Of a stretch of DNA of 46,454 nucleotides, positions 1 through 46,454 are shown in pieces. This stretch comes from Candidatus Doudnabacteria bacterium. Its GTDB lineage: Bacteria; Patescibacteriota; Doudnabacteria; UBA920; 2-01-FULL-46-14. The position numbers and the translations under genes were made by a program. The stretch is taken from positions 1-46,454 of the forward strand of contig JAHFJD010000002.1 of NCBI GenBank assembly GCA_023246055.1, in the 5' to 3' direction. How positions within the stretch are numbered: position 1 is the stretch's first letter; each line of letters begins with the position of its first letter. The notes below the pieces were generated by a model, which was given only the letters and a program-made list of their open reading frames with translations, made no database searches and had not been told where the DNA came from.

Positions 1-52
1 TAAACCGCCCCCCGAATTTTAATATATTGACCAGGTTTTTTAACTGCATAAT

Positions 53-80
53 TACTTACTACTTACTACTTACTACTTAC
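53..80. repeat. 4 x 7-bp perfect tandem repeat TACTTAC just downstream of the fusA stop
   Basis: Read directly: tacttac repeated four times at 53-80. The fusA stop is at 86. Confidence 0.9.
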
Positions 81-85
81 CGCTT

Positions 86-2209
86 TTATCCCACCTGTCC
101 CACACGGATCTTCACGCCTTCACCAATAATCTTTTCAGCCACATTCTTCGGCACTTCAGCATAATGCGAAAATTCCATGGTATAAGACGCTTGCCCTTGA
201 GACATGCTGCGGATGGTTGTCGCATAACCAAACATGGACGCGAGCGGCACGTGCGCGTCAATAACTTTCAGCTTCCCGCGATCTGACATTTGTTTGATCT
301 CGCCGCGCTTGGCAGAAATATCGCCCATGACGTCTCCCATAAATTCCTCGGGTGTGATCACTTCGATCTTCATAATCGGCTCAAGGATCACGGGACCTGC
401 TCGTTTCATTCCTTCCTGAAAAGCTTTGGAGCCAGCAATCTTGAAAGCGATTTCCGAGGAATCAACCTCGTGGAAACTGCCGTCATAAAGCGCGACACGG
501 AAATCCACCACCGGATAACCAGCGATCACGCCGTTGTCAGCAGCTTCAAATACACCTTTGCCGACTGCGGGAATGTACTCTTTCGGAATGGTGCCACCCA
601 CAACTTCGTCCTCAAATTCACGGCCTTTGCCTGGTTCCAGCGGCTCCAAACGAAGCCACACATGTCCATACTGCCCCCGCCCGCCAGTCTGACGGATATA
701 TTTGCCTTCAACCTCCACGGTTTTCCGAAACGTTTCTTTGTAAGCCACTTGTGGAGCGCCAACATTCGCCTCCACCTTGAACTCCCGCTTCATCCGATCC
801 ACGATGATTTCAAGATGCAGCTCACCCATACCGGAAATAATCGTCTGGCCCGTTTCTTCGTTTGATTTGATATGAAAGGTCGGGTCTTCTTCACCAAGCT
901 TCTGGAGCGCGATACCCATTTTCTCCTGGTCGGCTTTGGTTTTTGGCTCAATGGCCTGGGAAATGACCGGCTCGGGAAAGACAATTGATTCGAGCACCAC
1001 GGGCTTGTCATCTGCGGACAGAGTGTCGCCCGTAAACGTATCCTTGGGGCCAACAAGAGCGGCAATATCTCCGGCAAAGACCTCTTTTATTTCCTCACGA
1101 TGATTGGCGTGCATGCGGACGATTCGCCCAACTCGTTCTTTGTTTCCAGACCTCGTGTTGAGCACATACGACCCTGCCGCGAGCGTGCCGGAATAGACGC
1201 GAAAGAACGCAAGCTTTCCCACAAACGGATCAGTGGCGATCTTGAAAGCCAAAGCCGCGAACGGTTCTGTGTCCAGTGGCTGGCGCTGAATTTCTTGCTG
1301 CGTGTTAAAATCCGTCCCAGGCACCGCGCCTCGATCCGTTGGACTCGGTAAAAAATTAGTGACTGAATCGAGAATGCTCTGCACGATAATGCCACGACCG
1401 TCCCCGCCCAGCACCGGATAAAATTTGCCGCTTTGGGTGGCTTTGCGGATAGCATTCAAAAATTCTTCTTGGCTAATTTCCGCTCCTGCAAGATATTTTT
1501 CCAGAAGTGCGTCATCAGACTCGACAACTTTCTCGAGGAGCTGGTGCCTGTACTCTACGGCTTTGCTTTTCAGGTCTGCGGGTACATCAATGACAGTGAA
1601 CTCTTTGTCAGTAAAGTTTTGGTAAGTATAACCTTTCATTTGCACGAGATCTACAAAACCGACTACATCTTTTTCGAAACCAATCGGAATCTGGATCGGT
1701 ATCGCGTCAGATGAGAGCCGTTTATGAATCGAGTCAAGACTCTTGTAAAAATCCCCGCCAGTCTGGTTGATTTTGTTGATGAAGCACATGCGCGGCACAT
1801 GATATTTGTCAGCTTGCCGCCACACAGTCTCGGATTGAGGTTCCACGCCCATTTTGCCGTCAAACACCACAACTGCGCCGTCGAGCACCCGTAGCGAGCG
1901 TTCCACTTCAACGGTAAAATCTACGTGCCCCGGTGTATCGATGATGTTGATCTTGTGCTTGCTCTTCCCGGCGAGCTTATTAAATTTCGGGGTCCAAAAA
2001 CACGTGACAGCCGCGGCAGTGATAGTGATCCCGCGCTCGCGCTCCTGCTCCATCCAGTCTGTCGTAGTCTCACCTTCGTGCACGGCACCGATAGAGTGCT
2101 TGAGTCCGGTATTGTAAAGAATTCCTTCCGTGACAGTAGTCTTTCCCGCATCGATATGCGCGATTATTCCAATGTTACGTGTATGGTCGAGTGATATATC
2201 TCTGGGCAT
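86..2209 (-). CDS. fusA: Translation elongation factor G
   Basis: 707-aa ORF with GTPase motifs AHIDAGKTT and DTPGHVDF and EF-G-like domains. It follows rpsL-rpsG in canonical str-operon order. Confidence 0.97.
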
Positions 2210-2291
2210 GGTATCAGCTTTTTAGCTAATCAGCTTCTTAGCTTTTTAGGATAGAAGCAACCTAACAAGCTAAGAAGCTACAAGCTAATCC
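2210..2291 (-). repeat. Intergenic spacer built of TAGCT-type short repeats, with a 12-bp perfect inverted repeat
   Basis: AGCTTCTTAGCT (2232-2243) pairs with AGCTAAGAAGCT (2268-2279). The spacer is alignable with the rpsL-rpsG spacer. Confidence 0.8.
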
Positions 2292-2777
2292 CTATTTTCT
2301 CTGGAATCTCGCAAAATGCGCAAAAGCCCTGTTGGCTTCAGCCATCTTATGCGTATCGATTTTCTTTTTGATTGCTGCCCCCTCATTTTTGTTGGCAGAC
2401 ATGATTTCTTCGGCAAGTTTCAAATGCATGGGCTTTCCCTTTTGGGCTCTCGCGGCGGTAATCAGCCATCTCATTCCCAATGTGGTCTTTCTCGGCTCCA
2501 TAACTTCAAGAGGTACCTGGTAATTCGCTCCACCGATGCGGCGGCTTTTGACCTCAAGCGCTGGGCTAACATTTTTCAAGGCCGCATCAAAAATCTGACG
2601 CGGTTCAACGTTCATTTGTTCTTTTATATAGTTGAAAGCATCATAGACAATCTTTTCAGCAACTGTTTTTTTGCCGCGCTCCATGATGTGGTTGATAAAT
2701 TTCGCAACCTTGACGTTATTGTATTTCGGATCAGGAGCGATCTTGTGCTTGTTATATGATCTGGCTTTTCTGGGCAT
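2292..2777 (-). CDS. rpsG: 30S ribosomal protein S7
   Basis: 161-aa ORF ([13 protein letters not shown]...) with S7-like sequence and str-operon position. Confidence 0.97.
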
Positions 2778-2861
2778 TGGTTTAGCTGTTTAGCTGTTTA
2801 GCTCATTGGCTTCTTAGGCACCGAACGAAACCTAACCAGCTAATAAGCTACTAACTAATTC
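2778..2861 (-). repeat. Intergenic spacer with 3 x 8-bp tandem GTTTAGCT, paralogous to spacer 2210-2291
   Basis: gtttagct repeated three times at 2780-2803. The distal half (cttcttagg...cctaaccagctaataagcta) aligns with 2235-2285. Confidence 0.8.
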
Positions 2862-3278
2862 CTATTTCGGTCTTTTTGCTCCGTATTTACTTCTGCCACG
2901 TTTGCGGTTCTCGACTCCTGCCGCATCCAGCTTTCCGCGGACGATATGATAACGCACGCCAGGCAAATCCTTCACGCGTCCGCCGCGGATCATAACGACC
3001 GAGTGTTCTTGGAGATTGTGCCCCACTCCCGGGATGTAAGCTGTCACCTCCATGCCATTCGTCAACCGCACGCGCGCAATCTTCCGCAAAGCCGAGTTTG
3101 GTTTTCTCGGCGTGGTGGTCGTGACTTTGAGACACACCCCGCGTTTGAACGGGCTGCCGAATTTGAGGAGTACGGGTCGGTTATGGATCAAATTCAAAGC
3201 ACGCATCATGGCCGGGCTCTTGGATTTGGCCTTGAGTGGTTTGCGCTTTTTTCTGATGAGTTGATTGATTGTCGGCAT
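2862..3278 (-). CDS. rpsL: 30S ribosomal protein S12
   Basis: 138-aa ORF ([12 protein letters not shown]...) containing [20 protein letters not shown]. It is the first gene of the str operon. Confidence 0.97.
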
Positions 3279-3290
3279 CTACATTTTATG

Positions 3291-3327
3291 CTCCCCCCCC
3301 TTACCAAGGGGGGGAATAAGAGGGGGT
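3291..3327. repeat. PE-1 GC-rich palindromic element, in the rpsL 5' leader
   Basis: ctcccccccc-ttaccaa-ggggggg followed by the G-rich tail aataagagggggt. Confidence 0.75.
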
Positions 3328-3480
3328 TAAATTAACTATAAGCCTAAACAAAAACTGATGGCATAACCTTCAGTTCTCGCCTACTTCGTTTATTTGGTAC
3401 CCATAAGCCTTGTGGGCTTTTGGTCCGCCGATGAGGCGGATCATCCGAAACCCGTGGATGGTTTGCCCCTTCATTTTTTT

Positions 3481-3527
3481 CTCCCCCCTCGGGGGAGATG
3501 TCTCGGTAAACCGAGACAGAGAGGGTT
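3481..3527. repeat. PE-1 element plus an adjacent small hairpin, in the rpsL 5' leader
   Basis: ctcccccc-tc-gggggag followed by the hairpin tctcgg-taaa-ccgaga. Confidence 0.75.
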
Positions 3528-3601
3528 TATTTCTTCCCAAATAAATCGACTTAAAAAGTGATTTCCCTAACAAAAGGGAGGTTTCTTATTCAATTGTGAT
3601 T

Positions 3602-3630
3602 ATTATATCAACAACAGCTATTGACGTCAA
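3602..3630 (-). promoter_or_regulatory. Candidate sigma70-type promoter of the rpsL operon
   Basis: Minus strand reads TTGACG, a 17-nt spacer, then TATAAT. The -35 lies in the palindrome TTGACGTCAA (3621-3630), which can also serve a plus-strand promoter. Confidence 0.6.
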
Positions 3631-3740
3631 CCCCGATTTATGCTAGTCTTTATGGTCATTATCGCCAATGTGTTATAACGGCTATAATGGTCTCTGTTTC
3701 GTAGTTTCGTTATTTGGAAAAACATGTCAGGAGGGGAAAA

Positions 3741-4526
3741 ATGAATACAACGCAACCGAATGAAGAAAGTTTGGAAGCATTGAAAAAACTGGCCAAAGAA
3801 CCGAGGGGCATAGGAGCAGTCCCTGACGAGGGACTGCTGCAAGCGATTGCGTCGTGCGGCATACTTGATCTCAACCAGGCTGTAAACGCGTACTATGCCG
3901 CAGTAAGTTCCATCGAAAAGGCGGGTGCCAGAATTCTTGAGCACCGCAAAAAGATCGATGACCTGCTGGAATGGAGTCACAGGACGTGGCTCGAACTGTC
4001 TGATCCCAACGAGCAGCTCAAGCATCTCTCGGAGGTCCGGAAAACGACGAACGGCCTTGAAACAGAACTCCTGACCCTGTCAGGGGAAACAATACCTCAA
4101 CTCCGAGAGGTCTCCCCCATCGGCCAGATCGAAATGGCCAGAGCTCTGTTTAGCTTCATCGAAGAAGTCCGTCGGGCTATTAGATGGTCGCGTGAGCTGT
4201 TCAGCGGCTATCAAGGACCGTTTCTCGAACGTTTTGTGCTTCCGGCTCTGGAGGGGACGCTTTCTTCCCAATGGCCAGACGACAGCATATGGAGGGACGT
4301 GGTCGATCAGCAGATCATCCAACGCATCCCGGATGACGAGTGGAAACAAGACCGGCCAGATCGAAGAGTAGTATTTGCAGCGCTCAAAAAGAACCTGACT
4401 CCGGAGCGCATCCACATTCTGGTCGTCGCCATCAGCGCCAGTGAGAAGTGTGACGCAGACGCGCTGAAAAGCCTAATCGAAAAACAGCGCGAAATGGCGA
4501 AAGAATATCCCGACTTTTCCTGGTAA
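3741..4526 (+). CDS. Hypothetical protein (261 aa)
   Basis: ATG at 3741 follows AGGAGG (3729-3734). The long ORF ends at a strong terminator. I recognised no family motif. Confidence 0.6.
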   Translation: MNTTQPNEESLEALKKLAKEPRGIGAVPDEGLLQAIASCGILDLNQAVNAYYAAVSSIEKAGARILEHRKKIDDLLEWSHRTWLELSDPNEQLKHLSEVRKTTNGLETELLTLSGETIPQLREVSPIGQIEMARALFSFIEEVRRAIRWSRELFSGYQGPFLERFVLPALEGTLSSQWPDDSIWRDVVDQQIIQRIPDDEWKQDRPDRRVVFAALKKNLTPERIHILVVAISASEKCDADALKSLIEKQREMAKEYPDFSW

Positions 4527-4540
4527 CGATGTTGCGGAAT

Positions 4541-4594
4541 CTCGCACAGTAGTTGTTCAAAGTCTCAACGAACAAGTGCTGTGCGAGTTTTTTT
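4541..4594 (+). terminator. Rho-independent terminator
   Basis: Stem ctcgcacag / ctgtgcgag with inner stem ttgttc / gaacaa, followed by a T7 run. Confidence 0.8.
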
Positions 4595-4615
4595 ATTTCA
4601 TAAATTTTTGCCAAC

Positions 4616-4654
4616 AAAAAATGCTCCGTATTCCAAATTTCGAAATACAGAGCA
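4616..4654 (-). terminator. Rho-independent terminator of the radical SAM gene
   Basis: Minus strand reads tgctctgtatt...aatacggagca followed by TTTTTT. It is convergent with the 4541-4594 terminator. Confidence 0.7.
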
Positions 4655-4671
4655 CTGCTACACGAAGTTCC

Positions 4672-5637
4672 CTAGCCAATGCTTATCGTCTGGCCAATCG
4701 CAGACACAGAGTCCGACAGGCTCTTCAGCCACGAGGTCCCGCTATCGTCTGACACGGCACTAGAGATGCACCCGCACTGCTTGCAATCAGCTTTCTCGGA
4801 GAGGATGCATTGATTGATTCTGTTGCCCGCGGCGTCGAACGAATCAACCAGCGTGGACATCCCGCAAACAGAGGGTGTCATTTTGATCGTGTGATCAGGG
4901 TGTAGCCTTTTAATCTGCTCGGAACTGACGACCAGGAAATCTCCGCATTGCTTTTTCAGTCCCAGCAACTCGTCGACAATCCAAACCCTTTGCTCGCGTG
5001 ACAAAAGGTAATCATGGTCCTTTGCTCCACGAATCGGAGTCATGGTGCTGACCATGATCCCGTCCGCGAGTCCGTTGTTGCTCCAGGTCTGCATGATCTT
5101 TCCCACTTGACGGTAGTTCACTGCGTTGAGCGTCGAATGAATTATCACCGGAAAATATCCGGACGAGCGCGCTCGTCCGACATTTTTCAATATCCGATCA
5201 TAGAGTCCTTGCATCCTCCTCACGTTATCGTGAGTAGCGGAATCTCCCCCATCAATTGAAACAACGTGAGTGGTGTTTGGCAATCCAGTAAGCAGAGGCG
5301 TGGTGCCAGAGATCACGAGCCAACTCCAGGGAATGGCCCCGGCTAGCTTCTTCAAAAGATTAGGTCGGACATAAGGCTCCCCGCCAACCATGCTCACATG
5401 GAGGTAGCCTTGCCTTCGCATTCTCAAAAAAAACGCAAAAACATCCTTGTCGCTCATTTCCTTCACCCGTGGCTGCCTGCGCCAATAGCAATCGCACCCG
5501 ACAGGGCAGCGATCAGAAACGTTAAAGCTGAATGCCAGAGGTAGACCGCTAACAACTCGGCGGTAAGTCCCCTTCAGAACCACCGCTGTATTCCTGGTCA
5601 AAAATCTCAATATACCGGTAGCATCTTTACACAGCAT
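4672..5637 (-). CDS. Radical SAM protein with a Cys-rich C-terminal auxiliary domain (HpnH/DUF3463-like architecture)
   Basis: ATG preceded by AGGAGG. Contains SFNVSDRCPVGCDCYW, GGEPYVRP, and C-terminal CGMS...C...CKQCGC. Block order resembles HpnH-type enzymes. Family assignment is from memory. Confidence 0.7.
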   Translation of the reverse strand: MLCKDATGILRFLTRNTAVVLKGTYRRVVSGLPLAFSFNVSDRCPVGCDCYWRRQPRVKEMSDKDVFAFFLRMRRQGYLHVSMVGGEPYVRPNLLKKLAGAIPWSWLVISGTTPLLTGLPNTTHVVSIDGGDSATHDNVRRMQGLYDRILKNVGRARSSGYFPVIIHSTLNAVNYRQVGKIMQTWSNNGLADGIMVSTMTPIRGAKDHDYLLSREQRVWIVDELLGLKKQCGDFLVVSSEQIKRLHPDHTIKMTPSVCGMSTLVDSFDAAGNRINQCILSEKADCKQCGCISSAVSDDSGTSWLKSLSDSVSAIGQTISIG

Positions 5638-5771
5638 TTACTCCTCCTATATACGGAAATTTGAAATTCCTTGCGAGCAGTATAGCCAACTCTGGAAATT
5701 TTTTCAATTTGCCACCTGGCCTATTTTATGCGAATCTTAAACCAGTACAATCCATGCCCAAAGGAGGCGGA

Positions 5772-7316
5772 ATGCTGAAACGATTGAGAGTAGTTGTTCT
5801 AAAACCGAGTAAATATGGTTATAAAAACGACCGTTGGAACGGTTATGTCCAGCGCTTTTGGCGAGGTTTCATGCCGAATGCAACAGTACCTCATTTGCGG
5901 ACTATGACCCCGGAGCGGATCAGCGATTGCCTCCTCGAAACATACGCAATCGATGAATACGTGCAGACTGATCTGGATTATCTCAAGCTCCTTCATGGTG
6001 ATGAGCCAACACTCCTCGCCCTGGTTGGCGTGCAATCACACCAATTCCATCGCGCGCTAGACCTAGGCGCGTACGCTCTGAAACATGGCTGCCGGCATGT
6101 AGTAATTGGTGGTCCACACCCTATGACGTGTGACACCAGTATGCTTCAGGGGCGCGGTGTGTCATTTGCTCTAGCCGAAGCTGAAATGATTTGGCTCACC
6201 ATTCTCCACGACGCCATATGCGGCGAGCTCCAGCCAGTATACGGAGTCGGGCAGCGCTGGCAAACTGAACTCCGAGCATCAGCCATGATCCCACCATCTC
6301 GTGAGGATATGAAGCGGTATGTTGTGCCGCTGCTTGGTGTTTATCCTGCTCGCGGTTGCCCATACACATGCAATTTCTGCTCCGTGATAAAAATCGCGGG
6401 CAGGCAGATCAGAAGCCAGGACATCGGAGTAACGATGGAAACTCTCTGGCGCGCAAAAAAATCTGGGATCAGATTCATTCTCTTCACATCTGACAATTTC
6501 AACAAATATGCCGACGCAGTAGCCTTGCTGAATCAGATGATTGAAGAAAAACTGGACCTGCCATTCATGTGTCAATGCGATACACAGGTATCGCGGCAGG
6601 AAGAATTCATGGGGCTCTTAGGTCGAGCTGGGTGTTTTCAAATCTATGTCGGGGTCGAATCACTCGATCGAGAGACACTCCGCAAGGCCCGCAAGAACCA
6701 GAATCACCCCCAGCAGTATGGGGAAATCGTCAGGTTGGCAGGAAAGTACGGATTTTCTTCCCACTTCTCCAACATTGTGGGATTCCCAGATGATACTGAA
6801 AAATCAGTCAGGGGTCATATCGCGGAAGTTTGCAGGATCAGTCCGGCAGCGCTCTCCGCTTACATTCTTACGCCTCTGCCGGGCACGGAACAGTACGACG
6901 AATTTCTAGCTGGAGGGAGAATTTATGAAAAAAACCTCGACTGTTTCGACGCCTGTTGTCCGACCTGGCACCATGATCATCTCTCTCCGCAGCAGCGAAT
7001 CGAGTTGATGTTTGAATTCTACCGAACGTTTTATTCGGATGAAAAGCTCGTGAAAAGCTTCACCACCCGGAACCGACAGATGAGCCGTACGTCAGACGCC
7101 ATAGCCCGAATTTTCCCGATTTTCTATCGGTATGCGGCTTGGAGACAGCGGCACCCCATGGAGGGAGGTTTGGGAAAAGTGAGGCGTGACCATGTTTCCG
7201 AGTATCTTGATTTGCGGAAAAAACTTTTCGGGTACGAGCATGTTCCTCTGCCGCGAAGTCTCCAGCTTTCTCCTACCGATCAGGGACTCAATCGTCAGGT
7301 CAAGATTGCCATGTAG
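5772..7316 (+). CDS. B12-binding-domain radical SAM protein (class B-like)
   Basis: ATG at 5772 follows AAGGAGG (5761-5767). N-terminal Rossmann-like B12 region, ARGCPYTCNFCSV CxxxCxxC motif, and a long C-terminal extension. Confidence 0.75.
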   Translation: MLKRLRVVVLKPSKYGYKNDRWNGYVQRFWRGFMPNATVPHLRTMTPERISDCLLETYAIDEYVQTDLDYLKLLHGDEPTLLALVGVQSHQFHRALDLGAYALKHGCRHVVIGGPHPMTCDTSMLQGRGVSFALAEAEMIWLTILHDAICGELQPVYGVGQRWQTELRASAMIPPSREDMKRYVVPLLGVYPARGCPYTCNFCSVIKIAGRQIRSQDIGVTMETLWRAKKSGIRFILFTSDNFNKYADAVALLNQMIEEKLDLPFMCQCDTQVSRQEEFMGLLGRAGCFQIYVGVESLDRETLRKARKNQNHPQQYGEIVRLAGKYGFSSHFSNIVGFPDDTEKSVRGHIAEVCRISPAALSAYILTPLPGTEQYDEFLAGGRIYEKNLDCFDACCPTWHHDHLSPQQRIELMFEFYRTFYSDEKLVKSFTTRNRQMSRTSDAIARIFPIFYRYAAWRQRHPMEGGLGKVRRDHVSEYLDLRKKLFGYEHVPLPRSLQLSPTDQGLNRQVKIAM

Positions 7317-7331
7317 GACAAACTTATCAAA

Positions 7332-7366
7332 CGGTCTTCGTAATCTACACACGAAGACCGTATTTT
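7332..7366 (+). terminator. Rho-independent terminator
   Basis: ggtcttcgt-aatctacac-acgaagacc followed by gtatttta. Confidence 0.65.
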
Positions 7367-7370
7367 ATGC

Positions 7371-7994
7371 CTAAAAAATTGAAAAACCCAGGAACAGATT
7401 TGACACAAGGCTCAACAGTGGTACGAGGATGCGGTGAATGAGGCCGCTGTAAAGAAATAAAATTATCAGGATAAATCCGTAGCGTTCAAAGGACAAAAAC
7501 CGATAGATAGTCACAAGATTGCTCGAAAGCAGGGAGGCAAACACTTTGAATCCGTCAAGCGGCGGCAGTGGCAAAAGGTTGAAAATTCCCAGCCCCAGAT
7601 TTAGCACCACAGCCGTAACAAAGAGATCGTGCTGCGGATCTACCACATTATGCAAACCAAGTCTAATCGGCAAAGTAAAGATCAGGGCGAGGATGAAATT
7701 CGCTCCCGGGCCAGCCAGGGATACGAGTGCCATTCCTTTCCTCGGATCTCGGAGCCGCAAAAAATCCACCGGCACTGGCTTGGCCGCCCCAAAAATAAAC
7801 GGGCTGCCGACCCAGACTAAAAACAAGGGCAAGAGAATCGAAGCGAATGGGTCAAGGTGAGGGATAGGGTTCAGCGTCAAGCGACCGGCCATCTTGGCTG
7901 TGTCGTCGCCGAGCCGATAAGCCATGACCCCGTGGCAGACTTCGTGGATCACTGCAGAAAACAAAAGGATGACGAGAATAATTACTAATTCCAT
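7371..7994 (-). CDS. Site-2 protease family (peptidase M50) membrane metalloprotease
   Basis: HEVCH (HExxH) sits in the first TM helix. NLLPLPPLDG motif and multiple TM segments are present. Confidence 0.85.
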   Translation of the reverse strand: MELVIILVILLFSAVIHEVCHGVMAYRLGDDTAKMAGRLTLNPIPHLDPFASILLPLFLVWVGSPFIFGAAKPVPVDFLRLRDPRKGMALVSLAGPGANFILALIFTLPIRLGLHNVVDPQHDLFVTAVVLNLGLGIFNLLPLPPLDGFKVFASLLSSNLVTIYRFLSFERYGFILIILFLYSGLIHRILVPLLSLVSNLFLGFSIF

Positions 7995-8030
7995 AGCTAT
8001 TTACAACTCCTGATTAAAATTGTATACTTC

Positions 8031-8067
8031 CTTTCGTATATTCGTACTAATTCGTATTTCGTAGTAT
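8031..8067 (+). repeat. TTCGTA short tandem repeats in the rpmB 5' region
   Basis: ttcgtata ttcgtactaa ttcgtat ttcgtagtattc immediately precedes the ATG at 8070. Confidence 0.8.
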
Positions 8068-8069
8068 TC

Positions 8070-8276
8070 ATGACCGGACCTAACAAAGTCTGTAAAATCT
8101 GCGGCAAGGGCTATCGGCGGGCCTTTGCGCGCTCACATTCCATGCAGTCAACCATTCGCCGTCTGGAACCCAATCTGCAGTGGCTGACTGTATCCCCTGG
8201 TAAAAGAATCAAAGCTTGCACTAACTGCATTAAATCCTATTCTGCGAGGAAAATCAAACTACCACAGTTTGTTTAA
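8070..8276 (+). CDS. rpmB: 50S ribosomal protein L28
   Basis: 68-aa ORF with KVCKICGKG...RSHSMQST.RR..PNLQ, an L28-like pattern. Confidence 0.85.
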   Translation: MTGPNKVCKICGKGYRRAFARSHSMQSTIRRLEPNLQWLTVSPGKRIKACTNCIKSYSARKIKLPQFV

Positions 8277-8278
8277 TG

Positions 8279-8409
8279 CCAGGTAGTAGAAGCTTGATAG
8301 TAAACAGCTCTCCGTTCACTATTTGCTATTTTAATCACTCTATCTCAGATAAGAACTAAAAGTCTGTAGGACCAGACTGCGTCTGGTCAATCAAACTTTC
8401 ACTACCTGG
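8279..8409. repeat. PE-4 element: a 9-bp terminal inverted repeat brackets the whole intergenic region
   Basis: ccaggtagtagaagcttg...cactacctgg. The same termini occur as a 33-nt hairpin at 46407-46439. An internal hairpin gaccagac-tgc-gtctggtc is present. Confidence 0.7.
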
Positions 8410-9603
8410 ATGCTTGAGCAATTTACAAGACCCAAAAAACAATCCCCGATCGGTACTTACCGCGTGGATGTAGTGTCGTTGCCCGAAGAACTGGACTTTC
8501 CAGCTGACTTGCCTGTGGAAATCCAATACATTCTCAAACAGCACCCAGAGTACCGCGCGCAAATTCACAAAATTTTAAGCGACGGTAAAGCCATCGGCGT
8601 ACGTACGGTCCGCCGCTCGCCGGAAAATATTTTACAAGCAGTGCACACTATAAGCGTCCATAGTCAGGGTAACTACATCATCACCTGGCTGCCTGAACTC
8701 TTGCGCAGCAAACATCGCCCGGTGTTTTTGCGCGAAGACCTCGAGGCTGTTCAAAGCCGCGGGGAAAATCTGGAAGATGCAGTGCAAACTATCCTGCGCG
8801 ATCGTTTGCGGTTCAAAAAATTGGTGCTCATCGACGAGGAAAATATCGGCATCAAACCCGAAGATCAACGGCTGATGAGTGAGCTTTCCGAAATCATTTA
8901 CCCTCTGGCGATCAATTATTCTGTGTTCCGGGTTGTGGCAGACAATGCCCGGGAGCGCACCAAAATCGCCCGAGTCATAGTCAAAGCCCTGCTCGTAATC
9001 GGTCCGATTGCGCATATCCTGGAAAAGATTGCTGTCGGTATCGGCAAAATTTTTGCGGCCTCCGCAGACGATTTGCTAGGAGAAGTAGCTGAACTTTCTG
9101 CATTGCGCGGCAGCGGATTTTCCTGGCGCGAGCTCGCTCGCCGCTCGCGCATTTTGATTCCTGTGTTTATGCTGGCGACCTACGGCGCTTATTCGGTCGA
9201 GGAATTGCTAGAGCGTGGCCAAATCGTCACCGCTGGCATTGTGTTCGGGCTCTCGGCCGTCGCTCTTTCTCTGACCACCGCGATCCAGTCCATGTTTATG
9301 TATCTGAACAATCTCAAACGCATCTCGGCCCAAGGCAAAGTCAAGCTTACCCGCAACACTTCTCTCCTGCGCCTGGCGCTGCGGCAGGATTTCACCAACC
9401 CCGCCCGGCTCGGCCTGCTGCTCGGGGCGGCCATGGCGCCTTTTATAGGCATACTGGGCGCGCTTTCGGGGCTCATGCATAACGGCTGGGTCCTCGCCGC
9501 TATTGGCTCCACAGAATCAATCATCGCTGGTGTCACCGTAATTTTAGCCGACTATTTAAGCGAATGGCGCTTCCACCGCTCTTTAAAAAAACTCATCCGT
9601 TAA
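8410..9603 (+). CDS. Hypothetical membrane protein (397 aa)
   Basis: Long ORF with a soluble N-terminal half and several hydrophobic helices in the C-terminal half. No obvious SD; the start abuts the PE-4 arm. Confidence 0.6.
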   Translation: MLEQFTRPKKQSPIGTYRVDVVSLPEELDFPADLPVEIQYILKQHPEYRAQIHKILSDGKAIGVRTVRRSPENILQAVHTISVHSQGNYIITWLPELLRSKHRPVFLREDLEAVQSRGENLEDAVQTILRDRLRFKKLVLIDEENIGIKPEDQRLMSELSEIIYPLAINYSVFRVVADNARERTKIARVIVKALLVIGPIAHILEKIAVGIGKIFAASADDLLGEVAELSALRGSGFSWRELARRSRILIPVFMLATYGAYSVEELLERGQIVTAGIVFGLSAVALSLTTAIQSMFMYLNNLKRISAQGKVKLTRNTSLLRLALRQDFTNPARLGLLLGAAMAPFIGILGALSGLMHNGWVLAAIGSTESIIAGVTVILADYLSEWRFHRSLKKLIR

Positions 9604-9668
9604 GAAAAATACCGACAGATTTCATGATCATGAAATCTGTCGGTAAGGAGGAAAAACTGTTCCAGGAT

Positions 9669-10460
9669 TCAACTGAATTCCAAAATCATTGGCAAATGAT
9701 CAGAGGCCAGGACATACGGTACCTGAAAATTGCGAATCTCGATGCTAGACGATACCAAAACATAATCTGCAAAATAGTCGTTGAAAATTTTTAGATCCGC
9801 ATAAAGTTCGTTGCGAGTCGTTTTTATCCCAAATTCTTTTATCAAATTCCGCATTTTGGTTTCCAAAATTGCCATGCTCTTGGTATCCGGTCGCAGGTTA
9901 AAATCGCCGCAGAGGATCACATCTCCAGTTTGTTTATTTAGGAAATCTAATATTTTTTCTGACTGGGCAATCCGCTCGGGGGTGTCGGTTTTTGGCGCGC
10001 GAACCCAATACCCATGAACGTTGCCAATGGTTAGAGACAAGTCCTCGAGCCCGATTTTCAAATACTGCACGTTTCGCCCCATAGAACGGGCGTCATTCTG
10101 CTCGGCGGTGCGCATATTGCGGCGCCCGTAAGCATAAAATTCACCTACATCCTCAACCTTCATTCCTTTCCTGACAAAAATCGCCAGCCCGTAAGCAATC
10201 GGAAAATCCACAAAACCGTCAAAGGTCCATCCATCCTGGCAAGGAGCAAAGTACGAATCAAAATTCGACAATGCCTCTCGAAATTCCTCGAGCATGTTCA
10301 CGCGGCAGATCCTCGCTGTGCCGAAAGTTTTAAAGTCAGTGGTTGTATCAAACACCTCCTGAAAACAAAAAATATCCGTGTCTTTAGCTTCGGATCGGAC
10401 AAATTCCATGAGCGCGTCAAACTGCATTCCGCCCCAGATGTTGAGTGACACGAGCTTCAT
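9669..10460 (-). CDS. Endonuclease/exonuclease/phosphatase (EEP) family protein
   Basis: Motifs SLNIWGG, FCFQEV, CGDFN and SDHLP. Confidence 0.85.
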   Translation of the reverse strand: MKLVSLNIWGGMQFDALMEFVRSEAKDTDIFCFQEVFDTTTDFKTFGTARICRVNMLEEFREALSNFDSYFAPCQDGWTFDGFVDFPIAYGLAIFVRKGMKVEDVGEFYAYGRRNMRTAEQNDARSMGRNVQYLKIGLEDLSLTIGNVHGYWVRAPKTDTPERIAQSEKILDFLNKQTGDVILCGDFNLRPDTKSMAILETKMRNLIKEFGIKTTRNELYADLKIFNDYFADYVLVSSSIEIRNFQVPYVLASDHLPMILEFS

Positions 10461-10463
10461 GGT

Positions 10464-11666
10464 TTAAAATGTCGAATAATAAGATACAGTGGTCTGATCA
10501 CAGGTGTCTTTGATCGACTGCTCGTCGAGCACGCTACAAAGCTGCTTGGCTCGGGCATCGTCATGCAGGTAAGAGATAAAATCTTTGACCGCACCAATTA
10601 TGCAATTGGTGCGCTGATCGAGGTTTTTGCCAAGGCCGCAGTTATGCTTCGTTTGCTCCACATTGCTCAAACTCCGCCCGGAAACATCGCGGCCCAGGCT
10701 TTGATAACAAGTATTGCGATGATTCTCCTCGACAGTAGAGCAAAGCTCAAATACGCGCGCAAAATCTCCGTTCGTGACTTTGAGCATGTAGCTCGTTTGC
10801 ATGAGGTAACAGGTACTTTTATACTGCTCCGCTACCGCATCGCAGGGATAGAGCGGGTCCTCTGGCTTGAGATATTTTGCATAGTGGTATTTGGTATCAA
10901 AAATGACATTCTCCATGAACGCGCCGCTCCAGCATGACGAGCGCTCCCACGAATCGGTAACTTTGTCACAAACCTCGAGAGATTTGAACAATTCATCATC
11001 ATAAATTGCCATGACGCCGTGTCCGAGTCCATGCACGCAGTTGTAATGATCGAAAGAATATCGTTCGGTGGCCGCTAGGGAGGCGCAAATCTCATTCATC
11101 TGTGACTCCAGTTTGGAGAGTCCAATCCGGCCGATGATTCCTTCTAGCACGCCGTGGTAATATCCGGACCAGCAAAAACTATCACCTTGCTTGTAGGCCT
11201 CAGCCACGTCCGCAAATTTTTTGGCGGCTTCATTGCCGATGACATGCGTGAGCGGATGACATTGCGACTGAACATAATCATTACCATTGTACCGCTCGCG
11301 CAAATCCGCGAGAGCTGCAGCAATCCCCACCCCTTTAACGACGGCAACGTAATAGCTCTGGTAGCAATCAAAATCCGACTGCTTGTCTCCGGTGCAAATG
11401 GACTGAACACTCACCGCCTCGTCTCCCCCACTCTGGAGGGAGAAATCTACCTGCTTTTCCCCTCCCCCTTGTGGGGAGGGGTTGAGGGAGGGGGTTGTCC
11501 CTGACGCAACCTCCCGATTCTCCGCAAAAGTTTGATTTACAAAATCCTGCACTGTGTTCGGCTCCCCTCCTTGTGAGGAGGGTTTAGGCGAGGACTTCAG
11601 TAAAAAAAATAATCCTGCCGCAGCGACAACAATAATAAAAATTGAAAAAAATATCTTTAGTTTCAT
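10464..11666 (-). CDS. Secreted or membrane-anchored Cys-rich hypothetical protein
   Basis: N-terminal TM/signal (IFFSIFIIVVAAAGLFFLL). Repeated C..G.GHG-like motifs. The N-terminal linker is built from three PE-1 copies. Confidence 0.65.
   Translation of the reverse strand: MKLKIFFSIFIIVVAAAGLFFLLKSSPKPSSQGGEPNTVQDFVNQTFAENREVASGTTPSLNPSPQGGGEKQVDFSLQSGGDEAVSVQSICTGDKQSDFDCYQSYYVAVVKGVGIAAALADLRERYNGNDYVQSQCHPLTHVIGNEAAKKFADVAEAYKQGDSFCWSGYYHGVLEGIIGRIGLSKLESQMNEICASLAATERYSFDHYNCVHGLGHGVMAIYDDELFKSLEVCDKVTDSWERSSCWSGAFMENVIFDTKYHYAKYLKPEDPLYPCDAVAEQYKSTCYLMQTSYMLKVTNGDFARVFELCSTVEENHRNTCYQSLGRDVSGRSLSNVEQTKHNCGLGKNLDQRTNCIIGAVKDFISYLHDDARAKQLCSVLDEQSIKDTCDQTTVSYYSTF
11423..11495. repeat. 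Two adjacent PE-1 elements inside CDS 10464-11666
   Basis: tctccc..gggaga and cccctccccc-ttgt-ggggagggg-ttgagggagggggt. They translate in-frame as SPQGGGEKQVDFSLQSGG. Confidence 0.75.
11561..11593. repeat. PE-1 element inside CDS 10464-11666
   Basis: gctcccctcc-ttgt-gaggaggg-tttaggcgagg, translated as PKPSSQGGEP. Confidence 0.75.
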
Positions 11667-11684
11667 TGTTTAAATTTTTCTAAA

Positions 11685-11755
11685 TCGGGCTGCCGAGAAT
11701 CGAACTCGGACTACATGCACCCCATGCATGCGTACTACCACTATACTACAGCCCG
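11685..11755 (-). tRNA. tRNA-Pro (anticodon GGG)
   Basis: Hand-folded cloverleaf: acceptor CGGGCTG/CAGCCCG with C1-G72; anticodon stem CATGC/GCATG; loop ATGGGGT; T-arm CCGAG-TTCGATT-CTCGG. No encoded CCA. Confidence 0.85.
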
Positions 11756-11762
11756 CCGAATT

Positions 11763-11795
11763 GCCCCCCTTGACGGGAGGGTTAAAGGGTGGGTG
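11763..11795. repeat. PE-1 element (intergenic)
   Basis: gcccccc-ttgac-gggaggg-ttaaagggtgggtg. Confidence 0.7.
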
Positions 11796-11914
11796 AATAA
11801 ATTTTATCATTTATTTTGAAATAAAAAAAGAGTGCGGCCATACAACTCTTGGAATGATCCAAAAATTGTAATGGTCGCACAGGCGTCAATGAACGCTCAT
11901 TGTGTTTCGAGGGG

Positions 11915-12443
11915 TTAGATCTCCGCCACCGCCGGTTTGCCGATGGTGCCGGTGTTCTTGCTTTGACTGTCCTCTTCAAGGTTTACCTGGCGAATATAAT
12001 TCGCGCGTGCTTTAATTTTCGCCAAGGCTTTCCTCAACCTACGTGCCGTATCTAACCCATGAGCAGATTCGAAGTCGTGGATATCCTCTTGTAAATTTGC
12101 AATTCCGGTTTCTGTGTTTCGGAGCCGCCGTTTTCTCTTGGACCGCCCCAAATTTCGTATCGCCTTCTTTTCGGCTTCAGTGATGTCGACCGCGTGTTCC
12201 ATTGTACTTCTGCTCCCCTTGTTATCGCGCGAAATAACTTCGATCCGTTTCCTCTTCTCGTGCACGAACGGCATCGTCCGATGGTCCATCTCGTTTTCGA
12301 TAAAACGCAGATTTTTGCACTATCAGCGCGCCCTCGAGCACATCTCTTGTTTCTGGCCGCAGATTCGGCCGTTGGAGTTTCTTCTGAATGCTCGCGATGT
12401 CCCTCAATGTCCTATCTGTACTGCCTTCTGGTACGTACTCCAT
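11915..12443 (-). pseudogene. Two overlapping basic/coiled-coil ORFs (73 aa and 124 aa) in different frames; possibly one frameshifted gene
   Basis: ORFs 12222-12443 and 11915-12289 overlap by 68 nt. They are Lys/Arg-rich with no recognisable family, and lie between tRNA-Pro and a tRNA-like gene. Confidence 0.3.
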
Positions 12444-12563
12444 TTTCTATATCGCTCCTAAAAACAAAAGTTGTGATGCTTATTTTAGCCTCGGCTAATG
12501 CCAGGCCGCCTCGTTCTCGAAACTCGAATTTTTCCTCCTTTTTGGGGTGAGATGTACTGCTAG

Positions 12564-12634
12564 TCGATGGGGTAGGATTTGAACCTACGACTTTCAGCTC
12601 AATGCTGTCCTCTACCAGGCTGAGGTACCCACCG
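12564..12634 (-). tRNA. tRNA-like gene with a truncated, non-canonical anticodon arm (isotype unassignable)
   Basis: Acceptor CGGTGGG/CCCATCG, D-arm CCTC-AGCCTGGTA-GAGG and T-arm GTAGG-TTCAAAT-CCTAC are all intact. Only 19 nt (CAGCATTGAGCTGAAAGTC) sit where anticodon arm plus variable loop need 21-22. Confidence 0.45.
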
Positions 12635-12840
12635 GTACTTTATAAACCAAAATTCCGCCTTTTTAAGCGGAACTTGGTCGTTTGCTGCGAGTAGATTATT
12701 TTTGATCTATCACACAAGTTGCCGCTCAAAATTTGCCTTAAAGTAAATCAGCCGAAGATAACGCGGCTCACAGACTTCAGTAAACTTTGGCATAAATTTG
12801 TGCATTCTTACCAAAAATTAATCTTACTGCTGATACTACC

Positions 12841-12955
12841 TTATCCGTAGATTGGTTGTCAACACCGGCTTATTCACAGGGAGCTTGCCCTGCGGCGTCC
12901 GCTAAATCAGCGCACTGCGCGTGTGGGACACGTGTCTTTTCACAAGTTGTCCACA
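12841..12955. promoter_or_regulatory. Cluster of DnaA-box-like 9-mers plus a CACGTG-centred palindrome (candidate oriC/parS region)
   Basis: TTATCCGTA (12841), TTATTCACA (12870), TTGTCCACA (12947), and palindrome GACACGTGTC (12927-12936). They lie in a 339-bp noncoding region next to parB. Confidence 0.3.
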
Positions 12956-12978
12956 GGTAATTAACCGGTAATTCAATT

Positions 12979-13962
12979 CTAAGTTATCTTCCCCACAATG
13001 TTATTCAATTCCTCGTCAGAAAAAAACTCAATGGTGATTTTTCCGCTGCCTCTGGGGCCTTTGTTCACCTGAACTCGCGTTCCCAATTTGCCACGCAAAA
13101 GGTTCTCAAGCGAAGTCAAAAACGGGTCTGGAGTGAACATTTCTGCAACTTTGATCTTGCGCTGCGTGATTTCGCGAACCTTTGCTTCAATCTCCCTGAC
13201 CTTCATACCGCCTGCTAAAACCATTCTGAACATCTCAAGCATTTCATCACTATTGCGCAGCGTCAAAAGGGGCCTCGCTTGCCCTTCAGCGATCTTGCCC
13301 TCAATCAGTGCGCGCTGAATTTCAACCGGCAGATTGAGGAGGCGTAACAGGTTGGAGACTGTCGAAGGATTCTTGCCGACCTTTACCGCGATCTCGTTGA
13401 CCTTGAGATTGAATTCTTTTTGCAACCGCTCATAAGCCTTGGCCTCCTCAATCGGGTTGAGATCCGCGCGCTGCACATTTTCAATGAGTGCGATTTCGAG
13501 CTTTGCCTCGGAATTGATTTTTGGGGAAAGTAGAGCTGGAATTTTGGTGAGTCCCGCGAGCTTGGCTGCCCGAAATCTACGCTCTCCCACCAAGATCTCA
13601 TATTTACCAACACCCTGCTCGGTCACAACAAGCGGCTGGATAATCCCGTGGACTTTTATAGAATCTGCGAGCTCCCGCAGCTTCTCTGGATCAAAAATAC
13701 GCCGCGGTTGAAATTCGTTTGGTACAATATCGTTTAAATCTATTAGCGCGAGGGCTTGCCCGTCATGAGGAGAACGAAATCTCGCCTGCGGATCGGATTT
13801 CACTGTCGAGTGCAGTATAACATTGTTTCCGGAGGCAACCTCATCTCTTTTCCCCTCCTCATGAGGAGGGGTCGGGGAGGTCGTGGCCTCCAAATCCTCC
13901 TTGTCCCCCGAATCGTCAGCAAAGGAGGAAAAATTCCCGAGTTTAAAGACATCATCGTTCAT
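12979..13962 (-). CDS. parB: Chromosome partitioning protein ParB/Spo0J
   Basis: ParB-box GERRFRAAKLAG and HTH NEIAVKVGKNPSTVSNLLRLL. The N-terminal tail carries a PE-1 element. Confidence 0.9.
   Translation of the reverse strand: MNDDVFKLGNFSSFADDSGDKEDLEATTSPTPPHEEGKRDEVASGNNVILHSTVKSDPQARFRSPHDGQALALIDLNDIVPNEFQPRRIFDPEKLRELADSIKVHGIIQPLVVTEQGVGKYEILVGERRFRAAKLAGLTKIPALLSPKINSEAKLEIALIENVQRADLNPIEEAKAYERLQKEFNLKVNEIAVKVGKNPSTVSNLLRLLNLPVEIQRALIEGKIAEGQARPLLTLRNSDEMLEMFRMVLAGGMKVREIEAKVREITQRKIKVAEMFTPDPFLTSLENLLRGKLGTRVQVNKGPRGSGKITIEFFSDEELNNIVGKIT
13848..13881. repeat. PE-1 element inside parB
   Basis: cccctcc-tcat-gaggagggg-tcggggaggt, translated in-frame as TSPTPPHEEGK. Confidence 0.8.
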
Positions 13963-14042
13963 GCTTGAAATCTAACAAAATCACGATAGTTGCGCAAACA
14001 CGACCACAAGAGATATAATGCCAGTCTGCAAAAGGAGGCCGA

Positions 14043-14423
14043 ATGAAGATCAAAACACAAGAAATCAGAATCGGCAGGAAGCAAGTGTATGTCGTTGATT
14101 GTGATGGCGAACTGACAACAGGAATGCCGTGCTTGTTGTTGAACGAGGCTGTCAGTTCGATCTTGGAAAACGGAGGACGTAGAATTCTGATAAATCTAGA
14201 AAAAGTCTCGGCACTCGGCTTTTCTGGCCGTCAAGCTTTGTCAGATGTCTACGTCGCAGCTAGGAACGGGAATGCTCTGCTGCGCGTCGCCTGCGCTCAA
14301 AAGGATCTCTTCCACGAGCTAGAGGTGCATAATCTCAGGCCAATCCTGGTGACTCCTGGTTCTCTCGAGGAAGCCGTGAATGCAGTAGCTTTTTCTCGGC
14401 ATCGCAAACGCAAAACCGCGTAG
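14043..14423 (+). CDS. STAS-domain protein (anti-sigma-factor antagonist-like)
   Basis: 126-aa ORF after AAGGAGG. RILINLEKVSALGFSGRQAL resembles the SpoIIAA/STAS core. Confidence 0.55.
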   Translation: MKIKTQEIRIGRKQVYVVDCDGELTTGMPCLLLNEAVSSILENGGRRILINLEKVSALGFSGRQALSDVYVAARNGNALLRVACAQKDLFHELEVHNLRPILVTPGSLEEAVNAVAFSRHRKRKTA

Positions 14424-14550
14424 CACAGCTCGAAAAATATCTCACGCTTCACACCCCCGGCGCCAGTCCTAAAAACCTCGCGCCGTTTTTTATCATCAAT
14501 CCACTGCAAATGATTAATGTTTGATCGATTGATTTGTAGATGCATTGAAT

Positions 14551-14587
14551 ATTACCAAAATATACGCAATTGCGTAGAAAAAGGTAA
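14551..14587. promoter_or_regulatory. 37-bp nested palindrome, copy A (downstream of gene 14607-15299)
   Basis: ATTACCaaaatatACGCAATTGCGTagaaaaaGGTAA. It is near-identical to 15319-15355. Confidence 0.7.
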
Positions 14588-14606
14588 AATATAAAAAAAC
14601 TGCTGA

Positions 14607-15299
14607 TTAAATAATTTTTTGCTTCCTAAAAAACTTTACCATTTTCTCTTCATCGTCTCGATCAAGTCTATTAATCTCCATGATTGTTACAAACCTTTCG
14701 ATGTGATAAACCCTCACAATCCAGTCTATCTCAAGTCGAGGATCATGAGGATAGAACCACAATGTCCGCTGCAGGGGATAAAAGTTCATCTCCTTCAGCT
14801 TGCGGCGCAAAGCGTCCGCAGCGGTCTTGTGTTCTTTAGTGGGTATGTCGGCTGCCACCTGCCACCACTTTTTGTCCCACTTTTTTGGTTTTTCCACACG
14901 CATGGTCCTAAATTGCATGCTTTTGATTTTTTTTCTGGCCAGGGCAGTCACATAAATCTTAAAATCTCCGACAGTAGGTCGCATGCCGATCAAGCCTTTA
15001 TGTTTTAGATAATAAAAAGACCGAACCACCTTGTTCTTCACTTCTTTCTGCGAATATCTCTTACCTTTTCTGGAAAAAAGTTTACCATAAGCCGCAAATA
15101 TATTCGGTGTCACAGCCGATAGAGCAATCATCCCAGCAGCCATCAAAATTACCAAAGCTATACCCCCGGCAGTTTTAACCGCCTCAATCTGTTCATTCGT
15201 CAAGGTTGGCTTTTTGTCTTTTGGTGCAGCAGATCGAACAATTTCACTGATTGTATTTTTTTGATATCCCATTAGGTCGTTCTTGTTTATTTTCTCCAC
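14607..15299 (-). CDS. Membrane-anchored protein with a PaaX-C/Cas2-fold-like domain
   Basis: One TM helix (GGIALVILMAAGMIALSAV). WDKKWWQVAADIPTKEHKTAADALRRKLKEMNFYPLQRTLWFYP resembles the PaaX C-terminal/Cas2-like pattern. Assignment is from memory. Confidence 0.5.
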   Translation of the reverse strand: MEKINKNDLMGYQKNTISEIVRSAAPKDKKPTLTNEQIEAVKTAGGIALVILMAAGMIALSAVTPNIFAAYGKLFSRKGKRYSQKEVKNKVVRSFYYLKHKGLIGMRPTVGDFKIYVTALARKKIKSMQFRTMRVEKPKKWDKKWWQVAADIPTKEHKTAADALRRKLKEMNFYPLQRTLWFYPHDPRLEIDWIVRVYHIERFVTIMEINRLDRDDEEKMVKFFRKQKII

Positions 15300-15318
15300 T
15301 TCGAATATTATTATACAA

Positions 15319-15355
15319 AATTACCAAAATATACGCAATTGCGTCAGAAAAGGTA
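15319..15355. promoter_or_regulatory. 37-bp nested palindrome, copy B (upstream of gene 14607-15299)
   Basis: ATTACCaaaatatACGCAATTGCGTcagaaaaGGTAA, 20 nt upstream of the ATG at 15299. Confidence 0.7.
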
Positions 15356-15362
15356 ATGTTAA

Positions 15363-15421
15363 TCTTGCAACAAAAAAAGGATGGAGGTTGCGGTCGCTTG
15401 CGGCGAGGCAACATTCCATCC
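15363..15421 (-). terminator. Rho-independent terminator, paralogous to 16182-16239
   Basis: Minus strand reads GGGATGGAATGTTGCCTCGCCGCAAGCGACCGCAACCTCCATCC followed by a T7 run. Confidence 0.8.
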
Positions 15422-15490
15422 CGCATAAACAAAATCCCAAAGCAGCCTTAGATCTTTTCAACAACGCATCACCTTACCTGTGCTTCTCTG

Positions 15491-16102
15491 CTACGAGAGT
15501 TTGCGAACCATTTCTCCAATAAATCCATCGTATACTCCTCCGCTCCGGTAGCGAGCAGATGCGAGCGCGTACGCTGCGACTACTGCTTCCGCTTTTCCCG
15601 CAAGTCTTTCCACCAACTCCTTCCGGTTCGCCTCCCCACCACGAAGGCAGTCGAGAACAGCCTCCCAATCATTGGGGTCGCAAATGGCATACCGTTGACC
15701 CTTGGCTGCAGCCCGCAGCAGGGTCGGACCGCCGATGTCAGTGCTTTCGATGACTGATTCCAACGTCGAACCTGCTTTGGCAATTTCCGCGGTGAGCGGA
15801 TACATGTCGACCCACACGAGATCGATCCATGGAATCCGATCTCCGAGCTCTGTCAGATCTTCTGGCGTGTCAGTGGCAAGAAGACCGGCATAAATCTCCC
15901 TGGAAAGGGAAACCACTCGATGCCCCAAAATGGGATGCCCGACCATTTCTGCGATGTCTATGACTGAAATTCCTGCGTTCCGAAGCGCTTGGAATGTTCC
16001 ACGAGTCGAGAAAATCGTCCAGCCGTTATTGACGAGTTCTCTTGCTCGTTCCTCCAGACCGTTTTTGTTAAACAAAGTAAACAGCGCATTTCGCTTATTC
16101 AT
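15491..16102 (-). CDS. Stand-alone IMP-cyclohydrolase-like (PurH N-terminal MGS-like) domain protein with a degenerate signature
   Basis: ATG at 16102 after GGAGGAG. It aligns with PurH residues 1-200 (STRGT, DIGGPTLLRAAAK, AAY). The KTLHPxxHGG motif reads VSLSREIYAG. Confidence 0.7.
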   Translation of the reverse strand: MNKRNALFTLFNKNGLEERARELVNNGWTIFSTRGTFQALRNAGISVIDIAEMVGHPILGHRVVSLSREIYAGLLATDTPEDLTELGDRIPWIDLVWVDMYPLTAEIAKAGSTLESVIESTDIGGPTLLRAAAKGQRYAICDPNDWEAVLDCLRGGEANRKELVERLAGKAEAVVAAYALASARYRSGGVYDGFIGEMVRKLS

Positions 16103-16181
16103 TGTCTCCTCCGTTTTTGTGATTTTGACTGCCCTTTCCGCTGATGCGGGAAGTCCTATAGGATAGCAAAAAACCAGCCGT

Positions 16182-16239
16182 CTTGCAACAAAAAAGGATG
16201 GACATTGCGCTCGCCTGCGGCGAGGCAACATTCCATCCC
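16182..16239 (-). terminator. Rho-independent terminator, paralogous to 15363-15421
   Basis: Minus strand reads GGGATGGAATGTTGCCTCGCCGCAGGCGAGCGCAATGTCCATCC followed by a T6 run. Confidence 0.8.
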
Positions 16240-16275
16240 CTTTTCCTTTCTTCTGACGATTCTCCTCCGTGAAAT

Positions 16276-16674
16276 TTATTCGGGGATACCCATGTCTTCC
16301 GAGCGATAAGTATCCAGATCTTTGCCCGTGAGCCGCTCGACCAAATCGAGGTAGTTCTGCGACGTTTTCGCAATCACTTCCTCTGGCCGAGAGAGCCCGC
16401 AGAGAAAAGCAAAATGGGCTGGATCGGCCAAGTCGAGGTTGTTGATCCCGACGATCCGTGAACCTTCCCTTTTTTTCGGATACCTCTTTTCATCAGTTTC
16501 TGTGTAATTGATTTGCAAACTCTTATAGAGGTCAGGTGGAACTGTGACACCGGTAATCTCACCAAGCTCAACTCTCGCGCGGATAACAGCTTCTTCAACT
16601 CTGGCCACCCTTCGCCACTTCGCAGCAGGCGACCACAACTCACCCATTTGCTTCCTTGTGTATCTCTCAATCAT
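16276..16674 (-). CDS. Internally deleted adenylosuccinate-lyase (PurB)-like remnant (132 aa)
   Basis: MIERYTRKQMGELWS...VEEAVIRARVELGEI matches the PurB N-terminus. LSRPEEVIAKTSQNYLDLVERLTG resembles the PurB C-terminus. About 350 aa of catalytic core are absent. Confidence 0.55.
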   Translation of the reverse strand: MIERYTRKQMGELWSPAAKWRRVARVEEAVIRARVELGEITGVTVPPDLYKSLQINYTETDEKRYPKKREGSRIVGINNLDLADPAHFAFLCGLSRPEEVIAKTSQNYLDLVERLTGKDLDTYRSEDMGIPE

Positions 16675-16803
16675 AAACTTCCCCCTTTGCAAACTAAAGC
16701 AACATCAAACCCACTGCGGATTTGGTTGGTTATTATAGCTTGTCGGGCATTTGCACGCAAAAAAACCGCTTCTCGAGTAGCTCGAAGCGGTCGCACCAGC
16801 CGA

Positions 16804-17214
16804 TCATCTGCGTCCAACGCTTGCCAAATGAACCATTCGATGCCGAGCCTTTATCTTCGCCCTTCCACGATACCCCTTAGCCTCGTCAGGCGGTTTGTAA
16901 TTATTACCACGGTGGCTTGCGAGAATTCTCGCGTTGGCGAGCTCGGCTTTCACTTTCCACAGAAGCATAGCAGTATTTCCAGACTCCTTCAGGAGATCAA
17001 TGGCTTCTTCTAGGGCATAACACTCGTCCTCATATCGCTGCTGGCGAAAGAACACCGCAGCGATTCCCAGATACGCCCTAGGGCTTGTGGGTTTGCTCAC
17101 GATCGCGCATTGCAAGTAATACAAGGCGCGATCAAGTGTGCGCCTTTCGTAGAGTTCGAGCTTTTGTAAGAGCGCCAATCCTTCGCGCAAATAATCGTGC
17201 TTCCTTCTGCTCAT
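16804..17214 (-). CDS. TPR-like hypothetical protein
   Basis: ATG at 17214 after AAGGAGGG. Helical repeats of TPR-like character (ALYYLQCAI..., AYLGIAAVFFRQQRYEDE). Confidence 0.5.
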   Translation of the reverse strand: MSRRKHDYLREGLALLQKLELYERRTLDRALYYLQCAIVSKPTSPRAYLGIAAVFFRQQRYEDECYALEEAIDLLKESGNTAMLLWKVKAELANARILASHRGNNYKPPDEAKGYRGRAKIKARHRMVHLASVGRR

Positions 17215-17330
17215 GATGCCCTCCTTGAACGTAACATCAATATATTCCAAACTCTCGATTTATTCAAGATTTGACCAAAAGCGCAAAATTTGATAAAACG
17301 AAGGGAACGAATCCAAGGGAGGAATAAAAA

Positions 17331-17852
17331 ATGTCACGAAAGAGAAAAGTCTTCGCGTTCATGATTTTGCTCGGAATAGTATTGCTTCTGCAATACTTGA
17401 CCACAAGCTTCCACAGCCTGGGCTGGCATTGGCAAATCCTGCTCCCGGCACTTACCATGACCCTCATGGGATTGCCCTTTGCCTTCTACCTGTCGCGAGA
17501 AATCTTCGATGCCATCATGGCTCTCGGGTGGATCGGATTGTTCATACCGGGAATGCTCGCGAGCACACTGCTCATCGGACCATTTAACCTTAGTCTGGGC
17601 GCGCTTCCAGGGTTACTGATTGCGCTTTTGGTCAGTCTGTTTGGCTCTGTATCGTTTTGGGTCGTGGCTCTGACGCCAGCAGTACTGGAACATTTGGCCA
17701 ATGCTGCAGAGGGGTTCCAAAATGCGTTAGGCGCTGCGATCGGACCGGATGTTATAGGTGGCCTAATTGCCAGGGCTCGTCCAGATCAGCTTACCGAGAG
17801 CGGTCGATTTCATGAGCAAACCGGCCGGCGAGGAAAAGAATGGCTGAATTGA
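17331..17852 (+). CDS. Hypothetical integral membrane protein
   Basis: ATG after GGGAGGA. Four to five hydrophobic helices. Confidence 0.6.
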   Translation: MSRKRKVFAFMILLGIVLLLQYLTTSFHSLGWHWQILLPALTMTLMGLPFAFYLSREIFDAIMALGWIGLFIPGMLASTLLIGPFNLSLGALPGLLIALLVSLFGSVSFWVVALTPAVLEHLANAAEGFQNALGAAIGPDVIGGLIARARPDQLTESGRFHEQTGRRGKEWLN

Positions 17853-17922
17853 GCCAAGCAAATATCTAAGAGTCCCCGACTTCTAGCTCGCAGGACTCTC
17901 TTTTTTTATATATAATTGATTC

Positions 17923-18624
17923 ATGCATAGTGCCGCAAAGTCAAAACTCAACAAACGAAAGCGATACCTGCAACTCGCGTTCAATAGCACGCTCGAGGAT
18001 GCGCAAAATATTATCGCTGACCTGCCGCTAAGCGATCGCATCATTCTGGAGGCAGGCACGCCCCTCGTAAAGCGCTACGGCATGAACGCTGTTTCGAAGA
18101 TAGCCTACTGGTATCAAAACAGAATAAATTCTTTTGGGGCGGCGATCGTTCCCTATATCGTAGCAGATCTGAAAACCATGGACCGCGGCCGCGCCGAAGT
18201 GGAAATGGCGCAGGCAGCGGGCGCCACTGCTGTTGTCGCTTTAGGAAGCGCCCCAGTGGAAACACTCAACGCATTTATCGAAAATTGCGAGTCTGTCGGA
18301 GTTGATGCCATGATCGACATGATGAATGTCGAGTACCCCGTGAGTATTCTCGCCAAACTAAAAAAACTCCCGCCCGTAGTCATCCTCCACCGCGGGGTGG
18401 ACGAGGAACAATTTAACCGCGAAAAACAAATCCCCTGGCATGAAATCCAGAGGATCAAAGGCGCTTACGACATCATGATTTCCATCGCCGGAGGAGATAC
18501 GATACGCGAGGTTCAACGTTCGATATTCAACAGCGCCGATATAGTCGTGGTATGGAAATCAGTATTTTCGAGTAGTGATGAGACGATCGGTCTCATCGAA
18601 GGATTTTTAAAAGCAATCAAATAA
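17923..18624 (+). CDS. 3-hexulose-6-phosphate synthase / OMP-decarboxylase-superfamily protein
   Basis: LQLAFN, EAGTPL, ADLKTMDRG, GATAVVALG and IAGGD, in the order typical of the HPS/KGPDC family. Confidence 0.7.
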   Translation: MHSAAKSKLNKRKRYLQLAFNSTLEDAQNIIADLPLSDRIILEAGTPLVKRYGMNAVSKIAYWYQNRINSFGAAIVPYIVADLKTMDRGRAEVEMAQAAGATAVVALGSAPVETLNAFIENCESVGVDAMIDMMNVEYPVSILAKLKKLPPVVILHRGVDEEQFNREKQIPWHEIQRIKGAYDIMISIAGGDTIREVQRSIFNSADIVVVWKSVFSSSDETIGLIEGFLKAIK

Positions 18625-18636
18625 TCTCGCCGGGGG

Positions 18637-19542
18637 TTATTTTGTCTTCTGTTTCAAATAATCACCCAGGGTCTTGATGCCTTCCATAAATTCTATGGGC
18701 AAGGCAAAAATCACGGTTTTGGATGGATCGGGATTGATTTTTTCAATGGTTTGCAAGGTTCTCATAGACAGTCCGCCGGGAACGTTCGCCAATCTCTCGG
18801 CAGCCTGCGACAATTTCTCGGCTGCAGTAAATTCTCCTTCGGCCCGGATGATGATCGCGCGGCGTTCCCGTTCAGACTCGGCCTGCTTGGCCATGATCCG
18901 TTTCATGTCTGCCGGCAGCTCGATGTCCTGAATCTTGATGTCTGTAACGTTAATGCCCCAAGCCATAGTCGCCTCATCCACGATCTTTTTTATTTCTTCG
19001 GAAATTTGGACCCGTTCGGAAAGCAGGGCGTCGAGTTCCACTCCGCCGATCACATCGCGCAGCGCGGCTTGAGCGTACTGCGAAACCGCCAAGGTAAAAT
19101 CTTTGATGTTAAGAATAGCCTTTTCCGCTGATTCCACTTGAAAATACACCACGGCATTGATGCCCACCGGCACATTGTCACGCGTGATAACCTCTTGCTG
19201 GGGAATATCCACTGTCGTGATACGCAGGTCAACTTTCTGCATAGTCTGAATACCAATGAAGATCCAGGTGAGACCCGGCTGTCTCGTGCTTGTGTATTTA
19301 CCGAGGGTGAGCATCACACCCCGGTCATATTGATCCACAACTCGCAGTCCCCCCAGGCCAAAGATCAACACGAGTAACACGAGGAGCCAAAAGAAAATCG
19401 AAAATCCAGAAAAGACGCCAGAATTCGCCAGAGCCACAGCCCCAACCACTAAAAACAACATTGTGCCCACAAGCGACCCAATCGGGTTTGGCGAACGATT
19501 AGACCTGTTTTTGATGTTGAAATTGAAATCTTCGAGGTTCAT
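18637..19542 (-). CDS. SPFH/band-7 (stomatin-like) membrane protein
   Basis: N-terminal TM helices followed by a band-7 domain (RVVDQYDRGVMLTLGKY..., LRDVIG, ERERRA). Confidence 0.85.
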   Translation of the reverse strand: MNLEDFNFNIKNRSNRSPNPIGSLVGTMLFLVVGAVALANSGVFSGFSIFFWLLVLLVLIFGLGGLRVVDQYDRGVMLTLGKYTSTRQPGLTWIFIGIQTMQKVDLRITTVDIPQQEVITRDNVPVGINAVVYFQVESAEKAILNIKDFTLAVSQYAQAALRDVIGGVELDALLSERVQISEEIKKIVDEATMAWGINVTDIKIQDIELPADMKRIMAKQAESERERRAIIIRAEGEFTAAEKLSQAAERLANVPGGLSMRTLQTIEKINPDPSKTVIFALPIEFMEGIKTLGDYLKQKTK

Positions 19543-19666
19543 AATGGGATTATAGCAGATAGCGATTAAACCATCCAGCCCTTATCTTTAATCTATACGT
19601 TTTATCATGTTAGCACGCTAATACAATTGCTTATAAAATATCGATATTATTGTCCTTTTTCTTCAA

Positions 19667-19745
19667 TGCCGCGGGAGGGAGTCGAACCCTCATGATCTTG
19701 CGACCGCGGGATTTTGCCGCGCCCGACCTCGCCTGGACAGATGTC
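19667..19745 (-). pseudogene. tRNA-like fragment: T-arm and 3' acceptor strand present, no complementary 5' acceptor strand
   Basis: GAGGG-TTCGACT-CCCTC-CCGCGGC-A is preceded by a CGCGG-CAAAATC-CCGCG arm that lacks U33. No GCCGCGG occurs upstream. It lies 11 nt from the 3' end of tRNA-Leu. Confidence 0.4.
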
Positions 19746-19755
19746 AGAATGTAAA

Positions 19756-19839
19756 TGCCGATGGTGGGAGTCGAACCCACACGGTATTGCTACCACTGGA
19801 TTTTGAGTCCAGCGCGTCTGCCAGTTCCGCCACATCGGC
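19756..19839 (-). tRNA. tRNA-Leu (anticodon CAA), type II with long variable arm
   Basis: GCCGATG...CTGGA-CTCAAAA-TCCAG, variable arm TGGTAGCAATACCGT, T-arm TGGGTTCGACTCCCA, acceptor CATCGGC-A. Confidence 0.9.
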
Positions 19840-19840
19840 T

Positions 19841-20083
19841 TTAATCCAATTTTAAACTATCGAGATACTTTCTGCCAACCCCACTTTTCAAAAATTTTTC
19901 TCTATCTCTCGCCTCTACGTAATCTTTATAAGACTCCCTCAAAATCAATGCAAACGGCGCATAACGTTTTGTGCTTAAATTTCTGCCGGAATTATGACGT
20001 CGCAATCGATCTTCAATCTTATTTGTTATGCCAACGTACCGGTACTTATGATTTATACTTTTTATTACATACAAGCTAATCAT
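19841..20083 (-). CDS. GIY-YIG nuclease-family protein (80 aa)
   Basis: MISLYVIKS..YRYVGIT..RLRRHN..G pattern with ATG at 20083. Its stop codon lies 2 nt from the tRNA-Leu 5' end. Confidence 0.8.
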   Translation of the reverse strand: MISLYVIKSINHKYRYVGITNKIEDRLRRHNSGRNLSTKRYAPFALILRESYKDYVEARDREKFLKSGVGRKYLDSLKLD

Positions 20084-20090
20084 GTGCGGT

Positions 20091-20131
20091 CGCCAGAGGC
20101 GACTAAATCTGCCAGCTTGCCCGCCTCTGGC
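20091..20131. repeat. PE-5 hairpin upstream of the GIY-YIG gene
   Basis: cgccagaggcg-(19 nt)-cgcctctggcg. The core ccagaggcgggca(g)gcaagc recurs at 46224-46244. Confidence 0.65.
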
Positions 20132-20167
20132 GGGTTCCGCCACCGCGGCAAGCCAATGCATTATATT

Positions 20168-20683
20168 TTAATTTCTCACCGACTTCAAGATTCGCTGCAC
20201 AAGCCACGCGGAAACTAGGCCGATAAATGCCCCGCCGAGAATATCAGAGGGGTAGTGAATGCCGGCGTAAACCCGAACAAGCCCGAGAATCGTGGCCAAG
20301 ACAACAAGCATGACCCCCGCCTGCCTATTCCAAAAATAGACTCCAAACGCAACCGCGAAATAAAATGCCGCGTGTCCGGAAGGAAACGACGCTTCGCTAG
20401 CATTTTTTTCGATCAGTTGACGGACATCCTCCAAATGTTCATTCACAAAAGGTCGCGGCCGCTGGTACATAAAGCGGATGAGTTCAGTGAACAGTCCTCG
20501 AGACAACACAATTGCCAATAATAGCTTCCAGAAAAGCCGACGATTGATAAAAAAGAACAACGCAACAATCCCGGCAAACAAATATAATCCATAACTGTTT
20601 GCATAAAGCATCGCCTGATCTCTCAACCCGGACCGCCCAGCCAGGTGATTGAAAAGCAAAAATACTTGTTCATCGATATTCAT
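20168..20683 (-). CDS. PAP2-superfamily phosphatase (undecaprenyl-diphosphatase-like)
   Basis: Motifs PSGHAA and YAGIHYPSD, with multiple TM helices. Confidence 0.85.
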   Translation of the reverse strand: MNIDEQVFLLFNHLAGRSGLRDQAMLYANSYGLYLFAGIVALFFFINRRLFWKLLLAIVLSRGLFTELIRFMYQRPRPFVNEHLEDVRQLIEKNASEASFPSGHAAFYFAVAFGVYFWNRQAGVMLVVLATILGLVRVYAGIHYPSDILGGAFIGLVSAWLVQRILKSVRN

Positions 20684-21414
20684 ATTTCAGTAGTCTCCAA
20701 AACGACTGGTTTATGATCAGAGCCAAACCGCTGCCCATAGGTTCGGCTGAAAAATTTTGTCCAGCTGTTGGGAATCAGAATATGGTCAATCTGCGTTCCC
20801 CAAAATGGACAGGTCACTACTTGTTCCATGCTCAATTTCAATCCACGGACCTGACAGTGATTCTTGAGCATTTTCATTTCATTCGAAAAAAAATCATTCC
20901 ATGACGAGCGGTTGAGGATTCCAAGAAATGGATTGTACGGCCAATGGGCGAAAGAATTAAAATCGCCGCAAACGATATTTGCGTCAACACACAGATTCTG
21001 CATTACTTCATCAAGCAATAGCATACGCAGCGACGGCGCCAATTGGTATGGGAGATGGACATTGAAGACCCTTAGTCTATTCTTCTCGAAAAGATAATCG
21101 CTATATTGAAATTGGCTATCTGCATCCCTCCACCCGCTAAATTGGGAGAGCAAAGTATTTCGGATGGGACGGTTAAAATTCTTTGCAACATTCGCCCGGG
21201 ACTTTATACCAGCTGCAATAACAGAGTACACCTCACGTCCATAGTAATGCCGAGGAATCGCTGTCGAAGCATAAAAATTTTGCTGTAAATATTGGAGGGT
21301 ATCAGATCGGACCTCCTGCAAGCAAAGAATGTCGATATCTAAACTTTGCATAAATTTAACGCATGCTTGTTGATTCTTGTTTTTGAAATAAAGATTCCAG
21401 GTTGCAAATTTCAT
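20680..21414 (-). CDS. Endonuclease/exonuclease/phosphatase (EEP) family protein
   Basis: Motifs WNLY, LCLQEV, CGDFN and SDHKP. Overlaps the PAP2 gene by 4 nt. Confidence 0.85.
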   Translation of the reverse strand: MKFATWNLYFKNKNQQACVKFMQSLDIDILCLQEVRSDTLQYLQQNFYASTAIPRHYYGREVYSVIAAGIKSRANVAKNFNRPIRNTLLSQFSGWRDADSQFQYSDYLFEKNRLRVFNVHLPYQLAPSLRMLLLDEVMQNLCVDANIVCGDFNSFAHWPYNPFLGILNRSSWNDFFSNEMKMLKNHCQVRGLKLSMEQVVTCPFWGTQIDHILIPNSWTKFFSRTYGQRFGSDHKPVVLETTEI

Positions 21415-21423
21415 CTAAAAAAC

Positions 21424-22752
21424 TCAGTCAACACCTGGCACGGAAAATTTACTGGCGAGTGCTATAACTTGAGATTTTACTTCTTTTATTGTGGGATGGT
21501 TTTCCAATGATGCCGCAAATTCCTTAACCGCACTAGCGCGTTTTTCTCTGTCAAGAGGCATTTCTGTAAGCGCGAATTCCTTGACAATTCTAGCGATTAG
21601 TTTTCCCGCTTTTTGCATCTCCTGCTCCTTCATTCCGCGCGAAGTGACCGCCGGCGTCCCCAGTCTAATGCCAGAAGGATAAAAAGGTGGCGAAGGATCA
21701 TTGGGAATCGGTTGTTTGTTGACGCTAATCTCTGCGGCCTCCAGGGCCTTTTCAATGAATATGCCACGGCCAGGACCGAAAGGACGCAAATCAATCATAA
21801 GCAAATGATTGTCACTGCCGCCGGAAATCAGCTTCAATCCTTCTTCCATCAGCGATTCTGCCAGAGCCTTGGTATTTTTTATAATCTGTTCTGTGTACTC
21901 TTTGAATTCCGGAGTCATTGATTCTTTTAGGGCCACGGCAATTCCGGCAATAGTATGTTCATGCGGGCCGCCTTGCATTCCTGGAAAAACTCCTTTGTCG
22001 ATTTGCTCCTTGTATTCCTTTTTGCAAAAAATCATTGCGCCTCGCGGTCCTCGCAATGTTTTATGGGTAGTGGTCATCACTACATCAGTAAAGGGAAACG
22101 GTGACGGATGAACACCGCCGATAATCAATCCAGAAATGTGAGACATGTCAACCATAGAAATGGCGCCGATAGATTTGGCGATCTCGTGCATACGTTTGAA
22201 GTCAATAATTCGTGGATAAGAGGTGAATCCGGAAACTATCAGCTTTGGTTTGTGCTCGAACGCCAGCTTTTCTATCGCATCATAATCCAGAGTTTCTGTT
22301 TTGGCATTTACTTCATAATGCACAAACTTGAAAGCTTTGGCCGACAAATTCGCCGGGTTGCCGTGAGTAAGATGCCCGCCATGATCCAATCGTAATGCCA
22401 TGATAGTGTCACCAAGGTTGAGCAGTCCGACATAAACCGCAAGATTCGCAGGGCTTCCCGAATAAGGCTGGACGTTTACATGATAGTTATCGCCCAAACC
22501 AAATGCTTCTTTGGCTCGCTTCTGACATAATCGCTCCACCAAATCCACATTCACACAGCCGCCATAATACCGCCTCCCAGGATAATTTTCCGCGTATTTA
22601 TTGTTTAGTATGCTTCCTGTCGCTTCCAAAACAGCGGCTGACGCATAGCTTTCCGAGGGAATCATTTCTAGGCCCTCTTTTTGCCTTCCAGCTTCTTTCT
22701 GGATCAGTTCGTAAACTTCCGGGTCTTCTTTTTTTAAGTGTTCGTAATTCAT
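21424..22752 (-). CDS. glyA: Serine hydroxymethyltransferase
   Basis: ATG at 22752 (MNYEHLKKEDPEVYELI). Contains the PLP-lysine motif TTTHKTLRGPRG. Confidence 0.95.
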   Translation of the reverse strand: MNYEHLKKEDPEVYELIQKEAGRQKEGLEMIPSESYASAAVLEATGSILNNKYAENYPGRRYYGGCVNVDLVERLCQKRAKEAFGLGDNYHVNVQPYSGSPANLAVYVGLLNLGDTIMALRLDHGGHLTHGNPANLSAKAFKFVHYEVNAKTETLDYDAIEKLAFEHKPKLIVSGFTSYPRIIDFKRMHEIAKSIGAISMVDMSHISGLIIGGVHPSPFPFTDVVMTTTHKTLRGPRGAMIFCKKEYKEQIDKGVFPGMQGGPHEHTIAGIAVALKESMTPEFKEYTEQIIKNTKALAESLMEEGLKLISGGSDNHLLMIDLRPFGPGRGIFIEKALEAAEISVNKQPIPNDPSPPFYPSGIRLGTPAVTSRGMKEQEMQKAGKLIARIVKEFALTEMPLDREKRASAVKEFAASLENHPTIKEVKSQVIALASKFSVPGVD

Positions 22753-22806
22753 GTTCGTTAGAAAATTAATAATATTGCCGTGAACCCCCACCCACCGGAA
22801 TACCGG

Positions 22807-22844
22807 TTCCCCCTCTCCCGATTACAGGCGAGGGTTGCAACGGT
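22807..22844. repeat. PE-1-like element upstream of glyA
   Basis: ccccctctcccg-attaca-ggcgaggg-ttgcaacgg. It is adjacent to the palindrome accgg-aat-accggt. Confidence 0.55.
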
Positions 22845-22893
22845 GTTTCACACAAATGGCAATATCTTGAGATCAATGGTGAGAATTTTTGTC

Positions 22894-24066
22894 TTAAGCA
22901 TGTTTGCGCAACAGTCCGTAAAACATAGTTAGGATTCCCACGAACGCGAAAACCAAAAAAATATTATTTGTATACGCGAGTATGGCGATGCTAGCGAGCG
23001 CTGTAACGATTTTGCCGATAGCCAGAGAAAACTCAAAGAACACACTATAAGCAAGCCCGCTCTCCCCGTCCACAGCCGCATTTTCATAGGTCAGCGAGTT
23101 CATCGGTACATTCAAAACGTTCTTTGCAGCCTTGGTCAAGATATCAAAACCAAGCACCAAAGCCACCCCGCTTGCCAAAAATCGCAACACCCAAGTCATG
23201 GCATAGAACACTGACGATTCCAGAATGATCCTATGACGGCCGCCTTGCCGATCAATGATCATTCCTACATACAACATTATCACAGTCCCAACTATGGTCG
23301 CAATGGTTGAAATCAAGCCCAAACTCTCAAAATCCCTGACCACAATATACATATAAATTGGCCAGAGGCTCATGAGCATCAGGTCCTCGGCAAAGCCCCA
23401 ATATCCAAAGAAATTACGGAAATATTTACGACATACCTGCCAGAGCCTTTTAAAAGTAAATTCTCGTTTCGCGTAAATATCAGGACTTGAAAACAAGGGA
23501 TAGCTCGAGAGCAAAACAAGCGCTCCCGCGGCGATAAATAAGCTTGAAAATCCAAAACGTTCAGAAATCACCCCGCCGAGAAGCGGGCCGCCGATAAACG
23601 CCACTTGAACGAGAGCGGTCAGAACCCCGATCTCCCGGCCTCGCTGGCTGCGTTTCGCGTTCACCGCAATGTCTGCATTGAAAGCCGGCCAAAACCACGA
23701 TTTTTGCAGCGCAAAGAAAATCGGGGTTACATAAAATAGCAAAGAGTTGGCTTTGATGAAATACAATCCAAACCAGTACATCACGAAAAAAATATTGGAA
23801 AGAAAAATTGCGTGCTTGTAGCCGTAGTGACTGGCAAATTTGGCGCCAAATACCACGAGGGCCGCATACCAGATATAGACCATGAGAAAAAATTCCATGA
23901 TTTTTGTAAAATCGTAACCGAGAGTATAGAGATAAACCGGTTCAAAAATAAAAACCATGGACAGCGCCAGGTTGGAAATAATGGTGAACCAGTAAACTTC
24001 AGTTACTTCGCGGTTCGGATGCGTTGTAAAATAATGCGGAAGATGATTTTTAAAATTTGAGAGCAT
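22894..24066 (-). CDS. MFS-type transporter
   Basis: 390 aa with about 12 hydrophobic helices in a 6+6 arrangement. Confidence 0.7.
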   Translation of the reverse strand: MLSNFKNHLPHYFTTHPNREVTEVYWFTIISNLALSMVFIFEPVYLYTLGYDFTKIMEFFLMVYIWYAALVVFGAKFASHYGYKHAIFLSNIFFVMYWFGLYFIKANSLLFYVTPIFFALQKSWFWPAFNADIAVNAKRSQRGREIGVLTALVQVAFIGGPLLGGVISERFGFSSLFIAAGALVLLSSYPLFSSPDIYAKREFTFKRLWQVCRKYFRNFFGYWGFAEDLMLMSLWPIYMYIVVRDFESLGLISTIATIVGTVIMLYVGMIIDRQGGRHRIILESSVFYAMTWVLRFLASGVALVLGFDILTKAAKNVLNVPMNSLTYENAAVDGESGLAYSVFFEFSLAIGKIVTALASIAILAYTNNIFLVFAFVGILTMFYGLLRKHA

Positions 24067-24715
24067 TGAGGATTTGGGTTTTTGTGATGGGCCCGCGGCG
24101 CAAAATTTTAATCTTATTTCCTTTTAATTGTACCATGGTTGATGACCGGACCCGCGGTAGTTTTCCACTGTCGAGACTCAAATCCGGCCGAAGTTTAGCG
24201 TTTCGGTATTGAAAATTGAGTTGTGAGACAGAATATGCGGTCGGATTGGTGGAGATGTTGGCGCTTGTGGCTGTAATTGGCCGTCCCAATTTTTTGACTA
24301 ATTGCAAAGCTATCTTGTTCTTTGGCACGCGAATCCCGACCGTGCCAGTTCCAGCCGAGAGAAGTGCAAAAGCGCTCCCTCTCCCCTTGCCCCCTCTCTT
24401 TCTCCCCCTCATGAGGGGGAGAAAGAGAGGGGGTCTGAGGGGTAGAATTAGTGTCAAGGTCCCCGGCAAAAACTCTTTAAATAATTTTTCTGCTGGCGCC
24501 GTAAACTCGGCATATTGTTTCGCCATTTTCAAGTCAGCAACTACGATATGAACGGGTTTATCCGGCCGTCGTTGCTTCATTTTGAAAAGCCGCCGCACTG
24601 CCCGCGCGTTCGTCGCGTCAACACCGAGGGCGTAAGCTGTATCAGTCGGAAAAACTACCGCCTTGCCAGCTTTAAGATATTTGATTGCATGATTTAAATT
24701 GGACAAGCGTGCCAC
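24050..24715 (-). CDS. tsaC: L-threonylcarbamoyladenylate synthase (YrdC/TsaC-domain protein)
   Basis: Contains VVFPTDTAYALG, LPGTLTLIL and GTVGIRVP. A PE-1 element is inserted between the last two motifs. Confidence 0.75.
   Translation of the reverse strand: MARLSNLNHAIKYLKAGKAVVFPTDTAYALGVDATNARAVRRLFKMKQRRPDKPVHIVVADLKMAKQYAEFTAPAEKLFKEFLPGTLTLILPLRPPLFLPLMRGRKRGGKGRGSAFALLSAGTGTVGIRVPKNKIALQLVKKLGRPITATSANISTNPTAYSVSQLNFQYRNAKLRPDLSLDSGKLPRVRSSTMVQLKGNKIKILRRGPITKTQILNALKF
24375..24443. repeat. PE-1 element (long form, 21-bp perfect arms) inside tsaC
   Basis: ccccctctctttctccccctc-at-gagggggagaaagagaggggg, translated as LRPPLFLPLMRGRKRGGKGRG. Confidence 0.85.
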
Positions 24716-24724
24716 GATCGTGTG

Positions 24725-25450
24725 CTAGTTGTCTAATTCCAAATCTTGGGGTACGGATATCTTTTTCCAGTGAGTTGCTTTTACCACCGAAAAATTACGA
24801 CCGTCTTTTACCATCTGTAAAAAAGTTTGCGGCAGTCCATATTCATTCGCCGGACTTCCAGCCGAGACGAGAGGATATTGAAACAGATCCTTATTTAAAA
24901 CATACGCCGAGGTATTTATCAATGCGCCGCCGCCTGCCGACCCGCGTTCCACTATATCAGCGAGTTCCCTTGCCTCATTGACCTTTACTACACCTCCTTG
25001 CAAAATTGAATTATCCGCGCCGCCTGGAAGCGGCCAAACTAATATAGCCAGCGGCTGTTTGATTAACATTTCGAGATCACCTTTGTAGTAAATATCGTCC
25101 CCTGACAAAACTAAAAATCTGTCGTTAAGCAGGTCCCTGCACTGGAAAACGGCATCGGCAGTGCCTTTCAACTCTTTTTGCTTAATATAAGTTATTTTCA
25201 GCTCTCTCCTCTCCCCCTTGTGGGGAGGAACTGAGGAAGTATGGATTACGAAGCTATCCCCAATCAATTCTTTTATCATCTCCCCTTTGTATCCGATGAC
25301 CACGATTACCTCTTCCACTTCATCAGGAAGCTCGGAAAGGTTATGTTCCAGGATTGTTTTATCCCCGATTTTGAGGAGCGGTTTTGGAGTACTCTTGGTT
25401 AAAACTCCCATCCTCGTCCCCCGTCCGGCGGCCAAAATTACACATTGCAT
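24725..25450 (-). CDS. Sugar-phosphate nucleotidyltransferase
   Basis: N-terminal ILAAGRGTRMG...KPLL motif. Carries an in-frame PE-1 insertion. Confidence 0.8.
   Translation of the reverse strand: MQCVILAAGRGTRMGVLTKSTPKPLLKIGDKTILEHNLSELPDEVEEVIVVIGYKGEMIKELIGDSFVIHTSSVPPHKGERRELKITYIKQKELKGTADAVFQCRDLLNDRFLVLSGDDIYYKGDLEMLIKQPLAILVWPLPGGADNSILQGGVVKVNEARELADIVERGSAGGGALINTSAYVLNKDLFQYPLVSAGSPANEYGLPQTFLQMVKDGRNFSVVKATHWKKISVPQDLELDN
25206..25239. repeat. PE-1 element inside the nucleotidyltransferase gene
   Basis: ctcctctccccc-ttgt-ggggagga-actgaggaag, translated as SSVPPHKGERRE. Confidence 0.8.
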
Positions 25451-25451
25451 A

Positions 25452-25492
25452 GTTCCGCGTTTGTCTGCGTCAAGTCCGCGTTAGTCCGCGTT
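25452..25492. repeat. About 4 x 10-bp tandem repeat (AGTCCGCGTT-like) spanning the leuS stop
   Basis: gttccgcgtt tgtctgcgtca agtccgcgtt agtccgcgtt. The last unit encodes the leuS C-terminus NAD and the stop. Confidence 0.8.
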
Positions 25493-28400
25493 TATGACGA
25501 AATTAATTATTCTCCCTGGCACATAGATGAATTTGCCAATTTTCTTGCCGGCAAGGTGTTTCGCAATCACAGGATCGCCTTCCGATGTCTTTCTTGCATC
25601 GGCTTCCGTAGCATTGATATCCAACTGCACCGTCCCGCGTACTCGCCCATTGACCTGCACCGCAATTTTTACAAACTCATCTTTCATAAAGGCAGGATCA
25701 TATTCTGGCCACGGTTCGAGGTGAACCGATGTTTTGTGTCCAAGCTCACTCCACAATTCTTCGGCAACATGCGGTGCAAACGGAGCGAGGAGCTTCAACA
25801 ATATTTCTGCCTCAACGTTACCGGCGGGTGAATTATCTAATTCATTTGCCAAAATCATCAGTGCTGACACAGCAGTGTTGAATCTATAATTTTCAATATC
25901 TTCTGTAACCTTCTTGATTGTCTTGTGCAGTATTGTTTGAAGTTTAGAATTTGGAATTTCTTTTGAAATTTGAAATTTGAAATTTGAAATTCGGTATACC
26001 TTCTCCAACAATCTCCGGACGCCGATTATCCCGCGTGAATTCCAGCTCACTGTTTGGTCGTGGGGTCCCAAAAATAGCTCATACATGCGCAAAGTGTCTG
26101 CTCCGTAAAGCTTAACTATTTCGTCAGGGTTTACTACATTACCCCGACTTTTGCTCATTTTCTCACCATCCTCAGCCAGGATGATCCCATGCGGCACGCG
26201 TTTGGTGTAAGGCTCGGCGACTGGCACGATTCCCTGATCATACAAAAATAAATTCCAAAATCGCGAATACAATAAATGCAGAGTCGTATGTTCCATGCCG
26301 CCGAAATAAATATCCACTGGCAGCCAATGTTTCAGAAGCTTCCCATCAGCCAATTTAATCTTATTATCAGGATCAGTGTACCGGAGATAATACCAAGAAC
26401 TGCCAGCCCACTGCGGCATAGTGTTGGTTTCTCGCTTGGCCTGCCCGCCACAGTTCGGGCATTTCACACTCACCCACTTGTCTATTGCAGCCAGCGGAGA
26501 CTCCCCGGTTCCTGTCGGCTCGTATTTTTTCACATTGGGAAGCTTTACCGGCAAATCTTTTTCTGGCACTGGCACTGTCCCGCATGACGGGCAATGAATA
26601 ATCGGTATGGGTTCGCCCCAGTATCTCTGCCGCGAAAACACCCAATCACGGAGTTTATATTGGATTTTTTTAATCCCGTTTACAAGTTCAATTATTTCCC
26701 ATTTCGCCTTTTCCGAATCCATGCCATTGAATTTAGAGGAATTTATCAATGCACCATCACCTGAATAACAAATTAAGCCTTTATAATGGGGGTTATGGGC
26801 AAGCATATCCCAAACACTTTTTTTACTTCTAATCAAGGGCTCCCACTCTGTAAACTTTTTAAACCATTCTTCAGCACGTTCTAAAAAGTTTTTATGAACT
26901 TTATTTTTCATTACTAAAATATTCTCATTCCCAATAATCTCAACCCAGGCGTTATCTTTGATATGCTTCTGCACCAAGTTCACGAATTCATTAATTTGAT
27001 CTTTTTTTAATTCTACCCTGATATGTTCGCGGCCATTTGTGGGACTGGCAGCCAACGTAAAATTTATTCCTTTATTCTGTAATTGCTTTTTAAATTCATC
27101 ACTACCCTCTAAAGTCACAGTAACAACAATTGCTTTCCAAATGTTTCGCGGAGCTATCACTGGCCTAATAAGTAAACCGTATTTAATAGCAAATTCAAAA
27201 TCCCGCTCGTCATGCGCTGGCACGGCCATGATCGCACCAGTGCCATAGCCCATCAAAACATAATCAGCAACCCAAATCGGTATTTTTTCGCGAGTAGCAG
27301 GATTGATCGCCTTTACACCTTTCAATTCCACACCAGTCTTTTCTTTCTCAAGCGCTGACCTCTGAATATCAGTTTTCCTCTTCGCTTCTTCGACGTATTT
27401 CTCAATCTCTTTGATATTTGTAATTTGAGATTTGAAATTTTGTAACAGCGGATGCTCCGGTGCCAGGACCACATACGTCGCACCAAATATCGTGTCAGGA
27501 CGGGTAGTGAACACTTTGATGGCTTGCCCCTCTCCCCAGGCCTGGGGAGAGGTTGGGAGAGAGGTCGCTCTCAACAACGTTTCCAGAACAGCCGGTTCCT
27601 CTTTCCCACTCATATGTGGCTCGCTACCATTAACTCTGTTCAAATTAACACCTAATTTACGGGCAAAAGCTTCTCCGTCGGACATTGGCACGACATAATC
27701 CCTCGAATCATAGAGCAATGTAAATCTCTGCGCATTGCGTTTGATTTTTTCAAAATCAAAGCCTTTTTTGCAAGCCGTGGTAACCGAAGCACGAACTTTT
27801 TCGTCTAAAAACTTTCCTGAAAACGGAGTACATAACAATACTACCCCTTTGGCTTTCATCCCTCTTTCCAACAAACGCAATGCTACCACGCCGCCAAATG
27901 AATGACCGACTATGACTGTATTCTCATTAATATTACAATTATTAATAACAAATTGTGCTTGTTCTTCATCGTTTGGTTCCGAAGAGTTCGGCAGACTGGG
28001 CATTTGGACTCTGTGACGCAATTTTTCCAATTCAAACTTTAACCATGGAAAAAGATGACTGCTTGGAGAGCCGTTCCGGCCATGCAAGATCAAAAAGTTA
28101 GGATTTGTCATCCCGGGCTTGACCCGGGATCCAGAATCCGAATCCTGGATTCCCGCCTGCGCGGGAATGACAGATAACAGGAACTCTATCTCCGCTCCCT
28201 CGCTCTTGCCAATCCAGTTTTCCTGCTGGAGTTTGACTTGTGACGGCCACTCGGGAAGTTTTTTTAGACCTTCGAGGAGCTTTTCAGCGTATGCGGTGAT
28301 TTGGAGATACCATTGCCGCAGTTCTTTTTTCTCTACTGGCGTGCCACAGCGTTCGCATTTACCGTCAATGACTTCTTCATTCGCAAGACCAGTTTTGTCC

Positions 28401-28882
28401 TGCGGACACCAATTGATGAGGCCCGTGGCTTCGTACGCAAGTCCGGCTTTGAAAAACTGCAAAAAAATCCACTGCGTCCATTTGTAATATTCAGGATCTG
28501 TGGTATTGATCTCACGCGACCAGTCAAAGCTCATGCCCCAGCTTTGCACTTGTCGCTTGGCATTTTTGATATTCTGCTTCGTGGAAATACTCGGATGCAC
28601 GCCCTTCTTTATGGCAAAATTTTCCGCCGGTAATCCAAACGCATCCCAACCTATTGGAAACATTGTCTCAAAGCCTTTCATGCGCTGGAAACGGGAATAC
28701 ACATCCCCTGCCACGTACGGCCGCAGATGTCCCATATGAAGCCCTTCGCCAGACGGATATGGAAACTCAATCAGAACATATTTTTTGTTATTCTTGGTTT
28801 TATCTTTGGCAATATAAACTTTTTTCTGCTGCCAGAATTTCTGCCATTTCGATTCTATTTTCTTTGGGTCATATTTACTCAT
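25481..28882 (-). CDS. leuS: Leucyl-tRNA synthetase with two large in-frame insertions
   Basis: HMGH (GLHMGHLRPY), KMSKS (KMSKSRGN), TTRPDT editing motif and RDWVFSRQRYWGEPIP. ATG at 28882; an alternative TTG lies at 28906. 1133-1141 aa versus about 800-880 typical. Confidence 0.93.
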   Translation of the reverse strand: MSKYDPKKIESKWQKFWQQKKVYIAKDKTKNNKKYVLIEFPYPSGEGLHMGHLRPYVAGDVYSRFQRMKGFETMFPIGWDAFGLPAENFAIKKGVHPSISTKQNIKNAKRQVQSWGMSFDWSREINTTDPEYYKWTQWIFLQFFKAGLAYEATGLINWCPQDKTGLANEEVIDGKCERCGTPVEKKELRQWYLQITAYAEKLLEGLKKLPEWPSQVKLQQENWIGKSEGAEIEFLLSVIPAQAGIQDSDSGSRVKPGMTNPNFLILHGRNGSPSSHLFPWLKFELEKLRHRVQMPSLPNSSEPNDEEQAQFVINNCNINENTVIVGHSFGGVVALRLLERGMKAKGVVLLCTPFSGKFLDEKVRASVTTACKKGFDFEKIKRNAQRFTLLYDSRDYVVPMSDGEAFARKLGVNLNRVNGSEPHMSGKEEPAVLETLLRATSLPTSPQAWGEGQAIKVFTTRPDTIFGATYVVLAPEHPLLQNFKSQITNIKEIEKYVEEAKRKTDIQRSALEKEKTGVELKGVKAINPATREKIPIWVADYVLMGYGTGAIMAVPAHDERDFEFAIKYGLLIRPVIAPRNIWKAIVVTVTLEGSDEFKKQLQNKGINFTLAASPTNGREHIRVELKKDQINEFVNLVQKHIKDNAWVEIIGNENILVMKNKVHKNFLERAEEWFKKFTEWEPLIRSKKSVWDMLAHNPHYKGLICYSGDGALINSSKFNGMDSEKAKWEIIELVNGIKKIQYKLRDWVFSRQRYWGEPIPIIHCPSCGTVPVPEKDLPVKLPNVKKYEPTGTGESPLAAIDKWVSVKCPNCGGQAKRETNTMPQWAGSSWYYLRYTDPDNKIKLADGKLLKHWLPVDIYFGGMEHTTLHLLYSRFWNLFLYDQGIVPVAEPYTKRVPHGIILAEDGEKMSKSRGNVVNPDEIVKLYGADTLRMYELFLGPHDQTVSWNSRGIIGVRRLLEKVYRISNFKFQISKEIPNSKLQTILHKTIKKVTEDIENYRFNTAVSALMILANELDNSPAGNVEAEILLKLLAPFAPHVAEELWSELGHKTSVHLEPWPEYDPAFMKDEFVKIAVQVNGRVRGTVQLDINATEADARKTSEGDPVIAKHLAGKKIGKFIYVPGRIINFVINAD
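25964..25991. repeat. 4 x 7-bp perfect tandem repeat TGAAATT inside the leuS CDS
   Basis: tgaaatt repeated four times, translated (minus strand) as ISNFKFQIS. The unit length is not a multiple of 3. Confidence 0.9.
27527..27565. repeat. PE-1 element at the C-terminal junction of the hydrolase insert
   Basis: cccctctcccc-aggcct-ggggagag-gttgggagagagg, translated as LPTSPQAWGEG. Confidence 0.8.
28107..28171. repeat. PE-2 element (65-bp double palindrome) at the N-terminal junction of the hydrolase insert
   Basis: gtcatcccgggcttgacccgggatccagaatccgaatcctggattcccgcctgcgcgggaatgac, translated as SVIPAQAGIQDSDSGSRVKPGM. Confidence 0.85.
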
Positions 28883-28935
28883 CGACTTGATTATTTTAGC
28901 AAACAACGTAAAATATTGGAATCAGAGGAGGAACC

Positions 28936-29211
28936 ATGCATGAACTTACTCCGATACAGTCGAAGCTCATAGAATTGATTGACCAGAGAGTAGAGAGATG
29001 CTTGAACACAGATCGTGGAATTTTGAGTCTTCACGAACGCCTCAACAAGACAGGCTTGAGTATCGCGACTGTGCATACGAGATATATCGTTCAGGATTTG
29101 CTGCCTGCAGCACGTGAAAGGTGTTTCTTGGTTGATCCTAAGGGAATGATTGAAAAAGTAAATCCCGATGAAGCTGAAGCGCGACAGCTGTTCAACATCA
29201 CCCTGAAATAA
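28936..29211 (+). CDS. Hypothetical protein (91 aa, possibly wHTH-like)
   Basis: ATG after GAGGAGGAA and followed by a terminator. It is divergent from leuS. Confidence 0.5.
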   Translation: MHELTPIQSKLIELIDQRVERCLNTDRGILSLHERLNKTGLSIATVHTRYIVQDLLPAARERCFLVDPKGMIEKVNPDEAEARQLFNITLK

Positions 29212-29229
29212 CCAGGCTGAACGCGCTAC

Positions 29230-29259
29230 GCCAGCTCCTCCCGAAGCTGGCCTTTTTTT
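29230..29259 (+). terminator. Rho-independent terminator
   Basis: gccagct-cctcccga-agctggc followed by cttttttt. Confidence 0.7.
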
Positions 29260-30145
29260 AAATTCGAAAAAGCTTGCGGGCGTTGGCAGTGGTGACTTCT
29301 TCTACCTCCGACAAAGCGACACCCTTCATTTCTGCCAATTTTTCTGCCACAAATTTCACGAATACTGGTTCATTGCGCTTGCCGCGGTGCGGCAGGGGCG
29401 CGAGATACGGAGCGTCAGTCTCAAGAATAGTAGATTCGAGCGGCACACTTTTTACAACCTCGTCGCTTCTCCCAGTCTTGTCAAAAGTAATGATCCCATT
29501 GAGAGCAATGTATCCGCCTCGTTTGACAAACTCTTGTGCGATTGCGGTATTGCCAGTGAAGCAGTGGATTTCAAAACCATCACCTCCCACCCCCGCTTTT
29601 TCTCCCCCTCGGGCAGGGGGAGAAACTAAATAGTTATCGTCAAGAATTCGTAGGACATCCTCATACGCGTCCATTGTTCCTTCGCTCGGACGGCAGTGGA
29701 TCATGAGCGGCTTGCCAACCTGCTTCGCAAGTTCTATGTGCGCTATCATCACTCGCTTTTGATGCTCTTTGATTGCGGTCTCGTCCGCTCCTGCAGGAAG
29801 GCGAAAATAGTCCAAACCAAACTCGCCTATGGACACTACTTTGGTGGATTTCGCTACAAGATCAGCATATGCACCAGGGTCAAATTCTTCCTCACTGCTA
29901 TTGAACGACGCTCCCTCTTCCTGTAGATCGACATGGTGTTCAAATAAATGGATCGGGTGCAGAGCGACGGCTGCATACACACCATCAGAATAATTTTCCG
30001 CGAGCTCTACTGCCGCCCGCGAAGTTTCAAATTTTGTTCCTGCATTAATCATCCACACACCGCTCTCTAGTGCGCGTTTTATAACATCGTCAGCATCCTT
30101 GGAGAACGCCTGGAAATTGACGTGAGTATGGGTGTCAACGAGCAT
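29258..30145 (-). CDS. TatD-family metal-dependent hydrolase
   Basis: MLVDTHTHVNF with His/Asp motifs of the TatD family. Carries an in-frame PE-1 insertion. Confidence 0.85.
   Translation of the reverse strand: MLVDTHTHVNFQAFSKDADDVIKRALESGVWMINAGTKFETSRAAVELAENYSDGVYAAVALHPIHLFEHHVDLQEEGASFNSSEEEFDPGAYADLVAKSTKVVSIGEFGLDYFRLPAGADETAIKEHQKRVMIAHIELAKQVGKPLMIHCRPSEGTMDAYEDVLRILDDNYLVSPPARGGEKAGVGGDGFEIHCFTGNTAIAQEFVKRGGYIALNGIITFDKTGRSDEVVKSVPLESTILETDAPYLAPLPHRGKRNEPVFVKFVAEKLAEMKGVALSEVEEVTTANARKLFRI
29600..29624. repeat. PE-1 element inside the tatD-like gene (tail on the opposite side)
   Basis: ttctccccc-tcgggca-gggggagaa with a C-rich tail cctcccaccccc upstream. Translated as VSPPARGGEKAGVGG. 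Confidence 0.75.
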
Positions 30146-31572
30146 TATTTCAATCTTGGGAAAAGGGGCTCGGCCTTCACGATACGCTCGGCAGACAGCG
30201 CAGATCTGATAGTCTCCGCGGTTTCAGGCATAAACGGCGCAAGCTTCTTGGCTATTTCGTAAAGCAGAGCCGCGAGGTTATCAATCACTTCGGTGAACAA
30301 TTTGACATCGGTCTTGGCAGTCTCCCAGGGTTTAGTGTCGTCAATATATTTATTGGCCCAGGCAATTTCTTCCCATATCCGCGCCAACGCCTCATGAAAA
30401 CGAAGATTCTGAATCATCACATTGACCTCATCAAACTCCCGCGGCGAAGCTTTTTTTTCCCCTATCTCCCCATCAAGGTTTTGAGCGATAAGCGTGGTCA
30501 GCCTAGAAAACAGATTCCCCAGCCCGTTGGCGAGATCACCCTCGTAACGAGCCTCCAATTTTTTCACGGAAAAATCCCCGTCCTGACCAAATGGAATCTC
30601 CCGAAGCAGGAAATATCGCACCGCGTCTGTGCCATATTTTTCCGCAAGCTCCACCGGATCAATCGCATTGCCTAGGGATTTGCTGATCTTTTGCCCATCA
30701 ATCGTAAAAAAACCGTGCGCGAAAACTTTTTTGGGCCAGGGCAGACCGGCAGCTTCCAAAAGCGCCGGCCAGATCACGCAGTGAAATTTGATGATATCCT
30801 TGCCGACGATATGCAAATCAGCCGGCCAATATTGTTTATACTTCTCTCCGTCGGGATATCCGAGCGCGGAACAATAATTGAAAAGTTCATCGAGCCAAAC
30901 GTAGATAGTTTGCTTTTTGTCCCACGGCAAAGGAATCGCCCATTTCACATGCTGGCGGGAAATCGTTATATCCTCAAGACCCTGATTTAGGAAACTTAAA
31001 ATCTCGTTGCGCCTAGTTTCCGGTTCGATAACAAATTCGTTGCTCGAAATTTTTTGCTTCAGCAAATCTGCGTAATCAGAGAGTTTAAAAAACCAGTTCT
31101 GCTCTTTGACTAGCTCCGGCCGGGTAGCGTGGTCGGGGCATTTGCCCTCTGCGTTTAGGTCCTCGGGTTTCAAAAATGCCTCGTGTCCCACGCAATACAG
31201 GCCCTCATACTGACCTTCGTAAATTTTTCCCGAAGTTTTAAGTTTTTCAAAAAAACTTATGACCGCTGCTTCGTGACGCGACTCTGTGGTCCTTATAAAA
31301 TCATCGGGGGCAACACCGAGAATGCCCCAGGTCAAAGAAAATTTGGCAGAGTTCTCCCGCACAAACTCCTCAACATTTTGCTCGGCCTTTTCAGCGCTCT
31401 GCAATATTTTTGTTCCATGTTCAGCGGTCCCAGTCAAAAAAAAAGTCGGTGTCCCGGAATAGCGATAAAACCGCGCCAAAACGTCCGCAGCGACTGTCGG
31501 ATATGCTGACCCAACATGCGGCTTATCGTTCACATAATAGATAGGTGTGGTGATATAAAATTTATCGGTCAT
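30145..31572 (-). CDS. metG: Methionyl-tRNA synthetase (short form)
   Basis: YYVNDKPHVGSAY (HIGH-like) and KISKSLGN (KMSKS). 475 aa. Confidence 0.93.
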   Translation of the reverse strand: MTDKFYITTPIYYVNDKPHVGSAYPTVAADVLARFYRYSGTPTFFLTGTAEHGTKILQSAEKAEQNVEEFVRENSAKFSLTWGILGVAPDDFIRTTESRHEAAVISFFEKLKTSGKIYEGQYEGLYCVGHEAFLKPEDLNAEGKCPDHATRPELVKEQNWFFKLSDYADLLKQKISSNEFVIEPETRRNEILSFLNQGLEDITISRQHVKWAIPLPWDKKQTIYVWLDELFNYCSALGYPDGEKYKQYWPADLHIVGKDIIKFHCVIWPALLEAAGLPWPKKVFAHGFFTIDGQKISKSLGNAIDPVELAEKYGTDAVRYFLLREIPFGQDGDFSVKKLEARYEGDLANGLGNLFSRLTTLIAQNLDGEIGEKKASPREFDEVNVMIQNLRFHEALARIWEEIAWANKYIDDTKPWETAKTDVKLFTEVIDNLAALLYEIAKKLAPFMPETAETIRSALSAERIVKAEPLFPRLK

Positions 31573-32591
31573 ACTTCACGCTGTTCTCGAAAATCCAGCA
31601 GAAACGCTGTGGTTGCCGCCACGATCGGCACAGCGACAATCATGCCAATTAGTCCCGCTATCTGAAACCCGACCAAAATCGCCAATAAAATTACGAGCGG
31701 GTTAGCCCCCACTGTACGTCCCATAACTTTAGGAACAATAATATAATTTTCCAACTGCTGAACCACGACATAAAGGATTATCACGAACATTGCCAAAGTT
31801 GGTGATTCCGAGAAGGCCACAAACACTGCGGGGATCGCTGAAATAAACGGCCCGAGGTAAGGAATGAGTTCCAAAAAACCAGCCAAGAGCGCGAGCGCCA
31901 GTGCGTATTTTACGCCTAATAAATACAGTCCCGCAAAAGTCATAGCAAAGATCATCACGGACAATACCAATTGACCGAGTAGCCAATAACCAAGGCTCTT
32001 CTGAATCTTGTCGGTAAGATTCATGGCGTATGCGCGGTGTTTGTAGGGAACTAACGAGCGGATAAAATTTTTCATGCCGTTTTCGGAGGAGATGAGATAA
32101 AAAGTAAACACCAGCACACCCACCGTCTGCACGAGGCTGTTAACGACGCCGAGAGTTTTTTGAAACACATCTGCCGTGAAACCGGAAATACTCTGTCCGA
32201 GAGCTGAGAGACCGCGCGAAAATCCGAGCCCATTTAACACGGCTGTGAGGTAACCTGTTCTAGTATTAATTTTATCCCGCAGATCCTCAACCTGTCCGGA
32301 AATCTGTTTGAATTCTTCCACCATCGGTGGAATCAGAAAATATATCACCAGGCCCAAGAGCCCCAAAAACACGACATACACTAGGATGACTGACAACCCA
32401 CGCGGGAATTTCGCTTTCCCATAAAGCCATTCCACAAGCGGATCCATGGCAGAAGCCAAAATCATTGACACCAAGAGCATGAGCAAGATTTGGCGATTGA
32501 TGTACAGCAAAATCAAAACCAGGCCCACCACTACGATTTTCAAGAGGGTCATGATCGAAATATCGATTCGGAAATTTTGCGGTTCAGCCAT
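31569..32591 (-). CDS. AI-2E family transporter (PerM/UPF0118)
   Basis: 340 aa with about 8 TM helices and the typical IIVPKVMG motif region. Confidence 0.75.
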   Translation of the reverse strand: MAEPQNFRIDISIMTLLKIVVVGLVLILLYINRQILLMLLVSMILASAMDPLVEWLYGKAKFPRGLSVILVYVVFLGLLGLVIYFLIPPMVEEFKQISGQVEDLRDKINTRTGYLTAVLNGLGFSRGLSALGQSISGFTADVFQKTLGVVNSLVQTVGVLVFTFYLISSENGMKNFIRSLVPYKHRAYAMNLTDKIQKSLGYWLLGQLVLSVMIFAMTFAGLYLLGVKYALALALLAGFLELIPYLGPFISAIPAVFVAFSESPTLAMFVIILYVVVQQLENYIIVPKVMGRTVGANPLVILLAILVGFQIAGLIGMIVAVPIVAATTAFLLDFREQREV

Positions 32592-32638
32592 GCTTGTAGA
32601 ATATCAAAAAATGCTGGAATTCGCCAATCTTAAACGTT

Positions 32639-33901
32639 TTAAACACGTAGCAATTCTCTAATCTCTTTTTCCCGGCCAGCGCCGACAATAGCCAAGTTGA
32701 GCTTGTGATTTCGGAAAATTTCGCGAGCGATTTTTTGCACAGTGCGAGCGGTGACACGATCGACAGCGGCAAAGGCCTCGTCTGGCTCAAGTACACGGTG
32801 GCGGAAAGCCAGCTGGTCGAGATACCAGCCCAAGAGACTCTCGCTCTCCTCCAGAGACAATGTGAGTGTGCCTTTGATATACTCTTTGGCTTTTTTTAGC
32901 TCCCGCTCCGGGACCGGGACATCTTTGATTTTCTGCAGTTCTGCGAGAATCACTCTTATCGATTCGTTTAGGGATCCTTGCCTCACGCCGGCCTGGATCA
33001 CGAACAATCCCGTGTCCTGATAATTTGAACCAGCGGCTTTTACGTAATATGCGAGTCCCCGTTTTTCGCGAATCTCGTCAAACAAACGCGAGCTCATACC
33101 CCCGCCGAGAATCGTCGCGAGGACCAGCTGCGCTATGTAACTCGGGTGGTTATACTCATAAGAGCGAAATCCAACGGCCAAATGCAGTTGCTCAGTTTTT
33201 TTCTGTTCGAGCCGCAGGTTAGGCAAACTTTGTTTCTCCAGCGCCTTCTGCCAGTGCGGGACCCGATGATTTTTAACACCGCTCCATTGCTGGTGAATCA
33301 TTTTGTCGAGCTCCCGCTCGTCGTAAGCTCCGGAGATTGCCAAAATCATATTCTGCGGTTGATAAAAAGTATTTACGTAATCAAGAATATCTTTGCGACT
33401 GATCTTTCTGATCACTTGTTTGGTGCCAGCGATGTTCCGCCCCAAAGGCTGGTTCGGCCACATTGTTTCCTCAAGCACATCTTCAACGTGGCGCATTGGG
33501 GTGTCCTCATACATGTTGATTTCCTCAATGATCACGCCTTTTTCCCGCTCGATTTCCGCTTCTGCAAACACTGGGCGCTGCAACATATCGGTGAGCACGT
33601 CAAAAATAAACGGTAAATGCTTTTTGGCGGCTTTGATGTAATACTGGGTATGTTCCTTGCCTGTATTGGCATTGTATTCCGCGCCAATGGCATCGAGCGC
33701 ATGTGAAAGTTCCTGGGCTGTCGGATATTTACTCGAACCTTTAAAAAACAGGTGCTCGAGGAAATGCGAAATGCCGTTTATACGCGCTAACTCATGGCGC
33801 GAGCCAACCTTCACAAACATATCCACGAGCACAGATTTGGCTCCGCGAATCGGAACTTTGAGTACAGTCAGACCGTTTTTTAAGATGTGCTTTTTATACA
33901 T
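32639..33901 (-). CDS. M16-family (pitrilysin-like) zinc peptidase
   Basis: HFLEH (HxxEH) motif. Start chosen at ATG 33901 (MYKKHILKNGLTV). Confidence 0.85.
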   Translation of the reverse strand: MYKKHILKNGLTVLKVPIRGAKSVLVDMFVKVGSRHELARINGISHFLEHLFFKGSSKYPTAQELSHALDAIGAEYNANTGKEHTQYYIKAAKKHLPFIFDVLTDMLQRPVFAEAEIEREKGVIIEEINMYEDTPMRHVEDVLEETMWPNQPLGRNIAGTKQVIRKISRKDILDYVNTFYQPQNMILAISGAYDERELDKMIHQQWSGVKNHRVPHWQKALEKQSLPNLRLEQKKTEQLHLAVGFRSYEYNHPSYIAQLVLATILGGGMSSRLFDEIREKRGLAYYVKAAGSNYQDTGLFVIQAGVRQGSLNESIRVILAELQKIKDVPVPERELKKAKEYIKGTLTLSLEESESLLGWYLDQLAFRHRVLEPDEAFAAVDRVTARTVQKIAREIFRNHKLNLAIVGAGREKEIRELLRV

Positions 33902-33904
33902 GGG

Positions 33905-34002
33905 GGTAAAATTCAAATGACAAATTCCAAATTTCAAATCAATGCTTTAATAACCAAATGAATAAATTAGGGTTTGATTTGACATTTGAGCTTTGAAATT
34001 TG
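33905..34002. repeat. AT-rich inverted repeat of GAAATTT/CAAATTT units filling the intergenic spacer
   Basis: aaatgacaaattccaaatttcaaatc ... gatttgacatttgagctttgaaatttgtcattt. The motif is related to the leuS internal STR. Confidence 0.75.
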
Positions 34003-35091
34003 TCATTTAATAATCATACTTTTAAAATCTTTAGGGGGCTTTGGCAAGACCTCGTTGCCGAGATTCTTGACTAGCACCATATCTTCTATCCTCACCCCGC
34101 CCCAATTCTCAATATATATCCCAGGTTCGACAGTGACAACCATGTTCGGACGCAGAATATCCTCGGATGTGGCCGAAAAATTCGGCAATTCATGGATTTC
34201 CAATCCAACACCATGCCCGGTATTGTGGGTAAAATATTTGCCAAAGCCCGCCCGTTTGATGTGTCCGCGGGCTGCCTCGTCTATGAGCACCGCAGGATTG
34301 CCCGCAGTCGCTTTTTCAATTCCGCGCTGCTGCGCCTCCAAAACTGTATTATACACTGTTTCCTGCCTCCTCGTGGGGGTGCCGATGAAAAACGTGCGGG
34401 TAAAATCCGAATGATAGCCATCGACCAGGACGCCAAAGTCGAGGAGTAAAAAATTGCCGCGCTTGATTTTCTGCATGCTGGAAAGATGATGGGGAGCGGC
34501 TGCATTTGGTCCGAAGGCCACGATAGACTCAAAAGCCATGCCGCCCGCGCCAAACCGCACAGCCCAATCTCGCATCTTTTGCGATAGCGCGAGTTCAGTC
34601 ATCCCCGGAAGCGACATTTTCTTTACGGTCACAAAAATCTTATCGAGAATGGCCTGCGCTTTTCTAATGTATTTGATTTCCTGCGGGGTCTTTACCGCCC
34701 GTAGATTTTCAATGACATTGCTTGTCACTTCCCATTTCACACTTTTGAAGTCTTTTTTGAGGCGGCTGAATTCTTTGAGGCTAATCTTGTCTTCAATACC
34801 GATTCGACCTCTCCCCCAACCCCTCCCCAGGCCTGGGGAGGGTGGTCGGAGACCAGGAGAGGTCGAAAGCTTTTTAATTGATTTCACAAGGAGCGGCGAT
34901 TGTCTCTTTGCTCTGATTGTATACCGATCATCAACGTACAATTCCGCCCCGCGCTTGGTCACCAGTACTGCCCCCATTGACCCGGTAAACCCAGACACAT
35001 ACTGCCGATTTAATTTCGTCAGCACTAAAAAAGCATCCAGTGAATGCTCATCCAAATATCCTTGAATATTTTTAATTGAGTTTGGCTGCAA
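34003..35091 (-). CDS. Xaa-Pro aminopeptidase (M24 family)
   Basis: Contains HNTGHGVGLEIHE and VEPGIY. An in-frame PE-1 insertion sits in the N-terminal domain. Confidence 0.88.
   Translation of the reverse strand: MQPNSIKNIQGYLDEHSLDAFLVLTKLNRQYVSGFTGSMGAVLVTKRGAELYVDDRYTIRAKRQSPLLVKSIKKLSTSPGLRPPSPGLGRGWGRGRIGIEDKISLKEFSRLKKDFKSVKWEVTSNVIENLRAVKTPQEIKYIRKAQAILDKIFVTVKKMSLPGMTELALSQKMRDWAVRFGAGGMAFESIVAFGPNAAAPHHLSSMQKIKRGNFLLLDFGVLVDGYHSDFTRTFFIGTPTRRQETVYNTVLEAQQRGIEKATAGNPAVLIDEAARGHIKRAGFGKYFTHNTGHGVGLEIHELPNFSATSEDILRPNMVVTVEPGIYIENWGGVRIEDMVLVKNLGNEVLPKPPKDFKSMIIK
34805..34866. repeat. PE-1 element (long symmetric form) inside the aminopeptidase gene
   Basis: cgacctctcccccaacccctcccc-aggcct-ggggagggtggtcggagaccaggagaggtcg, translated as RPPSPGLGRGWGRGR. 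Confidence 0.85.
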
Positions 35092-36406
35092 AATAAGTTT
35101 TTAATTCTTCAATTTCTATTCGCTCCTGTTCCATAGTATCTCTGTCCCTCACCGTGACCTTCTTGTCCTCGAGCGAATCAAAATCCACGGTCACGCAGAA
35201 CGGCGTGCCGATTTCGTCTTGGCGCCGGTAGCGTTTGCCAATTGAAGCTGTTTCGTCGTAATCAACCATCCAGTATTTTGAAAGTGTTTTGCGAATATCA
35301 TCCGCAGCATTTATCAAGTTTTCTTTCCTGGAAAGCGGCAGGATGGCAATTTTAATCGGAGCGATTTCTTTGGGCAAGCGCAAAACAATCTCTTCTTCTT
35401 TTACGCTATCCGTGGTTTTAGTGCGGCCACCCTTGACCTCTTCATAGCACGAAAGCAGTACAGCTAGCACTGTCCGCTCAACACCCAGAGCCGGCTCGAT
35501 CACGTGCGGCGTGAATTTCTCGCCACTAACTGGATCGCGGTATTCAATTCCATGAGCTTTCAAATCATAATCTGTGCGGTAAGCTAGGCCATAGAGTTCC
35601 TTTTGCCCGAACGGGTATTTGAATTCAATATCAGTGGTGCGTTTGCTGTAATGCGCTCGCTCGCCATCGGGTACGTCAACATATTCAACTAATTTTTCAT
35701 CAATGCCGACAGCCTTGATCCAACGTTTCATTTCCTCAAGCCACATTTCGAAATACTTTTCCCAATCTTTTTCCTGAACAAAGTATTCTATTTCCATCAG
35801 CTCAAATTCCCGTTTGCGAAAAATGAAATTTCCCGGAGTTATCTCATTTCGAAAAGCTTTGCCCATCTGCGCCACGCCAAACGGAATCTTCTTGCGTGAC
35901 GTGTCGACTATCGTGGAAAAATCAACAAACATCGCTTGCGCTGTCTCTGGACGCAAATAAACCGTGTGCTCCGGCGCTTCAACTGGGCCAAGATTAGTGC
36001 GAAACATGGTGTTGAACTGCTTTACCTCGGTAAAATTTTTTCCAGCACAGTTAGGACACCCCTCATCGGACTTGAATCCTGAAGCTTTTGCACGAGGATT
36101 AAACTGCATTATCGGGCGAAAACGAGTGTGGCATTTTTTGCACTCCACCATCGGGTCATTGAAATTCTGCACATGCCCCGACGATTCCCAGACCTTCGAG
36201 CTCATAATCAAATCAGCATCCAGTCCGACGATATCCGGCCGCTCCTGCACAAACATCTTCCACCACAGCCGCTTCACATTGTTCTTTATTTCCGCGCCGA
36301 GCGGACCAAAGTCATAGGAGTTGGCCAGCCCACCGTAAATCTCCGAACCAGGGAAGATGATGCCTCGGCGTTTGCAGAGGTTGACGATTTTTTCAAGTGT
36401 TACCAT
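35072..36406 (-). CDS. glyQS: Glycyl-tRNA synthetase (dimeric class II type)
   Basis: 444 aa. N-terminal RRGIIFPGSEIYGGLANSYDFGPLG and class II motifs. Overlaps the downstream gene by 20 nt. Confidence 0.93.
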   Translation of the reverse strand: MVTLEKIVNLCKRRGIIFPGSEIYGGLANSYDFGPLGAEIKNNVKRLWWKMFVQERPDIVGLDADLIMSSKVWESSGHVQNFNDPMVECKKCHTRFRPIMQFNPRAKASGFKSDEGCPNCAGKNFTEVKQFNTMFRTNLGPVEAPEHTVYLRPETAQAMFVDFSTIVDTSRKKIPFGVAQMGKAFRNEITPGNFIFRKREFELMEIEYFVQEKDWEKYFEMWLEEMKRWIKAVGIDEKLVEYVDVPDGERAHYSKRTTDIEFKYPFGQKELYGLAYRTDYDLKAHGIEYRDPVSGEKFTPHVIEPALGVERTVLAVLLSCYEEVKGGRTKTTDSVKEEEIVLRLPKEIAPIKIAILPLSRKENLINAADDIRKTLSKYWMVDYDETASIGKRYRRQDEIGTPFCVTVDFDSLEDKKVTVRDRDTMEQERIEIEELKTYFAAKLN

Positions 36407-36438
36407 AAACTAAATAATACCATAAATTGGACAAAATG

Positions 36439-36478
36439 ATGAAGCCCTAGAAAATGGTGAAACTTTCCAGGGCTTCAT
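36439..36478 (-). promoter_or_regulatory. 10-bp-stem hairpin in the glyQS leader (terminator/attenuator-like)
   Basis: atgaagccct-(20 nt)-agggcttcat followed on the minus strand by CATTTTG, 33 nt before the ATG. Confidence 0.35.
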
Positions 36479-36625
36479 ATTTCCAAAAATCAACGTCTCC
36501 AAGAACAATGAGGCCAATTGTCGGAGGAACCAAGTGCTGCGGCGCAGAACGTTTGCTGACGGTAGCAGCACGAAAGTAGGCATCCCATTTTTGACGCTTC
36601 TGTCAAGAATCGCTACAATTAACGT

Positions 36626-36916
36626 ATGAATATTGATGAACTCAAAAACTTACTCACTCCGGTACTGCGGAATAGCTCTGTGGAATATGCAGGGGTGTTT
36701 GGCAGTGTTGCTAGAGGTGAAGCCAGACCAGACAGCGATGTTGACATCCTCGTGAAATTTTCCGGTCAGCCCACGTTTAGCGGTTTTCTTCAGCTGGAAG
36801 ATGATCTGCAAAAAACTCTCGGGCGAGAAGTTGACCTGGTTACCGAAGGGGGGGTGAATAAATTTTTGCGGCCGCAAATCGAGCAAGATCTAAAAATCAT
36901 ATATGGACAAAGATAA
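36626..36916 (+). CDS. MNT-type nucleotidyltransferase (MntA-like antitoxin)
   Basis: Contains GVFGSVARGEARPDSDVDILV. Confidence 0.85.
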   Translation: MNIDELKNLLTPVLRNSSVEYAGVFGSVARGEARPDSDVDILVKFSGQPTFSGFLQLEDDLQKTLGREVDLVTEGGVNKFLRPQIEQDLKIIYGQR

Positions 36917-37220
36917 AATTTATCTCCAGGAAATTCAAGAGTTTTGCTCGAAAATTATCTCATTCACCAAAGACGTCAGCTATAATGAATTTATTGCCGA
37001 TGAGAAACTGCAGCTGTCAGTTATAAAGCTCATCGAAAATGTTGGCGAGGCTTCGAAGCGACTGTCTGAAAATGCTCGGGAAAGTCACCATAATGTAGAT
37101 TGGAAAAAAGCTATGGCCATGCGAGACCGCCTAGTGCACGATTATATGGATACTGATCTGGCGATTGTTTTTGACGTAGCAAAAAACGAAATACCCGCTC
37201 TCTTGAAGACTTTGGGCTAA
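36903..37220 (+). CDS. HEPN-domain (DUF86/HepT-like) toxin
   Basis: RDRLVHDY (Rx4H motif). Overlaps the MNT gene by 14 nt. Confidence 0.85.
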   Translation: MDKDKIYLQEIQEFCSKIISFTKDVSYNEFIADEKLQLSVIKLIENVGEASKRLSENARESHHNVDWKKAMAMRDRLVHDYMDTDLAIVFDVAKNEIPALLKTLG

Positions 37221-37223
37221 CGA

Positions 37224-38480
37224 ATGAATTTTTTTGAAATCCAAAAAAAAGACCCAAAATCGCAAGCGCGGCTCGGGGTCATCAATACCGCTCACGGACC
37301 AGTTAAAACTCCAGCTTTTTTGCCAATTGGCACTAGAGGCTCTGTCAAAACCGTGACCGCAGAAGAGCTCCGATTTTGGGGAGCGGAAATGATCCTGGCT
37401 AACACCTATCATCTCTGGATGCGGCCTGGAGATACGTTAATTGCCAGGGCAGGCGGTTTGCACAAATTCATTGGCTGGGACGGACCTATTTTTACTGATT
37501 CTGGTGGATACCAAGTCTATTCTCTGGGAGAAAAAATCGTCTCGTCATTGCGAGGTAACCCGAAACAATCTAATTCAGAGATTGCCGCGCGGAGTACCGC
37601 TCGCAATGACCTGCAAGAGAAAGGTCCGATTCTCAAAGGCATTAGCAATGTTGGAGTCGAATTTCGAAACGAGCTTGATGGAGCGACTCATGTGCTAACT
37701 CCAGAGGAATCAATCCAGATCCAATCAAACCTCGGATCTGATATTGCGCTCGTGCTCGACGACGTGCCAGCACTGCCGGCGAGCAAGAAACGGCTGGAGG
37801 ATTCCCTAAGGCTCACCTTGCACTGGGCCAAACGCGCCAAATCGCATTACGAAAAGATAATCGAAGCATCGGTGAACCCTGGCCAAAAACTCTATGGCAT
37901 TGTGCAAGGCGGAGATTTGGAAGAGTTGAGAGCAAAATCTGTTCAAGGTCTGCAAAAAATCGGGTTTGACGGATACGGAATCGGGGGGCTAGCGATCGGT
38001 GCCGTAGCAGATAACCCTGAAATAATGTACCGCGTGATCAAAGCTACAACTCCGCACCTCGAAGAAAACAAACCCCGACACCTGCTGGGTGTCGGTTATC
38101 CCGAACAAATTGTCAAGGCTGTGAGCCTCGGCATAGATACTTTCGATTGCGTCATTCCCACGAGAAACGCTCGTCATGCCCAGCTATTTGTGAATTCCAA
38201 GACCTCTCCTTTCTCCCCTCCTAGTGAGGAGGGGTCGGGGGAGGTTAAAAATTATGATCTCATCACCATCACGAACGCTCAATTCAAAGAGGACTTCACC
38301 CCAGTTGACAATACCTGCTCGTGCTACCTCTGCCTGCATCACAACCGCGCGTATTTGCGGCACTTATTCATGAGTGGGGAGCCGCTCGGCATCAGGCTTG
38401 CCACCATGCACAATCTGCGATTCTATCTAGATCTCATGGAAAAAATCCGCCGCGCTATTGAATTTGATTCGTTAGTTTAA
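37224..38480 (+). CDS. tgt: Queuine tRNA-ribosyltransferase with two in-frame repeat insertions
   Basis: Contains GWDGPIFTDSGGYQV, GIGGLAIG and Zn motif CSCYLCLHHNRAYLRHL. 418 aa versus about 375 typical. Confidence 0.92.
   Translation: MNFFEIQKKDPKSQARLGVINTAHGPVKTPAFLPIGTRGSVKTVTAEELRFWGAEMILANTYHLWMRPGDTLIARAGGLHKFIGWDGPIFTDSGGYQVYSLGEKIVSSLRGNPKQSNSEIAARSTARNDLQEKGPILKGISNVGVEFRNELDGATHVLTPEESIQIQSNLGSDIALVLDDVPALPASKKRLEDSLRLTLHWAKRAKSHYEKIIEASVNPGQKLYGIVQGGDLEELRAKSVQGLQKIGFDGYGIGGLAIGAVADNPEIMYRVIKATTPHLEENKPRHLLGVGYPEQIVKAVSLGIDTFDCVIPTRNARHAQLFVNSKTSPFSPPSEEGSGEVKNYDLITITNAQFKEDFTPVDNTCSCYLCLHHNRAYLRHLFMSGEPLGIRLATMHNLRFYLDLMEKIRRAIEFDSLV
37544..37610. repeat. PE-3 element inside tgt
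   Basis: gtcattgcgagg...(45 nt)...ctcgcaatgac, translated as SSLRGNPKQSNSEIAARSTARNDL. Confidence 0.8.
38203..38245. repeat. PE-1 element inside tgt
   Basis: cccctcc-tagt-gaggagggg-tcgggggaggt, translated as SPFSPPSEEGSGEV. Confidence 0.8.
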
Positions 38481-38585
38481 CCGTCTAGCTTCAATCCGAC
38501 TTTTTCGGCGAGTTGCAAAATCCATTTTTCATGTCTGGCGTTCTTGTTTGCCAAGGGTGCATATTCTGGCTGCCAAAAACGAAAA

Positions 38586-38900
38586 CTACCTGATTTGAAA
38601 CATTCTTTTTATCCTATCGGCTAATTCAATTTCATTTAGACCACGCAGGTGTTTCACGAGCGCTGGTTTGTCACGCACCATTTCATCAAATGTTTGCCTG
38701 GCTTCGTTACGCGCCTTCTCGAGTGCGTCAAACTGTGCACGGTTGTCATCGACATGCTGATGGACCTCCGCAAAGTCATCAAAACCACCCATCCTTGCGA
38801 CGAATTCATTTGCTGCGTCCACAGCTTTAGACAAAGTTCTGGCCAAATTGACCTGCTCATCGAGCGATAATAGTTGCGGTTCTGTATGTTCGCCTTCCAT
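38586..38900 (-). CDS. Hypothetical acidic helical protein (104 aa)
   Basis: Clean ORF with no recognisable motif. Confidence 0.45.
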   Translation of the reverse strand: MEGEHTEPQLLSLDEQVNLARTLSKAVDAANEFVARMGGFDDFAEVHQHVDDNRAQFDALEKARNEARQTFDEMVRDKPALVKHLRGLNEIELADRIKRMFQIR

Positions 38901-38968
38901 ATAATTTTCTTCTATTTAATTGTGTAAATGGGGCATAGGTACATTATAAACTCAGTACCTAAGAAGTC

Positions 38969-38988
38969 AAAAACCGCCACTAGGACGG
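38969..38988 (-). terminator. Weak rho-independent terminator after pnp
   Basis: Minus strand reads CCGTC-ctagtg-GCGG followed by TTTTT, 12 nt after the pnp stop. Confidence 0.4.
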
Positions 38989-38999
38989 TTTTGAAGCTA

Positions 39000-41225
39000 T
39001 TATTGTTTTGCTATATACCGATTGAGATCTGGTTTGCCGTGCGGGCGGCTGCCGCGCGGGCCGCCTCTATGACTGCCGTGGTCTCCGCCGCGGGGTCGGT
39101 CATAGCCGCCTGAACTACCAGTATCGCCACCAGGCAAGAGTGCTTTGCGCGACAAATTGATGCGGCCCATGTCATCAACTGCAATTACTTTCACCCTCAC
39201 CAGGTCGCCAATATTGACCACATCAGTAACTTTTTCCACGCGCCGGTTCTCCAGCTCGGAAATATGAATCATTCCGTCTTGCCCGGGAAGGATTTCTACA
39301 AACGCGCCGAAATCCAAAATCTTGACCACTTTTCCCTCAAACTCTTCACCTGGCATAACTTCACGCACAAGATTTTTGATCCAGTCCACAGCTTTTATCG
39401 CTGCGGCAGCATCAGTTGAGGTAATCATCACCATTCCATCGTCCTCAATATCTATTTTCACTCCAGTCTCGGCAATGATGTTGTTTATTACCTTGCCACC
39501 TGGGCCGATTACTTCGCGAATCTTTTCAGGATTGATCATAAACGAAGTGATACGCGGCGCGTATTGTGACATTTCCGCACGAGGAGCCGGAATCGCGGCT
39601 AGCATCTTCTCTAGGATAAACATGCGACCAGTTTTTGCTTGCTCGAGTGCTGCAGTCAAAATTTCCACTGTCAGCCCTTTGACCTTGATATCAAGCTGCA
39701 GCGCTGTGATGCCATCTTTTGTGCCGGCCACCTTGAAATCCATGTGCCCGTTGCCGTCCTCGATTCCTTGAATATCACTCAAGATTTTATAATCCCCATC
39801 GCTGCCCATAACGAGACCCATGGCTATCCCTGAGACTGGGGATTTTATAGGGACTCCGGCATCCATAAGCGCCAGGGTACTTCCACACGTGGAGCCCATT
39901 GACGTTGAACCATTTGAGGATAAAACCTCGGAGACTAAACGGACCGTGTATGGAAAATCTTCTTTCTTTGGAATCATCGGCACAAGTGCTCGCTCTGCAA
40001 GCGCTCCGTGCCCGATCTCGCGTCTTCCCGGAGAACGCAAAGGCTGGACCTCGCCCACAGAATACCCAGGAAAATTATAATGATGGATATAGCGCTTGTC
40101 CCGCTCAAGAGGAGTATCAAGGTCTTCTAGAAGCTGCACATCATCTGGCCCGCCCAAAGTGACTGTTGTCAGAACCTGGGTTTCCCCCCTTTGGAAGAGT
40201 CCAGAACCGTGCACGCGCGGTAGGAGCCCGACCTCACAACTGATTGGTCTGATCTGATCGAGAGCTCTGCCATCCACTCTTTTGTCCTGTTTGAGGATCG
40301 ACTGCTGGATGAGAGTCTTCATCATTTTTTCAAAAGCGTACTCAGCATGCTTTTCCAGGTTTTCATCCTCGCCCGAGGCTTCACGGATTATCTTTTCCCT
40401 GGCAAGAGAAATGCGATTCTCGCGTTCAGCGCGATCAGTAGTAAACAAGGCATCAGAGAGTTCTTTCTCTGCTTGGTAAACCCGCTCCGCAACTTGCTCA
40501 TCGGGAGCAAACAGCGTGAGTTGTTTTTTTGGCGCGCCCGCATTTTTGCGGATATGTTTGATTGCGGCGATAATATTTTTGATATGTCCCTGCGCAAATC
40601 TGATAGCTTCCAACATTTCCGGCTCTGATACTTCATGCGCCCCTGCTTCCACCATGATGATATGATCCTCTGTGCCGGAAACTATGAGATCGAGGGTGCT
40701 TTCGTTTGCTATCTGGGTAAATGACGGGTTCAAAACAAGCTTACCACCGATTTTACCAACCCTGACTCCCGCGACCGGTCCGTCCCACGGAATGTCGGAA
40801 ATTTCAATGGCCGCGGAAGCGGCAGAAAGCCCGATGATATCCGGATCATTTTCTCCGTCAACAGAGAGCACGGTTACTACGACCTGAATGTCATTTCGAA
40901 TATTGCTATCAAACATGGGCCGCAGGCTCCGGTCAATGACCCGTCCAGAAAGGATCGCCTCGTCAGAAGGCCGCCCCTCACGCTTCACCCACCGCGACCC
41001 TTTGATTTTGCCGGCTGCGTAAAGCTTTTCTTCATAATCCACCATCAGCGGCAAATAATCAATGCCATCGCGCGGTTTGCTGCCCATCACCACAGTGCCC
41101 ATCACCACAGTGTCGCCAACACGGATGGTTGCTGATCCGGAAGCCTGCATAGCAAATTTACCTGTACCAAGGGTCCAGGTTTTACCGTCAAGCTTCGCAT
41201 CCAGCGAATATTCTTTTGTACTCAT
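39000..41225 (-). CDS. pnp: Polyribonucleotide nucleotidyltransferase (PNPase) with an RGG-rich C-terminal tail
   Basis: ATG at 41225 (MSTKEYSL). Two RNase PH domains, then KH and S1 ([15 protein letters not shown]). The tail reads [25 protein letters not shown]. Confidence 0.95.
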
Positions 41226-41362
41226 TATCTTTTGGTTTCTTCCGGCAATCGCGTTTTTGAGAAAATCCCGTCCTGTAATCGTACAAGCTAAGATCCTCTC
41301 AACAACGTTCCCGGAGAAACCCTTATCTATCACTCCCGTCCGCCTAAAGCGGAGGAATACAG

Positions 41363-41383
41363 TTACTTATTACTTATAACTTA
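41363..41383. repeat. 3 x 7-bp tandem repeat TTACTTA in the pnp 5' region
   Basis: ttactta ttactta taactta. The motif is related to the TACTTAC repeat at 53-80. Confidence 0.8.
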
Positions 41384-41454
41384 TCTTTTTGTATTTATGC
41401 AAGGATTTTACCAAATTCCACCGGCTTACGCAAGCCCGCTACATTTATAGTGAT

Positions 41455-43109
41455 TTACGCCCCAGGATTTCTGGTCACAAGGTTACTGACAATCGTCACA
41501 ATGGCATAAGCCATGATAATGATGACAATGCCGATGACAGCGCCGGTGATGGTTTTTTTGGCTTTTTCCGTGGCTTCCTCATTGCCGCGCGCGGCAATAT
41601 ACTGAAACCCGCCGACTAGCAAGAACAGGACAGCAATGCCGCCAGCAAAATACAGCATCCAGCCAATAGCCCTGGTGAGCAGGGAACCGAAATCCCTGAT
41701 ATCGACGAGGTAGTTTGGGGCAGGGTTTTGGATTCCACCGCTGCCACCTCCACCTGTGCCAGTATTTCCTGCACCGCCTGAGTTAGTGTTGTTTATTCCG
41801 CCACTATTAGTTCCCGCATTACCGGCACCAGCATTTGAATTCTGCACGTTAACAGAAATTTCTGCGGGAACAGCTTGGTTCCCTGAACTATCTTGACCTG
41901 TCGCCACAAATGTATGCTCGCCATTGGAAAGCGTACTGGTATCAAGATTGACAGTAAAAAAGGGGCGGCGACTCCGCTTCCCATAGAAACGTCATCGGCC
42001 TTGATGTCGGGACTAATATCATCCCGACTGCTCCCCCAATCAGATGCATAGACCGTAACTGGAACAGTACCAGAGACTGTTGAATCGTCTGCCGGGCTAG
42101 TGAAATGAATCGTCGGCGACTTTGGATCGCAGGACAGCCATTTGCCCGCGGCATTGGGAGAAACTCTCACGCTCACCGAAAGGCTTGAAGGATCAGAAAT
42201 ACTAGGCTCAACGGTGAGTACGGACTCGAGGCTATGAGCAGCTATTTCTGCGTCAGAAAGACCGTCGCGGAAAACGTCAATGGTTTTTTGTGCGCCTGGT
42301 TGAAGTGTGTACGTATAAACCAGCATGTCCTGCGTACGTATTGGTGGACCCGTTGGACATAGATGTTGAGCCGTGCCCTGGAACCCGCTATAGAGGTGAT
42401 TTCGCACCGTAAAAGTAACTGGGACTGATTTATTGTTGGTCAGTGTCATTTTTGTCTGCCACCCGTTAGGCCAATCGGGCCAGTTGTGCCAAAAATTCCC
42501 ATACGATGTAAAGAACACCTTCTGGTCAGGGTCCCAACTAGTTGGAATATCTGAACCCCAAACATCCCATCCCTTAAAATACGCATCTTCTAAACTATTT
42601 TGTGATGATCCCCGGATCGTGAAAAGATGAGGATCAAATGAGTAAAACGGCTTCGCTGAAATCCCATTGTAATCTATGCTCTCAATGATGACTGTGCCTG
42701 TCCACTGGAAGGGCCTATTATCTTGGACCCCAGGAAAAGAAACATTCATAAAATTCCAGTTCGTCCCTATCCATGGATTTGAAGGAGTGTAACCGCTAAT
42801 TTCGCGGGGTCCGTAATACGCGGAGCAACCGCCCGTTACATGCGGACAATCGATTACATAGTTTGGATCGTCCGATATGAATGAAACTTGTACCCATGTA
42901 GTATCTGGATTCGGATTGCCTATTCCAGCAGCAAAATCTTGGACTTCCCAGCCTGGAGAAATCTCTTTGGCATACGCTTCCATTCCGGTATATTCAAAGC
43001 GGATCTGTTTTGTGGCAGCTGCTGCTGGCAAGGCAAAATAAAATCCTCCTAAAAAGACACCTAAAATCAAAAAAAAATTGATAAAGTTCAGGAGGTTATT
43101 TATTTTCAT
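41455..43109 (-). CDS. Surface protein (signal peptide, Ig-like domain, Gly/Asn-rich linker, VirB2/TrbC-like two-TM anchor) interrupted by a -1 frameshift
   Basis: The zero frame (43109 to 41793) and the -1 frame (about 41990 to 41455) join at a C4T6 run (41956-41965). The joined read is ...GSGVAAPFFTVNLDTSTLSNGEHTFVATGQDSSGNQA. The C-terminus is AIGWMLYFAGGIAVLFLLVGGFQYIAARGNEEATEKAKKTITGAVIGIVIIIMAY. Confidence 0.6.
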
Positions 43110-43157
43110 GGCAACTTTGAATTTGGTTTCGGTGTAGGAATGACCTAACCATTTTCT

Positions 43158-43185
43158 GTCATTCCTGGGAAATGCGGGAATCCAG
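43158..43185. repeat. PE-2 element (half copy, intergenic)
   Basis: gtcattcctgggaaatgcgggaatccag. Confidence 0.7.
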
Positions 43186-43193
43186 ATAACGGA

Positions 43194-43460
43194 TCATTTC
43201 TTCAACTTCAATTTCTCCACAATCTTTTCGTGCCGTTTTTCGTCTTCGCCCTTGAGGTATCGAAGTAACCGGCGGCGGTTGCCAACCATCTTCAAAAGCC
43301 CACGGCGGGAGTGGTTATCCTTTTTGTGCTTCTCCAAGTGCTTTGCCACCTCTTCGATTTCCGTTGTCAAAATCGCGATCTGCACCTCGGGAGACCCGGT
43401 ATCACCCTTATGGGTCTGAAATTTTTTGATTATGGTTTCCTTTTGCTTATTCGACAGCAT
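43194..43460 (-). CDS. rpsO: 30S ribosomal protein S15
   Basis: ATG at 43460. Contains [14 protein letters not shown] and [15 protein letters not shown]. Confidence 0.93.
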
Positions 43461-43552
43461 GAAAAGAATATTAACATAAAGTTTCCTAGCCTGCAAGTCG
43501 TCAAAATTTCGTTTTTCTCTCCTGGGACGGGAAGAATCAAGGAGGAATCTTG

Positions 43553-43607
43553 CCTCTCCCTCTTCCATTCCCTCGCCCCCTTACGGGGAGAGTGTTAGGG
43601 TGAGGGG
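43553..43607. repeat. PE-1 element upstream of rpsO
   Basis: ccctcgccccc-ttac-ggggagag-tgttagggtgagggg. Confidence 0.75.
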
Positions 43608-43706
43608 TAGAGATAAGAATCTTAATTCGTTCCCGGCCCGGGAGAGGAGCGAATCGCGATATTTCGTGCGATTCGCTCGGGACTGTATTGAAATGACTGC
43701 CTGCCT

Positions 43707-43811
43707 TCCCGAAGCCAAGCTGTTGAATTTGTCTCGGCTCGGGCGCCGAGTTCCAGAAACGAGTTTGGGTGCTAGATTAACATCCAAAATTGTGTCCAAA
43801 ATTTGACATTC
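43707..43811 (+). repeat. R105 block, copy 1 (identical to 44760-44864)
   Basis: Base-by-base comparison gives 105/105 identity. It contains the hairpin ctcggc-tcgggc-gccgag, the block ttccagaaacgagtttggg, and the -35 TTGACA. Confidence 0.9.
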
Positions 43812-43830
43812 GATTAAAAAAGAATAAACT
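43803..43830 (+). promoter_or_regulatory. Candidate promoter of paralog 1, predicting a leaderless or near-leaderless mRNA
   Basis: TTGACA, a 16-nt spacer, then TAAACT. The ATG lies 6 nt after the -10. Confidence 0.5.
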
Positions 43831-43836
43831 GGAAAT

Positions 43837-44151
43837 ATGAGTGAACTCACCAAAGAACATTTTGACAAAGGGTTGGAAAAACCTATTACCAATAAATATC
43901 TACTTGATTTTACAAGGGAGATTATTTTTCCGGGTGTTCGGGAAATTGTTCGAGAAGAGAATATAAAATTCAGAGACGATATCCTCACCAGCAATTACAA
44001 ACTGGCAAAAAAACTTGATCAGATTCTCAAAGAACAACAAGCGATCACCGCCGGCTTCAAACGGCTACAAGATCGAATTAACTACCTCGAAGCTGTAGTC
44101 AAAGTCTTGGCTGAAAAAGAAGGTCTGCAATTTTCTCCCCCAGAATCCTAA
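43837..44151 (+). CDS. Small coiled-coil protein, paralog 1 (104 aa)
   Basis: ITNKYLLDFTREIIFPGV aligns with VTKRYLGEFTETVLLPAM of paralog 2. A terminator follows. Confidence 0.65.
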   Translation: MSELTKEHFDKGLEKPITNKYLLDFTREIIFPGVREIVREENIKFRDDILTSNYKLAKKLDQILKEQQAITAGFKRLQDRINYLEAVVKVLAEKEGLQFSPPES

Positions 44152-44154
44152 ACT

Positions 44155-44173
44155 GCCGCATAGGCGGTTTTTT
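44155..44173 (+). terminator. Short rho-independent terminator
   Basis: ccgc-atag-gcgg followed by a T6 run. Confidence 0.5.
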
Positions 44174-44249
44174 GTTATTCACTTTTCAAAGTACTTTCTT
44201 TCCGCGCGAATCCCATCCTTTGACCAATCTTGAATCCATTTCTCTTTGC

Positions 44250-44276
44250 GTCATTCCCGCGGAGGCGGGAATCCAG
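44250..44276. repeat. PE-2 element (half copy) inserted between degenerate and intact module blocks
   Basis: gtcattcccgcggaggcgggaatccag. Confidence 0.75.
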
Positions 44277-44279
44277 CCC

Positions 44280-44367
44280 TCAAAGAACTATCCGCAACTC
44301 CTAAATCCACAATTGATAATTCTGAACTTGGGAGTGAGAAAGTCGAAGCTCTGCTTGCGACTTTCTC
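44280..44367 (+). ncRNA. Module A1: conserved block, short hairpin, GAACTTGGGAGT, hairpin 2 (candidate structured RNA or recombination module)
   Basis: tcaaagaactatccgcaactcctaaatccac; aatt-gat-aatt; gaacttgggagt; gagaaagtcg-(12 nt)-cgactttctc. A degenerate extra copy of block 1 lies at 44184-44240. Confidence 0.4.
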
Positions 44368-44518
44368 GTGGCTGTCTAAAAGAACCGGTTTCTGTTTCGC
44401 TCGCGTCTCCGCCTGGCCGAACTGTTTACAACCCACAGTGCGATCAGATTGAGCGCTATCAAAATCATGAACATCATTATCCCAACAGCGTACTGATCTG
44501 CGGTAGCCTGCTGCGGAC

Positions 44519-44728
44519 TCATCGTCGCCTCCATAAAAGAGGTTCATGGCATGACGGCGCATGGTCACTGGCAATCGCCGCGAACCAGTTAATGGCTGCG
44601 GCGACGATCACTGCTGATAATACTGGTGCAACCTTGATCAGATACAACGGAGCGAAGAAAATTCCGAGACCGAACAGCACCAAGCTCAGCACCATCGCGC
44701 TAAGGTTCATCCGAAACCAAATGTACAT
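44519..44728 (-). CDS. Small two-TM hypothetical membrane protein (69 aa)
   Basis: Hydrophobic ORF between modules. There is no supporting motif. Confidence 0.3.
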   Translation of the reverse strand: MYIWFRMNLSAMVLSLVLFGLGIFFAPLYLIKVAPVLSAVIVAAAINWFAAIASDHAPSCHEPLLWRRR

Positions 44729-44759
44729 TTAAACCCCCTTGAAACTGTTTTGCTCACCC

Positions 44760-44864
44760 TCCCGAAGCCAAGCTGTTGAATTTGTCTCGGCTCGGGCGCC
44801 GAGTTCCAGAAACGAGTTTGGGTGCTAGATTAACATCCAAAATTGTGTCCAAAATTTGACATTC
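44760..44864 (+). repeat. R105 block, copy 2 (identical to 43707-43811)
   Basis: 105/105 identity by direct comparison. Confidence 0.9.
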
Positions 44865-44883
44865 AGTTTAAAAGGGCTAAACT
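44856..44883 (+). promoter_or_regulatory. Candidate promoter of paralog 2, predicting a near-leaderless mRNA
   Basis: TTGACA, a 16-nt spacer, then TAAACT. The ATG lies 7 nt after the -10. Confidence 0.5.
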
Positions 44884-44890
44884 TGGAAAT

Positions 44891-45172
44891 ATGAGCGATA
44901 ATGAACTTGACGAGCCGGTAACCAAAAGGTACTTGGGAGAGTTTACAGAAACCGTCCTGTTGCCTGCCATGTCCTCGATGATGGATGAAAAATTGAAACC
45001 CTTGGGGGACGATGTCCAAGCATTATCTGCTAAAGTTACTACTTATCTTGAACTTTCTGACAAACGTTATTTGGAACTCAAAAACAAATACAGACTGTTG
45101 GGCAAATGGGTCAAACAAATCGCTGACAAAACCGGAGTGAATATCGACATTACAGAACTGGAAAAATTCTGA
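44891..45172 (+). CDS. Small coiled-coil protein, paralog 2 (93 aa)
   Basis: ATG at 44891 (MSDNELDEPVTKRYLGEFTETVLLPAM). Homologous to 43837-44151. A terminator follows. Confidence 0.65.
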   Translation: MSDNELDEPVTKRYLGEFTETVLLPAMSSMMDEKLKPLGDDVQALSAKVTTYLELSDKRYLELKNKYRLLGKWVKQIADKTGVNIDITELEKF

Positions 45173-45192
45173 CAAATTCTTTAACAGCTTAA

Positions 45193-45214
45193 CCGCCACA
45201 TAGGCGGTTTTTTT
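45193..45214 (+). terminator. Rho-independent terminator
   Basis: ccgcc-acata-ggcgg followed by a T7 run. Confidence 0.7.
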
Positions 45215-45216
45215 AG

Positions 45217-45351
45217 CTTTCAAAGAGCTTTCCGTAACTCCTAAATCCACTTGTATCACAGATTTCTCGATCGAGAAATCTGTGATACAACCGAACTTGG
45301 GAGTTGGAGGAAACGACGTGCATGTTGCGCGCGCTTCCTCCGAAAAAAACG
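45217..45351 (+). ncRNA. Module B: conserved block, 40-bp perfect palindrome, GAACTTGGGAGT, hairpin 2
   Basis: ctttcaaagagctttccgtaactcctaaatccac; ttgtatcacagatttctcga/tcgagaaatctgtgatacaa (45251-45290); ccgaacttgggagt; ggaggaa-(32 nt)-ttcctcc. Confidence 0.4.
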
Positions 45352-45713
45352 ATCAATCCTCCTTGATTATACTCTGACATCCGTGTCAGAGGCCTTGGAT
45401 TTTAGGCTTATATTTATGATTGCGAAGCTTTTTCACCTGAATTGATGATTCAAGTGCCACCGCACGCTTCAGATGCAATGCCGGAGTATTCACTCTCGGG
45501 CGGCCCTGCTCTTCCGGAAGAGCTGTGTCCGCTGTCCGTCCTGAAAGACTTCAGGCAATAGTCGCTGGGTATCACGCCAGTTTCCCTTTGCCAAATAGTC
45601 CACACCTTCAGGAAAGCTGCAAGACGAATCTCGCAACAGGTTCCGCGTTTGTGGACGCGGCCGAAGACAGAATCCGAAAAATTGCTTTCTCGGAGAGTCT
45701 TCTGGATGCAAAG

Positions 45714-45995
45714 TTACAGTAGTAAAGAGTCTACTACCTCCAGCCACTCAATCCCGTTATGGGTGGCCACGGAAATTGCTTCGGCAATCTCGCTAAGATT
45801 GCCGAATTTCGCCGCAACTTTTAGTTGCGACAGAAACCCTTGATGGTGGGCATGCGCCCACATTGCACTATTGGACTCTTCGGCCCAATTAGCGCAGTCC
45901 ATCGAACAGCAGGCTATGCCGTTCGGTTCAACCAACCGGGCCATGACCGGATGGTTGAAAAACTCTTTTTTGCAATAATAACACTGCATCTGCAT
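45714..45995 (-). CDS. Hypothetical Cys-rich (zinc-ribbon-like) protein (93 aa)
   Basis: CYYCKK...CCSMDC near the N-terminus. There is no family assignment. Confidence 0.4.
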   Translation of the reverse strand: MQMQCYYCKKEFFNHPVMARLVEPNGIACCSMDCANWAEESNSAMWAHAHHQGFLSQLKVAAKFGNLSEIAEAISVATHNGIEWLEVVDSLLL

Positions 45996-46004
45996 TTTTT
46001 TCTC

Positions 46005-46292
46005 CTAACCCACCTGCTTCTTGCGAAGTTCAGGTGTTATGCGGGTATGTTGCGCGGCTTTCATTGCGCCTTCCGTGACCATACAAACACGGCCTGTAGA
46101 AACTTTTAGGGTTATTCTCCCATGGGTGGCGCCCCAATCTTTCCTTGCGAAAAGCAACCTGGATACTTTCTTTCTTCTTGCTGTTTCAAATTCAGCAACC
46201 ACAATGTGTGGATCCCAGGTCCCTCCAGAGGCGGGCAGGCAAGCCGGGGATGACAAACTTTTTAACGAAAATAACCAGATAGCTTTCCGCAA
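46005..46292 (-). CDS. Hypothetical protein (up to 95 aa; the N-terminal part may be repeat-derived)
   Basis: The ORF includes a PE-5 core (46224-46244), translated as ACLPASGG. The true start is uncertain. Confidence 0.3.
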   Translation of the reverse strand: MRKAIWLFSLKSLSSPACLPASGGTWDPHIVVAEFETARRKKVSRLLFARKDWGATHGRITLKVSTGRVCMVTEGAMKAAQHTRITPELRKKQVG

Positions 46293-46306
46293 AGAATACT
46301 ATTGAT

Positions 46307-46439
46307 CTTTCAAAGAACTATCCAAAACTTCCAAATCCATTTGTTCCACAGTTTTAACGATCGTCAAATATGTGGAACTTCTGTTTTCCAGAAACGACTT
46401 TGGGCACCAGGTAGTAGAACCTTGCGGTACACTACCTGG
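46307..46439 (+). ncRNA. Module C: conserved block, hairpin 1, TTCCAGAAACGACTTTGGG, hairpin 2 (PE-4 short form); it continues beyond the window
   Basis: ctttcaaagaactatccaaaacttccaaatccat; gttccaca-(20 nt)-tgtggaac; ttccagaaacgactttgggcacc; ccaggtagt-(15 nt)-actacctgg; then cttcggctaacatgg, homologous to the R105 interior. Confidence 0.4.
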
Positions 46440-46454
46440 CTTCGGCTAACATGG

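Follow-up and report, generated by a model that had tools for sequence, protein, structure and literature searches.

Rickettsia and organelles are the classic hosts of selfish palindromes written into essential proteins. The Rickettsia palindromic elements (RPEs), about 100–150 bp long, are dispersed palindromes that occupy unrelated housekeeping genes of a small-genome bacterium without breaking the frame; they encode a conserved peptide, an additional segment that the host proteins tolerate at permissive sites, and have no known partner gene. A length of roughly 150 bp is given in the summary of Ogata et al. (2000) found in PMC10969869, and RPE-4 and RPE-6 carry a CGTC tag (PMC3733652). Organellar palindromes (Volvox, PMC2670323; Nematomorpha, PMC6649704) are hairpin-forming, selfish-looking repeats of compact genomes that also occupy coding regions. 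The REP/REPIN repeats and their RAYT genes form ‘REPtrons’ (PMC3733652), in which short GC-rich imperfect palindromes, with many solo copies, are found inverted around a small gene for an HUH Y1 transposase; this literature still asks what mobilises the repeats that have no dedicated transposase (PMC3733652). MITEs (reviewed in PMC10969869) are short non-autonomous elements that share their termini with a gene-carrying element and that can fuse in frame with host ORFs. Finally, the Vsr-like homing endonucleases (I-Bth0305I, PMC3239194; the fractured-gene family, PMC2677866) are small selfish nuclease genes with a sporadic, site-variable distribution, residing in introns or inteins and lacking terminal inverted repeats. 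The DUF559 family clusters with Vsr and I-Bth0305I (PMC3424549).

The window (the whole stretch of DNA analysed, a 46-kb contig of a Candidatus Doudnabacteria bacterium) carries about 15 copies of a palindromic element of 25–70 bp, PE-1, at a density of about 0.3 per kb. The copies are as follows.

3290..3331, + strand: E1, hairpin with G tail, stem of 9–10 bp, 12 nt upstream of the start codon of rpsL (itself on the − strand)
3478..3528, + strand: E2, intergenic, three-part form with hairpin TCTCCCCC/GGGGGAGA, second hairpin at 3499–3518 and G tail AGAGAGGG
11420..11445, unstranded: E3, weak, tailless hairpin placed in frame within the N-terminal linker of a 400-aa protein, peptide DFSLQSGGDE
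11455..11497, + strand: E4, 9-bp hairpin with G tail GAGGGAGGGGG, in frame in the 400-aa protein, peptide TTPSLNPSPQGGGEK
11561..11594, + strand: E5, in frame in the 400-aa protein, peptide SSPKPSSQGGEP
11763..11795, + strand: E6, degenerate, intergenic, adjoining tRNA-Pro (11685–11755), under the strict census threshold
13846..13882, + strand: E7, in frame in ParB, within its variable N-terminal region, peptide TTSPTPPHEEGKR
22793..22840, − strand: E8, three-part form in the 5′ leader of glyA
24377..24446, unstranded: E9, two-tailed with a perfect 21-bp stem, in frame in TsaC/Sua5, peptide LRPPLFLPLMRGRKRGGKGRG
25200..25240, + strand: E10, in frame in a nucleotidyltransferase, peptide SSVPPHKGERRE
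27526..27569, + strand: E11, in frame in LeuS, peptide ATSLPTSPQAWGEG
29583..29626, − strand: E12, in frame in TatD, peptide VSPPARGGEKAGVGG
34805..34865, unstranded: E13, two-tailed (CGACCTCTCC...GGAGAGGTCG), in frame in an M24 peptidase, peptide RPPSPGLGRGWGRGR
38201..38245, unstranded: E14, two-tailed, in frame in Tgt, peptide SPFSPPSEEGSGEV
43553..43611, unstranded: E15, degenerate, two-tailed, intergenic, upstream of rpsO

A PE-1 copy is a solo module: a hairpin with a C-rich pyrimidine 5′ arm and a G-rich purine 3′ arm, followed by a G-rich tail ending in ...GAGAGGTCG, the commonest module end (14 of 36 oriented modules). The initial annotation had described this order of C arm, loop, G arm and G tail, which holds; it has to be completed by a complementary C-rich tail, often present on the opposite side. 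With both tails, the full element is palindromic at two levels and runs C tail, C arm, loop, G arm, G tail. Variants often lack one tail, and some contain a second small hairpin. A census of hairpins with a pyrimidine-only 5′ arm (60% C or more), a stem of 7 bp or longer containing no more than one mismatch and a loop of 2–8 nt gave 13 sites in the window, compared with a mean of 0.14 and a maximum of 1 in 100 dinucleotide-preserving shuffles, and none in 19 control loci from other lineages. The simple pattern CTCCCC-N3-20-GGGGAG matched nine times in the window versus 0.04 expected. Two further copies (around 11763 and 43553) are degenerate yet recognisable, and all 15 positions first listed for the family are occupied by an element.

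Ten of the 15 copies (two thirds) are intragenic, and intergenic enrichment is weak (p = 0.06). The hosts are ParB, TsaC, the nucleotidyltransferase, LeuS, TatD, the M24 peptidase, Tgt and the 400-aa membrane-anchored protein, in which E5 directly follows the N-terminal hydrophobic segment (residues ~5–23). All ten copies were checked and are in frame with exactly the peptides originally quoted, and the gene names were confirmed by Pfam. The host genes are intact, and most of them are housekeeping genes. The peptides differ in frame and sequence, and an element leaves 4.4 of six frames open compared with 3.7 for random segments, a modest excess. From frame and freedom from stops only, we infer that the inserts would be translated into extra peptide loops. 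In the AlphaFold2 model of its host, no loop other than the M24 insert (E13) has a low pLDDT (65, against a mean of 94), and this otherwise high-confidence model suggests that it forms a surface loop.

We compared the window with syntenic regions of related Patescibacteria (Doudnabacteria-like MAGs), among which L003 is the closest described relative. Codon-level alignment of six host proteins with their syntenic orthologues supports insertion, as initially proposed, rather than ancestral sequence: judged from these alignments, PE-1 copies are lineage-specific insertions, of about 14–16 codons. The peptides are missing from L002 and L004–L009/L025 wherever the orthologue is present (7–8 relatives), as well as from solved homologues. 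Four insertions are common to the window and L003, and two are found in the window only, 42 nt in the nucleotidyltransferase (E10) and 48 nt in the M24 peptidase (E13), both sites being empty in L003; the E10 site is empty in L002, L004 and L009 too. In TsaC, the net insert (E9) amounts to 16 codons relative to L002 and L004. The E7 peptide is absent from five ParB orthologues, in a region of ParB that aligns poorly. Outside genes, E8 is present in L003 at the orthologous intergenic site (29/30 identity) and absent in L002 and L004; it has no match in Rfam. The species that supply filled and empty sites share 60–75% protein identity and, because even the nearest relatives are only about 60–75% identical in protein sequence, the flanks are too diverged to define a target-site duplication or an exact boundary.

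Near-identical copies are found at unrelated sites. The 42 nt of E11 in LeuS are 41/42 identical to positions 6484–6525 of L002, an unrelated site in another species, which indicates mobility; these positions are the right end of a cassette carrying a DUF559 gene. E11 is also 34/36 identical to E13 in the M24 peptidase, and E1 matches the L002 copy at 11636–11667 at 29 of 32 positions. Eight groundwater contigs contain exact 35-nt matches to the subfamily, which lie either at the 3′ end of a DUF559 gene or inside another gene, such as those for a CapA-like protein, RsmA and a cyclase. The copies are read in several frames, lie in either orientation, extend to non-coding DNA and are nearly identical at non-homologous sites across species, which agrees better with a repeat dispersed at the DNA level than with a conserved peptide.

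The PE-1 module is the terminal inverted repeat of DUF559 gene cassettes in all 11 examined, from CPR bacteria to Gallionellaceae (DUF559 genes flanked by inverted modules in L002/L030, L035, L036, L008, L037, L041, L042, L045, L047 and L049). These cassettes of roughly 0.45 kb have a single ORF, a DUF559 (Vsr-like PD-(D/E)XK) endonuclease of MTES_1575-like type assigned to PF04480 by Pfam (E-values 1e-35 to 1e-40). They are ordered as hairpin, G tail, ORF, C tail and hairpin, with arms of 18–42 nt that are 75–94% complementary; the G tail adjoins the start codon, where it doubles as a Shine–Dalgarno sequence, and the C tail adjoins the stop codon. The three-part architecture of E2 is that of the left cassette ends in L008 and L035. 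Among 119 DUF559 homologues, 48 read through the right end and so acquire PE-type C-terminal tails. As for selfish genes of the homing-endonuclease type, the cassettes occupy fixed sites in some relatives and are missing there in others: a 468-bp cassette separates LeuS from TsaC in L008, where L025 has an 8-nt spacer (one clean comparison of a filled and an empty site), and the window and six relatives lack the cassette that L002 has between TatD and LeuS. The window, that is the whole 46-kb contig, contains no DUF559 gene, so that a partner gene in the source genome is unproven. We know of no DUF559 activity on repeats of the PE-1 type, and no earlier description of the link was found in the literature searched.

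How, then, does PE-1 compare with the described systems? The resemblance to RPEs proposed by the initial annotation stands as a functional one: both are dispersed palindromes lying in frame in unrelated housekeeping genes of small-genome bacteria, tolerated as extra peptide segments at permissive sites. It does not extend to size, composition or candidate partner gene. By its description PE-1 is set apart from RPEs by its length of only 25–70 bp, its several frames where RPEs have a conserved peptide, its strictly pyrimidine and purine arms, the lack of the CGTC tag, its match to DUF559 cassette ends and its host, the Patescibacteria. With the organellar palindromes it shares hairpins and compact genomes, but these belong to eukaryotic organelles, differ in sequence and have no known nuclease cassette. 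PE-1 resembles REPs, imperfect palindromes of 20–40 bp, in its many palindromic copies, in its inverted placement around a small nuclease gene and in having intragenic copies; however, the two thirds of window copies within genes are unlike REPs, and the enzyme is a PD-(D/E)XK endonuclease instead of a Y1 transposase. The sharing of termini with a gene-carrying element, which characterises MITEs, is seen in PE-1 (41/42 for E11; 11/11 cassettes). Yet PE-1 is much shorter than typical MITEs, and the fold encoded by its parent cassette, that of Vsr and a homing endonuclease, is not known from a transposase (PMC3424549), unlike that of MITE parents. The cassettes recall the Vsr-like homing endonucleases in their Vsr/DUF559 relationship and sporadic distribution, whereas they stand on their own between hairpin-plus-tail repeats, and many solo repeats accompany them.

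We consider it probable that PE-1 copies are solo copies of the DUF559 cassette-end module that have spread as non-autonomous derivatives. On the basis of sequence comparison, PE-1 behaves like solo non-autonomous cassette ends, and the chemistry of mobilisation is our deduction. In such a scheme, comparable to REP/RAYT or MITE/IS pairs, the modules would derive from DUF559 cassettes; the DUF559 nuclease would most likely make breaks or structure-specific cuts, and repair of these by copying would spread the modules. Intragenic copies would survive only if their length is a multiple of three, their sense frame is free of stops and the site is a permissive surface loop; arms of pure pyrimidine or purine are unable to encode stops. 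Surviving copies would give disordered loops, rich in Pro/Ser/Leu and then in Gly/Glu/Arg. The two-tailed solo copies are ‘inside-out’ with respect to the cassette ends. They are not the simple product of a deletion joining left and right ends, unlike MITEs, and a simple MITE-by-deletion model does not account for them.

One may wonder whether PE-1 is an ordinary REP/REPIN repeat mobilised by a RAYT (an IS200/IS605 Y1 transposase) encoded elsewhere in the genome, the DUF559 link being incidental. Its size, palindromy and inverted-dimer-like forms recall REPs, which have documented intragenic copies in several species (PMC3733652), and a RAYT gene could lie outside the 46 kb covered. This is nevertheless unlikely: the GTAG tag is found in only four of 36 oriented modules and CGTC/GACG in one, the gene between inverted modules is DUF559 in 11 of 11 cases and never the Y1 transposase, and ten of the 15 copies are intragenic where REPs are mainly extragenic. 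We judge equally improbable that PE-1 is immobile, similar low-complexity palindromes arising locally and time and again by template switching or slippage in permissive loops, or being kept as useful peptides or hairpins. It would agree with the different sequences that fill the same loops in relatives (the M24 loop; LeuS, TsaC and Tgt in L003), with stems that are perfect at orthologous sites despite saturated divergence, with the conservation of the glyA-leader copy in two species and with the role of the cassette G tail as a ribosome-binding site. It is countered by the 42-nt and 36-nt copies that are near-identical across non-homologous sites and species, by the exact 35-nt matches within unrelated genes of other contigs, by the varied frames, both orientations and non-coding copies, and by outer tails that share sequence beyond what their composition requires.

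The hairpins could also be selected cis-acting signals (DNA-uptake sequences, recombination sites, mRNA stabilisers, terminators or G-quadruplex/triplex motifs) with the coding copies as by-products. The density of the copies, the location of several of them in the rpsL, rpsO and glyA 5′ leaders, the four G-runs of some tails and the stability of the hairpins (−17 to −58 kcal/mol) speak in favour of such signals. Still, this explanation seems to us more doubtful than the previous two: the copies have no invariant core motif of the kind that uptake sequences possess, no U-tract follows the hairpins, G4 potential is confined to some copies, most copies lie within ORFs, where such signals would do harm, and close relatives lack copies at the same sites. 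As for assembly or read-end artefacts, raised at the outset as a possible refutation, only the general difficulty of assembling GC-rich hairpins speaks for them. The TatD copy is identical at 61 of 61 positions in an independent Logan assembly (L001), an ENA contig encodes proteins of the same lengths, many MAGs and metagenomes of separate projects contain related copies, and frame is kept in ten of ten intragenic copies. The independent assemblies refute this reading, to which we attach almost no probability.

The derivation of PE-1 from DUF559 cassette ends remains our preferred explanation. More tentatively, DUF559 genes with hairpin-plus-tail inverted repeats may constitute an unrecognised class of minimal mobile elements found across phyla, of which C-rich/G-rich palindromes of the PE-1 type would be the non-autonomous offspring, including the widespread ‘PSP...GEG/GRGE’ peptides of many bacterial proteins; cassette and offspring would then be related much as RAYT and REP are, with an entirely different enzyme, and in small CPR genomes, this offspring would routinely become new surface loops, as in LeuS, Tgt, TsaC and TatD. 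PE-1, a far smaller element, extends to the Candidate Phyla Radiation the process for which Rickettsia and organelles are known, and it makes the DUF559 nuclease, which is very common and has no assigned function, a concrete candidate partner. PE-1 inserts inflate protein lengths and create spurious ORFs on the opposite strand, and may mislead the annotation of CPR genomes. If the link holds, it would provide a biological role for DUF559, a second enzyme class beside the REP/RAYT paradigm, and a source for the recurrent Pro/Ser- and Gly/Glu/Arg-rich loops and N- and C-terminal tails of bacterial proteins.

The contig, a complete 46,454-bp metagenomic sequence with a G+C content of about 47%, carries the housekeeping genes fusA, rpsG, rpsL, parB, glyA, tsaC, leuS, tatD, metG, glyS, tgt, pnp and rpsO. 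Syntenic loci in Patescibacteria MAGs were obtained by scanning species-representative genomes with MetRS. The top matches, at 73–74% identity, were L002, L003 (Candidatus Doudnabacteria RIFCSPHIGHO2_01_FULL_46_14, the closest described relative) and L004, followed at a greater distance by the Doudnabacteria-like loci L005–L009 and L025. A search with the M24 aminopeptidase, aimed at exact insertion boundaries and target-site duplications, found no relatives closer than 72% identity, and exact-sequence look-ups returned the same genome only.

The initial annotation had proposed a family of GC-rich palindromes, PE-1, and its core pattern matches the window nine times where 0.04 matches are expected. 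We also carried out an explicit hairpin census (pyrimidine-only 5′ arm with at least 60% C, stem of at least 7 bp with at most one mismatch, loop of 2–8 nt), which retained 13 sites in the window, compared with a mean of 0.14 and a maximum of one in 100 dinucleotide shuffles, and none in 19 control loci of other lineages (approximately 310 kb, GC-rich ones included). Together with two degenerate copies at 11763 and 43553, which lie beyond the 13 census sites, this establishes that the copy family is real. The census took the place of a covariance model, which was dropped when the MAFFT alignment of 32 oriented modules set the loops in differing registers and gave no reliable consensus structure. 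Once oriented and stacked, the copies share a common order: C arm, loop, G arm, short spacer and G-rich tail, the latter often ending in ...GAGAGGTCG. Many copies have a complementary C-rich tail on the opposite side, giving a two-level hairpin (−17 to −58 kcal/mol), and some have a second small hairpin between arm and tail. Arm sequences vary among copies, while both arms within one copy are complementary, an observation that is descriptive only as the copies were chosen for their stems. A G-quadruplex motif was seen by eye in a few copies only. No Rfam family matches these elements or the three-part copy in the leader upstream of glyA. This leader is conserved between the window (22770–22850) and L003 (20500–20620), two species whose proteins are about 64–75% identical, and is missing from L002 and L004.

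The annotation had also placed ten copies in frame within genes. All ten are in frame, with peptides exactly as quoted (the LeuS peptide being ATSLPTSPQAWGEGQAIK) and host genes confirmed by Pfam. In syntenic alignments, the peptides of TatD, TsaC, the nucleotidyltransferase, M24, Tgt and LeuS are missing in L002 and L004–L009/L025 wherever an orthologue is present, and these peptides are therefore insertions and not ancestral sequence. L003 is empty at the nucleotidyltransferase (42-nt insert) and M24 (48-nt insert) sites, and is filled at the TatD, TsaC, Tgt and LeuS sites, but with another sequence and length. Five orthologues lack the ParB copy, but the variable N-terminal region around it aligns poorly; for the three copies in a 400-aa protein, the check was limited to translation. 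An assembly artefact is ruled out by an identical TatD copy in an independent assembly and by another contig encoding the same protein lengths. When TsaC, TatD and Tgt are aligned with solved structures by HMMER, their inserts fall in gaps or loops, and in the AlphaFold2 model of M24 (mean pLDDT 93.9) the sole poorly predicted stretch is the insert (pLDDT 65, no secondary structure). We infer that the inserts are translated. Their pure pyrimidine and purine arms, unable to hold stop codons, help tolerance, and the stops that do occur arise in loops and spacers. The overall open-frame excess is modest: the idea that the element is stop-free in all six frames holds in part only, with 4.4 open frames compared with 3.7 in random segments. 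Enrichment in intergenic DNA is weak (five of 15 copies, where non-coding DNA makes up 15%; p = 0.06).

Near-identical copies are dispersed over unrelated sites. The window LeuS copy is identical at 41 of 42 positions to L002 6484–6525, a site outside LeuS in a species whose MetRS is only 74% identical, and at 34 of 36 to the window M24 copy. Related copies occupy non-orthologous positions in L002 (five or six), L003 (three or four), L004 (two) and L006, L008 and L025 (one each). When metagenome contigs were scanned for exact matches to a 35-nt subfamily pattern, eight groundwater contigs were retrieved; here a CapA-like protein, RsmA (three copies) and a cyclase carry PE-1 in frame, and further copies precede dut or sit at the 3′ end of small ORFs. 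At the sites filled in both the window and L003 the hairpins differ, yet each is still perfect, and copies are more alike within one genome than between orthologous counterparts. The same loops may have been hit repeatedly, old copies may have been replaced via their hairpins, or gene conversion may have acted. The M24 loop holds diverse inserts in many relatives, which suggests that several families of palindromic elements share a hot spot at this inter-domain loop; Pro/Ser- and Arg/Gly-rich inserts are found there in the related CPR proteins P0002, P0009, P0011, P0015, P0019, P0024, P0042 and P0056.

The small ORFs ending in PE-1 on the groundwater contigs encode DUF559 (PF04480) Vsr-like endonucleases (E 1e-35 to 1e-40). 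In L030 (same species as L002), L035 and L036 the ORF is closely preceded by a second, inverted copy, and the resulting cassette reads hairpin, (second hairpin), G tail GGGAGAGGTCG, 2–7 nt, start codon, ORF, C tail CGACCTCTCYCC, hairpin, the ORF continuing through the right copy to end in ...ATSLPTSPHAWGEG*. L008 contains a fourth, divergent DUF559 gene with its own matching pair of ends. In a search with the DUF559 core, PE-type C-terminal tails (e.g. ...LSPGPSPTSVRGE and ...PHPDPLPSGEREK) are present in 48 of 119 close homologues (about 40%; P0121–P0240), from sources that include Gallionella and Ferrigenium, and seven of the 119 start with such a tail; the C-terminal tails, of the 'SP.PSP...GRGE' type, come from read-through into the repeat. 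At the DNA level, inverted hairpin-plus-tail modules flank the gene in two tail-bearing and four tail-less homologues alike, in genomes of 37–66% G+C, with arms of 42 nt (93% complementarity) in L041 and 32 nt (94%) in L037 and extra module copies in L045. The same inverted ends are found on DUF559 genes of Gallionellaceae and a 66% G+C bacterium (L037, L041). All 11 cassettes examined have the G tail directly beside the start codon and the C tail directly beside the stop. Cassettes are present or absent at fixed sites, and one clean filled/empty pair is available: a 468-bp cassette in L008 (15455–15922) faces an 8-nt LeuS–TsaC spacer in L025 (15192–15204), and the TsaC start of L008 appears to lie inside the right end of the cassette (MADIFSRKGRR...). 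The three-part window copies at 3478–3528 and 22793–22840 have the architecture of the L008 and L035 left ends. The window contig itself has no DUF559 gene, and IMG/VR, where viral vectors were sought, returned nothing by a 39-nt degenerate module pattern or by a DUF559 protein scan.

Several other repeats and inserts were noted in the window. LeuS (25481–28906) contains a second, unrelated in-frame palindromic element (28100–28172, minus sense; GTCAT...ATGAC bounds, three hairpins, peptide VIPAQAGIQDSDSGSRVKPGMT), found at the same site in L003 and L004, absent from L002, L005–L007 and L009, and represented in L008 and L025 by a much shorter segment only. LeuS also has an inserted alpha/beta serine-hydrolase domain (aa ~269–440, PF06821, E 6e-8), common to L003, L004, L008 and L025, and a further segment of about 128 aa (aa ~589–716) without alignment to L003. 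A third in-frame palindromic element occupies Tgt aa 108–129 (37545–37610, plus strand; GTCATTGCGAG...CTCGCAATGAC, peptide SLRGNPKQSNSEIAARSTARND); it is not in Z. mobilis TGT or L007–L009, and the insert at this position in L003 and L004 is a different, shorter one. More GTCATTCC-type palindromes lie in intergenic DNA and the repeated region (about 43137–43165 and 44250–44257), the copy near 44250 reading ...VIPAEAGIQ... in a probably spurious ORF. Tandem units of about 1.05 kb (43704–46404, segments 77–93% identical) each contain a 104–109-aa paralogous ORF (43837–44151, 44843–45172) with no Pfam match. A tRNA-like half (19665–19723, minus strand), called a tRNA by no tool, adjoins tRNA-Leu and is 81% identical to its 3′ part, and a tRNA at 12564–12634 (minus strand) is called by Rfam and not by ARAGORN. 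PaaX-like and MGS-like genes are flanked by direct-repeat pairs of 40–50 nt (90–92% identical), with an operator-like palindrome, TACGCAATTGCGTA, inside the first pair:

14548–14587 / 15317–15356, first direct-repeat pair, PaaX-like/MGS-like genes
15373–15422 / 16190–16239, second direct-repeat pair, PaaX-like/MGS-like genes

We interpret PE-1 copies as solo forms of the repeat that bounds the DUF559 cassette. The two are tied together because members of the repeat family flank one gene in inverted orientation, the same logic as for REP–RAYT. The spread of PE-1 would then be driven by the DUF559 nuclease, and candidate routes would be break-and-copy repair, recombination at the hairpin, or the filling in of snapped-back hairpins, which could yield the two-tailed forms. 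Rickettsia palindromic elements (RPEs) are the functional analogue, but differ from PE-1 in their length of roughly 150 bp (about 100–150 bp) and in encoding a conserved peptide. Another analogue is the small dispersed repeats of cyanobacteria, reportedly described by Elhai et al. in 2008. REPs resemble PE-1 in size and logic, but their defining features are a GTAG or CGTC tag and a RAYT gene, whereas the partner here is DUF559; GTAG seemed enriched by eye, yet it occurs in only four of 36 modules, and CGTC in one. DUF559 belongs to one structural group with Vsr and the homing endonuclease I-Bth0305I (PMC3424549). Among the DUF559 papers listed by a full-text search, the titles and abstracts revealed none on repeats or mobility, and literature searches for intragenic palindromes in CPR were without result.

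The initial reading of PE-1 as RPE-like in-frame palindromes is supported, orthologue alignment showing lineage-specific insertions. In-frame palindromes are not new per se, since intragenic REPs have already been reported in several species (PMC3733652), and PE-1 is of this known kind, that of intragenic REP/MITE-like palindromes. What is new with PE-1 is DUF559 as a testable candidate partner enzyme.

What the first reader, a model, noticed from the sequence alone, without database searches (positions are those of the whole stretch)
27521..28180. A complete RBBP9/YdeN-type serine hydrolase sits in-frame inside the LeuRS editing domain, bracketed by two different palindromic elements
The leuS ORF is 1133-1141 aa, against about 800-880 aa for bacterial LeuRS. 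The conserved segment NWIGKSEGAEIEF and the editing-domain motif IKVFTTRPDT are only about a dozen residues apart in E. coli and T. thermophilus LeuRS. Here about 220 aa separate them, and that stretch reads as a whole alpha/beta hydrolase. It has its own Met (MTNPNFLILHGRNGSPSSHLFPWLK), a nucleophile elbow (VIVGHSFGGV), an Asp region (LLYDSRDYVVP) and a His region (GSEPHMSG). The order matches the RBBP9/YdeN 'Ser_hydrolase' fold. One junction is a 65-bp PE-2 double palindrome (28107-28171, translated VIPAQAGIQDSDSGSRVKPG). The other is a PE-1 palindrome (27527-27565, translated LPTSPQAWGEG). There are no stop codons across the roughly 660 bp. This looks like repeat-mediated capture of an entire gene into an essential aminoacyl-tRNA synthetase, placed next to the hydrolytic proofreading site. 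I am not aware of a described precedent.
Basis: partly seen in the sequence, partly recalled or inferred. Interest (0 to 1): 0.75.

Follow-up and report, generated by a model that had tools for sequence, protein, structure and literature searches.

The report
Serine hydrolase cassette nested inside LeuRS
The leucyl-tRNA synthetase of this ultra-small (Patescibacteria/CPR) bacterium really does carry a complete serine hydrolase inside it, but this is an old, widespread and swappable module that also sits next to leuS as a separate gene in other genomes, and the two palindromic repeats at its edges are later add-ons.

Summary
leuS (window 25481-28906, minus strand) has 220 aa between NWIGKSEGAEIEF and IKVFTTRPDT, where Thermus LeuRS has about 7. 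That stretch scores above Pfam threshold as an RBBP9/YdeN hydrolase. AlphaFold models it confidently (pLDDT >92). The LeuRS body still matches solved LeuRS structures.

About 90 of the 120 closest LeuRS relatives, from independent assemblies and including syntenic Doudnabacteria loci, carry a 183-190 aa hydrolase at the same site without the palindromic elements (PEs). Ser/Asp/His are 99/95/99% conserved. The PEs are genome-wide repeats that also lie in-frame in TatD, an NTP-transferase and a Sua5-like gene. Here they encode low-confidence linkers, and the "own Met" is an ATG inside PE-2.

New findings:
- Free-standing close homologs lie immediately upstream of leuS in 6 of 8 cases, including archaeal-type leuS. 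One operon also holds a YbaK-like deacylase and a Ham1-like gene.
- The hydrolase is nested at three LeuRS sites and in other essential proteins.
- Its phylogeny is decoupled from the host's, so it is an exchanged cassette.

The function is inferred: a LeuRS-associated alpha-aminoacyl hydrolase. I found no published description.

The parts
25481..28906 (-). leuS, bacterial-type leucyl-tRNA synthetase. The ORF is 1141 aa from a TTG. The likely start is the ATG at 28882, giving 1133 aa.
   Evidence: ORF. (TIGR00396, 992 bits against a cut-off of 548). (P0001, 1133 aa, 100% identical). (Foldseek TM 0.83 to 2BTE and 5ON2).
28181..28906 (-). N-terminal catalytic part of LeuRS (aa 1-242), ending in NWIGKSEGAEIEF.
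28107..28171 (-). PE-2, a 65-nt double palindrome with terminal inverted repeats GTCATTCCCG...CCCGGGATGAC. It encodes most of the N-side linker (aa 243-265, VIPAQAGIQDSDSGSRVKPG) and supplies the ATG of the apparent 'own Met'.
   Evidence: two hairpins, z -5.6. (first hairpin repeated at 44250-44276). (absent in P0002, P0003 and P0005; a diverged copy at the same site in P0004/L001). (aa 252-265 have pLDDT <50).
27566..28111 (-). RBBP9/YdeN-type (PF06821) serine hydrolase domain, aa 266-447. Key codons: Ser336 at 27899-27901, Asp400 at 27707-27709, Asp403 at 27698-27700, His431 at 27614-27616.
   Evidence: Pfam, 37 bits on the stretch alone. (YdeN 1e-11, RBBP9 1e-8). (Ser 99%, Asp400 95%, Asp403 90%, His 99% over 92 inserts). 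(block-mean pLDDT 92-98 over aa 271-440).
27521..27567 (-). C-side linker (aa 448-462, ATSLPTSPQAWGEGQ), encoded by the PE-1 palindrome (27527-27567).
   Evidence: repeat at 34805-34845, 90%. (hairpin). (absent in nearest relatives). (aa 450-459 have pLDDT <50).
27143..27520 (-). CP1 editing domain proper (about aa 463-588). The T-rich motif FTTRPDT and the downstream HDERD motif are intact.
   Evidence: PF13603, 196 bits. (T467, T468, R469, T472, D566 and D569 invariant in 111 sequences).
26750..27154 (-). Second, separate insertion (aa 585-719, 135 aa) inside the C-terminal part of CP1. It is low in G+C and of unknown family.
   Evidence: gap in the leuS_bact match. (GC 0.33-0.36). (other relatives hold NUDIX, a methyltransferase, HAD or a second hydrolase here). 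(no family, no homologs). (28% identity to the P0023 insert).
25484..26749 (-). C-terminal catalytic part of LeuRS (KMSKS at aa 916-920) plus the anticodon-binding and C-terminal domains.

Best explanation
What it is:
An old, lineage-wide domain insertion. A small RBBP9/YdeN-family serine hydrolase with an intact Ser-Asp-His triad is nested in the tip of the beta-hairpin that opens the LeuRS CP1 editing domain. It is modelled as a self-contained globule, and LeuRS, including an intact CP1 editing site, is undisturbed.

What it is not:
It is not a recent capture and not an assembly artefact.

How it evolves:
The hydrolase belongs to a clade that is a genomic partner of leuS. It appears in two forms. 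One is a separate gene immediately upstream of leuS, of either bacterial or archaeal type. The other is a domain nested at one of three LeuRS surface sites. At the site used here it behaves as a discrete cassette that has been repeatedly replaced by divergent homologs.

Most likely mechanism (inferred, not shown):
It acts as an accessory alpha-aminoacyl hydrolase working beside LeuRS. It would cleave an ester or amide bond to a free-amine hydrophobic amino acid. Candidate substrates are mis-acylated tRNA, an aminoacyl-adenylate or an analogue of one, or a reactive editing by-product. That would make it a quality-control or house-cleaning module rather than a replacement for CP1.

The palindromic elements:
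PE-2 and PE-1 are members of genome-wide repeat families that insert in-frame into coding genes, as Rickettsia palindromic elements do. They landed later in the two permissive linkers. There they encode low-confidence, probably flexible tethers. PE-2 also creates the spurious internal 'start' Met.
For: Shown:
- Pfam, PDB and triad evidence for the hydrolase.
- AlphaFold gives a mean pLDDT of 87.5. Block means are 92-98 over aa 271-440, and the PE-coded linkers score below 50. The LeuRS body has TM 0.83 to 2BTE and 5ON2.
- 92 of the 120 closest LeuRS relatives have a 170-260 aa insert at the same site. Typical length is 183-190 aa against 220 aa here, and the excess equals the two PE peptides.
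- Loci are syntenic in Doudnabacteria.
- CP1 catalytic residues are invariant with or without the insert.
- Free-standing homologs 45-55% identical to nested ones lie 0-36 bp upstream of leuS, in the same direction. These are P0134, P0141, P0157 and P0154 (bacterial-type leuS) and P0165 (archaeal-type leuS). P0164 lies in an operon with the order hydrolase, hydrolase, YbaK-like PF04073, Ham1-like, archaeal-type leuS. That makes 6 of 8 examined.
- The same family is nested at three LeuRS sites.
- Cassette exchange. Hydrolase identity against LeuRS-core identity gives Spearman -0.01, while the Ncat-Ccat control gives 0.81. P0007/P0059 have flanks 86-100% identical but hydrolases only 42% identical. 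P0016/P0079 have cores 62% identical but hydrolases 82% identical. DNA identity drops sharply at aa ~242 and recovers at aa ~460.
- PEs lie in-frame in an NTP-transferase, TatD and a Sua5-like gene, and are absent from orthologs.

From the literature (family chemistry):
- RBBP9 forms acyl-enzymes with single hydrophobic amino acids, needs a free alpha-amine, and cleaves amide, ester or thioester bonds (PMC8866121).
- RBBP9 is reported as a valacyclovir-activating enzyme, i.e. it cleaves a valyl ester of a nucleoside analogue (Shenoy 2020, as cited in PMC7730578).
Against: - No activity or substrate was tested. The functional part rests on family chemistry, gene fusion and gene neighbourhood.
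- The residue that binds the alpha-amine in RBBP9 (Glu108) aligns to Val371 here, so the specificity may differ.
- The same hydrolase family is also fused to or nested in ValRS, AlaRS, UvrB, SecA, TsaD, Der, Fmt, Adk and LspA. That argues against a strictly LeuRS-specific role.
- Insert-less LeuRS are interleaved with insert-bearing ones in a rough NJ tree, so LeuRS does not need the insert.
- The neighbourhood sample is small (8 look-ups).
Confidence: 0.6

Rival explanations
1. A free-standing hydrolase gene was recently captured into leuS by recombination between the two palindromic elements. The PEs mark the capture junctions and the internal Met is the old start codon.
For: PE-2 and PE-1 sit exactly at the two junctions. 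PE-like peptides recur at domain junctions in other LeuRS: P0004, P0060, P0075, P0100, P0074 and P0104. WIN and P0004 carry PEs at the same two sites around hydrolases of different subtypes. Free-standing homologs exist.
Against: About 80 of the 92 insert-bearing homologs have no PE peptides, and their linkers are short and tight. The nearest syntenic relatives P0002, P0003 and P0005 lack PEs but have the hydrolase. The PEs are 90-96% identical to other copies in the genome, while the inserts are diverged to 30-80%. The same PE families sit in-frame in unrelated genes. The Met codon lies inside the PE-2 terminal repeat. The window has no transposase or DUF559 gene.
Confidence: 0.07
2. A selfish or hitch-hiking in-frame cassette. 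The hydrolase, sometimes with an endonuclease or transposase, is a mobile module that spreads into conserved sites of essential genes, as an intein does but without splicing. It is tolerated in surface loops and has no functional relationship to LeuRS.
For: The cassette phylogeny is decoupled from the host, with breakpoints at the insert boundaries. The same family is nested in many essential proteins: ValRS, AlaRS, UvrB, SecA, TsaD, Der and Fmt. A DUF559 endonuclease-like domain lies beside the hydrolase at the same site in P0060, P0075 and P0100, and an IS200-like Y1 transposase domain is nested there in P0202. Presence and absence are patchy. G+C is slightly lower than in the flanks.
Against: The catalytic triad is 95-99% conserved over 92 diverged inserts, which a passive passenger would not need. 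The free-standing form is specifically placed next to leuS in both bacterial-type and archaeal-type contexts. That fits an operon partner, not a homing element. No Hint or intein motif is present. No endonuclease is present in this window.
Confidence: 0.2
3. Substrate supply. The domain is an RBBP9-like aminopeptidase that releases hydrophobic N-terminal residues (Leu) from scavenged peptides and feeds them to the adjacent synthetic site. This would suit auxotrophic CPR/DPANN cells.
For: RBBP9 is an aminopeptidase that forms Leu/Ile/Phe/Tyr/Trp acyl-enzymes. The hosts include LeuRS, ValRS and AlaRS.
Against: The operon with a YbaK-like deacylase and a Ham1-like gene, and the co-nested NUDIX, Ham1, GNAT and HAD modules, point to clean-up chemistry rather than nutrition. 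Fusions to UvrB, SecA and Der do not fit. No channel or geometry could be examined.
Confidence: 0.1
4. Assembly chimera or decaying pseudogene copy of leuS.
For: Repeats at both junctions could in principle mislead an assembler.
Against: An identical 1133-aa protein lies on a second contig (ENA, 13.2 kb). Dozens of independent assemblies show the same architecture at the same site. The locus is syntenic. The frame is open, all LeuRS catalytic and editing motifs are invariant, and the model is confident.
Confidence: 0.02

Closest known systems
RBBP9 / B. subtilis YdeN serine hydrolases (Pfam PF06821)
   Same: Size of about 180 aa. Alpha/beta hydrolase secondary-structure order. GxSxG nucleophile elbow. 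Ser-Asp-His order. They are the best PDB sequence matches (1UXO E 1e-11, 2QS9/9FCR E 1e-8). A D-E-x-x-R-A/P-S loop is shared with RBBP9.
   Different: Here the domain is nested inside another enzyme rather than free-standing. It is about 30% identical to the solved members. RBBP9's amine-binding Glu108 aligns to Val371. The substrate is unknown.
CP1 editing domain of class Ia aminoacyl-tRNA synthetases (LeuRS, IleRS, ValRS)
   Same: A hydrolytic domain inserted into the synthetase polypeptide. The new insert sits in the first hairpin of CP1.
   Different: The fold is unrelated (alpha/beta hydrolase with a Ser nucleophile, whereas CP1 has no Ser nucleophile). CP1 is retained and intact, so this is an addition and not a substitute.
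Free-standing trans-editing deacylases (YbaK/ProXp PF04073, AlaX, DTD)
   Same: Small hydrolases genomically or functionally attached to synthetases. A YbaK-like gene shares an operon with two of these hydrolases and leuS in L093.
   Different: No sequence or fold relationship. No alpha/beta-hydrolase-fold tRNA deacylase turned up in the literature I could search.
Synthetases carrying an extra enzymatic domain, e.g. NCBIfam NF040702 'isoleucine--tRNA ligase, N-acetyltransferase domain-containing'
   Same: A class Ia synthetase carrying a small unrelated enzyme domain (the family is listed). P0170 carries GNAT plus hydrolase at the same LeuRS site.
   Different: Different host, different passenger. 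I know of no published work on the hydrolase case.
Rickettsia palindromic elements (RPEs) and other intragenic MITE/REP-like repeats
   Same: Short palindromic repeats, multicopy in the genome, inserted in-frame in unrelated housekeeping genes and translated as surface peptides (review PMC10969869).
   Different: Much shorter (about 27-65 nt against about 150 nt). Different phylum. No sequence relationship was tested. Two families happen to flank a nested domain here.
Inteins
   Same: In-frame insertions at conserved sites of essential proteins, with a phylogeny decoupled from the host. In some relatives an endonuclease-like domain accompanies the insert.
   Different: No Hint domain or splice-junction residues. 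The insert is modelled as a permanent, catalytically intact enzyme domain.

Membership tests
Bacterial-type leucyl-tRNA synthetase (TIGR00396) | Whole-protein score above the curated cut-off | tested here: met
   992.5 bits against a cut-off of 548.4, matched in 3 stretches because of the two insertions.
Bacterial-type leucyl-tRNA synthetase (TIGR00396) | HIGH and KMSKS catalytic motifs, the CP1 T-rich motif and conserved Asp, and an anticodon-binding domain | tested here: met
   HMGH at aa 57-60, KMSKS at aa 916-920. T467/T468/R469/T472 and D566/D569 are invariant in 111 sequences. PF13603 and PF08264 hits.
Bacterial-type leucyl-tRNA synthetase (TIGR00396) | Overall LeuRS fold | tested here: met
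   Foldseek TM (target-normalised) of 0.83 to T. thermophilus 2BTE and E. coli 5ON2.
PF06821 Ser_hydrolase (RBBP9/YdeN) | Pfam score above the gathering threshold over most of the model | tested here: met
   33.2 bits in the whole protein and 37.4 bits for the stretch alone, against a GA of 22. Model positions 1-154 of 172 are matched.
PF06821 Ser_hydrolase (RBBP9/YdeN) | GxSxG nucleophile elbow followed by Asp and His, in that order, and conserved | tested here: met
   GHSFGG (Ser336), Asp400/Asp403 and His431. They are conserved at 99%, 95%/90% and 99% in 92 nested homologs.
PF06821 Ser_hydrolase (RBBP9/YdeN) | Compact alpha/beta hydrolase fold | tested here: inconclusive
   AlphaFold block-mean pLDDT is 92-98 over aa 271-440, with alternating strand/helix order. 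No fold search was run on the domain alone. Sequence matches to 1UXO and 2QS9 support the fold.
PF06821 Ser_hydrolase (RBBP9/YdeN) | Hydrolase activity on alpha-aminoacyl amides or esters with a free amine | not testable with these tools
   Known only for human RBBP9 (PMC8866121). Glu108 of RBBP9 is not conserved at the aligned position.
Known aminoacyl-tRNA editing / trans-editing domains (CP1, INS/YbaK PF04073, AlaX, DTD) | Homology of the inserted stretch to one of these folds | tested here: not met
   Pfam and NCBIfam scans of aa 243-462 return only alpha/beta hydrolase families. 'Works like an editing factor' remains a hypothesis.
Intein | Hint/intein splicing domain and splice-junction residues (N-terminal Cys/Ser, C-terminal His-Asn followed by Cys/Ser/Thr) | tested here: not met
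   No Hint or intein family in Pfam. The junctions read ...IEF|LLSVIPA... and ...GEGQA|IKVF....
In-frame palindromic repeat elements (RPE-like / intragenic MITE or REP) | Multicopy in the genome and able to form hairpins | tested here: met
   PE-1-like family has 9 loose copies, and PE-2's hairpin has 2 copies against 0 in shuffles. DNA-fold z-scores are -5.6 and -2.4.
In-frame palindromic repeat elements (RPE-like / intragenic MITE or REP) | Inserted in-frame in coding genes and absent from orthologs | tested here: met
   Both leuS junctions, the NTP-transferase (14 aa), TatD (11-14 aa) and the Sua5-like gene, compared with L001 and L003 orthologs.
In-frame palindromic repeat elements (RPE-like / intragenic MITE or REP) | Terminal inverted repeats, target-site duplication and a cognate transposase | tested here: inconclusive
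   PE-2 has terminal inverted repeats. Target duplications were not analysed. No Y1 transposase or DUF559 is in the 46-kb window, though a Y1_Tnp gene lies near leuS in a relative (L099).

The most novel reading that the evidence does not exclude
The nested hydrolase is one of a set of mobile, exchangeable 'guard' cassettes. Its companions in relatives are GNAT, NUDIX, Ham1-like, HAD and methyltransferase modules. The cassettes are inserted in-frame into surface loops of essential target proteins, above all LeuRS.

In this reading the hydrolase cleaves aminoacyl-nucleotide or aminoacyl-ester inhibitors, such as leucyl-adenylate mimics, or mis-made aminoacyl species, right at their target. The analogy is to MccF and MccE, which detoxify processed microcin C (this comparison rests on my own knowledge and was not tested).

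An arms race would explain three observations: the frequent swapping of divergent cassettes at a fixed site, the patchy presence, and the linkage to leuS in both CPR bacteria and organisms with archaeal-type LeuRS.

A more radical variant is that the cassettes are self-propagating, non-splicing, intein-like elements.
Probability: 0.15. Interest if true: 0.9.

Novelty: new variant of a known kind. Interest (0 to 1): 0.72.

Why it matters
Leucyl-tRNA synthetase is one of the most studied and most conserved enzymes. Its only known hydrolytic module is CP1. Here a large group of uncultivated bacteria carries a second, unrelated serine hydrolase with an intact triad wired into CP1.

The same hydrolase is an operon neighbour of leuS elsewhere, including beside archaeal-type LeuRS and a YbaK-like deacylase. 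Gene fusion together with gene neighbourhood is classic evidence for a functional partnership. Combined with the chemistry of the RBBP9 family (removal of a free-amine hydrophobic aminoacyl group), it gives a directly testable hypothesis. The hydrolase could be a new kind of translation quality-control or anti-inhibitor activity in organisms with minimal genomes.

The cassette-like replacement of a domain inside an essential gene, and the in-frame palindromic repeats that serve as linkers, are also clean natural examples of how nested multidomain proteins are built and remodelled.

Tried and rejected
- Assembly chimera or pseudogene: rejected on an identical second contig, many independent assemblies, synteny and invariant catalytic motifs.
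- Intein: rejected. No Hint domain and no splice residues.
- Ordinary lineage-specific CP1 extension without hydrolase similarity: rejected.
- Loss of CP1 editing compensated by the hydrolase: rejected for nested forms, since the CP1 motifs are invariant. Among leuS with an upstream free-standing hydrolase, only one of four (L085) has a degenerate T-rich motif.
- Second insert (aa 585-719):
  - Pfam found nothing.
  - The homolog search found nothing.
  - The single-sequence AlphaFold model was poor, pLDDT 56.6.
  - Foldseek gave only weak ferredoxin-like/PII/ACT-like matches, E >= 0.009. I make no assignment.
  - It showed the insert only in CPR loci (L011, L012, L040; site 3 in L054) and in none of the sampled loci titled as Bacillota, Spirochaetes or other non-CPR taxa.
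  - It could not test for a second leuS copy in this genome.
- Model coordinates are not exposed, so I could not measure the distance or orientation between Ser336 and the CP1 pocket or the tRNA path.
- ORF downstream of an insert-less Doudnabacteria leuS (L099, 182 aa): it looks like a hydrophobic membrane protein and has no hydrolase match.
- Four literature searches for a described LeuRS-hydrolase or CPR synthetase insertion found nothing relevant.
- Transposase or DUF559 in the window: none.


Full report
1. THE OBSERVATION

Window 25481..28906 on the minus strand is one open frame of 1141 aa starting at a TTG. The likely start is the ATG eight codons in, which gives the 1133-aa product that public gene calls report. 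It is a bacterial-type LeuRS. It scores 992 bits on TIGR00396 against a cut-off of 548, but the match is broken into three stretches.

NWIGKSEGAEIEF ends at aa 242 and IKVFTTRPDT begins at aa 463. In T. thermophilus LeuRS the same motifs end at residue 234 and begin at about 242. Insert-less relatives have 8 residues there.

The intervening 220 aa hit Pfam PF06821 (Ser_hydrolase, the RBBP9/YdeN family) above the gathering threshold. The score is 33 bits in context and 37 bits alone, against a GA of 22. The best solved relatives are B. subtilis YdeN (1UXO, E 1e-11) and human RBBP9 (E 1e-8).

PE-2 (28107-28171) folds as two hairpins (z -5.6). PE-1 (27527-27567) folds as one hairpin (z -2.4). Both recur elsewhere in the window. 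PE-2's first hairpin is at 44250-44276 (26/27 identical) and PE-1 is at 34805-34845 (90%). Shuffled sequence gives no such matches.

2. IT IS REAL AND NOT PRIVATE TO THIS CONTIG

A search with the whole protein returned 120 top LeuRS relatives. Those that carry a source name are all labelled Patescibacteria/CPR groups (Doudnabacteria, Paceibacterota, 'Patescibacteria group'), apart from a few labelled only 'bacterium'. Most relatives are 940-1200 aa long and carry precomputed PF06821/PF00561 hits.

In a joint alignment, 92 of them have a 170-260 aa insert at exactly this site, typically 183-190 aa. About 22 have only an 8-18 aa loop.

The loci of P0002 and P0004 are syntenic with the window, with the order metG-tatD-(inositol phosphatase)-leuS-NTP transferase-Sua5-like. 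This is therefore the orthologous, resident leuS. A 100% identical 1133-aa product also lies on a separate 13.2-kb ENA contig.

AlphaFold2 with this alignment gives a mean pLDDT of 87.5. The hydrolase block means are 92-98 over aa 271-440. The CP1 and catalytic domains are confident. Foldseek places the body on T. thermophilus and E. coli LeuRS with a target-normalised TM of 0.83. The CP1 editing residues (T467, T468, R469, T472, D566, D569) are invariant across 111 sequences, with or without the insert. The hydrolase is therefore an addition to an intact editing domain, not a replacement.

3. THE HYDROLASE IS MAINTAINED AS AN ENZYME

Across the 92 nested copies, mean pairwise identity is 40%. 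Even so, the nucleophile Ser336 is 99% conserved, Asp400 95% (Asp403 90%) and His431 99%. Several family motifs are also kept: PWLK.ELE, GHS.GG, F.D.K.RP and EP..L.

4. THE PALINDROMIC ELEMENTS ARE LATE ARRIVALS

The window's insert is about 34 aa longer than the norm. The excess is exactly the two PE-encoded peptides.

The closest relatives P0002, P0003 and P0005 (LeuRS core 80-82% identical) have the hydrolase but no PE peptides. P0004 has diverged copies of both elements at the same two positions, and the hairpin stems have changed on both strands.

PE-free homologs have no Met there.

In the model, the PE-encoded segments (aa 252-265 and 450-459) are the only parts of this region with pLDDT below 50. 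That is what one expects of flexible tethers. It could also reflect their near absence from the alignment.

The same repeat families lie in-frame in other genes of the window and are missing from the orthologs. There is a 14-aa insertion in the NTP-transferase (25207-25239) and an 11-14 aa insertion in TatD (29577-29619). There is also a variable stretch in the Sua5-like gene (24377-24440). This is the behaviour described for Rickettsia palindromic elements (review PMC10969869).

The PEs therefore mark permissive linkers. They do not mark the scars of a capture event.

5. THE HYDROLASE CLADE IS A GENOMIC PARTNER OF leuS

An exhaustive HMMER search with the domain found 1487 cluster representatives at E <= 1e-3. 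Among the best 150 were:
- about 79 free-standing proteins of about 180 aa;
- 32 LeuRS with the domain at this site (site 1);
- 11 LeuRS with the domain at a third site, after …IPIIHC;
- others in different hosts.

P0006 and P0073 carry a more distant paralog at a second site inside CP1.

I looked up the neighbourhoods of eight free-standing proteins that are 45-55% identical to nested copies:
- Four (P0134, P0141, P0157, P0154) lie 2-36 bp upstream of an insert-less bacterial-type leuS, in the same direction, in four different surroundings.
- One (P0165) abuts an archaeal-type leuS.
- One (P0164) heads an operon of hydrolase, second hydrolase (the site-2 type), YbaK-like PF04073 protein, Ham1-like protein and archaeal-type leuS.
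- Two were uninformative or negative.

A distant 33%-identical archaeal homolog has no synthetase nearby.

The modules of that operon are the same ones found nested in CPR LeuRS. They are Ham1-like (P0085, P0119), a second hydrolase (P0006, P0073) and NUDIX (many). GNAT (P0170), HAD (P0045) and methyltransferase (P0028, P0049) modules are nested too.

Fusion together with conserved adjacency, across both LeuRS types, is strong comparative evidence for a functional link.

6. THE INSERT IS AN EXCHANGEABLE CASSETTE

Over the 92 site-1 proteins, pairwise identity of the hydrolase is uncorrelated with that of the LeuRS core (Spearman -0.01; Mantel test, 370 of 999 permutations reach the observed value). 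The N- and C-terminal LeuRS parts correlate at 0.81, and the two halves of the hydrolase correlate at 0.59.

Concrete cases:
- P0007/P0059: 98-100% identical upstream of the insert and 86-93% just downstream, but 42% in the hydrolase.
- P0019/P0036: core 90%, hydrolase 34%.
- P0016/P0079: core 62%, hydrolase 82%.

Of 41 pairs with hydrolases at least 70% identical, 25 have a less similar LeuRS core.

Even the window's own syntenic clade carries three hydrolase subtypes. The window's hydrolase is closest to that of P0010 (68-71%), whose LeuRS core is only 69% identical.

A codon-aligned sliding window of WIN against L003 and L001 shows nucleotide identity falling from about 0.8 to 0.3-0.6 at aa ~242. 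It recovers at aa ~460.

The module has therefore been replaced repeatedly, with breakpoints at its boundaries. How this happens was not determined. Candidates are recombination in the highly conserved flanking codons, differential loss from tandem copies such as P0033, or a site-specific process.

PE-2-like peptides (VIPAxAGIQ…GMT) sit at the N-junction in WIN, P0004, P0074 and P0104, next to three different hydrolase subtypes. DUF559 endonuclease-like and IS200-like Y1 transposase domains are nested at the same site in a few relatives. Mobile DNA clearly visits this spot. The window itself encodes neither enzyme.

7. WHAT IT PROBABLY DOES (INFERENCE)

Human RBBP9 traps single hydrophobic amino acids (Leu/Ile, Phe, Tyr, Trp) on its catalytic serine. 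It requires a free alpha-amine, and its authors conclude that it cleaves amide, ester or thioester bonds to such residues (PMC8866121). It is also reported to activate valacyclovir, a valyl ester of a nucleoside analogue (Shenoy et al. 2020, as cited in PMC7730578).

That is the chemistry of deacylating an aminoacyl-tRNA or cleaving an aminoacyl-nucleotide. The leuS linkage and the YbaK-like, Ham1-like, NUDIX and GNAT company point the same way. My preferred reading is an accessory alpha-aminoacyl hydrolase serving LeuRS quality control or clean-up.

Caveats:
- RBBP9's amine-binding Glu108 aligns with Val371 here.
- The family is also fused to ValRS, AlaRS, UvrB, SecA, TsaD, Der, Fmt, Adk and LspA.
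- Insert-less LeuRS are interleaved with insert-bearing ones.
- I could not inspect the model's geometry.

Rivals are a selfish, non-splicing, intein-like cassette, and a leucine-supplying aminopeptidase.

8. NOVELTY

Four full-text searches found no description of a hydrolase-bearing LeuRS or of CPR synthetase insertions. A 2026 survey of domain insertions describes the LeuRS editing domain (PF13603) only as an insert, with zero instances as a host across 213 insertion events.

The sequences themselves are public. The names sources give them include 'leucine--tRNA ligase', 'alpha/beta fold hydrolase' and 'hypothetical protein'.

I rate this a new variant of a known kind: a synthetase with an accessory or nested enzymatic domain. 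There is an outside chance that it is a new class of translation-associated hydrolase or a new kind of mobile in-frame cassette.

Noticed in passing
window 26750-27154 (-), leuS aa 585-719: A second, unrelated 135-aa insertion inside the C-terminal part of CP1. Its G+C is 0.33-0.36 against about 0.45-0.5 in the flanks. It has no Pfam family and no homologs by the word-index search, and is 28% identical to the insert of P0023 at the same site. A poor single-sequence model gives only weak ferredoxin-like (PII/ACT-like) fold matches. In relatives the same site holds NUDIX, a SAM methyltransferase, HAD or a second hydrolase.
   Followed up: partly
window 25207-25239, 29577-29619, 24377-24440; also 11458-11592, 13848-13880, 34805-34851, 38211-38243, 44250-44276: G+C-rich palindromic repeat families (PE-1-like, PE-2 hairpin) lie inside ORFs throughout the window. 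For the NTP-transferase, TatD and the Sua5-like gene, ortholog alignments show them as in-frame 11-17 aa insertions that are absent from or different in relatives. This is RPE-like behaviour in a CPR genome. The other copies were only mapped onto ORFs.
   Followed up: partly
P0060, P0075, P0100, P0202, P0170, P0119, P0085, P0033 (LeuRS relatives, site between NWIGKSEGAEIEF and FTTRPDT): The same LeuRS loop hosts other passengers in relatives. These are hydrolase plus a DUF559 endonuclease-like domain flanked by PE-like peptides, an IS200-like Y1 transposase domain, GNAT plus hydrolase, hydrolase plus Ham1-like, Ham1-like alone, and two tandem hydrolases.
   Followed up: partly
P0186, P0177, P0203, P0146, P0184, P0193, P0278, P0226, P0200: The same hydrolase family is nested in or fused to other essential proteins: ValRS, AlaRS, UvrB, SecA, TsaD/Kae1, the Der GTPase, a formyltransferase (PF00551 Formyl_trans_N), adenylate kinase and signal peptidase II.
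   Followed up: partly
L093 4001-8549: An operon with the order hydrolase (site-1 type), hydrolase (site-2 type), YbaK-like PF04073 protein, Ham1-like protein, archaeal-type leuS. It is an unfused version of the modules nested in CPR LeuRS. The organism was not determined.
   Followed up: partly
L085 2831-4558: A leuS with a free-standing hydrolase 2 bp upstream has a degenerate CP1 threonine-rich motif (SYDSVPQT instead of FTTRPDT). Three other such leuS keep the motif.
   Followed up: no
window 28907-29257: The inositol-monophosphatase gene(s) found between tatD and leuS in the syntenic loci L001 and L003 are missing here. The 350-bp gap holds only a 91-aa ORF on the opposite strand (28936-29211).
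   Followed up: no
window 25962-25996, 27410-27444, 33978-34012: A third, A+T-rich repeat (TTTGAAATTTGAAATT…) occurs twice inside leuS. One copy encodes NFKFQISK in a variable loop near aa 970-985, and the other lies near aa 488-499. A further copy lies elsewhere in the window. It may be another in-frame repeat family.
   Followed up: no
L099 861-1463 and 8044-8532: In a Doudnabacteria genome whose leuS has no insert, an IS200-like Y1 transposase gene lies about 3.5 kb upstream of leuS in the same syntenic block. A free-standing NUDIX gene lies two genes downstream of leuS. It is only about 28% identical to nested NUDIX inserts.
   Followed up: partly

What the first reader, a model, noticed from the sequence alone, without database searches (positions are those of the whole stretch)
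43707..44891. A 105-bp block is 100% identical upstream of two highly diverged paralogous small genes, with predicted leaderless transcripts
Positions 43707-43811 and 44760-44864 are identical at all 105 positions by direct comparison. The two genes that follow encode clearly homologous but strongly diverged proteins. For example, ITNKYLLDFTREIIFPGV aligns with VTKRYLGEFTETVLLPAM, and most other positions differ. Neutral duplication cannot produce perfect identity upstream alongside heavy divergence downstream. That pattern implies strong functional constraint, ongoing gene conversion, or a recombination or exchange site that swaps coding cassettes behind a fixed element. The block ends in a TTGACA / 16-nt / TAAACT promoter whose -10 sits only 6-7 nt before each ATG, which predicts leaderless mRNAs. 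A third, partially related copy of the block interior (ttccagaaacgactttggg...cttcggctaacatgg) runs off the window end at 46386-46454. This suggests at least one more unit beyond the window.
Basis: seen in the sequence. Interest (0 to 1): 0.65.

Follow-up and report, generated by a model that had tools for sequence, protein, structure and literature searches.

The report
Recently copied promoter region before old paralogs
Two ancient, very different copies of a small gene in an uncultured groundwater-type bacterium share a perfectly identical 105-base control region, most likely because that stretch was recently copied from one locus to the other; this is a known kind of event, and the stretch also holds a possible new RNA leader for a gene on the other strand.

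Summary
Positions 43707-43811 and 44760-44864 are identical at 105 of 105 bases. Identity falls to 73% up to each ATG and to about 49% in the coding sequence.

The two genes (104 and 93 aa) are true but ancient paralogs. Each subfamily is conserved separately across Candidate Phyla Radiation (CPR) genomes.

The TTGACA-16-TAAACT promoter, ending 6-7 nt before the ATG with no Shine-Dalgarno site, is shared by about 15 of 18 family members examined. It is present in an ortholog that lacks the block. The leaderless design is therefore ancestral and was not brought in by the block.

The block is a mosaic of three parts:
- Most of a two-hairpin leader motif ("D") that reads on the opposite strand. 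It is supported by covariation and normally precedes SD+ATG of opposite-strand genes, mostly membrane proteins.
- A shortened "B" element.
- The -35 region.

The block has no terminal inverted repeats, target duplications or inverted copies. No recombinase was found among the ORFs screened.

Upstream regions group by genome rather than by paralog subfamily. The best explanation is a recent gene-conversion tract within an older duplicated control region.

This is a known phenomenon. The D motif is a modest new lead. Interest is low to moderate.

The parts
43707..43811 (+). Block copy 1, a 105-nt exact repeat. It contains the D motif (minus its H2 3' arm), the B remnant and the -35.
   Evidence: 105/105 identical, no extension
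44760..44864 (+). Block copy 2, in its native divergent-promoter context between the opposite-strand membrane ORF and gene 2.
   Evidence: Homology to L042 extends 11 nt beyond its left edge (44749-44832) but not beyond copy 1's.
43803..43830 (+). Promoter of gene 1: TTGACA, 16 nt, TAAACT. The -10 ends 6 nt before the ATG, so a leaderless mRNA is predicted.
   Evidence: the family-wide geometry
44856..44883 (+). Promoter of gene 2: TTGACA, 16 nt, TAAACT. The -10 ends 7 nt before the ATG.
43837..44151 (+). Gene 1, 104 aa, subfamily 1 of a small CPR-restricted helical protein family of unknown function.
   Evidence: no Pfam, PHROG or PADLOC family
44891..45172 (+). Gene 2, 93 aa, subfamily 2. 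It is predicted to be one long helix (residues 10-81).
44150..44170 (+). Intrinsic terminator of gene 1.
45191..45209 (+). Intrinsic terminator of gene 2.
44744..44811 (-). D motif copy 2: hairpin H1 (loop CCCGA) plus hairpin H2 (loop UCGGGA), 24 nt upstream of the AAGGGGG SD and the ATG of ORF 44519-44728.
43691..43758 (-). D motif copy 1. It has its own H2 3' arm (AGGCAGGC, outside the block, 7 of 8 pairs) but no ORF follows. It is probably a relic.
44519..44728 (-). 69-aa two-TM orphan ORF downstream of D copy 2. A second 52-aa ORF lies at 44376-44534.
   Evidence: no homologs found, so its reality is uncertain
43751..43802 (+). B remnant in copy 1 (the same sequence lies at 44804-44855 in copy 2): TTCCAGAAACGAGTTTGGGTGCTAG...TCCAAAATTGTGTCCAAAAT. 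The apical ~40 nt are deleted relative to L042, L087, L001 and L074.
46386..46454 (+). Longer B-type element with an inner hairpin (CCAGGTAGT...ACTACCTGG), cut by the end of the contig.
45215..45306 (+). A element: a conserved outer stem (AACTCCTAAATCC / GAACTTGGGAGTT) around a variable inner hairpin. Other copies lie at 44275-44337 and 46305-46375 (a half copy).

Best explanation
The 105-nt block is the footprint of a recent non-reciprocal copy, that is, a gene-conversion tract or an equivalent short homologous-recombination patch. It lies between two neighbouring, directly oriented copies, 1053 bp apart, of an older modular control region.

That control region serves two divergent transcription units:
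- On the + strand, a sigma-70-type promoter whose -10 lies 6-7 nt from the ATG. This gives a leaderless mRNA for a small helical protein and ends at an intrinsic terminator.
- On the - strand, a two-hairpin leader ('D') that precedes the ribosome-binding site of a small membrane-protein gene.

The two + strand genes are ancient paralogs whose coding sequences have long since diverged. Only the control region is repeatedly homogenised within a genome, and the 105-nt tract is the latest such event.

Shown:
- the exact identity and its sharp edges;
- the age of the paralogs;
- the ancestral promoter;
- the mosaic make-up of the block;
- the lack of transposon or site-specific hallmarks;
- the clustering of upstream regions by genome.

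Inferred:
- the recombination mechanism and the direction of copying (copy 2 as likely donor);
- the leaderless start sites;
- that D acts as an RNA.
For: 1. The identity is exact over 105 nt and drops at once to 19/26 up to the ATG and about 49% in the CDS.

2. The paralogs are old. Subfamily 1 (8 sequences) and subfamily 2 (23 sequences) are each 61-87% identical within themselves across different MAGs, but only 22-29% identical between subfamilies. hhalign gives E 4.6e-11.

3. The right edge lies in ancestral homology. The L001 ortholog has the same -35, spacer, -10 and ATG without the block.

4. Orthologous D+B sequence in another Doudnabacteria genome (L042) is only 77% identical to the block. 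A third block-plus-gene-2-like copy in the same ENA sample (P0030) is about 90% identical as translated. Exact identity is therefore not the normal conservation level.

5. Locus 1 already had its own D motif. Its H2 3' arm lies outside the block, differs in sequence from copy 2's, and still pairs 7 of 8.

6. There is concerted evolution:
- In L013 the two paralogs' upstream 70 nt are 70% identical to each other, against 58-62% to their window orthologs.
- The window gene 2 (subfamily 2) core promoter is 85% identical to the subfamily 1 promoter of L001, against 51-61% to subfamily 2 orthologs.
- Background is 47%, with a 95th percentile of 53%.

7. The block has no TIR or TSD and no further copies in the 46 kb. 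Nothing similar turns up in phages or plasmids.
Against: - Left-flank sequence similarity is not significant on its own (14/27 matches; 686 of 2000 shuffles do as well). Pre-existing homology on that side rests on the structural argument alone.
- Only two copies are available, and there is no sister strain with readable DNA. The event therefore cannot be dated and the donor cannot be proven.
- The within-genome promoter similarity in L013 could partly reflect shared regulatory motifs rather than conversion.
- Exactness could be inflated by assembler bubble-popping.
Confidence: 0.62

Rival explanations
1. Mobile promoter or miniature transposable element: the block is a small mobile unit, carrying a -35, that inserted independently upstream of both genes.
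For: The pair meets the operational definition of 'putative mobile promoters': at least 80% identity over at least 50 nt upstream of genes whose coding sequences are dissimilar (PMC3575422). Its modules (A, B, C, D) recur in different combinations in related genomes. Two assemblies break inside A, B or C elements (and the window end).
Against: - The block has no terminal inverted repeats and no target-site duplication (sequence).
- The -35 and the bases around it are ancestral, since they are present in L001 without the block.
- The 18-base core of B occurs once in one Doudnabacteria species representative. The A pattern occurs once each in two, among 185,579 genomes.
- The covariance model finds no further D copies in 733 kb.
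- No transposase was seen among the ORFs screened.
Confidence: 0.12
2. Assembly artefact: two similar but not identical copies were merged into identical sequence, or a repeat-induced misjoin created one copy.
For: The source is a metagenome contig. The contig ends inside a related repeat (46386-46454). Another assembly of this locus is only 2784 nt long and breaks in repeats.
Against: The independent ENA contig carries both genes at the same spacing, with identical gene 1 and identical 93-aa neighbour proteins. Each copy has unique flanks that are coherent with relatives. Even if a few SNPs were collapsed, the near-identity would still stand.
Confidence: 0.1
3. Purifying selection alone keeps the two blocks identical, because both carry the same regulator sites or RNA.
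For: The block does carry functional-looking parts: the covarying D hairpins, an A-rich tract upstream of the -35, and the -35 itself.
Against: The same elements in related genomes are only about 77% identical, and their stems vary freely through compensatory changes. In the window copies the apical part of B is deleted relative to all four relatives. Function therefore tolerates much change. Identity at 105 of 105, including loops and spacers, is not what constraint alone produces.
Confidence: 0.05
4. Site-specific recombination site (integron-like, shufflon-like or dif-module-like) that exchanges coding cassettes behind a fixed element.
For: The region is an array of small monocistronic units separated by imperfect palindromes (the A element), which is superficially cassette-like.
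Against: - The copies are direct, not inverted, and no inverted copy exists.
- The A element's arms do not form the RYYYAAC/GTTRRRY cores. Complementarity starts only at AAC/GTT (sequence).
- No integrase or recombinase was found among the ORFs screened.
- The units point in both directions.
Confidence: 0.03

Closest known systems
Concerted evolution by gene conversion between paralogous loci in bacteria (for example tuf genes or rRNA operons)
   Same: A short tract of perfect identity sits inside older, diverged duplicates a short distance apart. Within-genome similarity exceeds between-genome orthology for that segment.
   Different: Here the homogenised segment is the non-coding control region only, and the coding sequences (24% aa identity) are untouched. 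Classic cases homogenise the genes themselves.
Putative mobile promoters / promoter reuse (Matus-Garcia, Nijveen, van Passel 2012; commentary PMC3575422)
   Same: Highly similar upstream sequence, here 100% over about 100 nt, lies in front of genes whose coding DNA is dissimilar. That survey also reported pairs that were 100% identical over 100 bp and asked whether selection or recent duplication was the cause.
   Different: The two genes here are distant paralogs with an ancestral common promoter. The promoter was therefore not captured from elsewhere. Only the sequence upstream of it was refreshed.
Modular intergenic repeats (pneumococcal BOX, enterobacterial ERIC, Neisseria Correia elements, REP/BIME); comparison from general knowledge
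   Same: Short palindromic modules (A, B, C, D) are combined in different orders in intergenic regions. Some lie next to promoters or inside leaders.
   Different: Copy number is very low per genome in the data available. The elements are confined to small-gene islands, with none in the first 43 kb of the window. No TIR or TSD was seen.
Leaderless mRNAs of Actinobacteria, Deinococcus and archaea (-10 about 6-7 nt from the start codon)
   Same: The -10 hexamer ends 6-7 nt before the ATG and there is no SD. This is conserved across the family and seen at other genes of the window.
   Different: There is no transcript mapping for this organism. The status rests on promoter geometry only.

Membership tests
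Gene-conversion tract within an older duplication | Sharp-edged tract of identity flanked by lower, older homology on both sides | tested here: inconclusive
   The right flank is clearly homologous (19/26 to the ATG, and ancestral in L001). Left-flank sequence similarity is not significant. However, copy 1 keeps its own complementary H2 arm just outside the block.
Gene-conversion tract within an older duplication | The duplicates are much older than the tract | tested here: met
   The two subfamilies are conserved separately across many CPR genomes.
Gene-conversion tract within an older duplication | For the segment, paralogs within a genome are more alike than orthologs between genomes | tested here: met
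   (L013 pair 70% vs 58-62%; window gene 2 promoter 85% to the L001 subfamily 1 promoter vs 51-61% to subfamily 2 orthologs).
Putative mobile promoter (operational definition, PMC3575422) | At least 80% identity over at least 50 nt in the upstream region, with dissimilar adjacent coding DNA | tested here: met
   100% over 105 nt (about -130 to -26 from each ATG). The first 90 nt of the CDS are 49% identical. The genes are remote paralogs, though.
MITE or IS end with an outward promoter | Terminal inverted repeats and target-site duplication | tested here: not met
   The block ends (TCCCGAAGCC... / ...TTTGACATTC) are not complementary, and the flanks share no duplicated bases.
MITE or IS end with an outward promoter | Many dispersed copies in the genome | tested here: inconclusive
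   There are two copies in 46 kb, and 1-2 module copies per related genome fragment. The rest of this genome is not available.
Integron cassette array | attC sites with RYYYAAC / GTTRRRY cores, and an intI integrase | tested here: not met
   The A-element arms pair only from AAC/GTT inward. No integrase was found among the screened ORFs. The window does not cover the far side of the array.
Invertible or shufflon-type switch | Inverted copies of the recombination site flanking the segment | tested here: not met
   Only direct copies are present.
Leaderless transcription unit | -10 ending about 5-8 nt before the start codon, with no SD | tested here: met
Leaderless transcription unit | Transcription start mapped at the A of the ATG | not testable with these tools
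   No transcriptome data are available.
Any Rfam family | Score at or above the gathering threshold | tested here: not met
   Only tRNAs pass in the window. The permissive search of 43100-46454 gives nothing near threshold.
Structured 5' leader RNA (candidate motif D) | Conserved helices with compensatory changes, strand-specific G-U pairs, and a fixed position before the SD and start codon | tested here: met
   - 93% of cells are paired, and 6 of 15 pairs show double changes. Sliding the partners gives 36-49% paired.
- All 8 G-U pairs fall on the gene's strand, where the other strand would have 8 extra mismatches.
- 5 of 6 copies lie 16-27 nt before SD+ATG.
- There are only 5 independent sequences from 4 genomes, so this remains provisional.

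The most novel reading that the evidence does not exclude
The left half of the block is a previously undescribed 5' leader RNA of Doudnabacteria. It consists of two covarying hairpins whose conserved loops (CCCGA and UCGGG) can pair with each other, placed just before the ribosome-binding site of opposite-strand genes, mostly membrane proteins. In addition, the divergent control region that holds it is kept uniform between ancient paralogs by recurrent gene conversion restricted to the promoter, so that diverged genes stay under one control.
Probability: 0.3. Interest if true: 0.5.

Novelty: new member of a known kind. Interest (0 to 1): 0.33.

Why it matters
This is a clean natural example of a control region being homogenised while the genes behind it stay far apart. 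It bears on how co-regulation of old paralogs is maintained in tiny CPR genomes.

It also gives comparative support for leaderless transcription in a CPR lineage that has no transcript data.

It yields a small, testable candidate RNA motif. None of this overturns current understanding.

The 105-nt direct repeats are also long enough to mediate deletion of the 1-kb segment between them (gene 1 and the membrane ORFs). This could create population variation at the locus.

Tried and rejected
- **Extending the contig.** Exact-protein look-ups found only a 2784-nt ENA contig whose DNA is not readable. The contigs of three further paralogs in the same sample were equally unreadable.
- **Exact 36-mer of the block in species-representative genomes.** No hit.
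- **18-base B core in genomes and JGI metagenomes.** Most hits were chance. The real ones were L042, L049, L051 and L080 (one locus), L070 and L085 (the L001 locus), L074 and L087.
- **A-element gapped pattern.** Only L042 and L096 were real.
- **First profile-based locus search.** It failed because the confirmation sequence and the pattern came from different subfamilies. It was redone with subfamily 2.
- **Folding the block as RNA on either strand.** It is not more stable than shuffles (z = -1.6 for both).
- **RNAalifold on four B elements.** Only the invariant outer stem was recovered. The inner-hairpin covariation that I see by eye rests on two sequence types, so no claim is made for B.
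- **Homologs of the 69-aa opposite-strand ORF.** None found.
- **Pfam, PHROG and PADLOC for all small ORFs.** Nothing significant.
- **Structure of gene 2.** The model is one long helix of moderate confidence. A fold search was skipped because a single helix matches anything.
- **Diversity-generating retroelement template/variable repeat.** Rejected, because the copies are identical rather than differing at adenines, and they are non-coding.
- **Type I toxin-antitoxin reading of small hydrophobic ORF plus nearby structured RNA.** Considered, but the D-associated genes range from 22 to 216 aa and one is not hydrophobic.
Full report
**Observation**

Direct comparison shows that 43707-43811 and 44760-44864 are identical at all 105 positions, with a mismatch immediately outside each end. 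The repeat finder independently reports 132 nt at 93%. The scan tool finds TTGACA, 16 nt, TAAACT at 43803-43830 and 44856-44883, and intrinsic terminators just after each gene at 44150-44170 and 45191-45209. Each gene is therefore a self-contained promoter-ORF-terminator unit. No other part of the 46-kb window matches any 20-mer of the block within 3 mismatches, except 46387 onward.

**The genes**

- Gene 1 (43837-44151, 104 aa) and gene 2 (44891-45172, 93 aa) are 24% identical (E 5e-8).
- Each has its own set of relatives: 8 proteins for gene 1 and more than 30 for gene 2, mostly from Candidatus Doudnabacteria and other CPR metagenome-assembled genomes.
- In a joint alignment the two sets form separate subfamilies, each 61-87% identical inside and 22-29% between. 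Profile-profile comparison confirms homology (97% probability, E 4.6e-11). The duplication is therefore old.
- A search of 1.84 billion representative proteins finds only 103 clusters, almost all 50-145 aa.
- There is no Pfam, PHROG or PADLOC match.
- AlphaFold predicts one long helix (residues 10-81, pLDDT 69).
- Function is unknown. It is a small helical, probably coiled-coil protein.

**The promoter is ancestral and leaderless in design**

Upstream regions of 18 family members from 15 loci were lined up on their ATGs. About 15 have TTGAC at the same place, a -10 (TATAAT, TAAACT or similar) ending about 6-8 nt before the ATG, and no Shine-Dalgarno sequence. The closest ortholog of gene 1 (L001, Doudnabacteria GCA_001779975.1, 73% aa identity) has AAAAATTTGACATTCGGTTAAAAAGAGCTAAACTGAAAATATG. 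Upstream of that it carries a different element (A) instead of the block. The block therefore did not bring the promoter, and its right-hand edge lies inside sequence that both paralogs already shared.

In the window, the same promoter-to-ATG geometry also precedes parB (13962), an AI-2E transporter gene (32591), an ORF at 36626 and rpsO (43460). Only 10 of 1445 ATGs have it. Leaderless starts therefore look like a general habit of this organism.

**What the block is made of**

Related sequences were recovered from L042 (Doudnabacteria RIFCSPHIGHO2_01_48_18), L087 and L074 (JGI metagenome), L096 (Doudnabacteria 01_FULL_46_14) and L001. They show that the block is a mosaic.

*D motif (left part).* Its left ~50 nt are most of a motif I call D, which reads on the minus strand. 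D has two parts:
- hairpin H1, with a 6-7 bp stem and loop CCCGA;
- after a short spacer, hairpin H2, with an 8 bp stem and loop UCGGG(A).

A simple descriptor search finds D six times: window (two copies), L042, L087 and L096 (two copies). It gives only about three unrelated hits in 1.6 Mb of searched sequence (both strands).

The evidence that D is a real RNA structure is as follows:
- The stems differ between copies through compensatory changes.
- 72 Watson-Crick and 8 G-U pairs form on the minus-strand sense, and those 8 become mismatches on the other strand.
- On a 5-sequence alignment, 93% of cells pair and 6 of 15 pairs show double changes. Sliding the partners gives 36-49%.
- A covariance model built without L096b ranks it first among non-training hits (15.5 bits, E about 0.1). 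It finds no further copies in 733 kb.

Five of the six D copies lie 16-27 nt upstream of an SD and ATG on the same strand. Four of those genes encode membrane proteins. Block copy 2 is one of these, next to the 69-aa ORF 44519-44728. That ORF has no detectable homologs.

Copy 1 has a complete D whose H2 3' arm (AGGCAGGC) lies outside the block. This arm differs from copy 2's (GGGTGAGC) and still pairs 7 of 8. No ORF follows it.

*B remnant (middle part).* The middle of the block (43751-43802) is a shortened version of element B. The apical ~40 nt present in L042, L087, L001 and L074 are missing. The sequence at the window end (46386-46454) is a longer B.

*Right end.* The last 9 nt are the -35 and three further bases.

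**Why recent copying is the best explanation**

- The homologous D+B region of L042 is only 77% identical to the block.
- A third, frameshifted gene-2-like copy in the same ENA sample (P0030) carries a block-like upstream stretch that is about 90% identical as translated.
- D stems tolerate many substitutions.

Perfect identity over hairpins, loops and spacers alike therefore points to recency, not constraint.

- The block has no terminal inverted repeats or target duplications.
- Its modules are rare in genomes.
- Nothing similar exists in phage or plasmid collections.
- The surrounding 46 kb is ordinary chromosome (pnp, rpsO, parB, tgt, tatD).
- No recombinase was seen among the ORFs screened.

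Upstream regions also group by genome rather than by subfamily. In L013, which also has both paralogs in tandem, their upstream 70 nt are 70% identical to each other but 58-62% to the window orthologs. The core promoter of window gene 2 is 85% identical to the subfamily 1 promoter of L001, but 51-61% to subfamily 2 orthologs elsewhere.

This is the signature of repeated exchange limited to the control region. Copy 2 is the more likely donor. It sits in the native context (D followed by SD and ORF), and homology to L042 runs 11 nt beyond its left edge only.

**Limits**

- The left-flank sequence similarity is not significant by itself.
- The DNA of the second assembly could not be read.
- The rest of the genome is not available.
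- Assembler collapse of two near-identical copies cannot be excluded.
- D rests on five independent sequences.

**Comparison with known things**

Highly similar upstream regions in front of dissimilar coding sequences are a documented class: more than 4000 families, some 100% identical over 100 bp (PMC3575422). Gene conversion between nearby repeats is textbook. What is slightly unusual here is that the homogenised piece is purely regulatory, shared by two divergent units, and lies between paralogs as distant as 24% identity. D has no Rfam counterpart.

**Verdict**

This is a new member of a known kind. Interest is about 0.33.

Noticed in passing
window 43503-43650 (also L001 4762-4849, L087 388-507, L096 3630-3764): Element 'C' is a long imperfect hairpin (CTCCTGGGACGGGAA...TTCCCGGCCCGGGAGAG) with a variable apical insert. 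It is 77-92% conserved between genomes and sits next to a second hairpin and upstream of unrelated genes (rpsO here, a LOG-family gene in L001 and L087).
   Followed up: partly
window 44275-44337, 45215-45306, 46305-46375; L001 5091-5168; L042 1398-1435; L087 996-1037 and 1612-1655; L096 392-464, 1841-1924, 2640-2679: Element 'A' has a conserved outer stem (AACTCCTAAATCC / GAAyTTGGGAGTT) with an invariant T-G pair, around an inner hairpin of very variable length. It usually lies between a gene's terminator and the next gene. Its function is unknown.
   Followed up: partly
window 43460 (minus strand): rpsO appears to be leaderless: TTGCAG, 17 nt, TAATAT, 7 nt, ATG. The longer ORF call starting at 43568 is probably wrong. 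Similar geometry occurs at 13962 (parB), 32591 and 36626.
   Followed up: partly
window 43156-43187 and 44246-44278; L001 5930-5990: Copies of a short palindrome, GTCATTCC(C/T)G..GCGGGAATCCAG, are present. This kind of palindrome yields spurious 'VIPAKAGIQ'-like ORFs.
   Followed up: no
window 38210-38245 and 43557-43607; L013 3554-3589: GC-rich palindromic inserts of the type CCCCTCACCC...GGGGAGAGG recur inside other hairpin elements and between genomes (89% over 36 nt).
   Followed up: no
window 12564-12634 (minus strand): Rfam calls a third tRNA (44.7 bits) that ARAGORN does not report.
   Followed up: no
window 41455-41907 (minus strand): A T4SS-pilin-like (PF18895) small protein with a Gly/Asn/Thr/Ser-rich low-complexity N-terminal half lies next to a 438-aa Ig-domain protein. 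This is typical CPR surface-gene content.
   Followed up: no
L096 2770-3420 (plus strand): The 216-aa membrane protein downstream of a D motif has a C-terminal region that resembles FliL by eye. It was not checked against any family library.
   Followed up: no
protein P0042 (representative library): A 2794-aa protein contains 21 matched stretches to the small-protein family profile. The ~50-residue core therefore also exists as a long tandem repeat.
   Followed up: no
window 45714-45995 (minus strand), terminator 45694-45673: A 93-aa Cys-rich ORF (CxxC...CC...C) with its own terminator is identical in the ENA contig. The overlapping or adjacent 95-aa ORF 46005-46292 is probably not a gene, because its region aligns to non-coding hairpin sequence in L013.
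   Followed up: partly

Follow-up and report, generated by a model that had tools for sequence, protein, structure and literature searches.

Nested-hairpin repeats at small-gene junctions in one variable island of a few Doudnabacteria genomes

Introduction

The attC sites of integrons and CALINs are imperfect inverted repeats in which conserved outer boxes and mismatches accompany a centre of variable sequence and length; one site goes with each small, mostly ORFan gene, and cassette-sized indels are bounded by the sites. The boxes, R'' (RYYYAAC) and R' (GTTRRRY), lie at the inner ends of the outer helix, and the folded strand is the bottom one, complementary to the cassette coding strand. In Acinetobacter, small gene modules are bounded by short palindromic pdif sites (XerC/D) whose recombinase is encoded elsewhere, and a dif or pdif Xer site has a 6-bp spacer between two conserved 11-bp arms that bind the recombinase. 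REP, BIME, and REPIN elements are intergenic imperfect palindromes that form mosaics with conserved linkers; REPs and BIMEs fold in mRNA 3' of genes and are linked to mRNA stability and termination, and REPs, which are tied to RAYT transposases, number tens to hundreds of dispersed copies. Finally, the intercistronic RNase III hairpins of the phage T7 early region and the rpsO-pnp leader are long imperfect helices with conserved internal mismatches, located between cistrons of the same direction and recognised by the helix rather than the tip.

To our knowledge, very few regulatory RNAs or mechanisms of mobile DNA have been described in CPR bacteria, which have tiny genomes. Reported here is a previously undescribed family of nested-hairpin repeats, elements X and Y, that occupies small-gene junctions in a single variable island of a few Doudnabacteria (CPR) genomes. 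The island consists of genes for ORFan membrane and secreted proteins, candidate host-interaction factors of an episymbiont, and is punctuated by X and Y together with two conserved structured elements, hp0 and E. If X and Y are signals of RNA processing or stability, they would represent a lineage-specific organisation of multi-gene transcripts; as recombination sites, they would form a new cassette system in a phylum for which none was found described in the literature. Either way, they provide a ready marker for such islands in metagenomes.

Results and Discussion

Architecture of the elements

The window, that is, the whole 46,454-nt stretch of Doudnabacteria DNA analysed and a complete contig, contains the features listed in Table 1. 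A preliminary description of its tandem modules had read them on the plus strand as one unit of four ordered blocks and hairpins; instead, they comprise element X, element Y, and gene-linked 3' hairpins. The conserved core of the modules is X, in which two mutually pairing arms (left, AACTCCTAAATCCAy; right, GAAyTTGGGAG(T)) surround a variable insert of either 12-14 nt (short form) or a 38-40-nt palindrome, hairpin 1 (long form). Fourteen distinct copies, every one intergenic, were recovered from ~6 genomes or contigs, eight of them long and six short and without hairpin 1; with these relatives in other genomes, the proposal that the modules form a true, non-chance family holds. A covariance-model search of the whole window with filters off matched X at 44296, 45236, and 46326 only (copies A1, B, and C).

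Several of the elements first described were recovered as such, including the pairing of AACTCC with GGGAGTT and the perfect 40-nt palindrome in hairpin 1 of copy B. The block TCAAAGARCTWTCCNNAACTYCNAAATCCA ("block 1"), said to be common to the three modules, has exactly three occurrences (44280, 45220, and 46310, all on the plus strand; none in shuffles), but it is a composite rather than one unit: its right part, AACTCCTAAATCCAy, recurs in the repeat family, whereas its left part, TTTsAAAGwnCTnTC, follows the paralog terminator. Similarly, the supposed degenerate module at 44184-44240 shares only the left motif (13 of 15 positions identical) and is not a degraded whole module; it aligned with a score of 22, where shuffled sequences averaged 15 +/- 2.8 and reached 26 at most.

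Within the X arms, AACTCCTAAATCC is kept in 11 of 14 copies, although the proteins of these genomes are ~70% identical. This conservation exceeds the needs of a plain stem and fits any sequence-specific recognition, including that by a recombinase. The arms of hairpin 1 vary between copies (TATCAC, TTCCAC, TACCAC) and remain self-complementary, with 79.8% of cells paired across copies as against 31-40% in slid controls; in copy C, the 18-nt arms are 83% complementary. Ten pairs are altered on both sides, and the observed covariation score was reached by 0 of 500 shuffles, in agreement with the earlier observation that the hairpins differ in sequence and keep their pairing. A CGATCG centre with inverted arms is intact in five of the eight long copies.

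Element Y is a nested inverted repeat of ~92 nt, present in five full copies, in which 22-nt arms, each itself a small imperfect palindrome, surround structured inner hairpins. The block "CCAGAAACGAnTTTGGG", previously assigned to the four-block unit, belongs to Y, and TTCCAGAAACGANTTTGGG occurs at 43751, 44804, and 46386. Copy C is a hybrid X/Y element. Of the hairpins 2 first described, those of A1 and B were retained, whereas that of C (46408-46439) is the first inner hairpin of Y and not their counterpart. Hairpin 2 of A1 is homologous to a hairpin beside a homologous 48-aa gene in the related locus L017, with a compensatory A-T to G-C change.

Table 1. Positions of elements, hairpins, and neighbouring genes in the window.
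Feature	Positions	Strand	Description
Stand-alone palindrome	9610-9645	-	Perfect, 36 nt; shares ACAGATTTCnnGATCnnGAAATCTGT with hairpin 1 of B; between convergent genes; T-run follows on minus strand
Element E	43517-43678		Long imperfect hairpin plus following hairpin; conserved across genomes; at island end beside rpsO here, LOG-family gene in other genomes
Upstream unit of paralog 1	43704-43835	+	hp0 hairpin 43704-43742; Y remnant without inner hairpins 43749-43802; promoter-like TTGACA-16-TAAACT 43803-43830
Paralog 1	43837-44151	+	104-aa coiled-coil ORFan; intrinsic terminator 44150-44176
Paralog 3'-flank motif	44184-44198	+	TTTCAAAGTACTTTC; same motif ahead of X arm in A1, B, and C
Flank motif before X arm	44280-44295 (A1); 45217-45235 (B); 46307-46325 (C)		
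X copy A1, short form	44296-44335	-	Between left arm AACTCCTAAATCCAC and right arm GAACTTGGGAGT, 13-nt insert that forms a 4-bp stub; covariance model 34.7 bits
Hairpin 2 of A1	44336-44367	-	Abuts stop of 52-aa minus-strand gene; arms 10/10 complementary
Two small membrane-protein genes	44376-44728	-	69 aa (44519-44728) and 52 aa (44376-44534)
Upstream unit of paralog 2	44757-44888	+	Second copy, 93% identical to paralog 1 unit
Paralog 2	44873-45172	+	99 aa (93 aa as called by others); intrinsic terminator 45191-45215
X copy B, long form	45236-45305	-	Arms around perfect 40-nt palindrome 45251-45290, centre CGATCG; 93.2 bits
Hairpin 2 of B	45306-45341	-	GGAGGAAACG/CGCTTCCTCC; directly adjoins X helix; 9/10 complementary
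Cys-rich ORFan gene	45714-45995	-	93 aa; between X copies B and C
X copy C	46326-46378	-	Variant left arm AACTTCCAAATCCAT plus hairpin 1; right arm swapped for Y 5' arm; 67.6 bits
Element Y	46384-46454	-	5' arm TTCCAGAAACGACTTTGGGCAC plus first inner hairpin 46408-46439; truncated by contig end

Gene island and distribution

A single island of small ORFan genes holds all copies of X and all full copies of Y, across ~6 Doudnabacteria-like genomes or contigs that are closely related; the contigs came from groundwater samples of the Rifle type. The island is flanked on one side by a LOG-family gene in four genomes and by rpsO in the window, and on the other by a PolX-like gene in both of the two cases with both flanks visible. 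Neighbouring genes of the elements encode ORFans of 32-216 aa; in Pfam, PHROGs, and PDB-sequence searches, one island protein gave a FliL-like domain. Read along the genes, a Y hairpin comes first, then a gene with hairpin 2 and X behind it, then the next gene, a series that closes with E followed by LOG or rpsO. In L011, L032, and L017, 20-60 nt separate Y from the downstream ribosome-binding site of the first cassette gene; hairpin 2 and X usually come directly after the stop codon of a minus-strand gene, and in L001 and L017 an X copy also stands 22-26 nt ahead of the next start codon. The 52-aa protein of the window has a homolog in L017 (1576-1722), encoded at the corresponding place with respect to hairpin 2 and X.

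Outside the island, the covariance model matched a single degenerate remnant, beside a paralog homolog in L038, the genomes searched being partial. A metagenome scan returned 27 matches, of which about half were chance or unrelated (the tRNA D-arm in two loci, low-complexity AACTCC/GGAGTT palindromes in four, and coding sequence), and the true ones were all in island context. The block-1 pattern had no matches in genome contigs or viral contigs, nor had the gapped-arm and hairpin-core patterns in viral contigs; the gapped-arm scan of genome contigs matched one Doudnabacteria contig only.

This distribution bears on whether X and Y are selfish miniature elements of MITE or REPIN type, mobilised in trans and without a host role. 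Their nested inverted repeats with conserved termini would suit such elements, and, as in REP, BIME, and REPIN arrays, they form mosaics (hp0-Y-X-hairpin 2, hp0-X, and X-Y were observed), the Y arms with their small imperfect palindromes recalling REP doublets. However, REPs are dispersed, whereas X and Y are confined to one island, apart from the degenerate remnant in L038, and are syntenic between genomes, keeping their placement relative to homologous genes. No target-site duplications were seen around the X arms, and no RAYT (Y1 HUH) transposase in the sequence examined, which consists of partial genomes; a purely selfish origin is judged quite improbable.

The strand that folds

Contrary to the plus-strand reading of the modules, X and Y probably act on the minus strand of the window, which is the coding strand of most island genes. 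On this strand, the X arms form a 13-bp basal helix that runs on into hairpin 1. A C·A mismatch in this helix is invariant, G·U pairs number three at most, and the tip, which varies freely, consists of the 4-bp stub or the 20-bp hairpin; the conserved blocks, described previously as single-stranded, are mostly paired with one another as the arms of this helix. In 13 of 13 X copies, the pair at arm position 7 is the same (T·G on the plus strand, C·A on the minus strand), and folding of the plus strand was first argued from this T·G. That argument was dropped on the evidence of positions 10, 12, and 14, which are Watson-Crick pairs in some copies and plus-strand A·C in 11, 8, and 7 of 13, respectively; each of these A·C cells is G·U on the minus strand, and in consequence the minus strand alone has an unbroken X helix. 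Position 14 additionally flips from A-T to T-A.

Predicted folds show the same bias. Three X folds have energies of -41.7, -70.1, and -49.2 kcal/mol on the minus strand versus -34.2, -63.9, and -38.5 kcal/mol on the plus strand; with hairpin 2 included, the minus strand gives X the better fold in 9 of 13 copies, and it does the same for Y in four of five, by 7-12 kcal/mol. The palindrome at 9610-9645, which is related to hairpin 1, likewise has its terminator-like shape on the minus strand. The consensus fold of Y has 26 G·U cells versus 4 A·C cells on the minus strand, a count somewhat inflated, as the structure was predicted on that strand. The G·U argument applies equally to single-stranded DNA of the minus strand.

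Taken together, X and Y would be lineage-specific modular stem-loops that act single-stranded on the minus strand, in the simplest form as RNA inside transcripts of the island genes. The arms conserve both their sequence and their imperfections, whereas the tip conserves only its pairing, and this points to a host protein that would recognise the basal helix, most likely an RNase specific for double strands or some other RNA-binding factor. The best reading, although a tentative one, is that of RNA stem-loops recognised by a protein at the boundaries of cistrons. Such stem-loops may delimit, process, or stabilise single cistrons in the manner of intercistronic RNase III sites or REP/BIME hairpins, and the gain and loss of cassettes would be a by-product of occasional recombination between repeat copies. 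The resemblance to RNase III hairpins lies in the long imperfect helix with conserved internal mismatches, the setting between cistrons of the same direction, and the recognition of the helix as proposed for X; in known RNase III sites, however, the primary sequence of the arms is less conserved than in X. Several observations stand against RNA processing: the arms are more conserved than a plain stem requires, confinement to one island is not required of a general processing signal, X has no U-tract, copies A1 and B are turned towards the 3' ends of paralog genes on the plus strand and lack a downstream minus-strand gene, and the two Y remnants that precede the paralog promoters are not obviously transcribed on the minus strand.

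The modules might alternatively be independent small RNA genes, possibly antisense to the neighbouring hydrophobic proteins, as in type I toxin-antitoxin systems. Many cassette genes do encode membrane peptides of 32-69 aa, X with hairpin 2 overlaps or abuts the 3' ends of such genes, and a promoter-like site lies upstream of B on the minus strand (45426-45399). Flanking promoters and terminators are nevertheless inconsistent among copies, X also follows genes for proteins of 149-216 aa, and the favoured folding strand is sense rather than antisense to the neighbouring genes, so that this origin appears very unlikely.

Comparison with known families and recombination sites

No known RNA family was matched. 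As the preliminary description had proposed, the modules were compared with Rfam; a gathering-threshold scan of the window found tRNAs only, and E-value scans of window positions 43100-46454 and L001 positions 4550-6050 gave only weak chance matches to miRNA and sRNA models, of <=28 bits against cut-offs of 33-120. A terminator scan found the two paralog terminators and unrelated sites, and neither X nor hairpin 2; X lacks a following U-tract and is therefore not a canonical terminator. Other candidates were also rejected: a promoter inside X (neither strand has a consistent -35/-10), sequestration of a Shine-Dalgarno sequence by the arm AGGAG (no start codon at a usable distance), TIGR arrays (wrong geometry), and parS. 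The 16-bp parS palindrome TGTTNCACGTGNAACA had no window matches at <=2 mismatches, and the half-site-like TGTTCCAC and GTGGAAC of hairpin 1 are ~20 nt apart, unlike the contiguous parS.

Structured RNA and protein-recognised hairpin DNA, the two alternatives of the preliminary description, are still the leading explanations. In the DNA version, X (and Y) would be folded-DNA or core-type recombination sites that shuffle small gene cassettes, as attC and pdif do, with the recombinase encoded elsewhere, a real but minor possibility. From one related genome to another, the gene content of the island changes completely, but its junctions retain X, Y, hp0, and E, which are found in the island only. 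Loci L011 and L032 differ by exactly one unit, which runs from the X interior through the right arm, hairpin 2, and a 159-aa gene to the left arm of the following X; homology switches within the X arm. The same X subtype occurs beside non-homologous genes, the same hairpin 2 and gene occur beside different X interiors, and X and Y exchange places around the paralog cassette (Y'-gene-X in the window and L040, X-gene-Y in L001). With the hybrid copy C, these arrangements suit recombination, as do the attC-like anatomy of X (conserved arms with mismatches, a length-variable tip), its placement as one site after each small, mostly ORFan gene, and the inverted arms around a 6-bp CGATCG centre in most long copies, a layout that may recall pdif. 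Short-homology or slippage events between any repeats would, however, give the same indel, and no cassette polymorphism was present among same-population contigs (eight L001-type and four L007-type, mostly from different samples).

Gene content and site anatomy also weigh against recombination sites. The earlier statement that no recombinase, reverse transcriptase, or nuclease gene lies nearby held among the scanned ORFs of the 46-kb window, where no transposase gene was found either; no integrase, Xer-like, serine, or HUH recombinase was found in these ORFs or in the 15-kb L001 locus, which includes both island flanks, and no tyrosine-recombinase domain in the window ORFs or the island-flanking genes of L001-L005. 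The RYYYAAC/GTTRRRY boxes of attC are absent: the AAC and GTT of X sit at the outer rather than the inner end of the helix (arms AACTCC... / ...GGGAGTT), and the flanking bases (CCGC, CCGT, and CCAG, among others) misfit RYYY. X folds better on the coding strand, the opposite of attC, no IntI occurs in the sequence examined, and, unlike in integrons and CALINs, some units have a promoter and a terminator of their own, in reverse orientation, and each island holds 1-4 copies only. Unlike those of pdif, the arms of hairpin 1 differ between copies, and the six short copies have no hairpin 1. An attC or IS200/IS605-end identity of the modules is not supported, as the sequence examined has no attC boxes, no transposase or integrase gene, and no dispersed copies; tnpA, tnpB, and iscB were absent from the window end and from related islands, and a TnpB/IscB guide RNA was rejected on the same grounds, no such gene being adjacent.

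An extended form of the recombination model, regarded as unlikely, posits an integrase-distal gene-cassette system in CPR bacteria at a fixed chromosomal hotspot, with X and Y as its hairpin-forming sites with conserved arms. Genes for small membrane, secreted, and coiled-coil proteins would be captured, excised, and reshuffled there, in functional analogy to integrons or pdif modules, whose site sequences are unrelated. The RNA stem-loop reading remains preferred.

Paralog units and their promoters

The two paralogs of the window have proteins that are only 24% identical, despite upstream units that are 93% identical, and gave weak coiled-coil DUF7310 matches only in the Pfam, PHROGs, and PDB-sequence searches. 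The motif TTTsAAAGwnCTnTC follows the paralog terminator in L001 and L040 as well and stands just before it in L039. No X or Y was detected in five more distant paralog homologs (L035, L039, L041, L043, and L045), and L038 has the degenerate remnant only.

Each paralog promoter seen has an X, or a remnant of Y, directly ahead of its -35 hexamer (at 7 nt in L001, at both window copies, and in L040). The arms could accordingly be read as duplex-DNA half-sites (AACTCCyAAAT, inverted) for a transcription factor that co-regulates the island, hairpin 1 being an unrelated terminator-like palindrome. Conserved arm sequence and restriction to the island, as for a local regulon, agree with this, but the spacing of 13 nt in short and ~40 nt in long copies would be intolerable for a simple dimer, most copies are not beside a recognisable promoter, and Y has 22-nt arms with structured inner hairpins. 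Selection for intrastrand pairing is indicated by X positions that are Watson-Crick in some copies and G·U in others and by the arm pair that flips from A-T to T-A, as in the favoured stem-loop reading, and half-sites are considered improbable. A palindrome like hairpin 1 does occur alone at 9610-9645, in favour of the half-site model, and on the minus strand it looks like an intrinsic terminator in shape.

Composition and Distribution of Elements X and Y

The tandem modules A1, B, and C of the preliminary description each contain a copy of a short inverted-repeat element, X; a second such element, Y, is joined to X in C. Relatives were sought by a gapped-arm pattern scan, which before removal of chance matches returned one further Doudnabacteria genome from the species-representative collection and 27 metagenome stretches, followed by local scans, a covariance-model search, and inclusion of contig L040. 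In total, 14 distinct X copies underlie the family description, a small data set: three in the window (A1, B, and C), one at L001 (a locus of Candidatus Doudnabacteria GCA_001779975.1), four in the L007/L011 genome, three in L017, two in L032, and one in L040. X consists of a left arm (AACTCCTAAATCCAy), an insert, and a right arm ((cc)GAAyTTGGGAG(T)). Inserts are 12–14 nt long, in two conserved subtypes, or consist of a 38–40-nt palindrome (hairpin 1). Y spans ∼92 nt, with two small hairpins enclosed by 22-nt inverted arms, and was recovered as five full copies (one each in L001, L011, and L032, two in L017); in the window, the Y copy in C is truncated, and two remnants without the inner hairpins lie before the paralog promoters.

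The window holds exactly three occurrences of the block that opens each module, against zero matches in shuffles, and the CCAGAAACGAnTTTGGG block is likewise present three times. The opening block had been taken as one unit, however, and is composite: its left half, TTTsAAAGwnCTnTC, goes with the paralog terminator, lying 3′ of it in L001 and L040 and 5′ of it in L039. All hairpins were present as described, including the perfect 40-nt palindrome of B, although the second hairpin of C, proposed as the counterpart of hairpin 2 (the hairpin abutting X in A1 and B), is the first inner hairpin of Y, copy C being the left half of X fused to Y. The degenerate copy held over 15 nt (TTTCAAAGTACTTTC) and not over the remainder. 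In L001, the paralog promoter is immediately preceded by AACTCCTAAATCCAC, a 40-nt palindrome centered on CGATCG, and GAATTTGGGAGTT, whereas TTCCAGAAACGATTTTGGG lies 3′ of the paralog terminator. Hairpin 2 of A1 travels with a 52-aa gene; L017 carries a homologous 48-aa gene and a homologous hairpin that differs by one compensatory A-T to G-C change.

Coordinates of features in the window and at related loci
Feature	Coordinates	Strand	Remark
rpsO	43194–43460	minus	precedes last 3 kb of window
Paralog 1	43837–44151	plus	104 aa
Paralog 2	44873–45172	plus	99 aa
Paralog upstream regions	43704–43835; 44757–44888		132 nt each
Modules A1, B, C	44280–44367; 45217–45351; 46307–46439
Degenerate copy	44184–44240
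186-aa ORF	44172–44732	plus
Stretch after module B	45352–45700		∼320 nt
Promoter-like site	45426–45399	minus	within stretch after B
Hairpin	45370–45393		within stretch after B
Element E, window	43517–43678		39-nt insertion
Element E, L001	4768–4895
Element E, L017	2215–2366	minus
Element E, L032	388–512
Element E, L007	∼3620–3700	minus
Stretch beyond Y, L001	5665–5988
Stretch beyond Y, L011	∼12030–12290	minus
Stretch beyond Y, L017	∼200–420	minus
Isolated palindrome	9610–9645		36 nt, perfect
GTCATyCC repeat	43158; 44250; 28107	plus
GTCATyCC repeat	28171; 46254	minus
GC-rich hairpins	11458–43602		nine sites

Pairing and Strand Preference

In an alignment of hairpin 1 and the arms from seven long copies, 79.8% of cells were paired (31–40% in slid controls), both sides had changed in ten pairs, and the observed covariation score was reached by 0 of 500 shuffles. 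This shows selection for self-complementarity, a signal that on its own would look the same for RNA and DNA. Strand was addressed through imperfect pairs. Arm position 7 carries no strand information because all 13 copies have T·G there when read on the plus strand, but positions 10, 12, and 14 vary between Watson-Crick pairs and plus-strand A·C (the latter in 11, 8, and 7 copies, respectively), which is equivalent to G·U on the minus strand; an A-T to T-A switch was also seen at position 14. The minus-strand arms thus form a 13-bp helix that stacks on hairpin 1 and contains one C·A mismatch, as opposed to a 9-bp helix and a 6×6 loop on the plus strand. The minus-strand fold was better by 6–11 kcal/mol in A1, B, and C. 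It was also the better one in 9 of 13 copies when X was folded with hairpin 2, and in four of five copies of Y (by 7–12 kcal/mol). On the minus strand, Y forms one long hairpin in which G·U cells outnumber A·C cells 26 to 4, a count somewhat favored by prediction of the structure on that same strand. X had been described on the plus strand, opposite to nearly all island genes.

We tentatively favor a reading in which the minus strand of X and Y is active in folded, single-stranded form, the simplest case being RNA in island transcripts at cistron boundaries. A host factor would recognize the conserved imperfect basal helix, the tip being left to vary, and copies would recombine only incidentally. 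That the paired arms are instead operator half-sites seems improbable, and that the folds are independent small RNA genes is the least probable of the readings weighed.

A Variable Gene Island with Units Delimited by X and Y

X and Y are confined to one island in L001, L007/L011, L017, and L032; across all sequence scanned, the sole X match outside it was a degenerate remnant in L038, next to one of the more distant homologs of the paralogs. At one end, the conserved structured element E adjoins a LOG-family gene, a place taken by rpsO in the window; at the other, Y is followed by ∼330 nt of conserved non-coding DNA and, where sequence extends far enough (L001, L007/L011), by a PolX-like gene. 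This ∼330-nt stretch, conserved in three genomes and without an Rfam match, contains GCTCCTCAACGGGCAC...GAATrTGAAC and may be another RNA gene. Genes inside the island differ wholly between genomes. They encode proteins of 32–216 aa, and predicted membrane, secreted, or Cys-rich products make up the majority of these and nearly all of the short ones; one FliL-like domain is the only known domain. Nearly all the genes share the strand of the flanking genes. Read in the direction of the genes, the array runs Y, gene, hairpin 2, X, gene, and so on, with E last.

Between genomes, X subtypes, hairpin 2 types, and adjacent genes assorted independently, and the positions of X and Y around the paralog unit were swapped in L001 relative to the window or L040. 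At one site L011 has one X and L032 two; the left flank of the L011 copy (hp0, a hairpin upstream of paralog 1 in the window, and linker) is homologous to that of the first L032 copy, and its interior and hairpin 2 to the second, so the two differ by exactly one cassette whose ends lie in the X arm. Recombination sites for cassette exchange, attC- or pdif-like, are the main rival reading and would account well for this indel, the conserved arms, and the island restriction; however, a recombinase is lacking, the elements have no attC boxes, and the strand that folds better is the opposite of that in attC; we consider this reading doubtful. Domains of recombinases, transposases, RTs, or nucleases were absent from the window ORFs scanned and from the surroundings of the L001 island, and the preliminary description had seen no recombinase, RT, or nuclease gene in the window. 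Identical sequence flanking X in eight L001-type and four L007-type contigs, most from different samples, also speaks against frequent shuffling. Selfish MITE/REPIN-type elements appear a little less probable than operator half-sites.

X, Y, and E have no match among Rfam families, and no description of X or Y was found in Rfam or the literature searched. Their proposed function aside, X and Y represent a novel form of structured intergenic repeat with a narrow distribution, unusual in being restricted to one variable gene island of a CPR lineage, whose units they delimit.

Paralog Units and Other Hairpins

The paralogs, which are coiled-coil proteins, are the exception in the island, forming inverted units, each with its own sigma-70-like promoter (TTGACA-16-TAAACT) and intrinsic terminator; a homolog of paralog 1 in L001 is 73% identical. 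Their upstream units (hp0, Y remnant, and promoter) are 93% identical, whereas the proteins share just 24% identity, reflecting either gene conversion or a coding sequence under far weaker constraint than the upstream unit. Between and after the paralogs, alongside the modules, lie minus-strand genes for small proteins of 69, 52, and 93 aa; the window comprises the whole contig, which ends at 46454. The 186-aa ORF, from the gene caller of another assembly, covers the repeat, the A1 X copy, hairpin 2, and, in antisense, two membrane-protein genes, and is almost certainly spurious. The stretch separating module B from the 93-aa gene lacks a convincing ORF and includes a TATAAT-AAGGAGG string that runs into the hairpin 2 and X of that module; a decayed cassette and a small RNA are both conceivable.

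In element E, a conserved imperfect long hairpin of 90–130 nt (CTCTCCTGGGACGGGAA...AGGAGGAATCTTGCCTC...GATAAGArTCTAAT...TTCCCGnCCCGGGAGAG) is followed by a second hairpin (GAGCGAATCGCG...). It marks the LOG-side (in the window, rpsO-side) end of the island in every genome and may be an ncRNA or a boundary element.

The isolated palindrome (TACCGACAGATTTCATGATCATGAAATCTGTCGGTA) stands alone between convergent genes. It matches hairpin 1 of module B at 22 of 26 core positions and on the minus strand runs into TTTTT, which suggests a terminator-type palindrome as the origin, or as a second role, of the long X inserts. Five copies of a short hairpin repeat, GTCATyCC-N-GGGAwyC, are present; the one at 44250 sits within an ∼80-nt insertion parting the paralog 1 3′ motif (44184) from its second copy before A1 (44280), an arrangement resembling insertion with a duplicated target. 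The GC-rich intergenic hairpins (CCCCTCCCC-N-GGGGAGGGG) are probably generic terminator-like hairpins of this organism.
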